From contig CAVTKN010000013.1 in NCBI GenBank assembly GCA_963735285.1, positions 5,758 through 69,757 of the forward strand: a DNA stretch of 64,000 nt, written 5' to 3'. Both the position numbers and the translations under genes were made by a program. This document shows positions 1 to 64,000 of the stretch, in pieces (the first letter of the stretch is position 1; each line of letters begins with the position of its first letter). Below the pieces are notes generated by a model. That model had not been told where the DNA came from. It searched no databases and was given only the letters and a program-made list of their open reading frames with translations. This DNA is from an uncultured Alphaproteobacteria bacterium (GTDB taxonomy: Bacteria; Pseudomonadota; Alphaproteobacteria; Rhizobiales; Xanthobacteraceae).

Positions 1-110
1 TTGTCGGCCGCTTTACCGTGAGTCGAAGAGTTCGTTTGCGCCATTGCCGTACCGGCGGCGAGCGCGCCCGCCAGGCCGATGGCAAGCATGACATATGTCT
101 TTTTCATCAT
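1..110 (-). CDS. N-terminal fragment of a secreted protein running off the left edge
   Basis: Minus-strand ATGATG at 105-110 is preceded by AAGGTG. The translation MMKKTYVMLAIGLAGALAAGTAMAQTNSS... is a typical Sec signal peptide. There is no stop in the window, so it is absent from the ORF track. Confidence 0.45.
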   Translation of the reverse strand, partial: MMKKTYVMLAIGLAGALAAGTAMAQTNSSTHGKAAD

Positions 111-413
111 TGCACCTTGTACCCTGAGTTCCATTGACTGGTCGCCCCGCGACGCGAGACTTCAGCAAGAGAACGACAGGTGGCGCATATTTGTTCCTAT
201 TGCGGCGGGTAAAACACATCGCCGCCGGACCATGGCCTCCAGCGCGCGCGGCCGTCGCCTTCGAGCGCAACGAGGCGCGCCGTGCACGAGGCTTCCGTTC
301 CGCCGGCCCGAGCAGCGATTTGCTGAGGTTGAGCATTGTTTGCCCTGAACTATGATCTTGCGTGCGCTGAAAAATCAGCGCAATTTTTTCGCCGGCAATG
401 TGGGGAGAGCACC

Positions 414-779
414 ATGACGGCGTTCAACATCGTGCGTTTCAAGGTCCAGCCTGGGCAGCAGGACCATTTCATCGAAGCCCACCGCAAGGCGCGGCCGAAT
501 TTCAAGGGCTTTCGCGGCGGCGTGCTGGTTAGGACCGGCGAGCAGACCTTCTGCATCATCGGCGAATGGGCGAGCCACAAAAAGATGGCCGAGGCTCGGC
601 CGCAGATGATCGGCCTGCTCGACACGTTTCGCGCCCGCCTTGAAGATCTCGGCAACGGGCTCGGCGTCACCGACCCGGTGTCCGGCGAGGTGGTGCTCAA
701 GCTGGCGGCAACGAAGCCGGCGAAGAAGAAAAAGAACGGGACGAAAAAGAAAAGCGCGAAACGGAAGAAGCGGCAGTAG
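414..779 (+). CDS. ABM (antibiotic-biosynthesis-monooxygenase-like, dimeric alpha-beta barrel) domain protein with Lys-rich C-terminal tail
   Basis: ORF 336-779. The internal ATG at 414 follows GGGGAGAG. MTAFNIVRFKVQPGQQDHFIEAHRK...FCIIGEWAS fits the ABM fold signature. The tail is KPAKKKKNGTKKKSAKRKKRQ. Confidence 0.55.
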   Translation: MTAFNIVRFKVQPGQQDHFIEAHRKARPNFKGFRGGVLVRTGEQTFCIIGEWASHKKMAEARPQMIGLLDTFRARLEDLGNGLGVTDPVSGEVVLKLAATKPAKKKKNGTKKKSAKRKKRQ

Positions 780-1184
780 CGCGCGATCAGCGCGTCATGA
801 AATAGACGACGGCAAAGAGCACGATCACCGCGATGCGTACTGAAGATCAGCACATAGCGCACATTGTGGCCGGTGACGGCCGCACGCGCCTCGGTGCTGC
901 TTTCAACGACACGATTGTTTTCAACGCCTGGCATCCGTCATCCTCCGCCGGCGGCACAGCGCCGCCACGCAATGACAACGCAATCCCGCGCAAGGCTGTT
1001 CCCGCCTCTCGCTGGGGCCTGACCGCATATGCAATTTTGGAGCGTGCAGAAACACTCCCTGAGCAGCGTCACGCGTCAAGGAGTATTTTCCTATAGGAGA
1101 TTGGCACGGTGGAAAACATCAACGCGTGGATTGCCCGTGCGCAATCAAATAGCATCGGCCTAGGGACAAATCAGGGGGCAACGC

Positions 1185-1372
1185 ATGTCGAAGAATCCAA
1201 TGTTGATGCTTGTCATCTTTTCCGCGTCGCGGCCTGGCAGATCTACGACATCGCGAGCGCGACCGAGGTGCCGGGCCGCGCGGTGATGATCCTGCAATAC
1301 GTGTTGCTCGCAGGGCTCCTGCTCGGCATCGCTGGCTCGACCTATAACGCCCTGCGCGCGCGGCAGGAGTAG
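1185..1372 (+). CDS. small two-TM membrane protein, possibly frameshifted
   Basis: ATG 1185 follows CAGGGGG. MSKNPMLMLVIFSA continues sensibly in the ORF 1109-1372 frame as VAAWQIYDIASATEVPGRAVMILQYVLLAGLLLGIAGSTYNALRARQE. The 188-nt span is not a multiple of 3, implying a 1-nt deletion near 1221-1232. Weak call. Confidence 0.3.
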
Positions 1373-1410
1373 TTCCGGTTTCCGTCACAAGCGCAAAGAT
1401 AACGCTGGAA

Positions 1411-1617
1411 CTAGTCGCTCACCGCTTCGTCGTCAGGTTTGGCGCCGAGCCGATCGGCAGTCGTGCCGGCCTTGATCAGCTTGCGCTGACGGGCGACGGC
1501 GAGCTGTTCCCAGGTCGCGGCCATCTGTTCCAGCTGCTGGCGATGGGTCGGCGGCGCCGTGCGCGCCATTTCCCGGCATTCGGCGGCGTGCTCACGATAC
1601 TCACTCAATTTTCTCAC
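1411..1617 (-). CDS. small conserved hypothetical helical protein
   Basis: GTG at 1617 is preceded by GGAAGGGG. The last 68 codons of ORF 1411-1917 (VRKLSEYREHAAECREMARTAPPTHRQQLEQMAATWEQLAVARQRKL...) look protein-like. The upstream part of that ORF is Arg/Gly-rich shadow sequence. Confidence 0.4.
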   Translation of the reverse strand: MRKLSEYREHAAECREMARTAPPTHRQQLEQMAATWEQLAVARQRKLIKAGTTADRLGAKPDDEAVSD

Positions 1618-1706
1618 GGAATACCCCTTCCCCGCCAACCCCACATATAATGTCGGGCCAGGCCCGTTCCGTTCCCGGCGGGCGCCAAAATCAGGATCAA
1701 TCGGGG

Positions 1707-1865
1707 TCAGCGCGGCGCGTCGGAATGGCAGGTTCCGGGGCCCTGGTCGTTCCATAGCCAGCCGCATTTGGTGCAGCCGCCAAGGCTCGCGGCCAGCAGA
1801 GCAAGGCCAAGCAGCGCGGCCAATCTGGCCGCCGCAAGCCGGGTCACGGTTTGTCGAGTCGCCAT
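1707..1865 (-). CDS. 52-aa putative lipoprotein
   Basis: Own translation: MATRQTVTRLAAARLAALLGLALLAASLGGCTKCGWLWNDQGPGTCHSDAPR. It has a signal peptide with lipobox L-G-G-C and a Cys-rich mature part. It falls below the 60-aa ORF-track cutoff. Confidence 0.45.
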   Translation of the reverse strand: MATRQTVTRLAAARLAALLGLALLAASLGGCTKCGWLWNDQGPGTCHSDAPR

Positions 1866-2254
1866 GTGACAAGCTTAGCCGATTGCGCCGCGTCCGGCGA
1901 GCGCCGGCGCGTCCCAAAAAAGCTGCCGGAGCCAGCGCGACTCATCCGCCCGATGAGCACCCGATCGAAGGACGGCCGCGTGATTGTCGTTTTGGGCGCG
2001 TTCGCCTCCGTTTCGCGCCGTCGTATTTTGACGCTTACGTCCAAGCGCGTGTCGCTTACGTCCGCGATTGTGGGTCTGCTCTCATGTAAACGAATGTCTA
2101 CCGGCCTTTTTTTCATCAACCAAAGCCCTATATGAACGTCCGACCATGAATGCCAACCTTGTGGTGCAATCCGGCCTCACGCGACGTCACGTTTTAAGTA
2201 ACGTCGGTCTTCGCCGTTCCGTTTGCGCTTCAAGCCGAACCGAAAGACACACCG

Positions 2255-3160
2255 ATGTCCATCCGCCCCGTCAAACGCATCGTGCAATCGCAGCCGACCA
2301 TCGAAGGCGCCGGCGTCAAGCTGCGCCGCGCCTTCGGCTTCGGCGAAACCGCCGAGACCGATCCGTTTCTGCTGCTCGATGATTTCCGCAACGACCGCCC
2401 GGCCGACTATCTTGCCGGCTTTCCGTGGCATCCGCACCGCGGCATCGAGACCATCACATATGTTCTCAATGGCACCGTCGAACACGGCGACAGCCTCGGC
2501 AACCGCGGCACGCTTGGCTCCGGCGACGTGCAATGGATGACCGCGGGCCGCGGCATCATGCACCAGGAAATGCCGCAAGGTGATGCGCAAGGCCGCATGC
2601 ACGGCTTCCAGCTGTGGGCCAATCTGCCGTCGTCGCTCAAGATGACGGCGCCGCGCTACCAGGACGTCAAGGGAATTGAAATTCCGGAAGTCGTCGATGA
2701 CGACGGCACGCGCGTGCGCGTCGTGTGCGGCGAGTTCTGGGGCAAGAAGGGACCGATCGATGGCGTCGCCGCCGATCCGCGCTATCTCGACGTGTTCGTG
2801 CCGGCCGGCAAACGCAAGACGCTCAAGGTCGAGGTGGAGCGTCACGCATTCGCTTATGTGTTCGAAGGCGACGGCAAGTTTGCGTCGTCCTCGAAGCCGT
2901 TTGGCGTGCTGACCGAGAAGCAGGTCGGCGGTGAGGAAATTCTATTTCGCGAACCGGTCGGCGATCGCTCGCTGGTGGTGTTCGATGCAGGCGATGAGAT
3001 CACCGTGCAGGCGGGCGAGCACGGCATCCGCTTCCTGCTGGTCTCCGGCAAGCCGATCCAGGAGCCGGTCGCGTGGTACGGGCCTATCGTGATGAACACG
3101 CAGGCCGAGCTGCAGCAGGCCGTCTCCGAACTGCGCAACGGCACTTTCATCAAGAAATAA
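2255..3160 (+). CDS. pirin family protein (quercetin 2,3-dioxygenase-like bicupin)
   Basis: 301-aa ORF with the pirin N-terminal signature ...FPWHPHRGIETITYVLNGTVEHGDSLGNRG...MHQEMP and typical length. Confidence 0.9.
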   Translation: MSIRPVKRIVQSQPTIEGAGVKLRRAFGFGETAETDPFLLLDDFRNDRPADYLAGFPWHPHRGIETITYVLNGTVEHGDSLGNRGTLGSGDVQWMTAGRGIMHQEMPQGDAQGRMHGFQLWANLPSSLKMTAPRYQDVKGIEIPEVVDDDGTRVRVVCGEFWGKKGPIDGVAADPRYLDVFVPAGKRKTLKVEVERHAFAYVFEGDGKFASSSKPFGVLTEKQVGGEEILFREPVGDRSLVVFDAGDEITVQAGEHGIRFLLVSGKPIQEPVAWYGPIVMNTQAELQQAVSELRNGTFIKK

Positions 3161-3162
3161 AT

Positions 3163-3194
3163 GAGCGGGCGGCCCTGTGCGGCCGCTCGTTTTG
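3163..3194 (+). terminator. putative rho-independent terminator after the pirin gene
   Basis: GC-rich imperfect hairpin GAGCGGGCGGCC-CTGT-GCGGCCGCTC followed by TTTT, directly after the stop codon. Confidence 0.45.
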
Positions 3195-3326
3195 AGTGCC
3201 TGCATTGTGGGCTTCCGCCCGCAGCGGCTGTGGTGCTAGCGTTTGGTCTCCGGGAATATGTGCACCTGCCATCCGCTCCTCCACACCAAGAAGGGAGCGC
3301 GGACCGGCCGAACGGGAGGCTCAACG

Positions 3327-4571
3327 ATGACAGTGTCGAAGACCGTGACCCCGCTGCTGCTTCTGCTCGGGGCAACCATTGCGATGCCGGCGCAGGCCGA
3401 GGAGCTCCGCCTCGGTTTCATTGCGCCGATGACCGGCCTTTTCGCGCAGGTCGGCAAGGACATGAACGACGGTTTCCAGCTTTATCTCGACGAGCACGGC
3501 AATAAGCTCGGCGGCATGGACGTAAAGTTCATCCTCGAGGACGACCAGGCCAAGCCCGACCTTGGCGTCACGAAAGCCAAGAAGCTTATTCTTCAGGACA
3601 AAGTGAACATGTTCATCGGCGGCGTGCTGGCCTCGACCGGCTACGCGCTCGCGCCGGTGAGCACCGCCGAAAAAACCATCTACATCCCGTCTATCCCGGC
3701 CTCCGACGATCTCACGCAGCGCGAGGCGGCCAAATATCCGTACCTGATCCGCACCGGCTGGTCGTCTTCGCAGCCGCACCACGCGCTCGGCGCCTGGGCC
3801 TGCGAGCAGGGCTACAAGAAAATCGTCACGGTCGGTGCCGACTATGCGTTCGGATACGAGTCGGTCGGCGGCTTCCAGAAAGCCTTCGAGGATTGCGGCG
3901 GCAAGGTCGTCCAGAAAATCTGGCCGCCGCTCGGCAACAAGGATTTCGGACCCTACATCCCGACCATCAAGGCGGATGCCGACGCCATCTTCTCGCTGAT
4001 GGTGGGGCCGATGGCGGCGCAATTCCCCAAGCAGCTGCGCGCGGCCGGCTACAAGAAACCGATCCTCGGCGGGGGCACCAGCTATGACGAGTTCGCTTTG
4101 CCCTTCATGGGCGACGAGGTCGTCGGCGACGTCTCCTCGCTGCAATACAGCGCCGCGCTCAAGACGCCGAAAAACGAAGCCTTCGTGAAGGCCTACCGCG
4201 CCAAATACGGCAAGGTGCCGTCCTACTTCTCGGAGAGCAACTACACCACCGCGCAATTCATCGACGAAGCCATCAAGAAAGCCGGCGGCAAATGGCCGGG
4301 CACCGACGAGTTCATCAAAATCATGTCGGGCATCAAGGTCGATGCGGTGCGCGGCCCGGTGAGCCTCGACGACATGCGCAACCCGGTGCAGAACATCTAC
4401 ATCAAGAAGGTCGAAAAGATTCAGCTGTTCGGCTACGACAAGCCGGAATTGTGGAACACGGTGATCAAGACTTATCCGAACGTCAGCCAGTTCTGGACCT
4501 ACGGAAAAGAGAAATTCCTGGCGCAGCCGGTCTACAGCCGCGAATTCCCGCCCTGCAAATTCTGCGAATAG
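3327..4571 (+). CDS. ABC transporter periplasmic substrate-binding protein, LivK/branched-chain amino acid type
   Basis: ORF 3243-4571. ATG 3327 gives the signal peptide MTVSKTVTPLLLLLGATIAMPAQA. LRLGFIAPMTG...GADYAFGYESVGGFQKAFEDCGGKVV is typical of the Leu/Ile/Val-binding family. Confidence 0.85.
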   Translation: MTVSKTVTPLLLLLGATIAMPAQAEELRLGFIAPMTGLFAQVGKDMNDGFQLYLDEHGNKLGGMDVKFILEDDQAKPDLGVTKAKKLILQDKVNMFIGGVLASTGYALAPVSTAEKTIYIPSIPASDDLTQREAAKYPYLIRTGWSSSQPHHALGAWACEQGYKKIVTVGADYAFGYESVGGFQKAFEDCGGKVVQKIWPPLGNKDFGPYIPTIKADADAIFSLMVGPMAAQFPKQLRAAGYKKPILGGGTSYDEFALPFMGDEVVGDVSSLQYSAALKTPKNEAFVKAYRAKYGKVPSYFSESNYTTAQFIDEAIKKAGGKWPGTDEFIKIMSGIKVDAVRGPVSLDDMRNPVQNIYIKKVEKIQLFGYDKPELWNTVIKTYPNVSQFWTYGKEKFLAQPVYSREFPPCKFCE

Positions 4572-4599
4572 CGGCGCGGCATTCAAACGACAAAAGCGA

Positions 4600-4627
4600 A
4601 ACCCCGGCCGCAAGGCCGGGGTTTTTC
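4600..4627 (+). terminator. rho-independent terminator
   Basis: AAACCCCGGCC-GCAA-GGCCGGGGTTTTT hairpin plus T-run about 30 nt after the stop. Confidence 0.75.
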
Positions 4628-4755
4628 GTTGGGCAGGTGTGGGCCGGTTTGCCGCACCGTCACGCGCAGCTTTCGCGAGTATCGTCCCTGGTGCTAGCCT
4701 TTGCTGCCGCACCAAGGCCTCAAAAAAAGCCGCAGCGGCCACTCGGGAGGGAGCA

Positions 4756-6013
4756 ATGAACAAGCTGTCGCGAATTCTTACGCTCGGCCTTGCCGCCGCG
4801 CTTTGCGCTTCGGCGCATCGCTGCCGGCGCGCAGGCGCAAGAACTCAAAATCGGTTTCTTGGCGCCGCGCACGGGTATCATCACCCAGCTCGGCACCGAC
4901 ATGGTCAACGGCTTCCAGATGTACCTGGACGAACATGATGGCAAACTTGGCGGCGCCAAAGTCAACTTCATCGTCGAGGACGACAAGGGCACTGTCGATG
5001 GCGATGTGTCCATGGCCAAGAAGCTCATCCTGAACGACAAAGTGGACATGATCGTCGGGGCGGTGCTTGGCACGGCGGCCTACGCATTGGCGCCGGTTTC
5101 GAACCAGGAAAAGACGCTCTTCATCGGCACCATCACCACGGCGGACGACATTGCCCAGCGCCAATCCGACAAATTTCCCTTTACCGTCTTCTCCACCTGG
5201 GTCTCGTCGCAGCCGACCCATGCGCTCGGGCAATGGGCTTGCGAGCAAGGCTACAAGCGCGTCTCCGCGATCGGCACCGATTACGCCTTCGGCTACGAAC
5301 AGGTTGGCGGCTTCCAGAAGGCCTTCGAGGATTGCGGCGGCAAGGTCGTGCAGAGAATCTGGGTGCCGTTCGGCACCAAGGACTTCGGGCCTTATATTCC
5401 GGGCATCAAATCCGACATCGACGCCATCTTCTCGTTGATGGTCGGACCGATGGCGCTGCAATTTCCCAAGCAGCTGCGCGCATCCGGCAACAAGACGATC
5501 ATTCTGGGCGGCAGCACCAACTATGACGAGTTCGCTTTGCCCTTCATGAGCGACGAGGTGATCGGCGACGTCTCGGCGCACGTCTACAGCGCGGCCTTGC
5601 AGACGCCGGCAAACGAAGCCTTCGTCAAGAAATACCGCGCCAAATACGGCAAGGTGCCGTCGTATTATTCGGAAGCCAATTACGCCACCGCCATGTGGAT
5701 CGACCAGACGCTGGCGAAGTTTAATGGCAAGTATCCCGGGCCGGCCCAGTTCATCAAGGCGATGGCAAACATCGAGATCAACCCGCCGCGCGGTCCGGTG
5801 CGGCTCGACCTCGCGACCAAGAGCCCGATCCAGAACATCTACATCAAGAAAGTCGAGAAAAAGAAGATGTTCGACTACGACAAGGATGAGCTCTGGAACA
5901 ACGTGCTCAAGACCTACACCAACGTCAGCACATATTGGAAATACGACCCGGCGCAGTTCAAGGCACAGCCGGTCTACAGCCGCGATTTCCCGCCCTGCAA
6001 ATTCTGCGATTAG
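4756..6013 (+). pseudogene. paralogous LivK-type substrate-binding protein; the signal peptide lies in a different frame from the mature domain
   Basis: ATG 4756 follows GGGAGGGA and encodes MNKLSRILTLGLAAALCASA in the frame of ORF 4639-4938. The mature protein (IAAGAQAQELKIGFLAPRTG..., ORF 4790-6013) is in the next frame. The junction is about 4811-4822. The protein closely parallels the upstream paralog. Confidence 0.7.
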
Positions 6014-6054
6014 CAGCGGGATAGATAAACGCGGCGGCAAAAACGGAGATCGGA

Positions 6055-6082
6055 AAACCCCGGCCACGCGCCGGGGTTTTTG
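6055..6082. terminator. rho-independent terminator, potentially bidirectional between convergent genes
   Basis: AAAACCCCGGCC-ACGC-GCCGGGGTTTTTG hairpin between the stop at 6013 (+) and the stop at 6093 (-). Confidence 0.7.
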
Positions 6083-6092
6083 TTTCAGATCG

Positions 6093-8079
6093 CTAGTGCG
6101 CGTTTTGAATAAAGCCGCTCAAAGCATCGCGGATGCGCGCCACCACGCCGTCCCACGCGCGCCCCTCGTCCTGCCGGAACAAACGCGCGGTCGGATACCA
6201 GGGACTGTCCTCGCGCGTGAGCAGCCAGCGCCACTCCGGCACATAGGTCAGCGTCACCCATATCGGCTTGCCCAGCGCGCCGGCGAGATGCGCGACGCTG
6301 GTGTCAACCGAGATGACCAGATCGAGTTCGCCAATCAGCGCCGCGGTATCCGTAAAATCCTTCAACGCGTCGCCGAAATGCAGAATGTCGGGACGCGCCT
6401 GCCAGCACGGGCGCATCGTCCGGGCGCACTTCCTGGTGCAGGCTGACGAAGGTCGCGTCGAGCGCGAGCAGCGGCAGGAAATCCGCAACCCGCATCGAGC
6501 GGTCACGGTCGCGTTCATGCGTTGCATTGCCCGACCAGCAGAGCCCGATGCGCAGCCGCGTTCTCGCGCCCAACCGTGCGCCCCACTCCGCCGCCAGCTC
6601 CGGGCGCACGCCGAGATACGGCACCTGCGCCGGAACGGTCTCGAGCCGCGTGCCCATGGCCAGCGGCAGACTGAGCAAGGGGCAATGCAGGTCGAAGTCC
6701 GGCAGCGGATCGCCCTTCGCAATGACAGCCGACGGCCCGGCCAAACTTCCCATCAGCGCCACCAGCGGCGGCCGCACTTCCAGAATCACGCGCGCCCCGC
6801 GCGCGGCGATGAGCGTGGCGTAACGGCAGAACTGGATGGCGTCGCCGAAGCCTTGCTCGCCGTGCAGAAAAATCGTCTTGCCCGCGATATCCTCGACACC
6901 GAGCCACAGCGGCTGCGGAAACTCGCGCTTGGCCGGCGCCATGTCGGCCTTCTTCCAGCGCCACTCATATTCGGCAAAGCCGCGCGGTAGGTCGCCGATC
7001 AAGAGCCGCATCGAGGCTTCGTTGCAATGCGCGACGATATTGTCCGGCAGTGCGGCCAGCGCCCGCGCCGAGCACGCCATTGCCTCGTCATAGCGGTTGA
7101 GTTCTTTCAGAACCTTGCCGCGGTTGTTGAAGCTGTTGCCGTCGTTCGGCCGCGCCAGCAGCACGCGGTCGTAGCAGGCGAGCGCCTCGTCATAGCGCCC
7201 CAGCTCGTGCAAGGCATTGCCGCGGTTATAGATCGCGTCGGTGTAGTCCGGCACTAACGACAAGGCACGATCGTAATTCGCCACCGCCTCGGCGTACCGC
7301 TTCATCTCGCCGAGCACGACGCCCCGGTTATGGTAACCTTCGGCATTGTTCGGCACCAGCGTGAGGAGACGCTCGAACGCCGCCAGCGCCTCGTCGAAGC
7401 GCTTGAGCTGCGCGAGCAGGATGGCGCGATTGGCATAAGCCTCGGCGAAGTTCGGCAGCAGCGCGATTGCCCGGTCGTAGCACGCCAGCGCTTCATCAAA
7501 GCGTCGCAACGTGCGCAACGTATTGCCGCGATTGCAGAGCGCGGGGAGCGAACCGGGTTGCAGCGCGAGCGCACGGTCGTAGCCTGCCAGCGCCTCGTCG
7601 AAGCGCCCGAGCGCGTTCAGCGTAATCCCGCGATTGGTGAGCGCGTCGACATAATTCGGCTGGTGCGCCAGCGCGCGCTCGAAGCTCGCCAGCGCTTCCT
7701 CATGCCGCTGCAGGATTTGCAGGACCACCGCGCGGTTGTTGATCGCGCCCACGTGGTCGGGCTTGAGCGCGAGCGCGCGGTCATAGCTCGCAATGGCCTC
7801 GTCGAAGCGCTGCAATTCCTTGAGCGTGTTGCCGCGGTTGCTGAGCGCGTCGGGGTGATTGGGCTGGACGGTGAGCGCGCGGTTATAGCTGGTCAGCGCC
7901 AGCTCGTGCTTGCCCTGCGAAGCGAGCACGACGCCCAGTACATATTGCGCGTCGAAAAAGTTGGATTTGGTGGCAACGATCTTCTGGCAGATCTGTTCGG
8001 CTTCGCCGAATTGCCCGGCCTTATAGGACGCAATCGCCTTGTTCAACTGCAGCGCAAGCTTCGACGGTTGGGCCGACAT
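6093..8079 (-). pseudogene. TPR-repeat protein fused to a glycosyltransferase family 9-like C-terminal domain, frameshifted
   Basis: ORF 6304-8079 holds about 10 TPR units (…YNRALTVQPNHPDALSNRGNTLKEL…) then ...LCWSGNATHERDRDRS...FVSLHQEVRPDDAPVLAG. The sense continues in ORF 6093-6722 as RPDILHFGDALKDFTDTAALIGELDLVISVDTSVAHLAGALGKPIWV... The junction is about 6394-6400. Confidence 0.75.
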
Positions 8080-8232
8080 AATATGATGTGCGCTGGCTGC
8101 TGCTTCGTCCCCGAATCCGGTGAGTCTCGGTGATTCGCCGGGCTAATGCTACGGGGGCAGGTTCCCGCGTTTTCTCGCCCGTTTCCCGGGGCTTTCCCGG
8201 CCATCGCACCGCGGCATTTCCATGCGCGCATC

Positions 8233-8324
8233 CGTCATCGCCGGGCTTGTCCCGGCGATCCCGTTCAGGCTGGCACCGCCGTGCGCACCTAAGCGGGATG
8301 GCCGGGACGCGCCCGGCCATGACA
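8233..8324. repeat. REP/MITE-like family A compound element (two inverted hairpin units)
   Basis: GTCATCGCCGGGCTTGTCCCGGCGATCC ... CTAAGCGGGATGGCCGGGACGCGCCCGGCCATGAC. Same architecture as the other family A loci listed here. Confidence 0.8.
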
Positions 8325-8505
8325 AGTTGTGGCAATGTCGTTTTAAGCAAATTGCTCTGCGCTTTAGGCCATACAGAAATTGTGGACGGCGCCCTGTTTT
8401 ACGCATGGCGCCCCTGCAAAACGGATGAATCATCCGATCGGACGATGCCACTCCGAAAATAAATCTGCCATGAGCAACGCCCCATAGTACTGGAGCGTGT
8501 GCAAG

Positions 8506-9018
8506 ATGAATGGAGTGGCGACAGTTCTACGACTGACCACAATACTCGCAGTAGCAGCTCTCACCGGCGCGAGCGGCATGGCGATCGCCCGCGACACCAC
8601 CCAAGGCCTGCGAGCTGGCCTGTCGGTCGCGATCGTTTCGAACGGCGTGGTGACCTACAAAATCCCGAACGGGCCCGGTGGCCTGGAGTTGTCATCCAAT
8701 GCTCCGGGCACGATCACCGTCACCAGCGGCTCCAATTCGGTGACGGTGCGCGGCCCTGCCCTCACGCTATCCGGCGGCGTCGTGCTGGCGCCTTTCTCGA
8801 CGCCCGGTGTGCACGTCACGTCCAATAGCGATGGCGGTTACACCGCCGAGTTGGACACGCTGCTGAGCGTCCTTCCCGACCCGGAGATGCCTGAACTCGA
8901 TAGAGGCCACAAGCAGGCTGGCGAAAGAGCTCGCCGATGCCGATTTTGGCGACCGCTATGCGACGGCAGGCCGCTGCGTTGCGCCATGCACCAGTCAGAG
9001 AATTCCGCTTCGCCCTGA
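8506..9018 (+). CDS. hypothetical secreted protein
   Basis: ORF 8497-9018. MNGVATVLRLTTILAVAALTGASGMAIA looks like a signal peptide, followed by a Gly/Ser/Thr/Val-rich region. The C-terminal ~45 codons look non-native, and another frame reads ...SIEATSRLAKELADADFGDRYATAGR, so a further frameshift is possible. Confidence 0.3.
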   Translation: MNGVATVLRLTTILAVAALTGASGMAIARDTTQGLRAGLSVAIVSNGVVTYKIPNGPGGLELSSNAPGTITVTSGSNSVTVRGPALTLSGGVVLAPFSTPGVHVTSNSDGGYTAELDTLLSVLPDPEMPELDRGHKQAGERARRCRFWRPLCDGRPLRCAMHQSENSASP

Positions 9019-9154
9019 CGTTTCGTCGTGGTCCCGCGATGGGGGTGCAGCCAAAGTGTCTCTCCAGACTTGAGGTCGCTTCCCCTGAAAGGCCGTCACC
9101 GATGTCGGGGCAAAGCCGACTTTGCGTGGCGGCCTTTCTCTTTTGCGCCTGAGT

Positions 9155-10048
9155 TTACGCCCGCGCCGTGCGGCGGAATTCGCGCGGGGACGCGCCGGTT
9201 GCCCGGCGAAACGCCGCCGAAAACGAGCTGGTTTCCGCAAAGCCCACCGCCAGCGCGACATCCGTCACCGAGCGTTCGGCCAGCAACACCTTGGCGCGCT
9301 CGATGCGGCGGCCGGTGTGATAGCGGTGCGGCGGCACGCCGAACGAGCGCTTGAAGGCGCGCGCGAAATGATAGGGGCTCAGGCCCACGAGATCCGCGAG
9401 CGCGCTCAGCGTCAGCTCCTCGGCCAGGTGCTCCTCGATGAAGCACGCCACGCGTTTTTCCTGCCAGCCGCTTAACCCGCCTTTGCCGCCAGCAGGCGCA
9501 ATTGCATCCGTGCCAATGCGGATCAGCTCGTGGCCGAGCAGCACGCTGAGCGCCTGGCCATAATGCGGCAGCCGCCCGCCATTGTTGGTTTCCTGCTTGA
9601 GCTTTTCGGTCAGCCGCCACAGCTCAGCATCGAAGAAAAACAGTCGCGGCTTGAATTCGATCTCGGAAAACCGCAGCTCCTCATCCAGCGGCAGCGCCTG
9701 CGGGTCGACATAGAAATAACTGATCCGCATGAGCACGCGCGGATCCTGCCAGCCGAAGCAGTCATGGCCGGCCGGGATGAAGGTAAGCTTTCCGCTCAAG
9801 CTGCGCAGCGTCGAGGTCGGCAGGCCCTCGACCGAGGTCTCGCCGTCGTCGCGCTCGGAATGCTCGGCGGCAATCAGCAGGTGGTATTTCGAGCGGAGGC
9901 GGTAATCGAACGGCTTGCGCTCGCGCGCTGTCACGACGTCGGCCTGCAAACCTGGCCAGTCGGCGCTGGTGCGCTCGACGAAATCGTCCGGGTCAAGCCG
10001 GACATAGTCCAGAGTGTCCACGCGCGGATTCAGCATCGGATTCAACAT
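9155..10048 (-). CDS. AraC family transcriptional regulator
   Basis: 297-aa ORF. The C-terminal dual HTH is ...LTLSALADLVGLSPYHFARAFKRSFGVPPHRYHTGRRIERAKVLLAERSVTDVALAVGFAETSSFSAAFRRATGASPREFRR. Confidence 0.85.
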   Translation of the reverse strand: MLNPMLNPRVDTLDYVRLDPDDFVERTSADWPGLQADVVTARERKPFDYRLRSKYHLLIAAEHSERDDGETSVEGLPTSTLRSLSGKLTFIPAGHDCFGWQDPRVLMRISYFYVDPQALPLDEELRFSEIEFKPRLFFFDAELWRLTEKLKQETNNGGRLPHYGQALSVLLGHELIRIGTDAIAPAGGKGGLSGWQEKRVACFIEEHLAEELTLSALADLVGLSPYHFARAFKRSFGVPPHRYHTGRRIERAKVLLAERSVTDVALAVGFAETSSFSAAFRRATGASPREFRRTARA

Positions 10049-10424
10049 GCGATCTCCTTCGCAGAGGGAGTGGTTCGAGATCGCCCCGCCTGGGAGTTCC
10101 GTCCATCATGATTCTTTTTATTGCCGCGGCCCGTTTTGATATCGGCGCGCGCCACCGCCGTTCAACTCACGCCTGCGTGAGCTTTTATGCCGCCGTTACG
10201 CGACTTTCGTCGAGGGTGTCCGGCCACGCGCCCTGAAATGATTCAGTGAAACCGCAAACTGGTGCGCGCGGCGGAGATTGTCGCGCCGCGCATTGCTGCT
10301 TTGCATTCGCCGCAGCAATCCCGCCGCACAAGCAGCAATCGCGAACAAGCAGCGCCAGCCGCCGCGCGCCATTTACCTTGCAACGAAAGCAACCTCGCTT
10401 TCGTCGATATCAAGGAGACAGATC

Positions 10425-10739
10425 ATGAAAAAGTTTTTCATCAGCACGGCGCTCATCCTGCTGGCCTCGCCGGCATTCGCGCAGTCCTACAGCGCGGGTT
10501 ACGGCACCGGCAATGTGATCAACCTGCCGGCGCTCGAGCACGGCGGCTTCGCATCTATGCCGGAAACCGGAGCCTATGCCTATGCGCCGCAACGCTCCGG
10601 CGCACGGGTGCATGGCGTGCGGGCGGAGTCGATCTCGCCATCGGATCCCGACACGGTCTATGTGAACGGCGAATATGTCGGCCGCGATCCCGACCCGAAT
10701 GTGCGGCTTGAGCTGCGCCGCGACTGGATGCACGACTGA
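10425..10739 (+). CDS. small secreted protein
   Basis: ATG 10425 lies 7 nt after AAGGAGA. The signal peptide is MKKFFISTALILLASPAFAQ. The gene is followed by a strong terminator. Confidence 0.55.
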   Translation: MKKFFISTALILLASPAFAQSYSAGYGTGNVINLPALEHGGFASMPETGAYAYAPQRSGARVHGVRAESISPSDPDTVYVNGEYVGRDPDPNVRLELRRDWMHD

Positions 10740-10760
10740 TCAAACGGCCGTGCCAAACGA

Positions 10761-10788
10761 AAACCCCGGCCGCGCGGCCGGGGTTTTT
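10761..10788. terminator. bidirectional rho-independent terminator
   Basis: AAAACCCCGGCC-GCGC-GGCCGGGGTTTTT has A-run and T-run flanks. It sits between convergent small genes ending at 10739 (+) and 10810 (-). Confidence 0.75.
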
Positions 10789-10809
10789 ATGTGGTTGTGA
10801 CGTGTGCGC

Positions 10810-11011
10810 TCAGGGCTGCGGCGTTTTCTGCGCCGCCAGGGCCTTCATGGTGGGGTAGTTGACGTGCAGGTCGTAGATCGACATCGCGTTCTGCACCGAG
10901 GCCTTCCTCGCGTCGGTGTCGGCGGCTGTGGGGCTGGGCGCCGTGACGACCCTGACGACGAGAACTCAAGGCGGAGACAGCAACAAGAGTGGCAAAGGCT
11001 TTGCGCAGCAT
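10810..11011 (-). pseudogene. small secreted protein, apparently frameshifted
   Basis: ATG at 11011 is preceded by GGAGG. MLRKAFATLVAVSALSS continues sensibly only in the next frame as ...VVTAPSPTAADTDARKASVQNAMSIYDLHVNYPTMKALAAQKTPQP, with the stop immediately before the terminator. The span is 202 nt, not a multiple of 3. The junction is about 10950-10960. Confidence 0.4.
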
Positions 11012-11149
11012 AGATGCCTCCACGCGTGGGACGCCCCCCGGCGGCGGACTGTCGGCCGTGACACGCAAAAAATTCGTGAGCCCGTGCACGTGGCTTTAAA
11101 TAAAAAATGCCCGGGCGGATTTCCCTAAAAAGCGAACGGCCTGCGCCCG

Positions 11150-12724
11150 CTACTCCGCCGGGATTGGCGTGGCCGGCGCAGTGGGTGCGGTGGCGGCCTG
11201 CGAGGGCGCCGTAGGACCTTTTAGCGGACGCTCTTCCATTGAAATCAGGAAGGCCATCCCGAAAGACAACACCAGCGCGCAGGCGAGGAACACGAAGCGG
11301 AAGGCGTAAGCGAGCTCCGGCGCAGACGCCGTGCGCGCCAGCATCTCCACAGACATGCCCGCAACGCCACCCAGCCCGCCGAGCACGATGGCGCCCAGCA
11401 CCGCCACCACCAGCGCGGAAAACAGCGCGCGGAAGAAATTGGCGGCGCCCGTGGCAACGCCCATCTGCGAGCGCGACACCGCGTTCTGCATGCACACGGT
11501 GGAAACCGGAAACACGGTGCCGAGCCCGCAGCCGATGATCATCAGCAGCAGCAGCACCAGCGCCGTCGGCATCGAGCCCGGCCAGATCGCCAGCGGCACC
11601 AGCGAGACGATCGAGATCGCAAGCCCGGCCAGCGACATGCGCTTGTAGCGCGCCACATGCATCATCAGCCGCCCGGTGATGGTGGACATCACCACGGTGG
11701 CCGCCATCAGCGGGATCAGCGCCATGCCGGATTGGCTGGCGGAGAGATGCAGCACCACCTCGAAATACAGCGGCACGAAATATCGTCATCCCGACCAGCG
11801 TGCCCATGTTGCAGGCGCCGGCGAGCGTCGCGCAGCGCACCACCGGGTTGCCCAAAACAGTCAGGGGCAAGAACGGCTCCTTCGTCGACACCAGCCGCCA
11901 GGCAAACAGCCCCCACAGAAGCGCCGAGGCGAGCAGCAGCGCGCCGATCTGCGCCGAGATCCATTCGTAAGCCCGCCCGCCCCACGACAGCGCGAGCAGC
12001 AGCGCGATCGCCGCCGCCATCATCAGCAGCGCGCCGATCACATCGAGCTTGTGCTTGCGCGGATGAAACGGCACGCGGCGCAGCACGCTCGAGGTCATGC
12101 CGAGGGCCACCAGGCCGAGCGGCAAATTGATCCAGAAAATCAGCGACCAGTCGATATGTTCAGTCAGAAAACCGCCGAGCACCGGCCCGCCCACCGAGGA
12201 GGTCGCGAACACCGCGCCGATATAGCCCTGGTAGCGGCCGCGCTCGCGCGGGGAAACAATGTCGGCGATGATGGTTTGCGCGAGCGCCATCAGCCCGCCG
12301 CCGCCGAGGCCCTGGAAGGCGCGGCCCAGCACCAGCTCGGTCATGCCGGGCGCCAGCGCGCAGGCGACCGAGCCCGCGACAAAAGTGCCGATGGCGATGA
12401 GCATCAGCACGCGCCGGCCGTGGATATCCGCGAGCTTGCCGTAGAGCGGCGTCACCGCCGTGGCGGTGAGCAGATAGGCCGTCACCACCCAGGACAGGTC
12501 GCTGATATTGCCGAAATGCCGACCGATGGTGGGCAACGCTGTGGCGACGATGGTCTGGTCGAGTGCACCGAGGAACATCGCCAGCATGATGCCAAGCACG
12601 ATGGCGCGGATTTCCGGGTGCGTGAGGCGGGCGGATCCGGCGGGGCGGCGGCTGCGACGTGCGGTTTGCCGCGCGGCTCCGCCTTGGCGGGACTTGGCTT
12701 TGCTTTCGGTTTTCCGGAGGTCAT
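11150..12724 (-). pseudogene. MFS drug:H+ antiporter of the EmrB/QacA (DHA2, 14-TMS) type, frameshifted
   Basis: ORF 10845-12599 is good MFS sequence up to ...ACNMGTLVGMTIF. The sense continues in ORF 11150-11776 as VPLYFEVVLHLSASQSGMALIPLM... The junction at about 11777 is a T-run/extra base. The probable N-terminus MTSGKPKAKPS... (ATG 12724) is in yet another frame relative to ...RLTHPEIRAIVLGIML. Confidence 0.8.
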
Positions 12725-12904
12725 CAGGGATCGTTGAGGTGAAACTCGAATTTGAAGTTGCGGTTTAAGCTTGAAAATGCGGTTTAAATGCAAGGACTCA
12801 ACTGTGAACTCAATGGTCGCCAACCCGCTGAATGCCTTGCCGGTTCCGCCGATGCAAGACGCGATGTTGCGGGGGTGGTATGTCGGATGGACGCATGCAA
12901 AACC

Positions 12905-13045
12905 TCTCAGCTGTCATCACCGGGCAACCGGGTCCGCGCGAGCGCGGCCCGGCTGTAAACTTGTCCCGGTGATCCTGCTTAGAGAGGCAAAGCCGTGCCA
13001 GATAAATCGGGATGGCCGGGACGAGCCCGGCCATGACAGGCTGAG
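12905..13045. repeat. family A compound element, nested-hairpin variant plus inverted partner
   Basis: GTCATCACCGGG[CAACCGGGTCCGCGCGAGCGCGGCCCGGCTGTAAA]CTTGTCCCGGTGATCC ... GGGATGGCCGGGACGAGCCCGGCCATGAC. Confidence 0.8.
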
Positions 13046-13130
13046 ATGACACGTCCCTTCCTACACACACTCTTGGCGTCGTGGCCATCCCCCTCCTCCT
13101 GCTCCTTGCCGTCTCACGCTCGCCCGCGAC

Positions 13131-13823
13131 ATGCTCCCGCCCGGCTTCGTCTTCCTGCGCGACGTCGACTCCAGCATCGCGCAGGACATGCGCTATGCGA
13201 CGTCCGACAATTTCACCGGCCGCCCTCTCCCCGGCTATGGCGCGGGCGAATGCATCCTGCGCCGCGAGGCGGCCGACGCGCTCAAGCGCGTGCAGGCCGA
13301 TCTCGCCAAGGAAAACCTCGGTCTCAAGGTCTACGACTGCTACCGCCCTACCCGCGCGGTGCGCGCCATGGCGGCCTGGGCACATGATGGCGACGACAGC
13401 GCGACCACCAAGCGCTTCTACCCCGAGCTGCAAAAGCGCAATTTGTTCAGGCTCGGCTACATCGCCGCGCAGTCGAAACATTCAACCGGCACCACCGTCG
13501 ATCTCACCTTGATCAGGCGGCCGGCGGCGGCGGCAGCGGCCTTCGATCCGGCGGCGCGCTATGGCCCCTGCACCGGCCCGGCCGCCAGGCGCGCGCCCGA
13601 CAACAGCATCGACATGGGCACCGGCTTCGATTGCTTCGACCTGCGCAGCTACGGCGCCAACAAGGAGATTTCACCCGAGCAGAAGCGCTGGCGGTCCACG
13701 CTCAACGCGGCCATGCGCCGGCACGGCTTTGCGAATTACTTCCGCGAATGGTGGCACTTTTCGTTTGGCGGCGCCGCCGAGCCACGGGCTTATGATTTCG
13801 CGATCGGACCGCGGGGGAGATGA
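13131..13823 (+). CDS. ddpX: D-alanyl-D-alanine dipeptidase (VanX/DdpX, peptidase M15D)
   Basis: FVFLRDVDSSIAQDMRYATSDNFTGRPLPGY...SKHSTGTTVDLTL...EWWHFSF matches the VanX-family zinc dipeptidase signature. Signal-peptide-like stretches (MTRPFLHTLLAS, VAIPLLLLLAVS) lie upstream at 13046-13130 in other frames, so the true 5' end is unclear. Confidence 0.8.
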   Translation: MLPPGFVFLRDVDSSIAQDMRYATSDNFTGRPLPGYGAGECILRREAADALKRVQADLAKENLGLKVYDCYRPTRAVRAMAAWAHDGDDSATTKRFYPELQKRNLFRLGYIAAQSKHSTGTTVDLTLIRRPAAAAAAFDPAARYGPCTGPAARRAPDNSIDMGTGFDCFDLRSYGANKEISPEQKRWRSTLNAAMRRHGFANYFREWWHFSFGGAAEPRAYDFAIGPRGR

Positions 13824-13852
13824 GCGGCAGCGCGCGCACGCCTTACGAATCG

Positions 13853-15512
13853 TCATGGAAAATGCTCGGCGTGCCAATCGGCTTCCAGCTCCGGGTTGAT
13901 CTTGGCGTCGATCAGGAAAACGCCGGGTGCCCCTTCGCTCACCCAGCTTCGCAACGAGTCCAGGTCGGCAACGGTCCGCACTGTCGCCGCCCGTGCGCCA
14001 TACCCGCGGGCAATCGCGGCGAAATCAGTGTCCGGAAATTGCACGATATCGATCGAGTAGCCCTGGCGCCGGAAATAATGGACTTCAGCCGCGTAGGAGC
14101 TGTCGTTGTAGATGAGGATGCACATTCGCAGCCCGAGACGGATTGCGGTCTCCAGGTCGGCGATCGACATCAGGAAGCCGCCATCGCCCGCGCCGAGCAC
14201 AGCCAACTTGCCTGGATTTGCGATTGCCAAGCCGATCGCCGACGCCAGCCCAAGACCGACCGATTGAAATGAATGACTGAGACATGACGCTTTCGGATTG
14301 GGCACGCGCAGATAGCGCGGCACCCATCCGCAGAAATGTCCGGAGTCGGACGCAACCACGCGATCTTTTGGCAAAATATCGTCCACCGCTTTGCTCAGCG
14401 TGCGCGGGTCGATGAAGCGCGCAGTCAATTCATCCGGATACGGGCTGTGCTGGTTGTCGCCGGAACGGATGCGTGCGCGCGTCGCGTCGTCGCGGCGGCC
14501 TGCCCCCTTCACCGCAGCCTGCCGGCCAAGCTCCGCCAGCAGCGCCTCGGCGGTTTCTTTCGCATCGCCAAGCACGGCGTGTTGCACCGGCATCTGGTAG
14601 CCGAGCTTCGCGGCCTCGATATCAATTTGCGCAACGACCGTGCCCGGCCCGATCAACTTGCCTTTCTTGGTCGTCCATTGCGTGAAACTCACGCCAAAGC
14701 CAAGAATGAGATCGCTCTCGGAAATCAACGCATCCGCCGCCGGCGAGGAAAAGCCGCCGCTGATGCCAACCGACCATTGATCGTCTGCAAACAGGCCGTG
14801 GCCGCAAATCGATGTCGCGAGCAACGCGCCGATGCGATCGGCCAGCGCCATCAAGGGCTTTTCGGCTCCGGACAGGACGGCGCCACGTCCCGCGATAATG
14901 AGTGGCCGTTTGGCGCGCGCCACGGCTTCGGCCAGCCGGCGGACATCCTCAGGATTCGGCTGCAGGCGCCCCGGCTTTGCGACCCAATTCGGGCGGCGCG
15001 TTGCTGCCGTTGAGTTTTGCATCCTGCACATCGAGCGGCAGGCTCAGCACAACGGTCTGGCGGTCGTGCAAGGCGCGCGTCACCGCGCGCAACAGATCGC
15101 CGCGGGCGGATTGCGGGCTGTCAACGCGTTCGGAAACGGCGCCCACCGAGCGCACCAGCGCCGCCTGCTCCATGTAGAAATTCGATTTGACATTGCCGGT
15201 CGGCACGTCGCCGGCAAGAACAAGAAGAGGCGTGCGGCTTTTCGCGGCCTCGCCGATCCCGGTGATCGCGTTGGTGAGGCCGGGCCCGGAATGCACGCTG
15301 ACCAGCGTCAGCTCCCCGGTCGCCTTGGCATAGGCATCCGCCATGCTGGCGGCATTGCCTTCGTGACGCGCTGAAATCAGTTCGACGCCGGCCTCGACCA
15401 GTCCGTGCGAAATCTTGAAATTGGCCGTGCCGAGCAAACCGAAACAGCGGCGTGCCCCAAGTGCCGCGAGATCTTTTGCCAGGACCGCGGCGACTGTTGA
15501 ATCGTTGCTCAT
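13853..15512 (-). pseudogene. thiamine-diphosphate-dependent enzyme (acetolactate-synthase-like family), frameshifted
   Basis: The N-terminal PYR domain is ORF 14949-15512 (…HEGNAASMADAYAKATGELTLVSVHSGPGLTNAITGIGEA…). The central and PP domains are ORF 13853-15031 (…GAGDGGFLMSIADLETAIRLGLRMCILIYNDSSY…). The frames differ and the junction is about 14995-15017. Confidence 0.8.
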
Positions 15513-15615
15513 GGCTGCCGGCCGCCTTTGTTTGACTCTCCAACCTCCTCATAACAATATACTAAATGCAGAACAAATGACCGGGCAGCCAGCTCGGCGG
15601 GGGAGGATCGTCATC

Positions 15616-16581
15616 ATGACCAGGAAGATTGCGCTCGGATTATTTGCAGCAACCTGTCTTTGCTCATCAAGTTTCGCTCAGGAAGTCACGCTGCGCGCCG
15701 TGACGGCCTTCGCCGAGAAAACGACCTACTCGCGTCCCTTTGAAAAATTTATCGAGCAGGTGAATGCGGACGGCAAAGGCCTCATTCAGATCAATTATAT
15801 CGGCGGGCCGAAGGCGATGCCGCCGTTCGAAGTCGGCAACGCCTTGAAGACCGGCGTCGTCGACATCGCGAACACGACCGGCGCTTTCACCACCAACGTC
15901 ATGCCGGAATCCGACGCCTGGAAGCTCACCGAACGTCCGATGTCGGAGCTTCGCAAGAATGGCGGCTTCGACTACATGGCCAAGCTGTACGCCGAGAAGA
16001 TGAATGCCATTTTCCTGGCGCGGCTGACCGACAACAATCCGTTTCATCTTTACCTGAACAAGCCGATTTCAACGCCCGACCTGACCGGCCTGAAGATTCG
16101 CATCACGCCGGTTTATCGCGACTTCTTCCAGGCGCTCGGCGCCACGGTCGTGCAAACCCCGCCGGGCGAAGTCTATACATCGCTCGAGCGCGGCGTGGTC
16201 GACGGCTATGGCTGGCCTATCACCGGCATCTTCGATCTCGGCTGGCATGAGAAGACGAAATATCGCGTCGACCCCGGCTTCTACACCGTCGAGGTCTCGG
16301 TGCTCGTCAACAAGACGACCTGGGACAAGCTGTCCGACGCCCAGAAAGCCGTGTTGCGCAAGGCGGGCGAACGCGGCGAAGCGGAAGCGGCGGCGGCATT
16401 CGGCGAGGAGAACGCGAAAGATACCAAGCGGCAGGCCGATGCCGGCATTCAAACCATCAAGTTCGATGCCGCGACGGCCGAAGCCTACCGGGCGAAGGCC
16501 TATCAGGCCGGCTGGGAGGGCATCATCAAGCAAAGCCCCGAGCACGGCCCGAAGCTCAAGGAATTCTTCTCGAAGAAATAA
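15616..16581 (+). CDS. TRAP transporter substrate-binding protein (DctP family)
   Basis: ATG 15616 follows GGGAGGA. The signal peptide is MTRKIALGLFAATCLCSSSFAQ. DctP-like sequence, followed by DctQ and DctM genes. Confidence 0.85.
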   Translation: MTRKIALGLFAATCLCSSSFAQEVTLRAVTAFAEKTTYSRPFEKFIEQVNADGKGLIQINYIGGPKAMPPFEVGNALKTGVVDIANTTGAFTTNVMPESDAWKLTERPMSELRKNGGFDYMAKLYAEKMNAIFLARLTDNNPFHLYLNKPISTPDLTGLKIRITPVYRDFFQALGATVVQTPPGEVYTSLERGVVDGYGWPITGIFDLGWHEKTKYRVDPGFYTVEVSVLVNKTTWDKLSDAQKAVLRKAGERGEAEAAAAFGEENAKDTKRQADAGIQTIKFDAATAEAYRAKAYQAGWEGIIKQSPEHGPKLKEFFSKK

Positions 16582-16601
16582 CGGCCTGTCACTGCGTCCC
16601 G

Positions 16602-17129
16602 ATGAGCTCCCGCATGGCGCGACTATCCGAATGGTATGGGCGCCTGCTCAACGCGCTCGTTGTCGTGGCGTGTCTCCTGCTGCTCGTCATGACCATCATG
16701 ATCGGCGCCGATGTTGTGTCGCGCAACATCGGCGGTGGCGGCGTTGCGGTGAGCAACGAGCTGTCCGAGGACATCCTCTATTTGATGACGCTGCTGGCCG
16801 CGCCCTGGCTGCTCCGCCAGGGCCAGCATATTCGCGTGGACATCATCTTGCGCGCCCTGCCCGTTCGCGCGGCCTGGGCTCTCGAATGGGTCGGTGACAT
16901 CGTCGGCTTTTTCTGCTGCAGCTATTTCGTCTGGTACGGATGGCTGATCACGGCGGCGAGCTACTCGGCCGGCTCGGTCAACATCAAGACACTGGTCACG
17001 CCCGAGTGGTGGACGCTGGCGCCGCTTCCGGTCGGATTTGCTCTTCTGGGCATCGAGTTCATTTTCCGCATGCATCGCCTGTCCACGGCCGAGATCGGCT
17101 TGCGGGACGACGCCATTTCGGCGGCCTGA
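16602..17129 (+). CDS. TRAP transporter small permease (DctQ family)
   Basis: 175-aa, 4-TM protein lying between the DctP-like and DctM-like genes. Confidence 0.8.
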   Translation: MSSRMARLSEWYGRLLNALVVVACLLLLVMTIMIGADVVSRNIGGGGVAVSNELSEDILYLMTLLAAPWLLRQGQHIRVDIILRALPVRAAWALEWVGDIVGFFCCSYFVWYGWLITAASYSAGSVNIKTLVTPEWWTLAPLPVGFALLGIEFIFRMHRLSTAEIGLRDDAISAA

Positions 17130-17156
17130 CAACCCGGCAGACTGGAAACGACCCTC

Positions 17157-18482
17157 ATGACTTGGCCGATGTCCTGGCAGATGGCCTCGCTGCTGCTCCT
17201 GGGAGGCTCGACTGTCCTGTTGTTTGTCGGCATGCCGGTTGCGATTTCGTTCATCGCGATCAACATGATCGGCGCGGTGCTGTTTCTCGGCGGCGATGCC
17301 GGCTTGCACCAGGTCGCCCGCAACAGCGTCGCTGCCGCCATCAATTTCTCGCTGACGCCGATTCCGCTTTTTATCCTGATGGGAGAGGTGCTTTTTCACA
17401 CCGGCCTTGCGCTGAAGGTCATCGACGGCGTCGAGCGGCTGATCCGCCAGGTGCCGGGCCGTCTCGCCGTGGTCGCGGTCGTTGCCGGAACGATTTTCTC
17501 CGCGATATCGGGCTCGACGATTGCAACGACGGCGATGCTCGGTTCGTTGATGCTGCCGGTCATGCTGTCGCGCGGCTACCATCCGGTCCTGGCGACCGGT
17601 CCGATCATGGCGATTGGCGCAGTCGACATGCTCATTCCGCCGTCCGCGCTCACCGTCCTGCTCGGCAGCCTTTCGGGAATTTCGATTTCCAAGCTGCTGA
17701 TTGGCGGCGTCGTTCCGGGGCTGATCCTGAGCGTCGCTTTTGTCGGCTACATCATCGTGCGGGTGCTGACGCGGCCCGATCTCGCGCCGGCAACGCCGAT
17801 CGAAAGAAAGACGGGGTGGGCCCGCTATGAATTGCTCATTTTCTATGTCTTGCCGCTGGCCTCGATCTTCGTCGTCGTGATCGGCGCGATGTCGGCGGGC
17901 ATTGCAACGCCGACGGAATCCGCGGCCTTGGGTGCGCTTGCGACCATGGCGCTGGCGGCCGGCTATCGAGCGCTCAACGTCCAGAACCTGATGCGGGCCT
18001 TGCGCGGCACGGTGGCCATCTCCGGCATGATTCTGTTTATTATTCTCGGCGCCATTACATTCTCGCAGATCCTCAGCTTTTCCGGCGCAACGCAGGGCAT
18101 TGTCACGGCTGTTCTTGGCCAGGGACTGTCGACCTTGGCCATTCTTGGCGGGATGATGCTGCTGTTGATTTTTCTAGGAATTTTCGTGGACCAGGTCAGC
18201 ATGATGCTGATCACGCTGCCGGTCTTCATGCCGATCGTTCAGCGGCTGGAAATAGATCTGATCTGGTTCGGCGTGCTCTATCTGATCTGCATGCAACTGG
18301 GCCTGCTGCTGCCGCCGCACGGGCTTTTGTTGATGACCATGAAGGGGGTCGCCCCGCCGCAAGTGACGATGGCGCACATTTTCCAGGCCGTTGTGCCCTA
18401 CGTTGCCATGAGCATCGTGCTCCTGTTGATTATCTTTGCATTTCCGGCGATTGCGACCTGGCTGCCAAATCTTTTGGGGTGA
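17157..18482 (+). CDS. TRAP transporter large permease (DctM family)
   Basis: 441-aa polytopic membrane protein with typical DctM sequence (…LFILMGEVLFHTGL…ISGSTIATTAMLGS…). Confidence 0.9.
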   Translation: MTWPMSWQMASLLLLGGSTVLLFVGMPVAISFIAINMIGAVLFLGGDAGLHQVARNSVAAAINFSLTPIPLFILMGEVLFHTGLALKVIDGVERLIRQVPGRLAVVAVVAGTIFSAISGSTIATTAMLGSLMLPVMLSRGYHPVLATGPIMAIGAVDMLIPPSALTVLLGSLSGISISKLLIGGVVPGLILSVAFVGYIIVRVLTRPDLAPATPIERKTGWARYELLIFYVLPLASIFVVVIGAMSAGIATPTESAALGALATMALAAGYRALNVQNLMRALRGTVAISGMILFIILGAITFSQILSFSGATQGIVTAVLGQGLSTLAILGGMMLLLIFLGIFVDQVSMMLITLPVFMPIVQRLEIDLIWFGVLYLICMQLGLLLPPHGLLLMTMKGVAPPQVTMAHIFQAVVPYVAMSIVLLLIIFAFPAIATWLPNLLG

Positions 18483-18489
18483 TCGCGCC

Positions 18490-18873
18490 ATGCTCCTGCT
18501 GATGATCCGGTTTGCAGTGTACGCCGCGATCTGCTGCGCGCTTCTGCTGGTGTGGGCCGAGCGTGAAGGCGGTCACGCGGCGATGGGAATTGTTGCCGGT
18601 GGAATCCTCACCTCATGGGCGGCTGCCCTGGCCTGGATCGTTGCAACTGTGAGCGAACGCCTCGCCGCGTTGCCGTTGCTCCGGCTCGGCATTCACGTCG
18701 TGTCGGCATTTGTTGTTTTCGCCGCTGTTTCGGCCGGCATATTTACATATTTGCAGTCGGGCGGCCGATCCTATGGCTATTGGGATTTCATCCTGTCCCT
18801 GGGCGCCATCGTCGCCTTTGCCGCGCTCGTCGACGGCATCATCGGGATGGCGAAGCGCGCCGCCCCGGAATGA
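18490..18873 (+). CDS. integral membrane protein of unknown function
   Basis: ATG 18490 lies within ORF 18436-18873. There are four predicted hydrophobic helices, and the start is 8 nt after the dctM stop. Confidence 0.5.
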   Translation: MLLLMIRFAVYAAICCALLLVWAEREGGHAAMGIVAGGILTSWAAALAWIVATVSERLAALPLLRLGIHVVSAFVVFAAVSAGIFTYLQSGGRSYGYWDFILSLGAIVAFAALVDGIIGMAKRAAPE

Positions 18874-18894
18874 TGAACGCCTGGCGCGAATGTG

Positions 18895-18932
18895 CTCTCA
18901 CCGTCATCACCGGGCTTGTCCCGGCCATGACA
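18895..18932. repeat. family A single hairpin unit
   Basis: CTCTCACCGTCATCACCGGGCTTGTCCCGGCCATGAC. The arms are of mixed type. Confidence 0.75.
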
Positions 18933-19067
18933 GGTTCGGAATTCTCGCCAGCTGAGACATCACAACGCCGATATCCCGATGAATCGCGTTTCATTGACAC
19001 TAAAAATCAAGGCGACCATAGTTTCCAAAAGGCCAATTCCAACAATCTATTTCGGGAGGCCGTGCAT

Positions 19068-20090
19068 ATGCCTAAAACAATTCGCTCGAAACATAGCGCC
19101 CTGGGCCTGCTCGGCCTGACAGCCGCGCTGATGACCACGCCCGCCTTCGCGCAGCAGGAGGTGAATTACGGTGTGCAGCCCGACACCGATCCGTCTTTCA
19201 TTGCAAAGGCTCTCGGTTATTTCGAGCCGATCGAGAAAAAACACAACGTCAAGATCGTCTTCCGGGAATTTTCCTACGGCGCGCCGGAAAATCAGGCGAT
19301 GGCCGCAGGCGCCTTGCAATTCGCGTCGGCCGGCATGGGGCCGGCCACCATCGCGGTCTCGCGCCTGCCGGCCAAGCTCGTCGCCATCAACATTCTTGAA
19401 CAAACGGCAATCCTCGTGCCGACAGATTCCGCCCTGAAGTCGCCGTGCGAGCTCAAGGGCAAGGCCGTCGCCTACCCCGGCGAGGGATCGCAGCAATATC
19501 CTTTGCTGCTCAAGGCCCTTTCAAAGTGCGGCCTCACCGCGCAGGACATCAAGCTTTTCAAATCCAACGGTCCTGACATTCCCACTTTGGTGTCCAACAA
19601 ATCGGTCGATGCGGGCATCACCTGGGATCCGTCGATTTCGGTCGGCCTCGCCTCGGGCAAGGTGAAGATCCTGGCCAAGGCCGAGGAGATCATGCCGATC
19701 ATGGGCGGCCACTATGTCGGCAACGGGCTCTACGCGCGCAATGAGTTCCTGCAGGATCACAAGGACGTCGTGCAGGAGCTGGTGACGGCGAACGTCAAGG
19801 CGATCAATTATATTCTCTGTCATCCGAAGGAGGCGGCGAAGCTCTGGAGCAAGGAGATCCGCATCAACGAGGATGCCATCCAGCTCTCGCTCGATCGCGG
19901 CATCTCCGTCTACAGCCTCAACGTCATTCCGACGGAAGAGACGATGCAGGCCTATACGGCGTTTCTCAAGGACGCGAAAATTCTGCAGCCCGACGATAGC
20001 CCTAAGATCGATGCGTCCTTCGCCACCAAAGCCCTGCAGGACGTCAAGAGCACCGAAAAAACCTGCATGGAGACGGGCCCAAGTAAGTAG
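19068..20090 (+). CDS. ABC transporter substrate-binding protein, NitT/TauT (SsuA/TauA-like, NMT1) family
   Basis: ATG 19068 follows GGGAGG. The signal peptide is MPKTIRSKHSALGLLGLTAALMTTPAFA. Cognate permease and ATPase genes follow. Confidence 0.8.
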   Translation: MPKTIRSKHSALGLLGLTAALMTTPAFAQQEVNYGVQPDTDPSFIAKALGYFEPIEKKHNVKIVFREFSYGAPENQAMAAGALQFASAGMGPATIAVSRLPAKLVAINILEQTAILVPTDSALKSPCELKGKAVAYPGEGSQQYPLLLKALSKCGLTAQDIKLFKSNGPDIPTLVSNKSVDAGITWDPSISVGLASGKVKILAKAEEIMPIMGGHYVGNGLYARNEFLQDHKDVVQELVTANVKAINYILCHPKEAAKLWSKEIRINEDAIQLSLDRGISVYSLNVIPTEETMQAYTAFLKDAKILQPDDSPKIDASFATKALQDVKSTEKTCMETGPSK

Positions 20091-20115
20091 GCAAGTAAGT
20101 AAATGCCGGTGAGCA

Positions 20116-20925
20116 TTGGTTTCCACCACGAATAGTCCGTCTCGTGTGAGCGCCAACCCGCATCGCGTGCTGGCCGGCATGGCAAAGGCATTGCCTTTTT
20201 TCTACGCCGGCATCGTGATCGTGCTGGTCTGGCAGTTGCTTGTCACGGTGACGAAGCCTGATCGCGCGCTCCTGCCCCCGCCGATCGACGTGGCCCGCAC
20301 GTTCATCCATCTCGCGAGCGACGGCGAGCTCGCCATCCACAGCGCCTATAGCCTCGCGCGCGTTTTTGCCGCCTGGCTTCTGTCGGCTGTGATCGCGATC
20401 CCGCTCGGGCTCCTGATGGGAAGCTCGCGCAGGCTCGATCGCATCATCAGTCCCTTCGTCGAGCTGTTCCGGCCGATATCGCCGCTGGCCTGGATTCCGA
20501 TGGCGATCCTCTGGTTCGGCATCGGTGAAGCGGGAAAGGTCTTCGTGGTCTTCATCGGCACGTTTTTCCCGATTTTGCTGAACACGATCGTCGGCGCCAA
20601 GGGTGTGGATCCGGTCCTGTTGCATGCCGGCCAGATCTTCGGCTGCACCAGCCGCACCGCGCTGTTTCAGCGCGTGGTGGTGCCCGCCGCCCTGCCCAGC
20701 ATCGTCGTCGGATTGCGTGTGGCCTTCGGCACCGGATGGGCGGCGATCATTGCGGCCGAACTGGTGGCGGCGCACAGCGGCCTCGGCTACCTGATTGCGA
20801 ACGGCATGGACATCCTGCGCGCCGACCAGGTTCTCGTCGGCATGATCACCATCGGGCTCTTGGGCTTTCTCTTCGATACGTTGTTTCGATACCTGCAGTC
20901 GCGCTACGGACGTAGCCCCCCATGA
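20116..20925 (+). CDS. ABC transporter permease, NitT/TauT family
   Basis: 269-aa ORF with the EAA-type loop region ...AAELVAAHSGLGYLI... An alternative start lies at ATG 20179. The stop overlaps the next start. Confidence 0.85.
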   Translation: MVSTTNSPSRVSANPHRVLAGMAKALPFFYAGIVIVLVWQLLVTVTKPDRALLPPPIDVARTFIHLASDGELAIHSAYSLARVFAAWLLSAVIAIPLGLLMGSSRRLDRIISPFVELFRPISPLAWIPMAILWFGIGEAGKVFVVFIGTFFPILLNTIVGAKGVDPVLLHAGQIFGCTSRTALFQRVVVPAALPSIVVGLRVAFGTGWAAIIAAELVAAHSGLGYLIANGMDILRADQVLVGMITIGLLGFLFDTLFRYLQSRYGRSPP

Positions 20926-21710
20926 GCGCGGGAACCACCACGGGCAAGCCTCTCTCCATCCGCGACCTGACCAAGGTCTACGAGACGCGCTCGGGCGAGC
21001 GGGTCGAGGCCATGGCGCGACTTTCGTTTGATGTTGCGGCCGGCGAATTTCTGGTTGTGGTGGGCCCGAGCGGCTGCGGAAAAAGCACGCTCCTGCAAAT
21101 CCTGGCGGGGATTCTTGCACCTACCGGCGGCTCGATCTCGGTGGACGGCGAGCCGATCACCGGCCCGAGCCTCGACCGCAGCATGATCTTCCAGAGCTAC
21201 GCGCTTTTTCCCTGGCTGTCCGTCCTGGAGAATGTCGAGTTCGGGCTCAAGCGAAAGTCGATTCCGCGCGCGGAGCAGCGCGCCATCGCGCTTCACTATC
21301 TCCAGCTGGTGGGCCTCAGCGATTTTGCCCGCAAGAGCATTGACGAGCTTTCCGGCGGCATGAAGCAGCGCGTCGCCATCGCCCGCGCGTTCGCTGTCAA
21401 TCCGTCGATCCTGCTGATGGACGAACCCTTCGGCGCGCTCGATGCCCTGACGCGCCGCGTTCTTCAGCGCGAGCTGCTGCGGATCTGGCAGGAACAGCAA
21501 CGCACCGTGGTTTTCATCACGCACTCGGTGAGCGAGGCGATTTATCTGGCCGATCGCATCCTGGTGATGTCCGCCCGGCCCGGCCGGATCAGGGCGGAAT
21601 GGCGCCTCGACAGCCCGCGCCCGCGGGACGTGACCTCCGTTCAACATCGTCAGCTTGAGACGGAAATTTACGCGCTCCTCGATGAGGAGGTCACTAGGAC
21701 ATTTGCGTGA
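20922..21710 (+). CDS. ABC transporter ATP-binding protein, NitT/TauT family
   Basis: Walker A GPSGCGKST, signature LSGGMKQRVAIARA and Walker B ILLMDEPF are all present. Confidence 0.9.
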   Translation: MSAGTTTGKPLSIRDLTKVYETRSGERVEAMARLSFDVAAGEFLVVVGPSGCGKSTLLQILAGILAPTGGSISVDGEPITGPSLDRSMIFQSYALFPWLSVLENVEFGLKRKSIPRAEQRAIALHYLQLVGLSDFARKSIDELSGGMKQRVAIARAFAVNPSILLMDEPFGALDALTRRVLQRELLRIWQEQQRTVVFITHSVSEAIYLADRILVMSARPGRIRAEWRLDSPRPRDVTSVQHRQLETEIYALLDEEVTRTFA

Positions 21711-21739
21711 CGGATTACTGCCTCGGATAGGGGCAATCT

Positions 21740-21802
21740 TCATTCACCGCCGCGGTCGAACCGCGCGTCTATGATTTTGCGATCGGGCCGAGGGGGCGCT
21801 GA
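21740..21802 (+). pseudogene. orphan 3'-terminal fragment of a second ddpX-like gene
   Basis: Translates SFTAAVEPRVYDFAIGPRGR-stop, against the C-terminus SFGGAAEPRAYDFAIGPRGR-stop of the full ddpX at 13823. The nucleotides differ mainly at third positions. No upstream part of the gene is present. Confidence 0.6.
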
Positions 21803-21922
21803 CGAAGTCGGCGGATCTGGAGCGTTTTGCCCAACCGAACGGCGCCTTTTTTGAAGCGCAAAATGCGATAGGATCGAGCCGTTGATTGCGGCGATAATTG
21901 TGAAGCCGCCTGAAACAAATTT

Positions 21923-22204
21923 ATGGCCAACATCATGGACGAGTCCAAACCCACCGCTGACGATCCTTTGGAAGCTTTGACCAAGTTATTCGCTGCGCTA
22001 CCCGACCAACCCACGCGTCGGTGCCGGACGTACGTACTTGAACAAGAGGACGGCCACCCCGTCTTTCGGTGCACCGACCCCGCACCCGCCGCCGAGCGCA
22101 GCGAGATTGAAATAGCAATCACCGAGACCATCGACGAACTATTTGGAGGGGACATCGTCCCGCGGAAACTTGCGCAACAGTTTCCTGGCCGCTCTAGCGG
22201 CTAG
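21923..22204 (+). CDS. hypothetical acidic protein in an AT-richer orphan segment
   Basis: 93-aa ORF (MANIMDESKPTADDPLEALTKLFAALPDQ...) with no recognisable family. A weak hairpin GTTGC-N10-GCAAC plus TTTT follows the stop. Confidence 0.25.
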   Translation: MANIMDESKPTADDPLEALTKLFAALPDQPTRRCRTYVLEQEDGHPVFRCTDPAPAAERSEIEIAITETIDELFGGDIVPRKLAQQFPGRSSG

Positions 22205-22234
22205 AGTCCGCGCCGTTGCTTTCATCACGGCAAC

Positions 22235-22253
22235 TTTTGACCATTAGTCAAAA
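22235..22253. promoter_or_regulatory. perfect palindrome TTTTGAC-CATTA-GTCAAAA (candidate operator)
   Basis: 7-bp arms and a 5-bp spacer. A near-identical second copy lies 80 bp downstream. Confidence 0.45.
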
Positions 22254-22315
22254 ATCGCCACTTCCGATCGTGGGCATCGATCAACCACATCGCGCTGCGT
22301 CTGCAAGGTTGATCG

Positions 22316-22332
22316 TTTGACTATTGGTCAAA
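22316..22332. promoter_or_regulatory. palindrome TTTGAC-TATTG-GTCAAA (second copy of candidate operator)
   Basis: 6-bp arms. It is directly preceded by the right arm of a 9-bp inverted repeat, CGATCAACC (22278-22286) / GGTTGATCG (22307-22315). Confidence 0.45.
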
Positions 22333-22518
22333 ACAAGGACCATTGGCGCTCCGTCGCGCAACCAGCCGTTAGCGCCGAGCGGAGGACTGAAGTGTTACGT
22401 CAGGGCCTCGTAGCCACTTGAGATCATTTAGAAAAACGTCCCGGGGTAAGAAACAGAAAGGCGGCTTATTATGTAACACGTCAGAAATGTTGACCTATCG
22501 TGTGCACGCGATTCAATT

Positions 22519-23019
22519 TTATTTTTTTGAATGTTTTCTCGCCGGGCGTCGCGCGCCCTTCGGCCACTTCCCCGGCCAACTCACAATATATTCCTCGAGC
22601 TTCTCGTCCGGCACATCCTTCTCGCTCGCCGCAACGCGGCCGCGCACGGAGATGCCGGCCGTGTGCACTGTGTTGGGATCGCCCGACACCAGTGGGTGCC
22701 ACCAGGCGAGATTCTTGCCTTCGGCCACCAGCCGGTAGGCGCAGGTCGGCGGCAGCCATTTCAGCCGCCGCACATTGCGCGGGGTCAACCGCACGCAATC
22801 CTTCACTTTGGCCTGCCGGTGCGCATAGTCGCTGCACTTGCAGCTTTGGCAGTCGAGCAACTTGCAGCTGACGTCGGTGTAGACCGTCGCGTTGGTATCC
22901 TCGTCGATCAGCTTGTTGAGACAGCAGCGACCGCAGCCGTCGCACAGGCTTTCCCATTCGGCGCGCGTCATTTCTGACATCGCCTTGCGGCGCCAGAATG
23001 GGACTTGTGGATCGGGCAT
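22519..23019 (-). CDS. ycgN: UPF0260 / YcgN-family Cys-rich protein
   Basis: [21 protein letters not shown]...[22 protein letters not shown]...[10 protein letters not shown] matches the YcgN (YkgJ-type zinc/iron-chelating) signature. Confidence 0.85.
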
Positions 23020-23248
23020 GGCGGGAATCCTCGAAGGCCTTTGTAGACCCTGGGCCGGGTTCCGTCATAGCGGGAGAAGCCCATAGGCAGACCCTCTCCT
23101 GCCTGTGGAACTGCCCCTTTTCCCCCGCAATTTCCGTTCACCTTGCCGGAATCAGCCCGGAACCGCGGCATTGGCCGCGGGTTGCCCGATCGGCTAGAAC
23201 ATTCCTGTCCGGCGGCCCGCCGGGCGGCACCTCACGAGCAGCAGCACC

Positions 23249-25495
23249 TTGCGCAACCCCTTCCCCGAGCAATGGAAAGCCAGGATCCAGCGGTTCCTGC
23301 TCGCGCTCGATGCGTGGGTGGATTTCAGCATTTTCCGCAGCTTCTCCGGCCTGCGCGAAACCTATGAGCGCTTCTCGACCTTCATGGACCGCTTCCACGT
23401 CTCCGGCTGGCGGCGCGGGCTCAATGAGCTGGTCTCCGAAGGCGCCACGCTCGGCACCGTCGGCCTGGTGGTGGTGCTGGCGCTGGCGATCCCGGCGTTT
23501 CGCGAAACATCGGACGATGACTGGCTGAAGAAATCCGAGCTGGCGGTCACCTTCCTCGATCGCTACGGCAACGAGGTCGGCTCGCGCGGCATCCGGCATA
23601 ATGACTCGATCCCGCTCGACCAGTTTCCCGATCACCTGATCAAGGCGGTGCTCTCGACCGAAGACAGGCGCTTCTACGAGCATTTCGGCGTCGATCTCGC
23701 CGGCACCGCGCGCGCGCTGGTCGCCAATACGCGCGCCGGCGGCGTCGTGCAGGGCGGCTCCACCATCACCCAGCAGCTCGCCAAGAACCTGTTTTTGTCC
23801 AACGAGCGCACGATCGAGCGCAAGGTCAAGGAAGCCTTCCTGGCGATGTGGCTGGAAGCGCGCCTGACCAAGAACGAAATCCTCAAATTGTATCTCGACC
23901 GCGCCTATATGGGCGGCGGCGCCTTCGGCGTGGATGCGGCCGCGCAATATTACTTCAACAAGTCGGCGCGCGACGTGAACCTGTCGGAAGCCGCGATGCT
24001 CGCCGGCCTGTTCAAGGCGCCGACCAAGTTCGCGCCGCACGTCAATTTGCCGGCCGCGCGCGCGCGCGCCAACGTCGTGCTCGATAACCTGGTCGAAGCC
24101 AACATGATGACCGAAGGCCAGGTGTTCGGCGCCCGCCGCCATCCGGCCACGCCGGTCGACCGCCGCGACGATCGCGCCGCCAATTATTATCTCGACTGGG
24201 CCTTCGACGAGATGAAGAAGCTGGTCGATACGTTTCCGAAATCGATGACGGAACGCGTGTTCGTGGTGCGCACCGCGCTCGACACCGGCTTGCAGAACAA
24301 TGCCGATGCCGCGGTGGAAAGCTCGCTGCGGCAATACGGCCAGGAATATCACGCCAAGCAGGCCGCCGCCGTGCTGATGGATGTCGACGGCTCGGTGCGC
24401 GCGATGGTCGGCGGCCGCGACTATGGCGCCAGCCAGTTCAACCGCTCCACCGACGCGATGCGCCAGCCCGGCTCATCGTTCAAGCCTTATGTCTACGCCA
24501 CCGCGCTCATGAACGGCTTCAAGCCGACATCGATCGTGGTGGACGGGCCGGTGTGCATCGGCAACTGGTGCCCGCATAACTACGGCAATGGCTATAGCGG
24601 CTCGATGCAGCTGATCCAGGCGCTCACGCATTCGGTCAATACGATTGCCGTGAAGCTGTCGATCGCGGTCGGCGGCGGCAATGCCAAGATCGGCCGCGCC
24701 AAGATCGTGAAACTGGCGCATGAGATGGGCATCCGCACGCCGCTGCCGGATACGCCGTCGCTGCCGATCGGCGCCGACGAAGTCACCGTGCTCGATCACA
24801 CCGGCGCCTATGCCACCTTCCCCAACCTGGGCAAGGCGGTGACGCCGCACGCTATTCTGGAAGTGCGCACCGGCGCCGGCGAGCTGGTCTGGCGCTTCGA
24901 CCGCGACGGGCCGAAGCCGCGGCAGGTGATGCCGGCCGGCGTTGCCGCCGACATGATCAAGATGATGAACAGCGTCGTTGAAAACGGCACGGGAAAACGC
25001 GCGCGCCTCGACGGCGTCGCCTCGGCCGGCAAGACCGGCACGACGAACGCTTATCGCGATGCCTGGTTCATGGGCTACACGGGGAATTTCGTGTGCGGCG
25101 TGTGGTTCGGCAATGACGACTACCAGGTGACCAACCGCATGACGGGCGGCTCGCTGCCGGCGATGACCTGGCACAACATCATGGCCTATGCGCATGAAGG
25201 CATCGAACTGAAGCAGCTGCCCGGCGTGGCCGTGCCGCAGGTGCGCCAGCCGCAGGCGATGGCCGAGGCAACGACAAAGAAGAAGAGCGACGCGCCGGCG
25301 ATCCCGCCGCGCCCGGCGCTGCTCACCAAGCGCGGCGCCGATGCGCTGGTGCGGGTCGAGCGGCTGATGGATGACGCCAACCGCGCGCTGGGCGGCCCCA
25401 CCAGCAGCAGCACGACGGGCCCGGTGCCGAACCCGAGCCGGGCGAAGGATAAGCAGGCGGAGGTGCCCCAGCGGCGGCGCGGCCCTGACGTCTGA
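23249..25495 (+). CDS. mrcA: bifunctional penicillin-binding protein 1A (GT51 transglycosylase / transpeptidase)
   Basis: 748-aa intact ORF. GT51 motifs are EDRRFYEHFGVD and GGSTITQQLAKN. Transpeptidase motifs are SSFKP, SVN and KTGTT. Confidence 0.9.
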   Translation: MRNPFPEQWKARIQRFLLALDAWVDFSIFRSFSGLRETYERFSTFMDRFHVSGWRRGLNELVSEGATLGTVGLVVVLALAIPAFRETSDDDWLKKSELAVTFLDRYGNEVGSRGIRHNDSIPLDQFPDHLIKAVLSTEDRRFYEHFGVDLAGTARALVANTRAGGVVQGGSTITQQLAKNLFLSNERTIERKVKEAFLAMWLEARLTKNEILKLYLDRAYMGGGAFGVDAAAQYYFNKSARDVNLSEAAMLAGLFKAPTKFAPHVNLPAARARANVVLDNLVEANMMTEGQVFGARRHPATPVDRRDDRAANYYLDWAFDEMKKLVDTFPKSMTERVFVVRTALDTGLQNNADAAVESSLRQYGQEYHAKQAAAVLMDVDGSVRAMVGGRDYGASQFNRSTDAMRQPGSSFKPYVYATALMNGFKPTSIVVDGPVCIGNWCPHNYGNGYSGSMQLIQALTHSVNTIAVKLSIAVGGGNAKIGRAKIVKLAHEMGIRTPLPDTPSLPIGADEVTVLDHTGAYATFPNLGKAVTPHAILEVRTGAGELVWRFDRDGPKPRQVMPAGVAADMIKMMNSVVENGTGKRARLDGVASAGKTGTTNAYRDAWFMGYTGNFVCGVWFGNDDYQVTNRMTGGSLPAMTWHNIMAYAHEGIELKQLPGVAVPQVRQPQAMAEATTKKKSDAPAIPPRPALLTKRGADALVRVERLMDDANRALGGPTSSSTTGPVPNPSRAKDKQAEVPQRRRGPDV

Positions 25496-25528
25496 GCTCG
25501 AAGGCCACGCTTTCGGCAGCCGGAACTG

Positions 25529-25675
25529 AATCACCGGGCAACCGGTGATCCCGATTAGAAGGACACTGCCGTGCACACTCTCTTCCGTCATGGCCGGGCT
25601 TGTCCCGGCCATCCCGCTTAGAAGGGCAAGGCCGTGCCTCCCTAAGCGAGATCACCGGGACGAGCCCGGTGACGA
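25529..25675. repeat. family A compound element (three units)
   Basis: ATCACCGGGCAACCGGTGATCC ... GTCATGGCCGGGCTTGTCCCGGCCATCCCGCTTAG ... CCTAAGCGAGATCACCGGGACGAGCCCGGTGACGAC. Confidence 0.8.
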
Positions 25676-25748
25676 CCTTCCCCTTCTCCCCGCCGCCAGC
25701 GTAATCTCCCCACCGGAACCCTCCCCTTCCTTTTTCTGCGGATCATTC

Positions 25749-26340
25749 GTGCGGCTGCTGATCGGAACGCTGTTTGCCCTCGCCGTCGCCGCCTTCGTCG
25801 GCCTCGGCCTGACGTATTATGCGCTGAGCCGCGGCGCCGCCTTCGGCGGGCTGTCGATCGACAGCTGGGATGCCTACCCCAAGACGGGCACGGTGGAGGC
25901 CGATCCTTACGCGCGCGCCTCGATCGCGCGCAGCGGGCGGCTGCCGATTGCGCTGGGCGACGGCGTGTCGTTCACGGTGCAGGAGGATGACGACGGCAAG
26001 GTGCTCGACGGGCGCTGCGACGTGGTGCTCTCCGGCATCACGCCGGTGGCGCGCTACTGGACGCTGACGCTGTACAATCCGGACGGCGGCGCTGGTCGCC
26101 AATTCGGTCGGCCGCTACGGCTTCACCAGCGAGGAAATCGCGCGCAAGGCCGACGGCACGTTCGAAGTGGTGGTGGGCCCGCGCGCCAATGCGGGCAACT
26201 GGCTGCCGACCGGCGGCGTCGAGCGCTACGAGCTGATCTTGCGGCTCTACGACACCGCGGTCGGCGTCTCGACCAAGGCGGGGCGCGAAGTCCCGATGCC
26301 GGGGGTGTTGACCAGGAGTTGCCCGGGGAAGGGCCAGTGA
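25749..26340 (+). pseudogene. DUF1214-like membrane-anchored protein, frameshifted
   Basis: GTG 25749 gives VRLLIGTLFALAVAAFVGLGLTYYAL...ARYWTLTLYNPDGG. The sense then continues in the next frame as LVANSVGRYGFTSEEIARKADGTFEVVVGPRANAGNWLPTGGVERYELILRLYDT... to TGA 26340. The junction is about 26088-26093. Confidence 0.7.
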
Positions 26341-26367
26341 TGGAGTGCGCACTGTTGGCCTCGCACG

Positions 26368-26475
26368 CCTCTCATCGTCATGGCCGGGCTTGTCCCGGTG
26401 ATCATGCTCTGAGATCACGGGCACCCGTGTCAGTGAGCGTCGCCCTAAGCGAGGTGGCCGGGACTCGTGCAACGC
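26368..26475. repeat. family A unit plus degenerate partner
   Basis: CTCTCATCGTCATGGCCGGGCTTGTCCCGGTGATC ... CCTAAGCGAGGTGGCCGGGAC. Confidence 0.7.
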
Positions 26476-26497
26476 CGTGCCACACTGCGATCACCCC

Positions 26498-27112
26498 ATG
26501 ATCCGCTGGCTGCTCCTCATCCTCGGCGGTGCGCTGCTCGGCGGCATCGTGCACCTTGCCACCGTCATCATCCTGCCGCGCACGGCCACGCAGGACGCCT
26601 ACGCGCGCCTCACGCCGATCGTGCCGGTGAACACGGTGGTGGCGCTGCCGCTGCCCTCGCCCGAAAAGGCCGTGATGCCGTTCATGGACCCCGCTTTCGC
26701 GACTGCCGTCTGCCGCTACGATCTCTCGGATGGCCCGCTCAAGCTCACGATCCCGGTGAGCCCGGCCTACACTTCGGTGTCGTTCTACACGCGGCTCGAT
26801 GTCGCCTATTACGCGATCAACGACCGCGCCGCCGGCCGGCGCGTGATCGAGCTCGATTTGATGACGCAGGCACAGCACGACAAGATTCCGGAAGACGAGG
26901 AAATCACCGCCGCCGACCGGCTGATCGTGGATTCGCCGACGCTGACGGGGCTGATCGCGATCCGCGCCATGGCGCCGGAGCCTGGGCTCATGCCGGTGGC
27001 GCAAAGCGCGGTGGCCGCGGCGCGGTGTGAGAAAGAGACCCCGGCGCCCGCGCCCGCACGCAGCGCCTGCCCACCGCCCGCGCCCGCCCGCCCGCCTGCA
27101 CGGGTACGGTAG
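26498..27112 (+). CDS. DUF1254-like membrane-anchored protein (usual partner of the DUF1214 gene)
   Basis: ATG 26498 lies within ORF 26477-27112: MIRWLLLILGGALLGGIVHLATVIILPRTATQDAYARL... The Pro/Ala-rich C-terminal tail may be extended by repeat sequence. Confidence 0.6.
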   Translation: MIRWLLLILGGALLGGIVHLATVIILPRTATQDAYARLTPIVPVNTVVALPLPSPEKAVMPFMDPAFATAVCRYDLSDGPLKLTIPVSPAYTSVSFYTRLDVAYYAINDRAAGRRVIELDLMTQAQHDKIPEDEEITAADRLIVDSPTLTGLIAIRAMAPEPGLMPVAQSAVAAARCEKETPAPAPARSACPPPAPARPPARVR

Positions 27113-28088
27113 CGGTACGGGCGCCACAGCGCTTCCCTCTCCAGAGGTGCGCACGCGGAAGCGAGCGTGCGCGGGTGAGGGGTACGGACCACGTAGGCAC
27201 TAACCCCTCACCGCCTCGCTCACTGCGTGCTCGGCACCCTCTCCTAGGGGAGACTGGCAGCGCCGCCCCTCTCCGCTCATCCCCGCGAAGCGGGGACCCA
27301 GGCCAAAATGCAATGTGCTCGCCGGCCAGCAGACCTAATTGATTCGACGCCAAACTCGGCTCTCGCCGCCACGTCGGCGGCAGCGCCTGATACCGCGCGA
27401 TCTGGCGCTTGAGCTGGTTGAGCAGCCGCTCGACCTCCACCGCCTCCGCCATCGGCGTGGTGATCACCAGCCGCTCGAGCACGTATTGATAGGCGAGCAC
27501 GCGATCCTCCAGGCTCCAGCGCACCAGCTCCACCACATGCGCGTTCTCGCGCACGCGGCGGGCGGCATTGGCGCGGTCGGCCTTGCTGATCTCCGACACG
27601 TAAGCGAGGCTCTTCTCGCGCTTCGCGTCGATGTCGATCACGCGCCCGGCGGTTTCGAAAAACTGCGACAGCCGCGTGGTGTCGTTGCGGATGTCGTCGA
27701 TCAGCCGCGCATACAGCGCCGCCGACGAGCGGTGGCATTCCTCGAACAAGCGCTCGTACAATACGCGGCGGTCCGTCACGGTGGCGCGCTTGACGCCGTA
27801 TTCGCCGGCCACCTGGTTCCATTTCTGGCGGTCGTAAGGCGGCTCGATCAGCGGATAGGCATTGTCGCGCAGCGCGCGCTCATCATCGGTGTATTCGAAA
27901 GTCGATGCGGGAACCGGATGCGACTTCAATGAATCGCGGCCGAGCCAGTCGTGGATTCCGTCGGTCACCAGCGTCTGGTTGAGCTCGCCGAAATCGCTGT
28001 TGGCGCAACCGGCGAGCAACGCGAGAACACCGAGAGCGCAGAGCGGCCGCCATGCGTGCAATCGAAACGGCGGCGGCAATATTTTCAT
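26988..28088 (-). CDS. lipoprotein of unknown function; the 3' end reads through repeats
   Basis: MKILPPPFRLHAWRPLCALGVLALLAGCANSDF has a lipobox LAGC. The sequence is protein-like to about ...RYQALPPTWRREPSLASNQ (around 27335). The remaining ~115 codons translate family B/C repeats and overlap the convergent gene, so the native stop is probably lost or shifted. Confidence 0.55.
   Translation of the reverse strand: MKILPPPFRLHAWRPLCALGVLALLAGCANSDFGELNQTLVTDGIHDWLGRDSLKSHPVPASTFEYTDDERALRDNAYPLIEPPYDRQKWNQVAGEYGVKRATVTDRRVLYERLFEECHRSSAALYARLIDDIRNDTTRLSQFFETAGRVIDIDAKREKSLAYVSEISKADRANAARRVRENAHVVELVRWSLEDRVLAYQYVLERLVITTPMAEAVEVERLLNQLKRQIARYQALPPTWRREPSLASNQLGLLAGEHIAFWPGSPLRGDERRGAALPVSPRRGCRARSERGGEGLVPTWSVPLTRARSLPRAHLWRGKRCGARTATVPVQAGGRARAVGRRCVRARAPGSLSHTAPRPPRFAPPA
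27133..27255. repeat. family C hairpin repeats (CCCTCTCC / GGTGAGGGG type), inverted pair
   Basis: CCCTCTCCAGAGGTGCGCACGCGGAAGCGAGCGTGCGCGGGTGAGGGG ... CCCCTCACCGCCTCGCTCACTGCGTGCTCGGCACCCTCTCCTAGGGGAG. Confidence 0.6.
27275..27305. repeat. family B hairpin unit
   Basis: CTCATCCCCGCGAAGCGGGGACCCAGG. Same core as the units at 29258, 34446 and 41913. Confidence 0.7.
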
Positions 28089-28112
28089 CGGAGTGTTTCG
28101 GTCGTCGATCGA

Positions 28113-28307
28113 TCAGCGCAAGGCGCGACGGCGGCGGCGGCGCCCGGGATTGTTGCCAGTGTCAGGTTCGAGGCCGTTGGTGCCGTCGGGCCCGCGGTCG
28201 ATGCGGATCACCGGAAGGATGATCACGGTCGCGGGCTCGGTATTCGCGTCGACATAGCGGCCGCCGCGTGGGCTCACCTCGTCGGGAAACCGGATGACTT
28301 CACCCAT
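28113..28307 (-). CDS. small conserved hypothetical protein
   Basis: 64-aa ORF MGEVIRFPDEVSPRGGRYVDANTEPATVIILPVIRIDRGPD... with an Arg-rich tail, immediately upstream of the lipoprotein gene. Confidence 0.35.
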   Translation of the reverse strand: MGEVIRFPDEVSPRGGRYVDANTEPATVIILPVIRIDRGPDGTNGLEPDTGNNPGRRRRRRALR

Positions 28308-28453
28308 TGCAAACCCCCTGCCGCTCCGGTGCTCGACCTCCTCGAGGCCGCCGGATCGGCGCCTTCGCCAATTAAAGGATGTGCAAGGTTAACGGTTCGC
28401 TAACGCGCGCCGACTAATCTGGCGCAATTCCGCAGTAGCGTGGCGTTTGTGTG

Positions 28454-29383
28454 ATGGTGAAGCTTCCCGCGTCCTCTCCCTTGGACAGCCTGGTCGACCT
28501 GGCGTGCCGGGATGGCGTCGAGATCCGCCCGACTTTGCTGCGCGTCCTCACTGATCTCTACGTCCAGAAACCCAGCCACAGCCCCGAAGAAGAAGCGCAA
28601 TACGTCGAGCTAGCGCTGGGGCTGATCGACGCGGTCGACCCGCTCACCCGCGGTACCGTCACCGCCACGCTGTCGGCCTACCCCGGCGCGCCCGGAGGTG
28701 GTTTTACGCAAGCTCGCAAGCTTGCCGCTGGCAAGCCGCCGCGGCGACGCCGAGGGCGACGACCTGATCGAATTGTTCTTCGATGCCAATACCGATGAAC
28801 GCCGGCTGATCCTCACCAATCTCGATGTCACGGCCGACGCGGCCGACGCTGCGTCCCATGCCGGCGGCGAGCGAGCTCATCCGCCGGCTGGAACGCGCCG
28901 CGCGCGAGCGCAACAGCGGCGAATTTGCCCGCGTGCTCGAACGCGCGCTCGGCGTGAGCCGCGAGCTCGCGACACGCATTACGCGCGACCCGTTCGGCGA
29001 GCCGCTGGTGGTGGCCGGCAAGGCGCTCGGCATGAGCGCCGACATGGTCCAGCGCATTCTGCTCTGCCTCAACCCGGTGATCGGGCAATCGGTCGAGCGA
29101 GTGTTCGAGCTCGTCGGCCTTGTTCGACGATCTCAACGCGGCGGCCGTGCACCGCATGCTCACGATCTGGCGCGCGACAGCGGCGCAGCGGCATGTGGTG
29201 ACGAGGGGGCAGCAAGCCGCAAGCTCCGTCCTCTGCTGGAACGGCAGCCCCAACATCCGTTCGTCCCCGCGAAAGCGGGGACCCAGAGGCAACACACTGC
29301 AGAGTCGTGGCGGCCCCTGGATCCCCGCTTTGCGCGGGGATGAGCGGGATAGTGTCACGGGCCGACACCAAAATCCTCCATGA
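28454..29383 (+). pseudogene. DUF2336-like protein with three frameshifts
   Basis: Sense runs through four segments. (1) ATG 28454 ...TATLSAYPGAP. (2) ORF 28698 frame ...LASLPLASRRGDAEGDDLIELFFDANTDERRLILTNLDV. (3) ORF 28825 frame ...ELIRRLERAARERNSGEFARVLERALGVSRELATRITRDPFGEPLVVAGKALGMSADMVQRILLCLNPVIGQSVERVFELV. (4) ORF 29120 frame FDDLNAAAVHRMLTIWR... The 3' end runs into family B repeats. Confidence 0.65.
29258..29352. repeat. family B inverted pair
   Basis: CGTTCGTCCCCGCGAAAGCGGGGACCCAGAGG ... CCCCTGGATCCCCGCTTTGCGCGGGGATGAGCG. Confidence 0.75.
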
Positions 29384-29484
29384 ACCTGTCTACTGGAACG
29401 ACGAGCGCCACGGCGCGCGCCAGACAGCCACGCGGACCCCGCCACGCGCCGAGCCCGTCTCGAATGGAAGGCGTAGGCCGATAG

Positions 29485-29540
29485 CCTCTCATTTGTCATG
29501 GCCGGACTTGTTCCGGCCATCTCGCTTAGGAGGCAACCGA
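29485..29540. repeat. family A single unit
   Basis: CCTCTCATTTGTCATGGCCGGACTTGTTCCGGCCATCTCGCTTAGG. Confidence 0.75.
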
Positions 29541-29554
29541 TCGAGTAGGACGCG

Positions 29555-29908
29555 TTACGTTTCACGACGCCGTCGATGAAACTGCGGCCTTCTCGATCCT
29601 CGACCTCGACAATCCACACATCCGGGTCGAAACGGATCTCCTTCACCAGCCGCGCTTCGATGTCGGCATCCGGCGCGGGCGATCTCTCCACCAACGACAG
29701 CGGAAAAAATGCGATCGGTCGGCTGCGCATCATCGAATGCGGATTGCGATGCCGGGCCAAACAGCGTGCCGGTGCCGTCGAGCCGGTTGATCTTAATGAA
29801 GATGGCGCCAGCCTCTTCGGCGCCGCGCCGGCGTACCGCTGCAAAGAGGCCTTCGACGTTGCAACGGCGCAGATAGGCCGCCACCCAGATACCGGACTTC
29901 AGTCGCAT
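29555..29908 (-). pseudogene. DUF1491-family protein, frameshifted
   Basis: ATG 29908 gives MRLKSGIWVAAYLRRCNVEGLFAAVRRRGAEEAGAIFIKINRLDGTGTLFGPA...PTDRIF. The sense continues in the ORF 28828-29844 frame as PLSLVERSPAPDADIEARLVKEIRFDPDVWIVEVEDREGRSFIDGVV. The junction falls in an A6/T6 run at 29705-29710. The 3' end is uncertain because it reads into a repeat. Confidence 0.65.
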
Positions 29909-29970
29909 GGGGTTGTTAGCAGGATTGGGTGCGCGCGTCGCGGGCGTGGGTGGGGAAGGAACGCGTCGCA

Positions 29971-30092
29971 CACTCTCCGCTGTCATCACCGGGCTTGTCC
30001 CGGTGATCTCGCTTGAGGGAACTGCAGTGCCCGACTAATGGCGGGATAGGCCGGGCACGCTTCAGCAGACGATTGCCCGGCCATGACCTGCG
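29971..30092. repeat. family A unit plus degenerate partner
   Basis: CTCTCCGCTGTCATCACCGGGCTTGTCCCGGTGATCTCGCTTGAGG ... TTGCCCGGCCATGAC. Confidence 0.7.
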
Positions 30093-30093
30093 G

Positions 30094-30812
30094 TCACTCC
30101 AACGGTCGTCCCGTCATGGCAGCGAGATCGCGCACCAGCCGGTCGGAGATCTGCCCGGTCACCGGCAGCTTGTGGTCGCGCTCGAACTTCTCGATCGCAG
30201 CCTTCGTTGCCGGATCGAACTGACCGCTCGGCTTGATCTGCCCGTAGCCAAAGTCAGCGAGCGCGCGCTGGACCGCCATCACGCGCTTGGAAGGCGCGAT
30301 CAACTTGGCGATCGGATCGGCCGGCACAGGCTCCGCCGTCGTGCTCGCCGCCTTCGCATTGGACGCGATGATCGCGCGCAGCAGGTGTCGCTTGCTTCCG
30401 GATTGATCTTCACGCCGGCGGCCTGCGCGAAATCACGCACGGCGATGTCGGTCTTCGAGCCCCAGATGCCGTCGGCCGGGCCGTCGTAGAAACCCTTGCG
30501 GGTCAATTCGCGCTGGATGCTGGCGATCATCTGCGTGCGCGCCAGCGCCGAGGTCTCCACCGCCGCATTGGGCTGCACGCCCTGGATGCGCGGCGGGATT
30601 GCCGCCTCCTCGCGGTGAAGCATCGGCCGCGCCGCAAAGATCGGCGCCGGATGCGGCCCCTTCTGCAAAAACAGCGCGTTGACGAAAATCGTGAAGGTCG
30701 CAACCGTCGCCATCAAAATGGCAACGAATTCGCGCGGATGCTCGCCGATCACGGCGGCAAAGCGGCCGGCGGTTTCGAAAGTCGTTTCCCTGCGTGCGGA
30801 TCGCCTAGGCAC
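30094..30812 (-). pseudogene. membrane-anchored protein with two peptidoglycan-binding (PG_binding_1-like) domains, frameshifted
   Basis: ORF 30300-30812 reads ...IQRELTRKGFYDGPADGIWGSKTDIAVRDFAQAAGVKINPEASDT. The sense continues in the ORF 30094-30327 frame as LLRAIIASNAK...VMAVQRALADFGYGQIKPSGQFDPATKAAIEKFERDHKLPVTGQ. The junction is about 30384. Confidence 0.7.
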
Positions 30813-32641
30813 TTTTCTTCACCTGATAATTTGTAACGACGGGAATGTCGCGCAACTCTTTCGCACTGCGTTCGGCCACCAGCTTGATCGGGTTGGCGGC
30901 GCGCGGACGATCGCCCTCGATCGGCAAACGCACGGTGACGCGCGTGCCCTCGCCGAGACGGCTGCGGATGTCGACCTCGCCGCCGTGCAGGCCGACCAGG
31001 CCCTTGACGATCGACAGGCCCAAGCCTGAGCCGTCCTGGCGGCGGTCATACGATGCATCGGCCTGGAAGAAGGCCTCGCCCAGGCGCGGCAGGTCGGCCT
31101 CGCCGATGCCGACGCCGTTGTCCTCGACCGTGACCGCGAAGTTCGGCCCGTCGCACAGCGCGCTCACGGTGACGGCGCCGCCGCGCTGGGTGAACTTGAT
31201 GGCATTGGAAATGAGGTTGATCAGGATCTGGTTGAAGGCGCGGCGGTCGGCCGCAACGTCGGGCAAGCCGTGCGCGAGGCGAATTTTAAGCTCGATGCCG
31301 GAATCGCGCGCCTTGAGCGCCAGCAGGTCCGTGCAGCTTTCGATGGCCGCGGCCGGCGCGAAGGGCTCGCGCGTGATCTCGAAATGACCGTTTTCCATCT
31401 TCGAGACGTCGAGGATGCCGTTCACCACCGCCAGCAGGTGCCGGCCGGACTCGTTGATCAGCCGCGCGTACTCGAGCTTGCGCGCGGCATCGAGCTCGAG
31501 CGTCTCGTTGGTCAGCATGTCGGAGAAGCCGATGATGGCATTGAGCGGCGTGCGCAGCTCGTGGCTCATGGTGGCGATGAAACGGCTCTTGGCGGCGCTG
31601 GCGCGATCGCTCTCCGCGCGCGCGGCTTCGATGGTCAATTCCTGCGCCTTGCGGTCGCTGATATCGCGCAGCACCGCGACCACTTCACGGTCGGCTGGCT
31701 TATCTTCACCGGCGGCGTAATTGCAGCGGCCGGCAGCGCATCTCGGCCCAGATGAAGCGGCCGGCATGCTGTGCATCGGGCTCGCGGCGGATGCGGAATT
31801 CGAGCGCGCGCTCTTCGTTGCGCGTGGCGGCATCGGACAGCGCGGCGAGATAAGCGGGGCGATCGGCGACATGGACGCGGTCGAACAGGCCATTGCGCAA
31901 CAGCTCGTTGAGCGGCACGCCGAGCAGCGCTTCGGCCGCCGGCGAGACAAACAGCACGGCGCCGTTGCGGCCGTGGCGCACGATGACGTCCGTCATGTTG
32001 CGGGCGAGCAGCCGGTAGCGGTCTTCTTCGGCGTGCAGCATCCAGAAACTGGTGCGCGTGAGCTGCTCGGCGCCGAGCGCAAGACCGGTGGCGTAGAGCG
32101 CCGCCGGGATAATGCCGAGGGCGGCGAGGATGTGTGTTTGCGCCGGCGCCAGAGACGCGGGCAGCGAGCCGGCAAAGCCAAGCGCGAGCAAAAGAGAGGC
32201 CGCGGTCAGCGTAAAGATCGACGCCAGCACGATGACGCGGCGCGAGGCGGAGAGCGCGGCTTCCAGCGGCACGACCACCAGCCAGATCGCGGCGAACGAG
32301 CCGATGCCGCCGGTGAACAGCGCCAGCGTGCCGGCGAGAACCGTGAGCGACAGCGAAGAGAGAATGTGCGCGGTTTCGTAGCGGCCGGTTCGCGACAGAT
32401 ACGTGACGATCAGGATCGGCGCCACCAGCCAGGCAAAGACGCCGACCTCGAGCGCGCCCGGCACGCCGCGCAGGACAATGTATATGGGGAAGCTTGCGAG
32501 CGCGACGAAGCTGCCGAGCAGGCGCGGCGCGATGAAGGCGCGATGGCGCGCAGCCGTCAACGCATCCTGCCGGGCCGTTGGGTGGACCAGGGCGTCGACG
32601 TAATTCCAGATTGGCGTGAGAAAACTCACCGTCCCTGTCAC
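30805..32641 (-). pseudogene. sensor histidine kinase (multi-TM N-terminus, PAS, HisKA, HATPase_c), frameshifted
   Basis: ORF 31706-32641 gives the TM region and PAS start (...DRYRLLARNMTDVIVRHGRNGAVLFVSPAAE...GRFIWAEMRCRPL). ORF 30805-31950 continues NYAAGEDKPADREVVAVLRDISDRK...SRFIATMSHELRTPLNAIIGFS...GSGLGLSIVKGLV. The junction is about 31718-31724. Confidence 0.8.
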
Positions 32642-32948
32642 TCACGTCTTGACAAAACAGACGCGCCCCTATTGCGTGGTGGACCTTATGGCAGAGCCGC
32701 TTAAGCGAAAGCTAAGGCAGGCCCTTTGCAACGCCCGAACCGCCTTTGCGGTGACGCTACACGCCAGATCGGGCCGCCATTTGACGGTCATGGTGAAATT
32801 TCAGTTGCCGCGGCGGCGATGGCGGGGGGCGGTGCGATGACGGGCACTGGGATGGCGCATGACCGGGTCACGGCGGGCTTTGTTACCGATGTGGTAACCA
32901 TGAGGGTGTGCGGCGATGAAGCAGCACCGCTACTCTCGTTCGCCTGAA

Positions 32949-33125
32949 CTCTCGCCGTCATCACCGGGCTTGTCCCGGTGATCCCGCTTAGCGGGCACTG
33001 TACTCTCCTAAGCGAGATGGCCGGGACAAGCCCGGCCATGACAAATGAGAGGCTGCGCTCCTTAGCGAGATCCCGGGACAGCCGGGCCGGCCGCCGAGTT
33101 GCCCGGCCATGACAACTGAGAGGCC
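32949..33125. repeat. family A compound element (three units)
   Basis: CTCTCGCCGTCATCACCGGGCTTGTCCCGGTGATCCCGCTTAG ... CCTAAGCGAGATGGCCGGGACAAGCCCGGCCATGACAAATGAGAGG ... TTGCCCGGCCATGACAACTGAGAGG. Confidence 0.85.
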
Positions 33126-33257
33126 ACCGATCATTAAATTTTAATCAACTTTGCCCAAAAACCTCCGGGCCTTGCGAACAACAGCTTCAGCCCTCTCTGT
33201 TACGGTTTGTCTCAAAGGCGGCGAAAAAGCCGCGGGGATTTGCTGCGGGTGAGGGTC

Positions 33258-33733
33258 ATGTTCTTTCTTCTGCGTATGGCGTTCTGGCTGGGCGTTGTCT
33301 GCGTGCTGCTCTCGAGCGGCGGCCAGTCGACGTCTCCCGAAGCGCAGATCGATGCCGCGCAAGCGGTCACGCTGGCGAGCGCCGCGGTGACCGACGTGCG
33401 CGGGTTCTGCGAACGCCAGCCCGATGCCTGCGAGGCCGGCGGCAAGGTCGCGGTTGCGATCGGCCACAAGGCCGAAGCCGGCGCGCGCACGCTTTATGAC
33501 TTCATCAGCAGGCTGCGCGAGAAATCGGCCGACAAGGCCGACGGCATGACGGAAAGACCGACAGCAAGACTGTTCCCGCATCACTGGCCGGTAAAAGCAA
33601 TGCGGGCACCACCGGTAGCGTAGGCACCTTGGGCCATACGGGCACTCTGACCCCGACGGATCTCACACCCGCCTGGCATGCCCCGGTTCCGCTGCCGCCG
33701 CGCCGCGACGCACGCGCCAACCCGGCGGCGTAG
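33258..33733 (+). pseudogene. DUF5330-like small membrane protein, frameshifted
   Basis: ATG 33258 gives MFFLLRMAFWLGVVCVLL...FCERQPDACEAGGKVAVAIGHKAEAGARTLYDFI...KADGMT. The sense continues one frame over as KTDSKTVPASLAGKSNAGTTGSVGTLGHTGTLTPTDLTPAWHAPVPLPPRRDARANPAA, stopping at 33731-33733. The junction lies in the A-run at 33553-33555. Confidence 0.65.
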
Positions 33734-33770
33734 GCACCTGCCTGAATTCGGAGTCAGCCGAAAAGCTCGG

Positions 33771-33908
33771 CCTCTCATCCGTCATGGCCGGGCAACCGGG
33801 ACCGCGCGAAGCGCGGCCCGGCTGTAAACTTGTCCCGGCCATCTCGCTTAGGAAGGCACTGCACCCCTAAGCGAGATCACCGGGATCAAGCCCGGTGATG
33901 ACGGCGGA
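33771..33908. repeat. family A compound element, nested-hairpin variant plus partner
   Basis: CCTCTCATCCGTCATGGCCGGG[CAACCGGGACCGCGCGAAGCGCGGCCCGGCTGTAAA]CTTGTCCCGGCCATCTCGCTTAGG ... CCTAAGCGAGATCACCGGGATCAAGCCCGGTGATGAC. Confidence 0.85.
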
Positions 33909-33967
33909 AAGTCGTGCGCGTGTTCAGCCGTTTGTCCCGCAGCCCCGGCCATCCTATATATACCCCC

Positions 33968-34399
33968 ATGACGTCCATCGATGAGATCGTTGAGAACTTC
34001 GCGCTGCTCGAGGAGTGGGATGACCGCTACCGCTATGTCATCGAGCTCGGGCGCATGCTCGCGCCATTGCCGGAGCGCGACCACATCGACGCCAACAAGG
34101 TGCAGGGCTGCGCCAGCCAGGTCTGGCTGGTCACGCACGTGAAGCCCGACGGTGCCGCCGGGCCGGTGCTCACCTTCGAGGGCGACAGCGACGCGCATAT
34201 CGTGCGCGGGCTGATGGCGATCCTGCTGGCGCTTTATTCCGGCAAGCCCGCGCGCGACATCATCGCCACCGACGCGCTCGCACTGTTCGACCGCATCGGC
34301 CTGCGCGAGAACCTCACGCCGCAACGCTCGAACGGCCTGCGCGCCATGGTGGAGCGCATCCGCGCCGAAGCCAATGCGGCGCAGGCGGCGGTGGTTTAA
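33968..34399 (+). CDS. sufE: cysteine desulfuration protein SufE
   Basis: ATG 33968 lies within ORF 33914-34399. The SufE signature is ...NKVQGCASQVWL...FEGDSDAHIVRGL...LTPQRSNGL. Confidence 0.85.
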   Translation: MTSIDEIVENFALLEEWDDRYRYVIELGRMLAPLPERDHIDANKVQGCASQVWLVTHVKPDGAAGPVLTFEGDSDAHIVRGLMAILLALYSGKPARDIIATDALALFDRIGLRENLTPQRSNGLRAMVERIRAEANAAQAAVV

Positions 34400-34445
34400 G
34401 TCTCCACGAAAAAATTGGTCACGCAGCGCGGGCTCACGCCTTCCG

Positions 34446-34622
34446 CTGTCGTCCCCGCGAAAGCGGGGACCCAGGGCCCACCGCCTCTCATTTGTCATGG
34501 CCGGGCAACCGGGACCGCGCGAAGCGCGGCCCGGCTGTACTTGTCCCGGTGATCCCGCTTAGGGACGCAGTGCCCTCCTAAGCGAGATGGCCGGGACAAG
34601 CCCGGTGATGACAACGGAGAGG
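34446..34622. repeat. family B unit followed by family A nested-variant compound element
   Basis: GTCGTCCCCGCGAAAGCGGGGACCCAGG, then CCTCTCATTTGTCATGGCCGGG[CAACCGGGACCGCGCGAAGCGCGGCCCGGCTGTA]CTTGTCCCGGTGATCCCGCTTAGG ... CCTAAGCGAGATGGCCGGGACAAGCCCGGTGATGACAACGGAGAGG. Confidence 0.85.
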
Positions 34623-34659
34623 TGACCTTTCGAACGGAGTCTGTCGGTCGTTCACTCCG

Positions 34660-35283
34660 TCACACACTCTCCACCCCAAACTCCGCATCCTCCGCCAGCC
34701 ACGTGCGCACAGGCGCGCGTCGTGGCCCGCGCGCCTGCGCGGCATAGCCGTAATGCCGGGCAAGGCGGTCGAGCGCGAGCAGCAGCACGACCTTGCCGGA
34801 GCGCGCCGGCCAGGCGCGGTCGCGCTCGACGTCAACGATCCCCTTGAGGAAGCAGCAGATGTCGACCAGCAGGCCGGCGAATTCCGGCCCGACTGAATCG
34901 AGCGCACCATGCACGCGCTGGCGCGCCGCCACCATCGCGTCGGTCGCGCTCGCTGCGCGCTCGCCGCCACGGCGGCCGGATGAGATCGGGCTCGACCAGC
35001 TGGCGGTGGTGCGCGGCATCAGATGCGCCAGCGTGAAATCAACGCGCAGGCGTTCGCCGGCCTGCAACTGATGCTGCTCGATCAGCGCGCGGCCATCGCG
35101 CCCGCGCCGCCGCGCGAGCCAGGCCAGCGGGCTTTCACTGTCATCGATCGTGACTCTGGCTTTTCCAAATTCGGAAACGATCTCGCGTTCCGCCAGCGCC
35201 AGATGACGCGCGCGAAACGCTCCGACCTCGGCCCGCGGCTGGTCCGGCACCGCGCGGATGGGTCTGCGTCCGGGCACGCTCAT
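34660..35283 (-). CDS. DUF6456-like protein
   Basis: 207-aa intact ORF: ...ESPLAWLARRRGRDGRALIEQHQLQAGERLRVDFTLAHLMPRTTASW...GPEFAGLLVDICCFLKG... The family assignment is from memory. Confidence 0.55.
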   Translation of the reverse strand: MSVPGRRPIRAVPDQPRAEVGAFRARHLALAEREIVSEFGKARVTIDDSESPLAWLARRRGRDGRALIEQHQLQAGERLRVDFTLAHLMPRTTASWSSPISSGRRGGERAASATDAMVAARQRVHGALDSVGPEFAGLLVDICCFLKGIVDVERDRAWPARSGKVVLLLALDRLARHYGYAAQARGPRRAPVRTWLAEDAEFGVESV

Positions 35284-35442
35284 GGGCGGGCCCGGTGGTT
35301 GTCACGTTTGTTCAGACGGTCATTTCCATTCATCAGCGCATTCCTTGATAGGAATACGTACCTATTCGATCGCGGTCCGATGCGCAAGACGATTTAGGAA
35401 TTTTATCCGAAATTATTTTGTGGGGGGAATGCGTGCGCCACA

Positions 35443-35692
35443 CACTCTGTCATGCCCGGGCTTGTCGCGGGCATCTCGCTTAGGAAGGCACTGCGTCCCT
35501 AAGCGAGATCACCGGGACATAGGCCGGTGCGACAGCGGACGGCCGTGCCTGTGATGGAGCGGGACGTACTGCCCAGGCGATGACAGCGGGACAAGGCGAC
35601 TGCACGCTCCTATGCGAGACTGCCCGGCGATCAAGTTTACAGGCACGGCGTCCGGCTAAGCGAGCCGGACCCGGTAAGCCCGGGCATGACGG
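35443..35692. repeat. family A cluster (at least four units, some degenerate)
   Basis: CTCTGTCATGCCCGGGCTTGTCGCGGGCATCTCGCTTAGG ... CCTAAGCGAGATCACCGGGACATAGGCCGGTGCGAC ... GGCTAAGCGAGCCGGACCCGGTAAGCCCGGGCATGAC. Confidence 0.8.
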
Positions 35693-35702
35693 CCTTTGGC
35701 CG

Positions 35703-36122
35703 TCACTTCGCCCTTCGCCGGCGTTGCTGGCCGAGGCCCATCTGCTTGGCCAATTGCGAGCGCGCGGCGGCGTAATTCGGCGCGACCATCGGATAGTCGC
35801 TGCTCAGGCCCCATTTCTCGCGGTACTGCTCCGGCGTCATATTGTACTGCGTGCGCAGATGCCGCTTGAGCGACTTGAACTTCTTCCCGTCCTCCAAACA
35901 GACGATGAATTCCGGCGTGATCGATTTCTTCACGGAGATCGCCGGCTTCAGCGGCTCGGACGAGCCCTCAGCCTGTTTGCCCGACACGCGGCTGAGCGCG
36001 GCGTGCACCTGGTTGATCAGGCTCGCGATCTCGCCCGCCGGGACCGTGTTGTTGCTGACATAAGCGGAGACGATTTCCGCGGTCAGCTCGATGAAATTTC
36101 CGTTGCTGTTTGTGTCGCTCAT
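35703..36122 (-). CDS. mucR: MucR/Ros family zinc-finger transcriptional regulator
   Basis: ATG 36122 gives [25 protein letters not shown]...[49 protein letters not shown]. This is a diagnostic Ros/MucR sequence. Confidence 0.9.
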
Positions 36123-36478
36123 TGACGTCGTCCTATGCACGCTGCCGCGTTGCGCTGCCCTCTTCACGTTGCGCGTTCGACACGGATGCCGTCGCGCAGA
36201 CTCTTTTTGCTTTTTAGAACTACTTTTTAGAAACAGACTTCCGATGCCGCCGTTTTGGTGTTCTTTAGCCCTCGCCCGCTATTTCTTGCGCATTACTTCT
36301 TGCGCGCCGAATAACGGTTCAGCCCCTATATTTAAAACTACTATCGGCCATCAATGGCTGCAAGAAAAAGATCGCAGTCTATCGCGACAATTATTGGTCA
36401 AATGCGACTTATACGGCGCGTCATCAACAAAGCCGAAGATGAACCTGGCGCACGGCGCCGGATGAACTGCTGCGCGCG
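36123..36478. promoter_or_regulatory. AT-rich mucR upstream region (likely promoter and autoregulatory target)
   Basis: This is the lowest-GC intergenic stretch nearby (TTTTTGCTTTTTAGAACTACTTTTTAGAAAC..., TATATTTAAAACTACTATCGG). MucR/Ros proteins are known to bind AT-rich DNA and to autoregulate. No site is mapped here. Confidence 0.35.
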
Positions 36479-36506
36479 CTATGTATTCTTCGCTATGAAT
36501 TCTTCG

Positions 36507-37534
36507 CTATGAATTCTTTTCGAGATGGCTGCGCAGCTCATTGATCGAGGCAAAACGCAGGGTGCCCTGCGGCAGCTCGGCCTCGATCGAACCGTCGACA
36601 TAGAGCGTATAGCCCATGCCGTCGACGACGCCCGATTTGAGGATCGCGACCGTGCGCGGCTTTTCCGGTTCCGCGCGCCTGGCGGGCGCGGCACCTGCGG
36701 GCGCACCGGAAGAAAGGCCCGACGAGGGCTTTTGGCAGCCTTGCTCTCGACCTTTCCTTCGGCCGGCCACATTGCGTCGAAATTCGCCGGCTGCGTTCGC
36801 GCAGCCGGATTGGCGTCGAAATTGGCCGGCTGCGTTCGCGCAGCCGGATTGGCGTCGAAATTGGCCGGCTGCGTCCGCGGCGGCGCAGAGGGTGCGCCCG
36901 CTGCGGGCGGCGGCACCCGCCAGTCAAACGAATCCGACGTCCGGTCGAGCGCCCCGGGCGGCATCCCGGCAGGCGCTGGAGCGCCCTGCGGATGGCGCGG
37001 CGACAGCGAAATATCGTCGTCGACCGGCGCCTCATCCGGGTTGGGCAGCGACGGCGCGAAGGATTGGTCCGCTCGCTCGTCCATTGGCGCGCCGGTTTTG
37101 GGCGCGGCCATTGGAGCGCCCATGGGAGCGCCTAAGGGCTCCGGCTCGAAGTCAAAGGGATCGGCCTTCTGCCTTGGCGGAAACGGTGCGCGGCCGCCAG
37201 CGCTAGCTGATTGCGCGACCGGCGCCGGCGTCAGTGCCGACGCAACGGCAGGCGCCAATCCAGCGCCTTTGCGCGGGACGGCGATGGGTTCGAGGTCCTC
37301 CAGGGGCATGGCGAGCCGGGCATTGGCGGGATCGGCCAGCATCCCCGCAATCCGCCGCAGCTGCCCCACGGCGATACCGATCGCGATGATAACGAGGCCG
37401 CCAACCGAGGCGGTGGTGCCGGCGCTGATGAGGGTATTTCCGAAGCTGAACTCGTTGATCGGAATACCAAATCCAATCATCACGAGGCCCGCGACAACGG
37501 CAAATACACCAATGCCAAACAACAAAACCGGCAT
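36507..37534 (-). pseudogene. membrane-anchored Pro/Ala-rich protein with a conserved C-terminal domain, frameshifted
   Basis: ORF 36479-37534 gives two TM helices (MPVLLFGIGVFAVVAGLVMIGFGIP...) and a low-complexity region with a 13-aa repeat. The conserved end, ...AEPEKPRTVAILKSGVVDGMGYTLYVDGSIEAELPQGTLRFASINELRSHLEKNS, is in the ORF 36507-36770 frame. The junction is about 36773. Confidence 0.6.
36771..36887. repeat. 39-bp tandem repeat, three copies (the copy at the low-coordinate end is 38 bp)
   Basis: ATTGGCGTCGAAATTGGCCGGCTGCGTTCGCGCAGCCGG is present in two full copies, plus ATTGCGTCGAAATTCGCCGGCTGCGTTCGCGCAGCCGG. On the minus strand it encodes ARTQPANFDANPA. Confidence 0.85.
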
Positions 37535-37854
37535 GCCCTTCCAATCCTCCCCAGGTCAGTCCCTTTGGACCAGCAACTTTCGCCGTGTTTTGCCGGCTAA
37601 ATTCTTCTGGCAATGGCGAATTCTCGCATTTTTCGAGCGCGGGCGGCAACTCCTAAAGTGACACTTGTCTGACAGAAGGATGTCGGCCACCAGACTCACG
37701 TCTGCCGCACCGGTTTCGGCCCAGTCTGCCGTTGCCCCGGGCCGCGCCACCGCCTAATTAGCTTGGTTGAGGAACTCGCCCGGGGACGAACCGGTTTCAT
37801 CCCGAGGCCGGATTATTCGGCACTTATCCTTTAGTTGTTCGAGGAGGACACATA

Positions 37855-38457
37855 ATGACGTTCAAACTGCCCGACCTGCCTTATTCCCACGACGCGCTCG
37901 CGCCCTACATGTCGCGCGAAACGCTCGAGTATCACCACGACAAGCATCACAAGGCCTATGTCGACAACGGCAACAAGCTGCTCGAAGGCAGCGGCCTGGA
38001 AGGCAAATCGCTTGAAGAGGTGGTGAAGGGCTCGTTCGGCAAGAATGCCGGCCTCTTCAACAATGCCGGCCAGCACTACAACCACACGCATTTCTGGCAG
38101 TGGATGAAACCGAACGGCGGCGGCGACAAGATTCCCGCCAAGCTGAAGGCCAAGATCGACAGCGATCTCGGCGGCGTCGCCAAGATGAAGGAAGATTTCA
38201 CGCAAGCCGGCATCACCCAGTTCGGGTCCGGCTGGGCCTGGATCGCGGTCAAGGACGGCAAGCTGATCATCAGCAAGACGCCGAACGGCGAAAATCCGCT
38301 GGTGCACGGCGCGACGCCGATCCTCGGCTGCGATGTGTGGGAACACTCCTACTACATCGACTATCGCAACCGCCGGCCTGATTATCTCAAGGCGTTCCTC
38401 GACAACCTGGTGAACTGGGAACACGTCGAGGCCATGTTCACCGCGGCGAGCAAGTAA
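37855..38457 (+). CDS. sodB: Fe/Mn superoxide dismutase
   Basis: MTFKLPDLPYSHDALAPYMSRETLEYHHDKHH...NNAGQHYNHTHFW...DVWEHSYYIDYRNRRPDY, preceded by a GAGGAGGA RBS. Confidence 0.95.
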   Translation: MTFKLPDLPYSHDALAPYMSRETLEYHHDKHHKAYVDNGNKLLEGSGLEGKSLEEVVKGSFGKNAGLFNNAGQHYNHTHFWQWMKPNGGGDKIPAKLKAKIDSDLGGVAKMKEDFTQAGITQFGSGWAWIAVKDGKLIISKTPNGENPLVHGATPILGCDVWEHSYYIDYRNRRPDYLKAFLDNLVNWEHVEAMFTAASK

Positions 38458-38512
38458 ACATATCGCCAAAAAGATCGCCAAGACGATCACCAAGAGTTCG
38501 ACCGCTTCCGCA

Positions 38513-38555
38513 CGTCGGTCGGCAGTGACCCCTGCCGACCGATGTGCTGTTTTTG
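38513..38555 (+). terminator. putative sodB terminator
   Basis: Hairpin CGTCGGTCGGCAG-TGACCC-CTGCCGACCGATG followed by TGCTGTTTTT. It overlaps the annotated start of the next ORF. Confidence 0.45.
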
Positions 38556-40116
38556 TGCTGGCTATCGTCGCGATCATCGCGGCCCAGACTTTCCGCGATT
38601 ACGGCCTCGGCTGGGACGACTACACCCATTCGCAATATGGCGAGCTGCTGCTCAAGCTCTACGGCTCGGGCTTCACCGACGATCGCGCGCTCACCTTCGT
38701 CAATCTCTACAAATACGGCGGCGGCTTCGACATGGCGGCCGCATTGGCCGCCAAGGTGCTGCCGTTCGGTCTGTTCGAAACGCGGCGGCTGGTTGGCGCC
38801 GCCGTCGGGATCATCGGCCTGATCGCGACCTGGCGCATCGGCCGCCGTCTCGGTGGACCGGTGGCCGGGCTGGTGGCGTTGCTGCTGCTGGCGACCTGCC
38901 CGCTCTACTACGGCCACATGTTCATGAACGCGAAGGACGCGCCCTTCGCCGCCGCCATGGCCGTGCTGTTGCTCGGCCTGGTGCGCGCATTCGACGAATA
39001 CCCGAAGCCCGGCGTGCGCACGGTTGCGCTCGTCGGCGTCGGCCTCGGACTTGCGTTCGGCTCGCGCATCCTCGCGGGGATCGCGGCGCCCACCGCGCTC
39101 GTCGCGCTGCTGGTGATCGTGATCGACGAAGCGCGCGCCTCCGGATTGCGCAAAGCCGCAACGCGGCTCGGCGAATTCATCTGGTGCCTGCTGCCGGCGC
39201 TGGCGCTCGGCTACCTGATCATGGGGCTGCTGTGGCCCTGGTCGATCGTCTCCCCGCTCAATCCGCTGCACGCCGCCGAATATTTCGACACGTTCTTCGA
39301 GAAACCCTGGCGCGAGCTGTTCGCCGGCCAGCTGATCCCCGTCACCGACATGCCGGTGCGCTACCTGCCGCAGCTGTTCGCGCTCAAGCTGCCGGAAATC
39401 ATGATTGCGCTCGGCCTTGCCGGCGCGATCGGCGCGCTGGTGGCCGCCACGCGGCCGAATTTGCCATTGCCGCGCCGCGCGAATTTCTGTTCGTGGTGCT
39501 GGCGGCATTTTTCCCGGTGGGGCTCGCAATGCTGGCGCACCCTGCCCTCTACAATGGCCTGCGCCATTTCGTGTTCGTGGTGCCGCCCTTTGCGGTGCTC
39601 GGCGGGCTGGCCGGCGGCTGGCTGTTCGCGCAGGCGCGTGCGATCCCTGCGCGCGCCGCGCTCGCAGTTGCGCTTGCCTGTGGCATCGCGCTGCCGGTGA
39701 GCGACATGGTGCGGCTGCATCCTTATCAATACAGCGCCTTCAACTGGGCTTCCGGCGGCGTGCGCATGGCGCACGACAACTACATGCTCGATTACTGGGG
39801 GCTCGCCTTCAAGCAGGCGGGCGAAGCGCTGCGCGTGAAACTCGACGCCATGCATCTCAAGCCGCCGCGCGGGCGGCGCTGGACCATCGAGATCTGCGGG
39901 CCGCAGCCGCCGGCGGAAGTCGCGCTCGGGCCTGACTTCGAAACCACCTGGGACCGCAAGCGCGCGGATTTTGCGATGATGCTCGGCACGTTTTATTGCC
40001 GCGACCTGAAGGCGCCGGTGCTGGTGGAGATCAAGCGCGAGGGCGTCGACTTTGCCCGCGTCTACGACATGCGCGGCCGCGCGATGCCGAACTTGCTGAC
40101 CGAACCACCGCCGTGA
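38525..40116 (+). pseudogene. glycosyltransferase family 39 (ArnT/PMT-like) membrane protein, frameshifted
   Basis: ORF 38525-39700 is good to ...LPEIMIALGLAGAIGALVAATRP. The sense continues in the ORF 38542-40116 frame as EFAIAAPREFLFVVLAAFFPVGLAMLAHPALYNGLRHFVFVVPPFAVLGG... The junction is about 39450-39460. Confidence 0.7.
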
Positions 40117-40843
40117 GCTGCGTAACCAGGAGGCAATGCCTCATCGTCATGGCCGGGCAACCGGGTCCGGCCGGAGGCCGGCCCGGCTGTAAACTTGTCG
40201 CGGCCATCCCGCTTAGGGAGGCACTGCCTCTCACGCCGTCATTGCCGGGCTTGACCCGGCAATCCATGAGGCTGCTCGACAAGTACAGCGGTACGTAAGG
40301 CCCTTCTACCTTGCCGCTCATCATGGATGCGCGGGTCAAGCCCGCGCATGACGCCGGGTGTATGGCACAGCCTCTCAACGTCATGCCCGCGCTTGTCGCG
40401 GGCATCCCGCTTAGGCGAGCACTGTGCTCCCTAAGCGAGATCACCGGGACAAGCCCGGTGATGACAGTCACCGCCCGTCCGCACACCTCCGTCGCAATCG
40501 CATGCGCCTCATTGGCGGCCGGGATGCCGCAATACAACGTGAGCAGCAGCAGCACTTCCTGGATCTGCTCCGGCGTGCAGCCGTTCTTGAGCGCGCCCTT
40601 GAGATGCACGCGCAATTCATTGGGATGGCCGGCCGCCGCCATCATCGCCACCATCGCCAGCGATTTCGTCGCCGGCGGCAGAGCCGAGCGCTGCCACACA
40701 TCGCCGTAAGCATAGGCATTGATGATGTGCTGGAGCGGCTTGCCGAAATCGCCGAACGCGTTCATGCGTTTCTCGACCGCCTCGCGGCCGAACATGTCGA
40801 CGCGCAGCTTCAGCCCGCGCTCGTGAAGCTCTTTCTCGTCCAT
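40031..40843 (-). CDS. carboxymuconolactone decarboxylase (AhpD-like) family protein; the ORF is artificially extended through repeats
   Basis: Only the first ~125 codons (40465-40843: MDEKELHERGLKLRVDMFGREAVEKRM...GCTPEQIQEVLLLLTLYCGIPAANEAHAIATEV) look native. The rest translates the 40138-40467 repeat cluster (VITGLVPVISLRE...). Confidence 0.7.
   Translation of the reverse strand: MDEKELHERGLKLRVDMFGREAVEKRMNAFGDFGKPLQHIINAYAYGDVWQRSALPPATKSLAMVAMMAAAGHPNELRVHLKGALKNGCTPEQIQEVLLLLTLYCGIPAANEAHAIATEVCGRAVTVITGLVPVISLREHSARLSGMPATSAGMTLRGCAIHPASCAGLTRASMMSGKVEGPYVPLYLSSSLMDCRVKPGNDGVRGSASLSGMAATSLQPGRPPAGPGCPAMTMRHCLLVTQLTAVVRSASSASRGRACRRRGQSRRPRA
40138..40467. repeat. family A cluster (five units including one nested variant)
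   Basis: GTCATGGCCGGG[CAACCGGGTCCGGCCGGAGGCCGGCCCGGCTGTAAA]CTTGTCGCGGCCATCC; GTCATTGCCGGGCTTGACCCGGCAATCC; ATGGATGCGCGGGTCAAGCCCGCGCATGAC; GTCATGCCCGCGCTTGTCGCGGGCATCC; CCTAAGCGAGATCACCGGGACAAGCCCGGTGATGAC. Confidence 0.85.
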
Positions 40844-40933
40844 CGCCGTTTCCTTTCCCGATTGCCGTTCGCGTCCGCGCCCGTCTAGAATGAACTATGA
40901 CATATTTTTCCTCAGCCGCCTGACCGTCCACTC

Positions 40934-41908
40934 ATGATCAACGCCGCCGTGATCGGCCTCGGACGCTGGGGCAAGAACATCGTCGAATCCGTGCAGGGCA
41001 AGAGCAAGCGCCTGCATTTCATCCGCGGGGTGAGCAAGGAGCCCGAGCTGGTCGCCGATTTTGCCAAGGCGAAAGGCTTCGAACTCACCACCAGCTTCGA
41101 AGAAGCGATCGCCGATCCGCGCGTGCAGGCGGTGTTTTTGGCCACGCCGCATTCGCTGCACGTTGAGCAGATTTCCGCGGTGGCGGCCGCCGGCAAGCCG
41201 GTCTGGTCCGAGAAGCCGCTGGCCCTCACGCGCGCCGAGGCCGCGCGCGCCATCGCCGCCACGCAAAAGGCCGGCGTGCCCTTCGCGCTCGGCAACAACA
41301 AGCGCTGCTTTTCCTCGATGCGCGAGCTCAAGCGCGTGGTGGCCGACGGCACCATCGGCGAGGTGATGCATATCGAAGGCAATTTCACCAACGAGCACTC
41401 GACCCGCGTGAAAGGCGGCTGGCGCGACGACCCGCGTGAGTCTCCCGGCGGCGGCATGACCGGCGCCGGCCTGCATATCATCGACGCCTTCGTGAACTTG
41501 GCCGGGCCGATCGCGGCCGCCGGCGGACGGCTGTTTGCACCGAAGGCGCCGCCCGACCCGCGCGATGCGGCCGCCGCGCTGTTCAAGTTCGAAAGCGGCG
41601 CCACCGGCACCATGGCGACCGTGCGCGCCGCGCCGATGTACTGGCGCATCATGGTGTTCGGCACCAAAGGCTGGGCGGAGGCGCGCGAGGAAACAACGCT
41701 CACCGTCGCCAAGGTCGGCGAGCAACCGGTGACGCAGGTCTATCCGGCGGTCGATTCCCTCGGCGTGCTGCTGGAGGCCTTCGGCGAGACCATCGAAACC
41801 GGCAAGCCGTTTCCGGTGTCGACCGACGACATGCTCGACGTCGCCGGCGCCTTCGAGGCGGTCATCCGCTCGATCGCGGAGGGCCGGCCGATTCCGGTGA
41901 CGCGCTGA
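40934..41908 (+). CDS. Gfo/Idh/MocA family NAD(P)-dependent oxidoreductase
   Basis: The N-terminal Rossmann motif is MINAAVIGLGRWGKN. 324-aa intact ORF typical of the family. Confidence 0.85.
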   Translation: MINAAVIGLGRWGKNIVESVQGKSKRLHFIRGVSKEPELVADFAKAKGFELTTSFEEAIADPRVQAVFLATPHSLHVEQISAVAAAGKPVWSEKPLALTRAEAARAIAATQKAGVPFALGNNKRCFSSMRELKRVVADGTIGEVMHIEGNFTNEHSTRVKGGWRDDPRESPGGGMTGAGLHIIDAFVNLAGPIAAAGGRLFAPKAPPDPRDAAAALFKFESGATGTMATVRAAPMYWRIMVFGTKGWAEAREETTLTVAKVGEQPVTQVYPAVDSLGVLLEAFGETIETGKPFPVSTDDMLDVAGAFEAVIRSIAEGRPIPVTR

Positions 41909-41912
41909 AATT

Positions 41913-42078
41913 TGTCCGTTCGTCCCCGCAGGCCGAACGGGAGTATCTAGCAGGGCTGCGAGCAACTAGGTCCCCGCTTCGTCCCCGCGAAAGCGGGGAT
42001 CCGGGGCCGCAACTACGTCGCGGAGCTCACACTCGTTCGGCATCGGTGGGTCCCCGCGTCTCGCGGGGACGAACGGAA
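41913..42078. repeat. family B cluster (three to four units)
   Basis: CGTTCGTCCCCGCAGGCCGAACGGG ... GGTCCCCGCTTCGTCCCCGCGAAAGCGGGGATCCGGGG ... GGGTCCCCGCGTCTCGCGGGGACGAACGG. Confidence 0.75.
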
Positions 42079-42191
42079 TGAAGGAGAGCCGAACCTGCGA
42101 TGGCGAGAGCAGAAAACATCCTTCGAGATTCCCGTCTTCGCGGGCGACGAAGGAGTGCGGCGCAAGCTTCGGCGGCATGCGGCTAGCTCTG

Positions 42192-43166
42192 CTACTGCTT
42201 GTCGATGCTGGCCGCTTCGCGCACCGCATCCCAGCGCTTGTATTCGCTCGTCATGAAATCGCCGAAGGCCTGCGGCGTCGATGCCTGGACGATGACGCCG
42301 GCGGTTTCCAGCCGCTTGCGCACCGTGTCGTCGGCCAGGCTCTCGTTGAGCACCTTGTTGAGCCTGGCGATCACCGGCGCGGGCGTGCCGCGCGGCGCGA
42401 ACAGGCCGTACCAGGTGGTCACGTCGTAACCGGGCAGCACGCCGGATTCGCTCGCCGCCGGAATATTCGGCACCGCCGGAAAGCGGTCTTTGCCTGTCAC
42501 GGCGAGCGCCTTGAGCTGGCCCGACTGCACCTGCCCGATCAGCGCCGAGACCGTGTCGAACAAAACGTCGGCGTGCTTGCCGAGGACCGCGTTGATGGCT
42601 TCCGGCGAGGTCTTGAACGGCACGTGCAGCAAATCCACCTTGGCGGTCTGCTTGAACATCTCGCCGGCGAAATGCTGTGTGGCGGCAAAGCCGGGGCTCG
42701 CGAACACGATCTTGCCGGGATCGGCCTGGGCGGCGGCGACCAGCTCCTTCACGCTGTTCGCCGGAAAATCCGGGCGCGTCACGATCAACAGGCTGGCGGT
42801 GGCAATCTGGCCGACCGGCGCAAAAGCCGTCAGCGTGTTGTAGCGCATGGTCTTGCGGGTGACGGCGGCGATGATCTGGCCCGCCGTCATGATGCCGAGC
42901 GTGTAGCCATCGGCCGCAGCGCTCGCGACTGCTTCATTGCCGATGATGCCGCCGGCGCCGGGCTTGTTCTCGACCACCACCGGCTTGCCGAGCTTGCTCT
43001 GCATCGAATCCGCCAGGATGCGGCCGATGATGTCGGCGCCGCCGCCCGGCCCGAACGACACGATGATGCGGATCGGCTGCTGCGGCCAATCCTGCGCCGA
43101 AGCCGGACCCGCGGCCATCATGATTGCGGCAACCGCTGCCAAAGAAGTTTTCAAGAATGTTTTCAT
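42192..43166 (-). CDS. tripartite tricarboxylate transporter substrate-binding protein (Bug/TctC family)
   Basis: ATG 43166 follows GAAGGGG. The signal peptide is MKTFLKTSLAAVAAIMMAAGPASA. PIRIIVSFGPGGGADIIGR...ENKPGAGG is the Bug-family signature. Confidence 0.85.
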   Translation of the reverse strand: MKTFLKTSLAAVAAIMMAAGPASAQDWPQQPIRIIVSFGPGGGADIIGRILADSMQSKLGKPVVVENKPGAGGIIGNEAVASAAADGYTLGIMTAGQIIAAVTRKTMRYNTLTAFAPVGQIATASLLIVTRPDFPANSVKELVAAAQADPGKIVFASPGFAATQHFAGEMFKQTAKVDLLHVPFKTSPEAINAVLGKHADVLFDTVSALIGQVQSGQLKALAVTGKDRFPAVPNIPAASESGVLPGYDVTTWYGLFAPRGTPAPVIARLNKVLNESLADDTVRKRLETAGVIVQASTPQAFGDFMTSEYKRWDAVREAASIDKQ

Positions 43167-43176
43167 GAGCACCCCT

Positions 43177-44076
43177 TCACGCTTTCTTACCCCGGCGCCG
43201 CACTTCCTGAATGATCGCGCTGTTGTCGAGATCGGCTTCGCCGGCGCGCACGCAAGCCTCCAGCACGTCGACATGCACTTCGAGCGTCGACAGTTTCTGC
43301 CCGACGGCGGCGGCCTGGTCGAGCATCAGGTGCGCGTCCTTCAGCGTCTGCTTGACGCGGCCCTCCGGCGAAAAATCGCCGCGCACCATTTTCGGTCCCT
43401 TGGTCTCCATCACTTGCGAATAGGAGGCCGAGCCGCGCGCCACCTCAAGGAAAGCGGCGGGATCGAGCCCGAGCCGCTCGGCGAACACCAGGCCTTCCGC
43501 CAGAGCGAGCCGGTTGAGGCCGAGGATCAGGTTGACCGCGAGCTTGGCGCGGCCGCCGTTGCCGACTTTGCCGACGTGGAAGCGGCGGACAAACAGCGAA
43601 TCCAGCACCTCGGCAACGTCGTCAACGATGGCCATGTCGCCGCCGATCAGCGCCACGCCGTCGCCGCGGCGCACCTGATCGCTGGTGCCTGACACCGGCA
43701 CATCGAGATAGCGGATGCCGCGCGGGATGACGCGGCCGGCAAGCGCCGCGACGCGATCGGGATCGACCGTGCTCATGCACAGCACGATCTTGTTCGAGCC
43801 TTCGCCCAGCGCCGGCAGCAGATGGTTCTCGACGACGTCCTCGACCTGTTCGGTGTTGAACACCGCGATGATGATGCAACGCGCGGCCTTTGCGAGCGCG
43901 GCGATGGAGTCGGCCGGCTTGCCGCCGATCAAAGCCAGCCGCGAGCGCCGCGCGGCATCGATATCGTAGCCGGTGACGGGAATCTTCTTGTCCAGCAGGC
44001 GTTTGGCGTAGACCTCGCCCATCAGCCCGAGACCGACAATGGCGACGGGACCTTGGTCACCTTGGCGCTCAGCCAT
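43177..44076 (-). CDS. NAD(P)-dependent oxidoreductase, 3-hydroxyisobutyrate dehydrogenase-like
   Basis: ATG 44076 gives MAERQGDQGPVAIVGLGLMGEVYAKRLL (a GxGxxG motif). The family's C-terminal helical domain is present. It overlaps the upstream gene by 8 nt. Confidence 0.8.
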   Translation of the reverse strand: MAERQGDQGPVAIVGLGLMGEVYAKRLLDKKIPVTGYDIDAARRSRLALIGGKPADSIAALAKAARCIIIAVFNTEQVEDVVENHLLPALGEGSNKIVLCMSTVDPDRVAALAGRVIPRGIRYLDVPVSGTSDQVRRGDGVALIGGDMAIVDDVAEVLDSLFVRRFHVGKVGNGGRAKLAVNLILGLNRLALAEGLVFAERLGLDPAAFLEVARGSASYSQVMETKGPKMVRGDFSPEGRVKQTLKDAHLMLDQAAAVGQKLSTLEVHVDVLEACVRAGEADLDNSAIIQEVRRRGKKA

Positions 44077-44929
44077 GCGCAAAATCCCAATAGAGCTCGC
44101 GCGCCTTGCGATAGAGCGGGCCCGGCTGCAGCGAGCGCGCATCGATGCGGTTGACCGGCATCACCTTGGAATAGTTGCCGGAGGAAAAAATCTCATCGGC
44201 ATCCTGCACGTCGCGGAAACTCAGCGTGGTCTCGACCACGCTCACGCCGGCCTCGCGCAGCAGCCTGATCACGCGTTGCCTTGTGATGCCGTTGAGAAAC
44301 GTGCCGTTGACCGCCGGCGTAAAGACCACGCCGTCCTTGCCGATGAACAAATTGGCGGTGGCGAGCTCGGCGACGTTGCCGATCTGGTCGAACATGACGC
44401 AATTGCCGAAGCCGCGCGAATTTGCCTCAATCAATGCGCGCGCATTGTTCGGGTAAAGACAGCCGGCCTTGGCGTCGACCGGCATGCATTCAAGACTCGG
44501 CTTGCGAAAAGGCGACAGCGTGATCGAAAAGCCTTCCGGTTGGCGCATCGGCGCCTCGTAAAGGCTCAGGCACCATTTGGTCGATTCCGGATCGGGCGCC
44601 ACCAGCAGCGCGCCGCTGTGTTCGGCCCAATACATCGGGCGAATATAGAGCGCAGCATCCTTGGCGAAGCGCTTGATGCCGTCCTGCGTGAGACCGAGCC
44701 ATTTGTCCGCCGACACGACCGGCTTGAGGTGCATGGTCTCCGCCGAGGCATTCACGCGCGCGCAATGCAGATCGAGATCGGGCGACACGCCCTCGAAGGT
44801 GCGGGCGCCGTCAAACACCGACGAGCAGAGCCAGGCGGCGTGATCGCGCACGCCCATGATCGGCACGTTCCCCTCGTGCCAATCGCCTTCGTAGAAGGTC
44901 CAGGTCTTCGACCAGCTCTGTCCGGGCAT
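44069..44929 (-). CDS. class IV (branched-chain amino acid / D-amino acid) aminotransferase
   Basis: 286-aa ORF with ...LYIRPMYW...AKAGCLYPNNARALIEA...ELATANLFIGKDGVVFTP...LNGITR..., typical of fold-type IV PLP enzymes. Confidence 0.8.
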   Translation of the reverse strand: MPGQSWSKTWTFYEGDWHEGNVPIMGVRDHAAWLCSSVFDGARTFEGVSPDLDLHCARVNASAETMHLKPVVSADKWLGLTQDGIKRFAKDAALYIRPMYWAEHSGALLVAPDPESTKWCLSLYEAPMRQPEGFSITLSPFRKPSLECMPVDAKAGCLYPNNARALIEANSRGFGNCVMFDQIGNVAELATANLFIGKDGVVFTPAVNGTFLNGITRQRVIRLLREAGVSVVETTLSFRDVQDADEIFSSGNYSKVMPVNRIDARSLQPGPLYRKARELYWDFAHG

Positions 44930-45009
44930 TGCAAATCTCCGTCACCTGTGGCGCGATCTTATGTCAGCCTCCATGGAAAAGACCATGGGATCCTTGGTGG
45001 GAGGAATTG

Positions 45010-45666
45010 ATGTCGATCTTCGTTTTCGATGCCTATGGCACGCTGTTCGATGTGCACGCGGCGATTGCGCGCCACCGCGCCGAGGCCGGCCCCGAGGCCG
45101 ACCGCATGTCGGAGATCTGGCGCAGCAAGCAGCTCGAATACAGCTGGACGCTGACGCTGGCCGGCCGCTACCGCGATTTCTGGACGCTGACCCAGCGCGC
45201 GCTCGACTTCGCGCTGGAGCGCGTACCATCGGTGCCGAAGGCGCTCAAGCCGAAGCTGCTCGACGCCTATTTCAAGCTCGATGCCTTCCCGGACGCGCGC
45301 GCCATTCTGCGCACGCTCAAGAGCCGCGGACACAAGACCGGCATTCTCTCCAACGGCTCGCCCGACATGCTCAAGGGCGCGGTGGACGGCGCTGCGATCG
45401 GCGACGATCTCGATGCTGTGCTGTCCGTCGATGCGCTGAAAATGTTCAAGCCGCGGCCGGAGGTCTACGCCATCGTCACCGACCACTTCCAATGCAAGCC
45501 TGGCGACGTGACGTTCGTGTCATCCAACCGCTGGGACGTGATGGCCGGGACCTCGGTGGGTTTCCGCACCTGCTGGATCAATCGCGCGAAAATGCCGGAC
45601 GAATATCCGGATTTCCCGCCGGCGCAGATGCTGAGCGACTTGAGCGCGCTGATGCACAGCGTCTAA
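45010..45666 (+). CDS. haloacid dehalogenase type II (HAD superfamily)
   Basis: ATG 45010 follows [20 protein letters not shown] is HAD motif I. ...SNGSPDML... and ...FKPRPEVY...FVSSNRWDV... fit L-2-haloacid dehalogenases. Confidence 0.8.
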
Positions 45667-45748
45667 AACTTTCGTCGCATCGTTTGGGCTGGCGCTCCCG
45701 GGTTCCACGGACTATATGGCGGTTTCGTCCCGCCACTATTGCCACCAC

Positions 45749-46675
45749 ATGCAGCCCATCATTTCCGTCAAAAGCCTGTCGAAAAGCTACGCGTCCGGCT
45801 TCCGGGCGCTCAAGGACATCAATCTCGATATCCGCCGCGGCGAAATTTTCGCGCTGCTCGGGCCAAACGGCGCCGGCAAAACCACGCTCATCGGGATCAT
45901 TTGCGGCATCCTGGTGCCGACGCAGGGCAAGGTCATCGTCGACGGCCACGACATCATCACCGATTATCGCGCGGCGCGTTCGCTGATCGGCCTGGTGCCG
46001 CAGGAACTGCACACCGACGCCTTCGAGAGCGTGTGGGCGACGGTGTCGTTCAGCCGCGGCCTGTTCAACAAGCCAAAGAACCCCGCCTATATCGAGAAGG
46101 TGCTGCGCGCGCTGTCGCTCTGGGACAAGAAAGACAACAAGATCATGACGCTCTCGGGCGGCATGAAACGGCGCGTGCTGATCGCCAAGGCGCTCAGCCA
46201 CGAGCCGCAGATCCTGTTCCTCGACGAGCCGACAGCCGGCGTCGACGTCGAACTGCGCAAGGACATGTGGCAGGTGGTGCGCGAGCTGCGCGATTCCGGC
46301 GTCACCATCATCCTCACCACGCACTACATCGAGGAAGCCGAGGACATGGCCGACCGCGTCGGCGTGATCAACAAAGGCGAAATCATCCTGGTCGAGAACA
46401 AGGCCGAGCTGATGCGCAAGCTCGGCAAGAAGCGCCTGACGTTGCAGCTTCATCAACAGCTGGCCGCGATCCCCGCCGAGCTCGCGACGTTCAAGCTAAC
46501 GATCGGCAAGGATGGCACCACACTCATCTATGACTATGACACCAAAGCGGAACGGACCGGCGTTGCAACGTTGCTCGGCGAATTGTCGCGCGCGGGCTTG
46601 CGGATTCGCGATCTTCAGACGGAGCAAAGTTCGTTGGAGGACATTTTCGTCGGACTGGTGAGTGACAGACGATGA
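45749..46675 (+). CDS. ABC transporter ATP-binding protein (ABC-2 exporter type)
   Basis: Walker [10 protein letters not shown], signature [14 protein letters not shown] and Walker B ILFLDEPT are present. The gene is coupled to an ABC-2 permease. Confidence 0.85.
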
Positions 46676-47433
46676 ACCTGAGAGCCGTCACCGCGATCTA
46701 CACCTTCGAAATGGCGCGCACCGCGCGCACCATCTGGCAGAGCATCGTGTCGCCCGTCCTTTCCACGTCTCTTTATTTCGTGGTATTCGGCGCCGCCATC
46801 GGTTCGCGCATCACGGAAATCGAAGGCGTGTCCTACGGCGCCTTCATCGTGCCGGGGCTGATCATGCTCACGCTGCTCACACAGAGCACCATGAACGCCT
46901 CGTTCGGCATCTATTTTCCACGTTTCACCGGAACGATCTACGAGATCCTGTCGGCGCCGGTCTCGCCGTTCGAAATTGTGCTCGGCTATGTCGGCGCGGC
47001 GGCGACCAAGTCGATCATCCTCGGGCTGATTATCCTCGCAACCTCCTGGCTATTCGTGCCGTTGCGCGTCATGCATCCGTTCTGGATGGTGACGTTTCTG
47101 GTGCTGACGGCGGCGACCTTCAGCCTGCTCGGCTTCATCATTGGTATCTGGGCGGAAGGCTTCGAAAAGCTCCAGATCGTGCCACTGCTGCTCATCACGC
47201 CGCTGACCTTCCTGGGCGGGACGTTCTATTCGACCAGCGTCCTGCCTCCGGTCTGGCAAACAATCGCGCTGTTCAATCCTGTGGTTTACCTGATCAGCGG
47301 CTTCCGCTGGAGCTTCTTCGAGATCGCCGATGTGAGCCACAGCATCAGCGTGGGCATGACACTGCTGTTCCTCGCCGCCTGCCTGGTCACGGTCTGGTGG
47401 ATGTTCAAAACCGGCTACAAGCTAAAAAAATAG
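46672..47433 (+). CDS. ABC-2 type transporter permease
   Basis: 253-aa, 6-TM protein. The start overlaps the ATPase stop (ATGA). Confidence 0.85.
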
Positions 47434-47534
47434 CTCCTCACATTTGCGTGGGCGCGAATAAAACTGCCGCCGGCGGGTTATGTTCGGGTTGGGACCGCTG
47501 AAGTCCTCGAAAGAGCAACCCGGGAGGTTACCTT

Positions 47535-48026
47535 ATGTCGCCGTCATCCAAGATTTTCGCGCTATCCGCTGTTGTTGCCGCGCTTGCTTCGCCCGCCGGC
47601 GCGCAGGGCGTCGTCACGGAAAAGAATGTGTCGCTGGCGCTCGCGCAGACGATCGCGCAAGTGGCGCTCGAAAAATGCATCAGCATGGGATTTAAAGTGT
47701 CGGCGGCCGTAGTCGATCGCGGCGGCAATACCGTCGTCGTCCTGCACGGCGATGGCGCCGGGCTGCACACGAATGAAGGTGCCGAACGTAAGGCGTATAC
47801 CGCACGAACCTTCAGCCAGCCTTCCGCCGATTTCACAAAGCGTGTGAATGACAACCCGATCTCGACCGGCTCCCGGCACTATAATCGCGTGCTGGCGCTC
47901 GCCGGCGGCCTACCGATCAAGGCCGGCAACGAGGTGATCGGCGCCGTTGGCGTATCCGGCTCGCCAGGCAAGGACGACGACTGCTCACAGGCCGGCATCG
48001 ACAAGGTCGCCGACCAACTCAAGTAA
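47535..48026 (+). CDS. GlcG/HbpS-like (DUF336) haem-binding family protein, secreted
   Basis: The signal peptide is MSPSSKIFALSAVVAALASPAGAQ. ...AAVVDRGGNTVVVLHGDGA...GGLPIKAGNEVIGAVGVSGSPGKDDDC is the family signature. Confidence 0.8.
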   Translation: MSPSSKIFALSAVVAALASPAGAQGVVTEKNVSLALAQTIAQVALEKCISMGFKVSAAVVDRGGNTVVVLHGDGAGLHTNEGAERKAYTARTFSQPSADFTKRVNDNPISTGSRHYNRVLALAGGLPIKAGNEVIGAVGVSGSPGKDDDCSQAGIDKVADQLK

Positions 48027-48032
48027 CGGCCA

Positions 48033-49847
48033 TCAGCCGCCGGCCAGTTCCTCGCGCAGGATTTCGAGCTCCAGCCACTGCTCCTCGGCCGCCGCCAGCT
48101 TGCGCTGCGTCTCGCCGAGGTCAGTGGTGACTTTCTCGAAGCCCGCACGGTCGCGTGTATAGAAATCCGGGTCATCGAGCCGGGCCTGCAGGCCGCTGGC
48201 CTTGGAATTGAGCGCGGCAATCGTTTTGGGCAGCGTTTCGAGCGCGTGCTTGTCCTTGAATTTCATCTTGCGCGGCGCCGCCTGCGGCCCGCCGGCAGAC
48301 GCGGATGATCGGGTGGGCTTTTCCGGCTCTTCTTTGAGCACCGTGCGCGTCAAATCCGCACCGCGTTGCGCCAGCATGTCGCTATAGCCGCCGGCATATT
48401 CGACCCAGCGCCCGTCGCCCTCCGGCGCAATCACGCCGCTCACCAGCCGGTCAAGAAAATCGCGGTCGTGGCTGATCAACAGCACCGTGCCGGGATAGTC
48501 GCCGAGCATATCCTCGAGCACGTCGAGCGTTTCCATGTCGAGATCGTTGGTCGGCTCGTCGAGCACCAGCAGATTTGACGGTTTGGCCAGCACCTGCGCT
48601 AGCATCAGCCGGCCGCGTTCGCCCCCGGACAGCTTTCCGAGCGGCGTGCGGGCCTGTTCGGCCGAAAACAGAAAGTCCTTCATGTAGCTGACAACGTGCT
48701 TGCCGACGCCATTGACCGAGACGGTGTCGCCGTCGCCGCCGGTGAGCGCTTGTTTCACGGTGACATTGGCGTCGAGGCTGTCCCGGTGCTGATCGAGCGC
48801 GGCAATGGCCAGCGTCGAGCCGAGCCGCACGCTTCCGGTATCCGGCGCCAACGCACCCGTCAGCAGGCTGATCAGTGTGGTCTTCCCGCTGCCATTCGGC
48901 CCGACAATGCCGATGCGGTCGCCGCGCTGGATGCGGGTTGAAAAGTCGGTGACGATGGCACGCCCGCCATAGCCCTTGCTGATGCCCTTCGCTTCGATCA
49001 CCAGCGCGCCGGATGGCGCCGCCGAAGCGGCTGTGATGTTGGCCTCGCCCGCCGTGGCGCGGTACGTGCGGCGCGCTTCACGCAGCGCCTGCAACTGGCC
49101 GACCCGGCGCATATTGCGCTTGCGCCGCCCACTGACGCCGTAGCGCATCCAGTGCTCTTCGGCGACGATCTTGCGGTCAAGCTTGTGCTGTTCGCGCTCC
49201 TCTTCGGCCAGCAGCATGTCGCGCCATTCCTCGAAATGGGCGAAGCCGCGTTCAATGCGGCGTGTGCAGCCGCGGTCGAGCCAGACCGTCGAGCGCGACA
49301 GCGTCGAGAGGAAGCGCCGGTCGTGGCTGATGATCACAAGCGCCGTACGCCGCGCATCGAGGTCGCGCTCCAGCCATTCGATGGTGGTGAGATCGAGATG
49401 GTTGGTCGGTTCGTCAAGCAGCAGGATATCTGGCGACGGCGCCAATACCCGCGCGAGCGAGGCGCGACGCGCTTCGCCGCCGGATAGATGCGCGGGGGAT
49501 TCCTTGCCGGTAAGACCAAGCTCTTCGAGTAAATGACGTGCGATGTAGTGATCGTCGGTCGGCCTCAGCCCTGCCTCGACATAGGCCAACGTCGAGGCAA
49601 AGCCGGCAAAGTCCGGCTCCTGCGGCAGATAGCGCACCAGCGCGCCGGGCTGCACGAACACCGACCCATGGTCCGGCTCGACGACCTTGGCTGCGATCTT
49701 CAAGAGCGTCGACTTGCCGGAGCCGTTGCGGCCGACCAGCGACACGCGTTCGCCGGTCGACACCGACAGCTCCGCCCCGGTCAGGAGCGGCGTGCCGCCG
49801 AAAGTCAGTGCGATGTCCTTGAGCTGGAGAAGCGGTGGAGGAGCCAT
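48033..49847 (-). CDS. ABC-F family ATPase (Uup-like, two ABC domains plus C-terminal coiled coil)
   Basis: 604-aa intact ORF with two Walker A motifs (GRNGSGKST, GPNGSGKTT) and two LSGGE signatures. Confidence 0.9.
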   Translation of the reverse strand: MAPPPLLQLKDIALTFGGTPLLTGAELSVSTGERVSLVGRNGSGKSTLLKIAAKVVEPDHGSVFVQPGALVRYLPQEPDFAGFASTLAYVEAGLRPTDDHYIARHLLEELGLTGKESPAHLSGGEARRASLARVLAPSPDILLLDEPTNHLDLTTIEWLERDLDARRTALVIISHDRRFLSTLSRSTVWLDRGCTRRIERGFAHFEEWRDMLLAEEEREQHKLDRKIVAEEHWMRYGVSGRRKRNMRRVGQLQALREARRTYRATAGEANITAASAAPSGALVIEAKGISKGYGGRAIVTDFSTRIQRGDRIGIVGPNGSGKTTLISLLTGALAPDTGSVRLGSTLAIAALDQHRDSLDANVTVKQALTGGDGDTVSVNGVGKHVVSYMKDFLFSAEQARTPLGKLSGGERGRLMLAQVLAKPSNLLVLDEPTNDLDMETLDVLEDMLGDYPGTVLLISHDRDFLDRLVSGVIAPEGDGRWVEYAGGYSDMLAQRGADLTRTVLKEEPEKPTRSSASAGGPQAAPRKMKFKDKHALETLPKTIAALNSKASGLQARLDDPDFYTRDRAGFEKVTTDLGETQRKLAAAEEQWLELEILREELAGG

Positions 49848-49853
49848 TGCGCC

Positions 49854-51239
49854 TTAGGGTGCCGCCAGCGCCGACAGGATACGCGCCCAGGAGCGGATAC
49901 CCTTGTGATAGCAGGTCAGGTCGAATTTTTCGTTGGGCGAATGCACGCGGTCATCGTCAAGCGCGAAGCCAACCAGTAATGAGTCCATGCCGAGCACGTT
50001 CTTGAAATCGGCGACGATCGGGATCGAGCCGCCGGCGCCGACCGCCACCGCCTTCTTGCCCCACTCCTCGCCGAGGACGTCGCGCGCCTTGTTGAGCGCC
50101 GGATTGTCGAACGACAATTGCAGTGGCGGCGCCAGGCCGAAATTGCCGAATTCGACCTTGCAGTCGGCGGGCAGCCGCTCCCGCACAAAGGCACGGAAGG
50201 CGTCGCGGATCTTTTCAGGGTCCTGCGTGCCGACCAGACGGAACGAGACCTTTGCGCTGGCCTCGCCCGGGATCACCGTCTTGGCGCCTTCGCCGGTGTA
50301 GCCGCCGATGATACCGTTGATCTCGGCGGTCGGCCGCGTCGTGATCTGCTCGATCAGCATACGATCTTGCTCGCCGGCGGACTTCTTGAGCCCGATCGGG
50401 CCAAGAAATTTCTCCGGCGTCAGGTCGAGCCCCTTGAGGTCGGCCCTGATGTCCGGCGGCAGGTCCTTCACGCCGTCATAAAAACCGGGGATCGTGACGC
50501 GGCCCTTGTCGTCCCACATGGCGCCGAGAATTTCGGCCAGCAGCCTCAGCGGGTTCTGGGCCGCGCCGCCGAACACACCGGAATGCAGATCACGGTCGGC
50601 GCAGGTGACTTTGACGTCCTCATAGACCAGGCCGCGCAGCGAAGTGGTGATCGCAGGCGTCTTCTGGTCCCACATGGCGGTGTCGCAGACCAAAGCGAGG
50701 TCGAGCTTGAACTCGGCCGCATTGTTGCGCACGAAATCAAAAAGGTTCTTGGAGCCGCATTCTTCTTCGCCTTCGATCATCATGGTGATCGGCAGCGGCA
50801 GCTTGCCGGTGACCGCCTTGAAGGCCCGGCAGGCCTCGATAAAGGTCATCGCCTGGCCTTTGTCGTCGCAGGCGCCGCGCGCCACGATGATCTTGCGCCC
50901 ATCCGGCAGCGTCTCGATGCGCGGCTCGAAGGGCGGCGTCTTCCACTGGTTCAGCGGATCGACCGGCTGGACATCGTAATGGCCGTAGAACAGCACGCGC
51001 GGACCCGCAACGCCGTTCGATTTGCCGACGACAACCGGATGTCCCGCGGTCGGGCGCACGCTGGCGTCGAAGCCGATGGTCTTGAGATCGGCAGCCACGT
51101 GCTCGGCCGCGGCGCGGCACTGGTCCTTGAAGGCCGGGTCGGTGGACACGGAAGCGATGCGCAACAAAGCGAACAGTCGCTCGACGCTGTGGTCGATATC
51201 CTGATCAATGCGGCTCAAGACCGCGTCGAGGGTCGTCAT
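49854..51239 (-). CDS. M20 family metallopeptidase (ArgE/DapE/CPG2-like dipeptidase)
   Basis: 461-aa intact ORF with ...FYGHYDVQP...ARGACDDKGQ...IEGEEECGS... metal-binding motifs. Confidence 0.85.
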   Translation of the reverse strand: MTTLDAVLSRIDQDIDHSVERLFALLRIASVSTDPAFKDQCRAAAEHVAADLKTIGFDASVRPTAGHPVVVGKSNGVAGPRVLFYGHYDVQPVDPLNQWKTPPFEPRIETLPDGRKIIVARGACDDKGQAMTFIEACRAFKAVTGKLPLPITMMIEGEEECGSKNLFDFVRNNAAEFKLDLALVCDTAMWDQKTPAITTSLRGLVYEDVKVTCADRDLHSGVFGGAAQNPLRLLAEILGAMWDDKGRVTIPGFYDGVKDLPPDIRADLKGLDLTPEKFLGPIGLKKSAGEQDRMLIEQITTRPTAEINGIIGGYTGEGAKTVIPGEASAKVSFRLVGTQDPEKIRDAFRAFVRERLPADCKVEFGNFGLAPPLQLSFDNPALNKARDVLGEEWGKKAVAVGAGGSIPIVADFKNVLGMDSLLVGFALDDDRVHSPNEKFDLTCYHKGIRSWARILSALAAP

Positions 51240-51301
51240 GCGGGACTCCTTGCTGGCAGGGAGCCCACGCTAGCAACGCCGCCGAGCGCTGGAAAGAACC
51301 G

Positions 51302-51775
51302 TCAATGCACAGTCGGCTTGGCAAAATCGGCCATTTCCGCCGGGGCCGTCACCATCAGGTGAGGGGATGCCGGCCGGCGCCGCCGGTGGCGGCCTTGCAG
51401 CAAGGCGCCAATGCGGCGGTAGAGCATCCGGGGCGCAATATTGGCGGGCAGCACCGCGGCATAACCGCCGCACCGCGCCACTTTGCGCAAATAAGGCGTG
51501 ACCACTGGCGCCACAATCAGCGTCGGGATACCGAAAGACCGACCGGGCGCGTGCGCGAGTGCAGCCGGAACGGCGTCGGGAACCGTATCGCCGATCATCA
51601 CAAGGCAGGCATCGACGTCGACGGCGCGGCAAAGTCGTTGTGCCTCCTCGGCCCGCGTGACTGTCGTGACCCGGCCAATCGCCATGCGCCGCAGGCGCGC
51701 TGACAGGCGCTCGCCGCCATGGCAACCGGCACGATTGGCAACAACAATGATGTGCGACCGCCGCATTGACTTCAT
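51302..51775 (-). CDS. receiver-domain-like protein with degenerate active site
   Basis: ATG 51775 lies within ORF 51302-51862. There is a CheY-like beta-alpha periodicity (HIIVVANRAG..., DACLVMIGD..., PTLIVAPVV..., GYAAVLPANI...), but the DD pair, the T/S and the K are not evident by eye. Confidence 0.4.
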   Translation of the reverse strand: MKSMRRSHIIVVANRAGCHGGERLSARLRRMAIGRVTTVTRAEEAQRLCRAVDVDACLVMIGDTVPDAVPAALAHAPGRSFGIPTLIVAPVVTPYLRKVARCGGYAAVLPANIAPRMLYRRIGALLQGRHRRRRPASPHLMVTAPAEMADFAKPTVH

Positions 51776-52214
51776 GCCAGCAATCTTACCCAACACCTGA
51801 CGCCCGCTCCGGCCGATGCTCCAAGTACCCACGCGGCCATCCGAAGGTCGGACAGCCGACATATCCTTATTCTGTCAGGATTTTTTCAACCATACACCGC
51901 CTGTCGGGGTCACCAAATTACGAATCTACTGATAGTAGGACTACGGATTGATCTGGGACCGATTTTGCCACGGTGCAACGTTGCCCCTATGCCCGGCAGA
52001 ACGCCGATCGCTAATTCGGAAGTCTGTGTGCATGCAACAACACAATCCGACATCTGCGAGAAAGACGATTCATTTCTCTTGACACACGACCCCGGCGGTG
52101 GATGCACGCAGAGCCTGTCAACGATCAATGTTGTTGCATCCTGCTTGTCATCGCGATGAACGGCGTTCAATATAAACGCAATTCCGCCACAGTGCCGGGG
52201 GGCGTGAGGGTTCC

Positions 52215-52577
52215 ATGGATGAGTTGATCGGACGTCTCGTCGCCAAGGCTGGCGTCGAACGCGGTGTCGCGGAAAAGTCGTTGGCCATCATCCTCGACTT
52301 CCTGCGCAAGGAGGGCCCCGCCGATAAGGTGCAGGCGCTCCTTGATCGGCTTCCCGGCGCAGAGGCCCTGTTAGCGCAACAGGCGGATACCAGCGGCGGC
52401 ATGTTCAGCATGGGCGGTATCATGGGCGCCGGCACAAAGATGATGGCGGCGGGACTGAGCATGGGCCAGGTGCAGAGTGTGACGCGCGAGACGATCTCTT
52501 ATGCGCGCGAAAAGATTGGCGACGATGCGGTTGGAGAAATCGTCGGCGCAATTCCCGGATTAAGTCAGTTTGTTTGA
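52215..52577 (+). CDS. conserved hypothetical protein with a Gly/Met-rich central linker
   Basis: 120-aa ORF MDELIGRLVAKAGVERGVAEKSLAIILDFLRKEGPADKVQALL...GAIPGLSQFV. It is common in rhizobia from memory, but the family name is uncertain. Confidence 0.55.
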   Translation: MDELIGRLVAKAGVERGVAEKSLAIILDFLRKEGPADKVQALLDRLPGAEALLAQQADTSGGMFSMGGIMGAGTKMMAAGLSMGQVQSVTRETISYAREKIGDDAVGEIVGAIPGLSQFV

Positions 52578-52628
52578 ACCGTTCAAGTCACAAAAAACAA
52601 AAGATAAGAAAAGGCGGAGGAAGCGCGG

Positions 52629-53036
52629 ATGTCCTATCCCATCACCGATATAGAGGGGATCGACGGCAACGTTGCCGCGGTGCTCAAATCGGCGGGGATT
52701 AGATCGACCGATCGCCTGCTTGAGGCGGCACGCACTGTAAAGGGACGCAAGACACTCGCCGCGAAGACCGGCTTCGACGAGAAGCAATTGTTGTGCTGGG
52801 CCAATGTCGCCGACCGCATGCGGATCAAAGGCATCAGCAAGGAATACGCCGAACTCTTACAAGCCGCCGGTGTGGACACTGTGAAAGAACTCAAATACCG
52901 GAATCCGCTCAATCTCGCGAAGGCGATGGCCGATGCAAACAAAAGGCGCAAAGTCGTGCGCCTGCTGCCATCGGAGAAGGTGGTCAAACGGTGGATCGAG
53001 AACGCCAAAATATTACCGCTCAAGATTACCTACTGA
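52629..53036 (+). CDS. DUF4332 domain protein
   Basis: MSYPITDIEGIDGNVAAVLKSAGIRSTDRLLEA...MRIKGISKEYAELLQAAGVDTVKELKYRNP shows helix-hairpin-helix-like DUF4332 repeats. Confidence 0.7.
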   Translation: MSYPITDIEGIDGNVAAVLKSAGIRSTDRLLEAARTVKGRKTLAAKTGFDEKQLLCWANVADRMRIKGISKEYAELLQAAGVDTVKELKYRNPLNLAKAMADANKRRKVVRLLPSEKVVKRWIENAKILPLKITY

Positions 53037-53051
53037 TGCATTGACGCCTGC

Positions 53052-53954
53052 TTGACAGCGCCCCACCGACCGCGCAAAGCGACCGATATGGGAAGCGTCC
53101 GCACATTGGATATGTCCGCAGAAACCGCGCCAAAATCAGCGCAAAATGCCCTTACTGCGCTGCTTTCGGCGGGCCGACCGCTGGTCATGGGCATTCTCAA
53201 TGTCACCCCTGACTCATTCTCGGATGGCGGCCAATTCCTGGATCCCTCGCTGGCGATTGCCCATGCCGCAGACATGGCTAAATCCGGCGCCGACCTCCTC
53301 GACATCGGCGCGGAGTCGACACGGCCTTATGGCGGACCTGTCCCCGTCTCCGCCGATGAAGAAAAGGCGCGGCTCGAGCCAATATTGCCGGCGATCGTCA
53401 AACTCGGCTTGCCGGTATCGATCGACACGATCAAAGCCTCGATTGCCGCCTGGGCACTCGATCAGGGCGCGGGAATCGTCAACGACGTCTGGGGGCTGCA
53501 ACGCGATTCTGACATGGCCCCTCTCGTCGCCGAACGCGGCGTACCGGTGATCGTGATGCATAATCGGGAGAGCGCGGACGGCAGCATCGACATTGTCGCC
53601 GACGTGATTGCCTTCTTTTCGCGATCGCTTGAGATTGCTGCTCGCGCCGGCATCGTGCGCGACAATATCGTGCTCGATCCCGGCATCGGCTTCGGGAAGA
53701 CTCCTGAGCAGAGCATGACCTGTATCGCCCGGCTTGCGGACTTCAGGCGCTTCGGCTTGCCCCTTCTGGTCGGCGCCTCACGCAAACGCTTCATCAACAC
53801 GGTAATTCCATCGTCCCCGGACGACCGTATCGGCGGGTCCATCTCGGCTCACCTGCTCGCGGTCGAAAATGGCGCGGCCATTGTCCGAGCCCATGACGTC
53901 AAGGAGACCGTTCAGGCATTGCGCGTGGCCGCCGCGATTGAGGCCGCCCGATGA
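53052..53954 (+). CDS. folP: dihydropteroate synthase
   Basis: LVMGILNVTPDSFSDGG...ADLLDIGAESTRP...SIDT...NDVWG...DPGIGFGK are present. The start is uncertain: TTG 53052, ATG 53088 or ATG 53112. Confidence 0.9.
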   Translation: MTAPHRPRKATDMGSVRTLDMSAETAPKSAQNALTALLSAGRPLVMGILNVTPDSFSDGGQFLDPSLAIAHAADMAKSGADLLDIGAESTRPYGGPVPVSADEEKARLEPILPAIVKLGLPVSIDTIKASIAAWALDQGAGIVNDVWGLQRDSDMAPLVAERGVPVIVMHNRESADGSIDIVADVIAFFSRSLEIAARAGIVRDNIVLDPGIGFGKTPEQSMTCIARLADFRRFGLPLLVGASRKRFINTVIPSSPDDRIGGSISAHLLAVENGAAIVRAHDVKETVQALRVAAAIEAAR

Positions 53955-54319
53955 GCGACCGCATCTTCATTCGCGGGCTCGCGCTGCATGCCTTTCACGG
54001 CGTGATGCCGCACGAGGCCAAGGTTGGGCAGACATTCAGTATCGATCTTGACCTCGAGATCGACCTTTCCACAGCGGCCCGGTCTGACAAAGTCATGGAT
54101 ACCGTTTCCTATGACAAGGTCGTCGACTGCGCGAGCGCCGCATTCAACGGACAACGTTTCCGCTTGATCGAAGCCGCCGCAGGCCGGGTGGCCAACGCCG
54201 TGCTAGCGGCTTTTCCGCCGGTGCGATCAGTTCGTGTCACGATCCACAAACCACACGCTCCGATTGCCGCAACATTCGACGATGTCGGCATAACTCTGGT
54301 GCGGAGTCGCCATGGTTGA
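53951..54319 (+). CDS. folB: dihydroneopterin aldolase
   Basis: 122-aa ORF IFIRGLALHAFHGVMPHEAKVGQTFSIDLDL...VSYDKV..., overlapping the folP stop. Confidence 0.85.
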   Translation: MSDRIFIRGLALHAFHGVMPHEAKVGQTFSIDLDLEIDLSTAARSDKVMDTVSYDKVVDCASAAFNGQRFRLIEAAAGRVANAVLAAFPPVRSVRVTIHKPHAPIAATFDDVGITLVRSRHG

Positions 54320-54794
54320 GGCGTTGCTCGCGCTCGGGGGCAATGTCGGAAACAGCCGGGCCATCCTTGACCGCGCCATCAATCTGCTGTGCGACGGGAA
54401 GGACATTACGCTGAAGGCGCGGTCGTCCGACTACCGGACGCCGCCCTGGGGTTTCAAATATCAGCCGCATTTCATCAACCTCGCCATCGCGGTCGAAACG
54501 ACGCTTGGCCCGCACGAATTGCTGGCGCGTGCGCAGGAGATCGAATTGCGGCTCGGCCGCGATCGTGCCCACGAAAAGCGCAATGGGCCAAGAACCGCGG
54601 ATATCGATATCCTCGCTTACGACGACCTGATGCTGAACGAGCCGAATTTAACGCTGCCCCATCCGCGCCTTTTCGAGCGCGCCTTTGTCCTGTTGCCATT
54701 GGCAGAAATCGCCGGGGATCGCACAATCGCAGGACGGCGCGTGGGCGAAGCGGCTAAGACCGTCGACGCCGGCGGTATCCACCGCCTGCCCTAG
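54312..54794 (+). CDS. folK: 2-amino-4-hydroxy-6-hydroxymethyldihydropteridine diphosphokinase
   Basis: LALGGNVGN...Y.TPPWG...RWGPRT(A)DIDIL...L.LPHPRL.ERAFVL.PL signature. It overlaps folB. Confidence 0.85.
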   Translation: MVEALLALGGNVGNSRAILDRAINLLCDGKDITLKARSSDYRTPPWGFKYQPHFINLAIAVETTLGPHELLARAQEIELRLGRDRAHEKRNGPRTADIDILAYDDLMLNEPNLTLPHPRLFERAFVLLPLAEIAGDRTIAGRRVGEAAKTVDAGGIHRLP

Positions 54795-54869
54795 CAAACT
54801 CAGCAATGCGGGCACTCAATTTGCTTTATCTCAATGGCCTGATGGCGCTGACTGTGCCAGTTTTCCCGA

Positions 54870-56732
54870 ATGTCTGACGACCTCTCCCTCGCCGCTGAAT
54901 TTCCGCCGACCACCGAGGCGGACTGGCGCAAGCTGGTCGATGCGGCGCTCAAAGGCGCCGCGTTCGACAAACGGCTGGTGAGCCAGACTTATGACAGCCT
55001 GCGCGTGCAGCCCCTTTACCCGCGCGCCGCGGAAGCCAAGCCGATTGCCGGACGGACCCCTGGCACGGCGTGGACCGTGATGCAGCGCGTAGACCATCCC
55101 GATCCGGCGGCGGCGAATGCGCAGGCACTGCAGGATCTGGAGAACGGTGCCAACGGATTGACGCTTGTGTTCGCCGGTTCGCTCAATGCCAATGGTTATG
55201 GCCTCGATGCGACGCCTGCGGCGCTGGCCCGTGCGCTTGAAGGTGTCGAACTCGACGCCGGTATCACCATCGATTTCAACCTCAGCCCGCCGACACGTAA
55301 TGCCGTGCAGCTTTTCGCAGCGCTGGTGAAAAGCCGGAAAATTTCGCCGGCATCTGTCGACCTACGCGCCAGTATCAATCCGATCGGGGGCTTTGCCGCA
55401 TCCGGCGCCAGCCCGAAACCATGGAGCGAGTTGTCGAAAACTTTTGCAGCAACCATACGCGATCTCGCCGATCAAGGATTTCGCGGGCCGTTTGCGGTCG
55501 CCGATGGACGTATTATCCACAATGCCGGTGGTTCGGAAGCGCAGGAACTGGCCTTTGCGATCGCCGCCGCCGTGGACTGTTTGCGCGCGCTCGAGGCAGG
55601 TGGCGTACCGCTCGATCGCGCGCGCGGCATGATCTATTTTCGCATGGCGGCGGACGCGGATGAGTTTCTCACCATCGCCAAATTCCGCGCCGTTCGTAAA
55701 CTATGGGCACGCGTCGAAGAAGCCTGCGGCCTGACACCAAAGCCCGCCTGTGTCGCCGCCGAAACCGCGTGGCGGATGATGACCAAGCGCGATCCTTACG
55801 TGAACATGCTGCGCACCACCATCGCGGTCAGCGCCGCCGGCCTTGCTGGCGCCGACAATATCGCCGCGCTGCCGCACACCGCCGCGCTCGGCCTGCCCGA
55901 TGCTTTCGCGCGCAGGGTTGCGCGCAATACGCAACTTGTTCTGCTCGAAGAATCCAACCTCGCAAAGGTTTCTGATCCCGGCGCCGGCTCCGGCGCTATC
56001 GAAGCTCTGACAAGCCAGCTCTGCACCGCCGCTTGGAAACAGTTTCAGGAGATCGAAGCCGCCGGCGGCGCCTGGGCTGCGCTTGAACGGGGCATTATTC
56101 AGCAGAAAGTCGCGGCGGTCCGCACCGAACGGCAGAAATCCACGGCACGGCGCAAGGATGCGCTGACCGGCACCAGTGATTATCCAAATCTCCAGGAAAA
56201 AACGCCCGCAGTCCTCAAGGTCGCGCCGGTCGTGCCGTCAAAGGAAACCGGGGCGAAAGCGGTCATCGAACCGCTGCCGAGCATTCGCTTGTCCGAGCCA
56301 TTCGAGAAGCTGCGCGACGCCTCCGACCGCATGATCGCCAGGACCGGATCGCGGCCGAAAGTGTTCCTGGCCAATCTCGGCAAGGTCGCGGACTTCACCG
56401 CGCGGGCGATGTTTGCCAAGAATTTCTATGAGGCCGGCGGCATCGAGGCGCAGAACAATGACGGCTTCAAGGACCAGACAGAGATGCTCGCAGCTTTCAA
56501 GAAATCGGGCGCCAAACTTGCCTGTCTGTGTTCTTCCGACGCCGTTTATGTTCAACAAGCCGCCGACGCCGCTAGCGCGTTGACGACCGCCGGTGCCATC
56601 GTCCATCTCGCCGGCCGGCCCGGTGACCACGAAGCCAATTGGCAGGCGGCCGGCGTCAAAACCTTCATATTCATGGGCTGTGACGTGGTTTCGACCTTGC
56701 AGGCTGCGCATGATATTCTGGGCGTCAAATGA
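54870..56732 (+). CDS. mutA: methylmalonyl-CoA mutase small (beta) subunit
   Basis: 620-aa ORF homologous to the mutase fold but lacking the B12-binding DxHxxG motif. It is translationally coupled to the large subunit. Confidence 0.85.
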
Positions 56733-58879
56733 GTCAGGTCCCCAACTTCGCCAAGCTCGACTTCACTGAGGCCGCCGTGCCATCCGCCCGCGGCGGCGCG
56801 CCCTGGACCACGCCCGAAGGCATCCCGGTAAAGCCAAGTTATAGCGACGTTGACCTCGCCGGCATCGATTTCCTCGACACCTATCCCGGCAGGGCACCGT
56901 TCCTGCGCGGTCCCTATCCCGCGATGTACGCGGCGCAGCCCTGGACCATCCGGCAATATGCCGGATTCTCGACGGCGGAAGATTCCAACGCCTTCTACCG
57001 GCGCAACCTTGCAGCCGGCCAGAAGGGCCTCTCGATCGCCTTCGATCTCGCGACCCACCGTGGCTACGACAGCGACCATCCGCGCGTATCGGGCGACGTC
57101 GGTATGGCGGGCGTCGCGATCGACTCGATCTACGACATGCGCACGTTGTTCTCCGGCATTCCGCTCGACCAGATGAGCGTGTCGATGACCATGAACGGTG
57201 CGGTGTTGCCGGTGCTGGCACTCTATATTGTCGCCGCCGAGGAACAGGGCGTTCCGCACGAGAAGCTTTCCGGCACGATCCAGAACGACATCCTCAAAGA
57301 ATTCATGGTGCGTAATACCTATATCTACCCGCCCGGTCCGTCCTTGCGCATCATCTCCGACATCTTCTCCTACACCTCGACCGAAATGCCGAAGTTTAAT
57401 TCGATTTCGGTCAGCGGCTATCACATGCAGGAGGCCGGGGCGACGCAGGATCTGGAGCTGGCCTACACGCTGGCCGACGGCGTCGAATATGTCCGCGCCG
57501 GCATCAAGGCCGGTCTGACCATCGACCAGTTCGCGCCGCGCGTATCGTTCTTCTGGGCGATCGGCATGAATTATTTCATGGAGATAGCCAAACTCCGTGC
57601 CGCCCGCATGATCTGGGCAAAACTGATGAAACCGTTCAAGCCGGAGGATGCGCGCTCATTATCACTGCGCACCCATTGCCAAACATCTGGCTGGTCGTTG
57701 GCTGCGCAAGATGTGTTCAACAACGTGTCGCGCACCATGATCGAAGCGATGGCGGCCACCCAAGGCCAGACCCAGTCGCTGCACACCAATTCGCTCGACG
57801 AGGCGCTCGCCCTGCCGACTGATTTCTCCGCCCGTATCGCCCGCAACACCCAGATCGTGCTCCAGCAGGAGGCCGGCGCCACCCGCATCGTCGATCCCTG
57901 GGGCGGATCTTATTATGTCGAGAAGCTGACCTACGAACTGGCGCGCAAGGCCTGGGCTCATATTGAGGAAATCGAGGCGCTCGGCGGCATGGCCAAGGCG
58001 ATCGAGGCCGGCATTCCGAAGCTGCGCATCGAGGAAGCCGCCGCCAAGACGCAAGCCCGCATCGACGCCGGCGTGCAGGCGGTCATCGGCGTCAATAAAT
58101 ATCAGCCGACCGACGAGGCGCCGATCGAGGTGCTCAAGGTCGATAATTCCGCCGTGATGCAGATGCAGCTCGACAAGCTCAAGCGCCTGAAGGCCGAGCG
58201 CGATCCGTTAGCGCTCAAGGAAGCCCTTGACGCGCTGACGCGGGGCGCCACCGGCAACGGCAACCTGCTGGAACTCGCAGTGGACGCTGCACGCGCCAAG
58301 GCGACCGTTGGCGAGATTTCCACGGCGCTTGAAAAGGTATTCGGCCGCCATGTCGCTTCGATCAAATCCATCACCGGAGTCTACAAGCGGGAGGTCGGCA
58401 AGACCGATTCCGGAGAACGCGTGCGCAAGGCCGTCGAAGCCTTCGAAGTCGCCGAAGGGCGCCGCCCTCGCCTGCTCGTCGCCAAGATCGGCCAGGACGG
58501 CCACGACCGCGGGCAAAAAGTGATCGCGTCGGCTTTCGCCGATCTCGGCTTCGATGTCGATATCGGGCCGCTGTTTGCGACGCCATCCGAAGCCGCGCGC
58601 CAGGCGGTCGAGAACGGCGTGCACATTCTGGGCGTGTCGTCGCTCGCCGCCGCCCATCTCACACTGGTGCCGCAGCTTAAAGCCGAACTCGCAAAGCAGG
58701 GCCGCGACGATATCATGATCGTGGTCGGCGGCGTGGTGCCGTCGCAGGACTACGATGCGTTGCAAAAGGCCGGCGCGGAGGCAATCTTCCCACCGGGCAC
58801 GGTGATTGCGGACGCGGCCGAAAAATTGCTCAAGACGTTGCGCCACCGTCTTGGCCATGATCAGCGGGCCGAGGAATGA
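56729..58879 (+). CDS. mutB: methylmalonyl-CoA mutase large (alpha) subunit, adenosylcobalamin-dependent
   Basis: 716-aa ORF with ...[42 protein letters not shown]... and the B12 motif [13 protein letters not shown]. Confidence 0.95.
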
Positions 58880-59433
58880 GATATATTTTTGCGCGGGCCG
58901 GCATCGCCGCGCTTTGCGCGCTTTCGCTTTCGGGTTGTATCGACTCGGCCAGCCCGATTCTTTCCGACTCGCAGCAACTGTTCGGGCCACACGCGACGTT
59001 CCAGCTCTACGGGCTGCGCAAGGGATTCGCGGTAGAGCCGGAACGGGTGACATTTTCCTGGGATGGCACCCGCTACGTTCGCAAGAGCGGCGGCCTGAAG
59101 GACGTACACGCCTTTTCGGTGCATCCGTTTGAGAATGGCGATTTCATCATCCAGAGCGCGCCAGCTAACAAACCGCGCATGACCGAATACGCCGTGATGC
59201 ATCGGTTGACCGACGGCGTCTATCAGGCCGTCGTCATCGATGAAGACGACGCGGACGAACCGACACGCGCGGCTCATTGCGGCAAGGGCGAGAAGAACGA
59301 CCGGTCATGCCGCATCAAGACACGCGACCAATTGTTTGCATTCGCCCGTGCCACGGCGGCGCACAAAAGAGACGACGGCGGCTTGGCGATCCGGCTGTCC
59401 GATGATGAGCGTCCGGGCAAACGCCAACGCTAG
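58876..59433 (+). CDS. lipoprotein of unknown function
   Basis: [24 protein letters not shown] has a lipobox LSGC. The start overlaps the mutB stop (ATGA). Confidence 0.6.
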
Positions 59434-59439
59434 GGCATC

Positions 59440-60090
59440 ATGGCTTCGCGCTCGCGGTCCCACTCCCTCACCGTCCTCGTCACCGGCTTTGGTCCATTCC
59501 CGGGCGCTCCGTTCAATCCGACGGGACCCTTGGTCAAGCGGATTGCGCGGCTGCGGCGGCCAGCGTTGGCGGAGATTAAAATCATTCCTCACGTCTTCGC
59601 GACCAGCTATGCCGCTGTTGATCGCGAACTGCCCAGGCTCATCGCCGAACACAAACCGCGCGTGCTCCTGATGTTCGGACTGGCTGCGCGAGCAAAATCT
59701 TTGCGCATCGAAACGCGCGCGCGCAACGCACTGGCGCTCCTGGCCGATGTCTCGGGTCAATCGCTGCGCCGAAATTCCATTCTTCCTGGCGGGTCAGCAA
59801 CCTTGGCCCTGCCCGCACAAACGCGGTCCTTGCTCACGGCCGCTCGCAACGCCTGCGTTCCCGTGATGCTATCGCGCGATGCCGGGCGCTATTTGTGCAA
59901 CTATCTGTGTTGGCGCGCGGCCGAGGCATCCGGTAACGACGAAGGCCCACGACTGGCTGCCTTCGTCCACGTGCCGGCCATTGCGCGTTCCATAAGGCCA
60001 TTGGCGAAACGACGCCGGCTGACCCTCGACGATCTGACCCGCGCGGGAAGCCGCGTCCTGTTGGCGTTAGCGGTGGCAGCACGGCGTTAA
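59440..60090 (+). CDS. pcp: pyroglutamyl-peptidase I family (peptidase C15)
   Basis: VLVTGFGPFPGAPFNPTG...E...DAGRYLCNYLCW...FVHVP contains the Glu/Cys/His catalytic context of C15 peptidases. Confidence 0.75.
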   Translation: MASRSRSHSLTVLVTGFGPFPGAPFNPTGPLVKRIARLRRPALAEIKIIPHVFATSYAAVDRELPRLIAEHKPRVLLMFGLAARAKSLRIETRARNALALLADVSGQSLRRNSILPGGSATLALPAQTRSLLTAARNACVPVMLSRDAGRYLCNYLCWRAAEASGNDEGPRLAAFVHVPAIARSIRPLAKRRRLTLDDLTRAGSRVLLALAVAARR

Positions 60091-60102
60091 CCTCCACGGT
60101 GC

Positions 60103-61446
60103 ATGATCCACGTCATGCCAACCGATCGCCGCCAATTTCTGGTGGGCACTGTCACCAGCGCGGCCGCGCTCGCCGCGCCACTCTCGGCCTACGGCCTTGA
60201 CGCAGCGCAGTTGGGCGTGCGCCCGGGCGCGCCCGACGACCAGAGCCGCGCATTCCAGCGCGCACTCGATCAGGCCGCCCGCACGCGCGCGCCGCTCGTC
60301 CTTGCGCCAGGTGTCTACCGCGCCGGTGATCTCAACCTGCCGGCCGGCGCGCAGCTTTTTGGCGTGCGTGGCGCAACACGCTTGATCCTGACGCACGGAC
60401 CCTCGCTGTTGTCCACCGAGGGTAGCGACAGCGTTACGTTATCCGGACTGACACTCGAGGGTAGCGGCCAGGCTCTCCCGAAAAACCGAGGTTTGGTGCA
60501 TTTCACAGCAGCGAAAGGCGTGCGCATCGCCGATTGCACCATCATTGACGCCGGCGGCAATGGCATCGCGCTCGAGCGTTGCGACGGCAGCGTCACTGCC
60601 AACACAATTACTAATGCCGACAACAACGCCTTGTTCTGCGTTGACAACACCGGCCTCGTCATTAGCGCCAACACGATCCGCAATTCCGGCAACGGCGGCA
60701 TTCGCGTATGGCAAAGCGTCAAGCGCCACGATGGCAGCATCATTGCAGACAACACGATCGAAGATACCGCAGCGCGCTCTGGCGGTAGCGGCGAGAATGG
60801 CAACGCCATCAATATTTTCCGTGCGGCCGACGTCACTGTGCGTAACAACATGATCCGTCGCGCCGCCTTCTCCGCCATCCGTGGCAACGCTGCTTCCAAT
60901 ATCCAGATCATCGGCAACAACTGTGCTGACCTCAAAGAAACCGCGATGTATGCCGAGTTCGATTTCGAGGGAGCGGTAGTTGCAGACAACGTGATCGACA
61001 CGGCTGAAAACGGGATCGCGATCACGAATTTCAACAATGGCGGTCGCCTCGCGACCGTGCACGGCAATCTTCTGCGCAATGTCGGCGTGCGGAGGCCGGA
61101 CAATCCGCCCGAAGGTGCCGGCGTCGGCATCGGCGTCGAGGCAGAGACCGCCGTGACCGGCAATGTAATCGAGAACGCGCCCTATGCCGGCATCCGGCTC
61201 GGCTTTGGACCTTACCTGCGCAATGTGACGGCTGTCGGCAATGTCATTCGCGATGCCGGTTTCGGCATTGCCGTGTCGGTCGTTTCAGGAGCCGGCGGCG
61301 CCGTGATTACAGGTAACATCATCCAAGGCGCCAAACGCGGCGCCATCGTCGGCATGGAATGGCACAAGTCGGTGACAGGTGACCTCCTGCAAGAGGGGGC
61401 TGAGCGTTATCCGCAATTGAAGCTCAGCGGAAATCAGGCGCGATAA
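60103..61446 (+). CDS. TAT-translocated right-handed beta-helix repeat protein (TIGR03808-like)
   Basis: Twin-arginine signal TDRRQFLVGTVTSAAALAA, then repeated PbH1-type units (...I.DAGGNGI..., ...NSGNGGIRVW..., ...N.I..AGFGI...). The probable start is ATG 60115. Confidence 0.75.
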   Translation: MIHVMPTDRRQFLVGTVTSAAALAAPLSAYGLDAAQLGVRPGAPDDQSRAFQRALDQAARTRAPLVLAPGVYRAGDLNLPAGAQLFGVRGATRLILTHGPSLLSTEGSDSVTLSGLTLEGSGQALPKNRGLVHFTAAKGVRIADCTIIDAGGNGIALERCDGSVTANTITNADNNALFCVDNTGLVISANTIRNSGNGGIRVWQSVKRHDGSIIADNTIEDTAARSGGSGENGNAINIFRAADVTVRNNMIRRAAFSAIRGNAASNIQIIGNNCADLKETAMYAEFDFEGAVVADNVIDTAENGIAITNFNNGGRLATVHGNLLRNVGVRRPDNPPEGAGVGIGVEAETAVTGNVIENAPYAGIRLGFGPYLRNVTAVGNVIRDAGFGIAVSVVSGAGGAVITGNIIQGAKRGAIVGMEWHKSVTGDLLQEGAERYPQLKLSGNQAR

Positions 61447-61536
61447 GCGCGGCAACCAGGCTCATTGCTGTATTTTAATGCTAGATTCGCCGGCTTGCCT
61501 CGCTTAGGCCGCGAACCCATCTATAATTCTGCTGCC

Positions 61537-62319
61537 ATGCCGACCACCCGCCGCCCCCGCAAACGCGCGACCCTTATGCTCATTATCTTCGCATTATTTC
61601 TCGCTCCCATTCTTGCGCGGGCCGCAATCTACGCAGTCGGCAGCGAACCGCGTTCGTGGCGCGACGCCGACTGGTCAAGCACCGGCCGGCTGCCAAAGGC
61701 GAGCGCCGATCAGCCGGCGCGCGTCATCATTTTTACCGGTACAGCCGGCGCCTGGAAGGGTATTTTCGCCATACATAGCTGGATCGTTCTCAAGCACGCA
61801 GGTGCTGCCGCATGGACCCGCTATGACGTCGTTGGGTGGGGCGAGCCGGTCCGCACCAACAATTGGCCGGCAGACGGACGCTGGTTCGGAAATCAGCCGG
61901 TAGCGATCGCCGATATTTCCGGCGCCGATGCCGAAAAGCTGATACCGCGAATCGAAACGGCGATTGCAAACTATCGGTTCGCACGCGCCGGCGATTATCG
62001 AATCTGGCCCGGCCCGAACAGCAACAGCTTCGTCGCGGCCATCCTGCGCTCAGTACCCGAGCTGGGCATTAGCCTGCCGCCCAATGCAGTCGGCCGCGAT
62101 TTCCGCGACGGTGTCTACGCCGGCCTGACCGACAGCCGCACCGGAATTGAGCTTAATTTGAACGGTCTTGCGGCTATCAAGCTTGGCTGGGTTGAAGGTA
62201 TCGAGCTGAATTTGCTCGGCTTGGTCGCGGGGCTCGATTTGCAGCATCCCGGTTTGAAGTTGCCGGGTTTTGGCCGCATCGGCCTTGAGTCGCCGGTGAC
62301 AACCGCGTTGGCACGCTGA
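61537..62319 (+). CDS. DUF3750 domain protein (N-terminal membrane anchor)
   Basis: ATG 61537 lies within ORF 61465-62319: MPTTRRPRKRATLMLIIFALFLAPILA...HSWIVLK...YDVVGWG...WPGPNSNSFVAAILR. Confidence 0.7.
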   Translation: MPTTRRPRKRATLMLIIFALFLAPILARAAIYAVGSEPRSWRDADWSSTGRLPKASADQPARVIIFTGTAGAWKGIFAIHSWIVLKHAGAAAWTRYDVVGWGEPVRTNNWPADGRWFGNQPVAIADISGADAEKLIPRIETAIANYRFARAGDYRIWPGPNSNSFVAAILRSVPELGISLPPNAVGRDFRDGVYAGLTDSRTGIELNLNGLAAIKLGWVEGIELNLLGLVAGLDLQHPGLKLPGFGRIGLESPVTTALAR

Positions 62320-62378
62320 ATTTCATAGCTTGCATGCTGATTTGTCGGACCGCCAAATCACCGGGGTGACGCAGGCGC

Positions 62379-63389
62379 GTGCTTCATGGCAAGTTGTCGA
62401 CGCAATCGAGGCTTCCGATGCGCAACACGCTGCCGCTGCTCGACAAGATTCGATTTCCGGCCATCCGGCGCGGCAAGCTGGAAACGCTGCAAATCAACGT
62501 CGGCTATCGCTGCAACCAGTCGTGCGTCCATTGTCACGTCAATGCGGGGCCGAACCGAACCGAGGAAATGACCGGCACAATCGCCGATCTGGTGCTGGAC
62601 TTTCTTCGCCGGCAAAAGATCCCGACGCTCGACATCACCGGCGGCGCGCCCGAACTCAATCCGCATTTCCGAAGGTTGGTGCGCGAGGCGCGAAAACTCG
62701 GCGCCAAAGTGATGGATCGCTGCAACCTCACGATACTGGAGCAGCCGGGTCAGGAGGATCTGGCCGAATTTCTGGCGGGCGAGCGCGTGGAAGTGGTCGC
62801 ATCGATGCCGTGTTATTTGCGAGACAACGTCGAGCAACAGCGCGGCAAAGGTGTTTTCGACGGTTCGATCCGCGGGCTCAGGCGGCTCAATGCAATCGGT
62901 TATGGCCGCGACCCCGCCCTGCCGCTTCATCTGGTCTACAACCCGCAAGGCCCGTCGCTGCCTCCCGCACAAGTCACGCTTGAGGCCGATTATAAGCGGG
63001 TGCTCGGCGAGCACTATGGCATTGTCTTCAACAAGCTGTACGTGCTCGCCAACATGCCGATCCAGCGATTCGGATCGATGCTGGTCACACGCGGTGAGTT
63101 CGAAAGCTATCTGGGCCTGCTGAAGGACGCCCATCTCGACGCCAATCTCGGCGGAGTGATGTGCCGGAGCCTGCTTTCGGTGGATTGGCGCGGTTACGTC
63201 TACGACTGTGACTTCAACCAGATGCTCGACCTGCCAATGGCGCGCCGTCAGAACAGACGCGTTCATTTAGCTGATTTGCTCGACAGCACAATCGACGGCA
63301 ATCCGATCCGCGTTGCAGGGCATTGCTACGGCTGCACCGCGGGACAAGGTTCGAGTTGCGGCGGCGCATTGAACGAGGCGGCGGAATGA
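62379..63389 (+). CDS. arsS: radical SAM / Cys-rich domain protein of the arsenosugar-biosynthesis ArsS type
   Basis: The radical-SAM cluster motif is NVGYRCNQSCVHCH. The characteristic C-terminal Cys-rich region is ...VMCRSLLSVDWRGYVYDCDFNQML...AGHCYGCTAGQGSSCGG. An alternative start lies at ATG 62418. Confidence 0.8.
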   Translation: MLHGKLSTQSRLPMRNTLPLLDKIRFPAIRRGKLETLQINVGYRCNQSCVHCHVNAGPNRTEEMTGTIADLVLDFLRRQKIPTLDITGGAPELNPHFRRLVREARKLGAKVMDRCNLTILEQPGQEDLAEFLAGERVEVVASMPCYLRDNVEQQRGKGVFDGSIRGLRRLNAIGYGRDPALPLHLVYNPQGPSLPPAQVTLEADYKRVLGEHYGIVFNKLYVLANMPIQRFGSMLVTRGEFESYLGLLKDAHLDANLGGVMCRSLLSVDWRGYVYDCDFNQMLDLPMARRQNRRVHLADLLDSTIDGNPIRVAGHCYGCTAGQGSSCGGALNEAAE

Positions 63390-64000
63390 ATTTGTCGATC
63401 ATCATTCCGGTTTTAGATGAGGCCGCCGGCATCGAGGCCGCACTGACGACCCTTGGGTCGTACCGGGAGCGTGGCTGCGAATTGGTCGTTGTGGACGGCG
63501 GAAGTCGTGACGGAACGCTCGCTTTGGCAAGCCCCCTCGCCGACCGCGTGCTCAGCGCTCCGCGTGGTCGTGCCGCCCAAATGAACGCCGGCGCCGCTGC
63601 CGCGCGCGGCGATGTGCTGCTCTTTTTGCACGCCGATACAAAGCTGCCCGCAAACGCCGATATCCTCATACGCAACGGCCTCGCGCAATCAGGCCGAATC
63701 TGGGGCCGTTTCGACGTCCAGTTCGACCATGGCGGGATTTTGCCGTTGATCGCCATCATGATGAACCTGCGCTCGCGCCTGACCGGCATCGCAACAGGTG
63801 ACCAGGCGATCTTTGTCAGCCGTGCGGCGTTCGAGGCAATTGGCGGCTTTCCAGCGCAGCCGTTGATGGAGGATATCGCGTTCTCGTCGCGCATCAGGCA
63901 CGTCAGCCGCGCGACAAATGTCCGCGCGCGCGTCACAACGTCGGCGCGCCGCTGGCGAACGCAAGGCATCCTGCGTACAATTTTTCTGATGTGGCGATTG
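63386..64000 (+). CDS. family 2 glycosyltransferase (TIGR04283-like), 3'-truncated by the window edge
   Basis: Own translation from the ATG overlapping the arsS stop: MNLSIIIPVLDEAAGIEAALTTLGSYRERGCELVVVDGGSRDGT...LLFLHADTKLP...GDQAIFVSRAAFEAIGGFPAQPLMEDIAFS... 205 codons remain open to the end of the window. It is not in the ORF track because there is no stop. Confidence 0.75.
   Translation, partial: MNLSIIIPVLDEAAGIEAALTTLGSYRERGCELVVVDGGSRDGTLALASPLADRVLSAPRGRAAQMNAGAAAARGDVLLFLHADTKLPANADILIRNGLAQSGRIWGRFDVQFDHGGILPLIAIMMNLRSRLTGIATGDQAIFVSRAAFEAIGGFPAQPLMEDIAFSSRIRHVSRATNVRARVTTSARRWRTQGILRTIFLMWRL

Follow-up and report, generated by a model that had tools for sequence, protein, structure and literature searches.

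The window, that is the whole stretch of 64,000 nucleotides that was analysed, belongs to a Pseudolabrys-like soil alphaproteobacterium (Xanthobacteraceae). About 13 of its conserved genes, from a LivK-type SBP to a PMT_2 (GT39-like) glycosyltransferase, switch reading frame at indels of 1-4 bp located between 4.8 and 39.5 kb (Table 1). Reading frames were followed by tblastn, using intact orthologues from sibling contigs as queries against the window. The orthologues across the junctions, whose comparison had been proposed in the initial annotation, are intact in relatives, and an amino-acid identity of 90-100% is kept across the frame switch on both sides of each junction. The count of at least 13 frameshifted genes in the first 40 kb given in that annotation was reproduced at about 13, one of which, a 66-aa ORF, is uncertain as a real gene. 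The genes sufE, mucR, sodB and mrcA, listed there as intact, were found to be so by tblastn.

Table 1. Frame-breaking indels and the frameshift-free zone of the window, with the reading frames of the tblastn matches.
Feature	Position	Strand	Indel and comparison	Frames
LivK-type SBP paralogue 2, signal-peptide region	4800..4830	+	Extra bases at 4800, 4808 and 4828-4830 (alignment of window, L002 and L003, with translations)	Residues 24-417 only, frame 2
TPR protein	6398..6400	-	Extra T at 6400; base missing from both L002 and L003	Residues 1-560, -2; 561-661, -3
66-aa ORF (doubtful gene)	10964..10967	-	+1 at 10966-10967; base absent in 3/3 covering samples	
MFS transporter	11777..11781	-	+1; extra base private versus 4/4 covering assemblies	Residues to 319, -3; 319-527, -1
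MFS gene, N-terminal region (less certain)	12626..12726	-	Several small indels relative to L001 and L003	
ThDP-dependent enzyme	14970..14992	-	+1 at about 14981; sole comparator L001, orthologue intact (552 aa)	Residues 1-181, -3; 174-552, -1
DUF1214	26088..26090	+	+1; absent in 11/11 covering assemblies	
DUF2336	28690..29113	+	+1 at 28690 (private versus 15/15), 28843 (6/6) and 29113 (12/15); further indels downstream, to about 29411	
DUF1491	29682	-	Extra A; 13/13 covering assemblies without it	
Peptidoglycan-binding protein	30382..30384	-	-1; private versus 15/15 covering assemblies	
PAS/HisKA histidine kinase	31719..31724	-	+1; private versus 14/15, the 15th locally too divergent to align	Residues 1-307, -1; 308-608, -2
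DUF5330	33545..33554	+	Lacks about 4 bp near 33551; three siblings compared	3 to 2
Pro-rich membrane protein	36725..36726	-	-1; base present in 6/6 aligned relatives, including L106	
PMT_2 (GT39-like) glycosyltransferase	39483..39487	+	-1; private versus 11/11 covering assemblies	Residues 1-321, 2; 321-530, 1
Frameshift-free zone	40400..64000		tblastn to 58 kb, Pfam at 58-64 kb; 1-8 mismatches per kb to siblings	

In the LivK-type SBP paralogue 2, the gene body (4829-6010) is read in another frame than the start codon at about 4756. The comparator L003 has an error of its own at the same spot. The N-terminal indels of the MFS gene belong less certainly to the window, this region being variable in all contigs. 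The DUF5330 stretch is variable as well: L008 has all four bases, L004 has three of them, and L006 carries a deletion of about 24 bp. The junction of DUF1491 is at 29682 and not at 29705-29710, where it had initially been placed, alignment to relatives moved the junction of the Pro-rich protein from 36773 to 36725, and that of GT39, assigned to 39450-39460, is found at 39483. Possible breaks at the C terminus of NMT1 (19998) and the N terminus of an M15 peptidase (13101) have one or two comparators each and may lie in either contig. Two apparent frame splits were rejected as comparator errors: that of AraC stems from an insertion at 9168 in L003, and in the case of DctQ/DctM the DctM of the window spans Pfam positions 5-413 of 413.

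The last 24 kb had been described as free of frameshifts. All 19 genes tested between 40.4 and 58.0 kb are single-frame by tblastn, and between 58 and 64 kb, where the assessment is by Pfam coverage only, the genes cover their Pfam models with no break. The window-private indels found in this zone are all located at 41.96-42.19 kb, in or beside the GFO-TctC intergenic gap. The uneven distribution noted earlier holds at the level of genes (13/38 versus 0/25, gene counts being approximate; Fisher p = 8e-4), and a Poisson model gives a probability of about 1e-5 that the last 23.8 kb contain no event.

Relatives and sequencing technology

The closest relatives of the window are contigs with the same gene order and an identity of 84-99.9%, assembled by the Microflora Danica project from soil metagenomes that were sequenced by Nanopore only. 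Look-ups of exact proteins returned only Flye-style 'contig_N' records in ENA assemblies ERZ250394xx-255xx, and contig_28554 of ERZ25039463 (340,183 bp) and MAG MFD00822.bin.2.12 are one and the same contig. The Microflora Danica assemblies were produced by Flye (--meta --nano-hq) and one Medaka round, with no short-read polishing described (PMC12313526); according to the same group, Illumina polishing is necessary for Nanopore bins with a coverage of less than about 40x (PMC9262707). Exact-protein look-ups with the ABC-F protein, the MCM large subunit, the N-terminal kinase fragment, the CxxC protein and SufE (longest start) of the window matched no record in the searchable collections, the indexed copies of that dataset included. 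Judging from its relatives and error profile, the window most likely also derives from Nanopore-only sequencing, and we infer that it belongs to the Microflora Danica dataset.

No frameshift common to the window and a sister strain was found among up to 15 related assemblies; at junctions covered by two or more assemblies, the break sets the window apart from all, or all but few, of them. The sibling long-read assemblies are broken in different genes and at different positions. Frame-split genes amount to 11/47 in the window, 13/45 in S542, 5/29 in S534, 5/23 in S551, 5/18 in S555, 4/14 in S575, 2/31 in S552, 1/19 in S556 and 0/19 in a circular MAG of 4.1 Mb. The mrcA gene is broken in S542 and intact in the window, whereas the reverse holds for the MFS and ThDP genes, and GT39 is broken at differing sites in S556, S552, S551 and S542. 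The GFO oxidoreductase and GT39 genes also carry +1 insertions common to S555 and S556, two independent assemblies, at window-equivalent positions 39448, 41092 and 41496, so that some breaks in the population recur across samples; these could be genuine pseudogenes or basecalling errors that arise systematically in certain sequence contexts.

The comparison of long- and short-read MAGs indicates that frameshift frequency follows sequencing technology, not lineage. For 18 genes, 39/581 copies in long-read MAGs of the clade are frame-split versus 1/481 in its short-read MAGs (Fisher p = 8e-10), and the long-read figure (6.7%) covers 39 MFD species representatives. In other public metagenome contigs 2/502 copies are split (0/74 for the kinase). 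Counted the other way, 480/481 copies from short-read MAGs and 500/502 from metagenome contigs are intact, in relatives that share as little as about 70% amino-acid identity, and the genes are therefore under long-term selection. Within 46-49 kb, five short-read contigs with 98-99.6% identity show no gap when aligned to the window.

Distribution and context of the indels

In 2-kb bins, private indels become more numerous as the minimum divergence between the window and its siblings rises (Spearman rho 0.73, p = 1e-4), a relationship that is also expected from real evolution. The clean zone coincides with the part where the window shows 1-8 mismatches per kb to other strains, while the first ~44 kb are strain-specific and 1-10% divergent. 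At 20-46 kb the window differs from S556 by 1-5%, but at 46-58 kb it nearly matches both S556 and S552. Of eight sibling assemblies, the six nearest to the window have no private indels at 44-48 kb; S556, S555, S534 and S575 are indel-free there and noisy elsewhere, and in S542 the noise returns at 52-58 kb, the part in which it diverges. Many of the private indels between genes are probably real.

The homopolymer signature proposed for the junctions was not recovered. Runs of four or more nucleotides contain none of the 41 window-private indels; these occur at run lengths of one (15), two (17) and three (9), near background, and the run at 29705-29710 reads AAAAAA in the window, as it does in 4/5 relatives. 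The affected region had also been called repeat-dense, and a REP-like intergenic repeat family is indeed restricted to 8.2-40.5 kb of the window, but none of the junctions falls within a copy of this family or within a tandem repeat.

Window-private indels adjoin strain-variable sites in 24/43 cases versus 14.4 expected from locally matched random positions (2/2000 simulations), an excess that may partly result from alignment ambiguity. Some of them fall exactly on sites that differ between L002 and L003, e.g. 1073, 1224 and 11781. Among the coding junctions tested, 4/11 have a variable site within 3 bp. A comparison of coding and non-coding indel density by a GC3-based map was discarded, because short frameshifted fragments escape this map, which assigned 28690 and 28843, for example, to non-coding sequence.

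In three regions, 24/34, 39/55 and 13/17 of the window-private substitutions at coding sites are at third codon positions; these substitutions therefore represent real divergence under purifying selection. The same branch carries about 19 frame-breaking indels, which, unlike the substitutions, disregard the reading frame. In the broken genes, 34/52 private substitutions upstream of the junctions are at third positions, and the downstream numbers are 10, 7 and 2 at positions 3, 1 and 2, respectively, an underpowered sample (n=19). On incidental inspection of the tblastn segments, neither premature in-frame stops nor large deletions were seen.

Origin of the frame breaks

The frameshifts are very probably consensus indel errors in a long-read metagenome-assembled contig, the genes being intact in the organism. 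An artefact is favoured because the breaks are private, the siblings break other genes and the short-read copies are intact. A locally unpolished or erroneous assembly, one of the two possibilities raised in the initial annotation, is strongly supported by these private breaks, by the differing siblings and by short-read assemblies, which almost never split the genes. The unevenness would reflect local consensus quality. The last ~20 kb are near-identical to co-occurring and widespread strains, and the reads of all such strains would pile up there to give a clean consensus, while the strain-specific first ~44 kb would receive fewer or mixed reads, and a single polishing round could leave 1-bp indels in them. 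The artefact may also take a form that has no need for low depth, a chimeric or strain-collapsed consensus in which the first ~44 kb mix at least two co-occurring strains, with indels at heterozygous-like sites. This is a possible but tentative reading, suggested by the enrichment of private indels within 3 bp of strain-variable sites, the several indels exactly on L002/L003 difference sites, the change of the closest relative along the window and the high microdiversity in the source soils (PMC12313526). The small share of coding junctions near a variable site argues against it, and only reads can separate it from simple low coverage.

Pseudogene accumulation in dispensable genes, the other possibility raised, would require genuine, very recent strain-specific inactivation in a variable, repeat-rich segment, and is very unlikely. 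It would agree with the position of the breaks in the more divergent, REP-bearing 0-40 kb, with the presence of several DUF families of function not known among the affected genes, and with the intactness of the well-known genes interspersed between them. However, none of up to 15 close relatives has any of the junctions, each sibling long-read assembly breaks other genes, mrcA included, and nearly all short-read MAG and metagenome-contig copies are intact. The lesions are only indels of 1-4 bp, with no in-frame stops or large deletions seen in the tblastn segments; high protein identity flanks each junction, and the third-position bias of private substitutions persists, pointing to purifying selection on the branch of the window. 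That a minority of the frameshifts are real, as strain-specific inactivations in a REP-rich, recombining segment hidden among assembly errors, is improbable. Programmed ribosomal frameshifts or phase-variable slippage sites have a negligible probability: beyond the frame switches nothing speaks for them, thirteen unrelated genes are hit, conserved slippery heptamers and long homopolymers are absent from the junctions, and the intact orthologues, single-frame at these sites in all other assemblies, refute programmed frameshifting.

Practical meaning and known systems

The frame breaks at this locus bring no new biology, and recognizing their nature has practical value. For this contig, and likewise for the sibling soil MAGs assembled from Nanopore reads only, one cannot rely on gene calls, pseudogene counts or 'truncated protein' entries; these MAGs serve as GTDB species representatives, in which about 7% of the copies of the 18 genes are split. 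Since the errors are spread in patches and follow strain-specific sequence, accessory and variable regions look artificially pseudogene-rich, which could be mistaken for relaxed selection.

Many conserved genes are frameshifted in pseudogene-rich reductive genomes, such as those of Mycobacterium leprae and recent host-restricted symbionts, where true decay brings nonsense mutations, deletions, relaxed dN/dS and pseudogenes common to close relatives. The window resembles these genomes in its many interrupted conserved genes, but their hallmarks of decay were not seen in it. It is also like the indel-driven gene fragmentation of Nanopore-only assemblies and MAGs, which is what the IDEEL test assesses (Sereika et al. 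2022, PMC9262707): indels of 1 bp leave a conserved gene as neighbouring ORFs in different frames, each break is confined to a single assembly and not found in assemblies of short reads, and the frequency of breaks differs strongly among assemblies, the circular MAG having none. The classic account of such fragmentation stresses homopolymers, whereas the indels of the window are not in runs of four or more, and a low-depth or mixed-strain consensus therefore fits better than systematic homopolymer miscalls. Errors of such a consensus need not concentrate in homopolymers. Another difference is that the error density in the window is patchy and tracks local strain divergence. The Microflora Danica contigs (PMC12313526), the nearest relatives of the window, carry the same kind of private indels; reduced coding density is given in that paper for 0.5% of MAGs, as against 6.7% of split gene copies at this locus.

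Frame-broken genes and their genomic context

At the 58–68% G+C content of the window, spurious long ORFs are plentiful, so frame calls need the support of homology. For each gene, an intact orthologue from any sibling contig possessing one was compared with the window by tblastn. The frame switching of conserved genes reported in the initial annotation was confirmed for 12 genes and a doubtful 66-aa ORF, with 90–100% amino acid identity on either side. Base-level alignments of the window with its relatives located the lesions listed in the table below, shifting the junctions previously assigned to the DUF1491, Pro-rich and GT39 genes by 23–48 nt; the A6 run invoked for the DUF1491 break is the same in the window and in four of five relatives.

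Coordinates of frame-breaking lesions and of repeats and related features in the window
Feature	Position	Change	Remark
LivK-type binding protein, second paralogue	4800, 4808, 4828–30	extra bases	
TPR protein	6400	+1	
66-aa ORF	10966–7	+1	doubtful gene
MFS	11777–81	+1	
ThDP enzyme	14981	+1	single comparator
DUF1214	26088–90	+1	
DUF2336	28690, 28843, 29113	+1 each	
DUF1491	29682	+1	
PG-binding protein	30382	-1	
PAS/HisKA kinase	31719–24	+1	
DUF5330	~33551	about -4	three comparators only, locally variable stretch
Pro-rich membrane protein	36725	-1	
PMT_2/GT39 enzyme	39483	-1	
LivK-type tandem paralogues	3327–4568, 4829–6010		
39-nt tandem repeat	36774–36879		2.7 copies, within Pro-rich gene
14-nt tandem repeat	36477–36518		3 copies
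DUF6456 segment	34381–35715		1.3 kb; gene at 34663–35283
REP-like copies	8220–8333, 12911–13037, 25573–25676, 26363–26418, 29481–29533, 29967–30014, 32943–33057, 33780–33897, 34493–34622, 35435–35529, 40145–40262, 40366–40465		

The tandem LivK-type periplasmic binding protein paralogues are ~65% identical in amino acids and 76% in nucleotides, and the second alone is frame-broken. The 39-nt repeat copies of the Pro-rich gene are missing from comparator contig L025, and the 14-nt repeat overlaps the 3′ end and stop codon of this gene.

No breaks occur past ~40 kb, as had been noticed initially: all 19 genes tested at 40.4–58.0 kb are single-frame and 96.6–100% identical to comparator orthologues (comparators L005 and L013 being one contig), and the genes at 58–64 kb span their Pfam models, as judged by Pfam coverage. 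This unevenness is statistically real (broken genes 13/38 vs 0/25, approximate counts; Fisher p = 8e-4), the Poisson probability of zero events in the last 23.8 kb being ~1e-5.

The broken region was also correctly described as repeat-dense. A REP- or MITE-like intergenic palindromic family, with the core GTCATGGCCGGGCTTGTCCCGGCCATCCCGCTTAGG...CCTAAGCGAGATGGCCGGGACAAGCCCGGCCATGAC, is represented by at least 12 copies at 8.2–40.5 kb and by none in 40.5–64 kb. No frameshift junction lies inside these copies, and the repeats are probably just markers of the genome's more variable part. Two of them flank the segment with the DUF6456 gene, which the window shares with siblings S555, S556, S463, S552b, and S457; the segment is absent from S542, S552, S551, and S534, where sufE and mucR adjoin. 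It is thus a repeat-flanked presence/absence polymorphism. Gene content is likewise strain-dependent beside the CxxCxxCC gene (15.6–22 kb, compared with contigs L104, L105, and L109): the window, S542, S556, S552b, and S564 carry TRAP and NMT1/ABC transporters, S488 a gluconate-2-dehydrogenase/GMC oxidoreductase/cytochrome c cluster, and S551 and S534b directly M15 peptidase and MFS genes. This stretch is the boundary of a strain-variable island.

Origin of the frameshifts

Exact-protein look-ups with intact window proteins retrieved syntenic contigs, all with Flye-style names (e.g., ‘contig_7144’), from the ENA metagenome assembly series ERZ25039457 to ERZ25039575; these contigs are 84–99.9% identical to the window over 1–58 kb, and the window itself is not among them. 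The intact kinase, used as a query against GTDB species representatives, retrieved 80 Pseudolabrys-like MAGs (Xanthobacteraceae), 39 of them named ‘MFD...’. Since contig_28554 of MFD00822.bin.2.12 (340,183 bp) and that of ERZ25039463 are the same contig, the ERZ series is linked to the Microflora Danica long-read project, in which Nanopore reads were assembled with Flye (--meta --nano-hq) (PMC12313526). According to the same group, metagenome bins below ~40x ‘do need Illumina polishing’, and leftover indels fragment gene calls (PMC9262707). Kinase identity to the window is ~70–77% in Pseudolabrys MAGs and 84–92% in closer MFD MAGs; the earlier label ‘Bradyrhizobiaceae’ is probably wrong, the nearest named relatives being Pseudolabrys MAGs (Xanthobacteraceae, Hyphomicrobiales).

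The initial annotation had left a choice between assembly error and genuine pseudogenes. Across up to 15 related assemblies per site, the frame-breaking indels of the window are missing from all or almost all covering assemblies: 15/15 at both 28690 and 30382, 13/13 at 29682, 11/11 at both 26088 and 39483, 14/15 at 31719–24, 12/15 at 29113, and 4/4 at 11777; the base absent from the window at 36725 is present in 6/6 aligned relatives. Reciprocally, each sibling long-read contig has its own set of broken genes at its own positions, with frame-split genes numbering 11/47 in the window, 13/45 in S542, 5/29 in S534, 5/23 in S551, 5/18 in S555, 4/14 in S575, 2/31 in S552, 1/19 in S556, and 0/19 in a circular 4.1-Mb MAG. 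Thus, mrcA is whole in the window and in three pieces in S542, while the MFS and ThDP genes are whole in S542 and cut in the window. For 18 genes around the kinase, frame-split copies amount to 39/581 in long-read MAGs vs 1/481 in the short-read MAGs of this clade (Fisher p = 8e-10), and to 2/502 (kinase 0/74) in 80 public metagenome contigs from JGI and others, not sorted by platform. Five short-read contigs of 98–99.6% identity have zero gaps relative to the window at 46–49 kb, whereas alignments of the long-read siblings open dozens of gaps per 20 kb.

Selection bears on the same choice. Window-private substitutions fall at third codon positions in 24/34, 39/55, and 13/17 coding sites of three regions, indicating real divergence under purifying selection, and those of each sibling are likewise mostly at third positions; the window branch that carries these private substitutions also bears ~19 frame-breaking indels. 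Inside broken genes the third-position share is 34/52 upstream and 10/19 downstream of the first junction; the downstream substitutions show no sign of decay, 19 sites being too few to decide. No premature in-frame stops or large deletions were noticed in the broken genes in an incidental view rather than a dedicated screen. Combined, the privacy, reciprocity, technology, and selection results make genuine pseudogenisation very unlikely and consensus indel error clearly the best explanation of the frameshifts, the platform of the window being taken from its relatives and its error profile. It is improbable that a minority of coding indels, one or two, are nonetheless genuine; a few intergenic private indels probably are real.

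Among the 18 genes, mrcA (PBP1A, 748 aa) has the highest frame-split rate, roughly proportional to length (11/35 copies in MFD long-read MAGs vs 0/23 short-read copies). S555 and S556, from different samples (contigs L008 and L014), have identical +1 insertions in the GT39 and GFO/IDH/MocA oxidoreductase genes (window-equivalent 39448, 41092, and 41496), which could reflect either a real pseudogene shared within that strain or systematic error of a sequence-specific kind.

Patchiness of the indels

The proposed homopolymer signature was not borne out: all 41 window-private small indels fall outside runs of 4 or more, their run lengths being near the background distribution. Homopolymers are not the cause of the errors; indel density follows the uniqueness of the window sequence. 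Private indels per 2-kb bin rise with the smallest substitution divergence from any sibling (Spearman rho 0.73, p = 1e-4), and divergence from S556 is 1–8 substitutions per kb at 46–58 kb and 10–56 at 20–46 kb. Independent assemblies repeat this spatial pattern: up to 44 kb, S556, S555, S534, and S575 carry several private indels per 4 kb, and at 44–48 kb none occurs in the six closest of eight covering siblings. S542 is clean at 44–52 kb and noisy again at 52–58 kb, the very stretch in which it departs from the others. Of 43 window-private indels, 24 have a strain-variable site no more than 3 bp away vs 14.4 expected from locally matched random positions (reached in 2/2000 simulations), an excess that alignment ambiguity may inflate.

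Such patchiness suggests a local depth or strain-mixing effect on the consensus. Reads of near-identical co-occurring strains would collapse onto one path, giving high depth and an unambiguous consensus, while a distinct strain sequence would have only its own depth or a mixed pile-up, in which a single Medaka round may leave indels.

Significance and comparison with known systems

The frameshifts are very probably no genuine biological feature, and their significance is purely practical. Without polishing, neither gene calls nor pseudogene counts should be relied on, be they from this contig or from sibling MAGs now serving as species representatives, and variable regions in such assemblies will seem falsely decayed. 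A pseudogene-rich genome was rejected as the identity of the broken-gene pattern, as was programmed frameshifting for the frame switches. Nanopore-only assemblies show the same familiar gene fragmentation; the sole departures from their textbook picture are that the breaks in the window are not homopolymer-centred and are strongly patchy.
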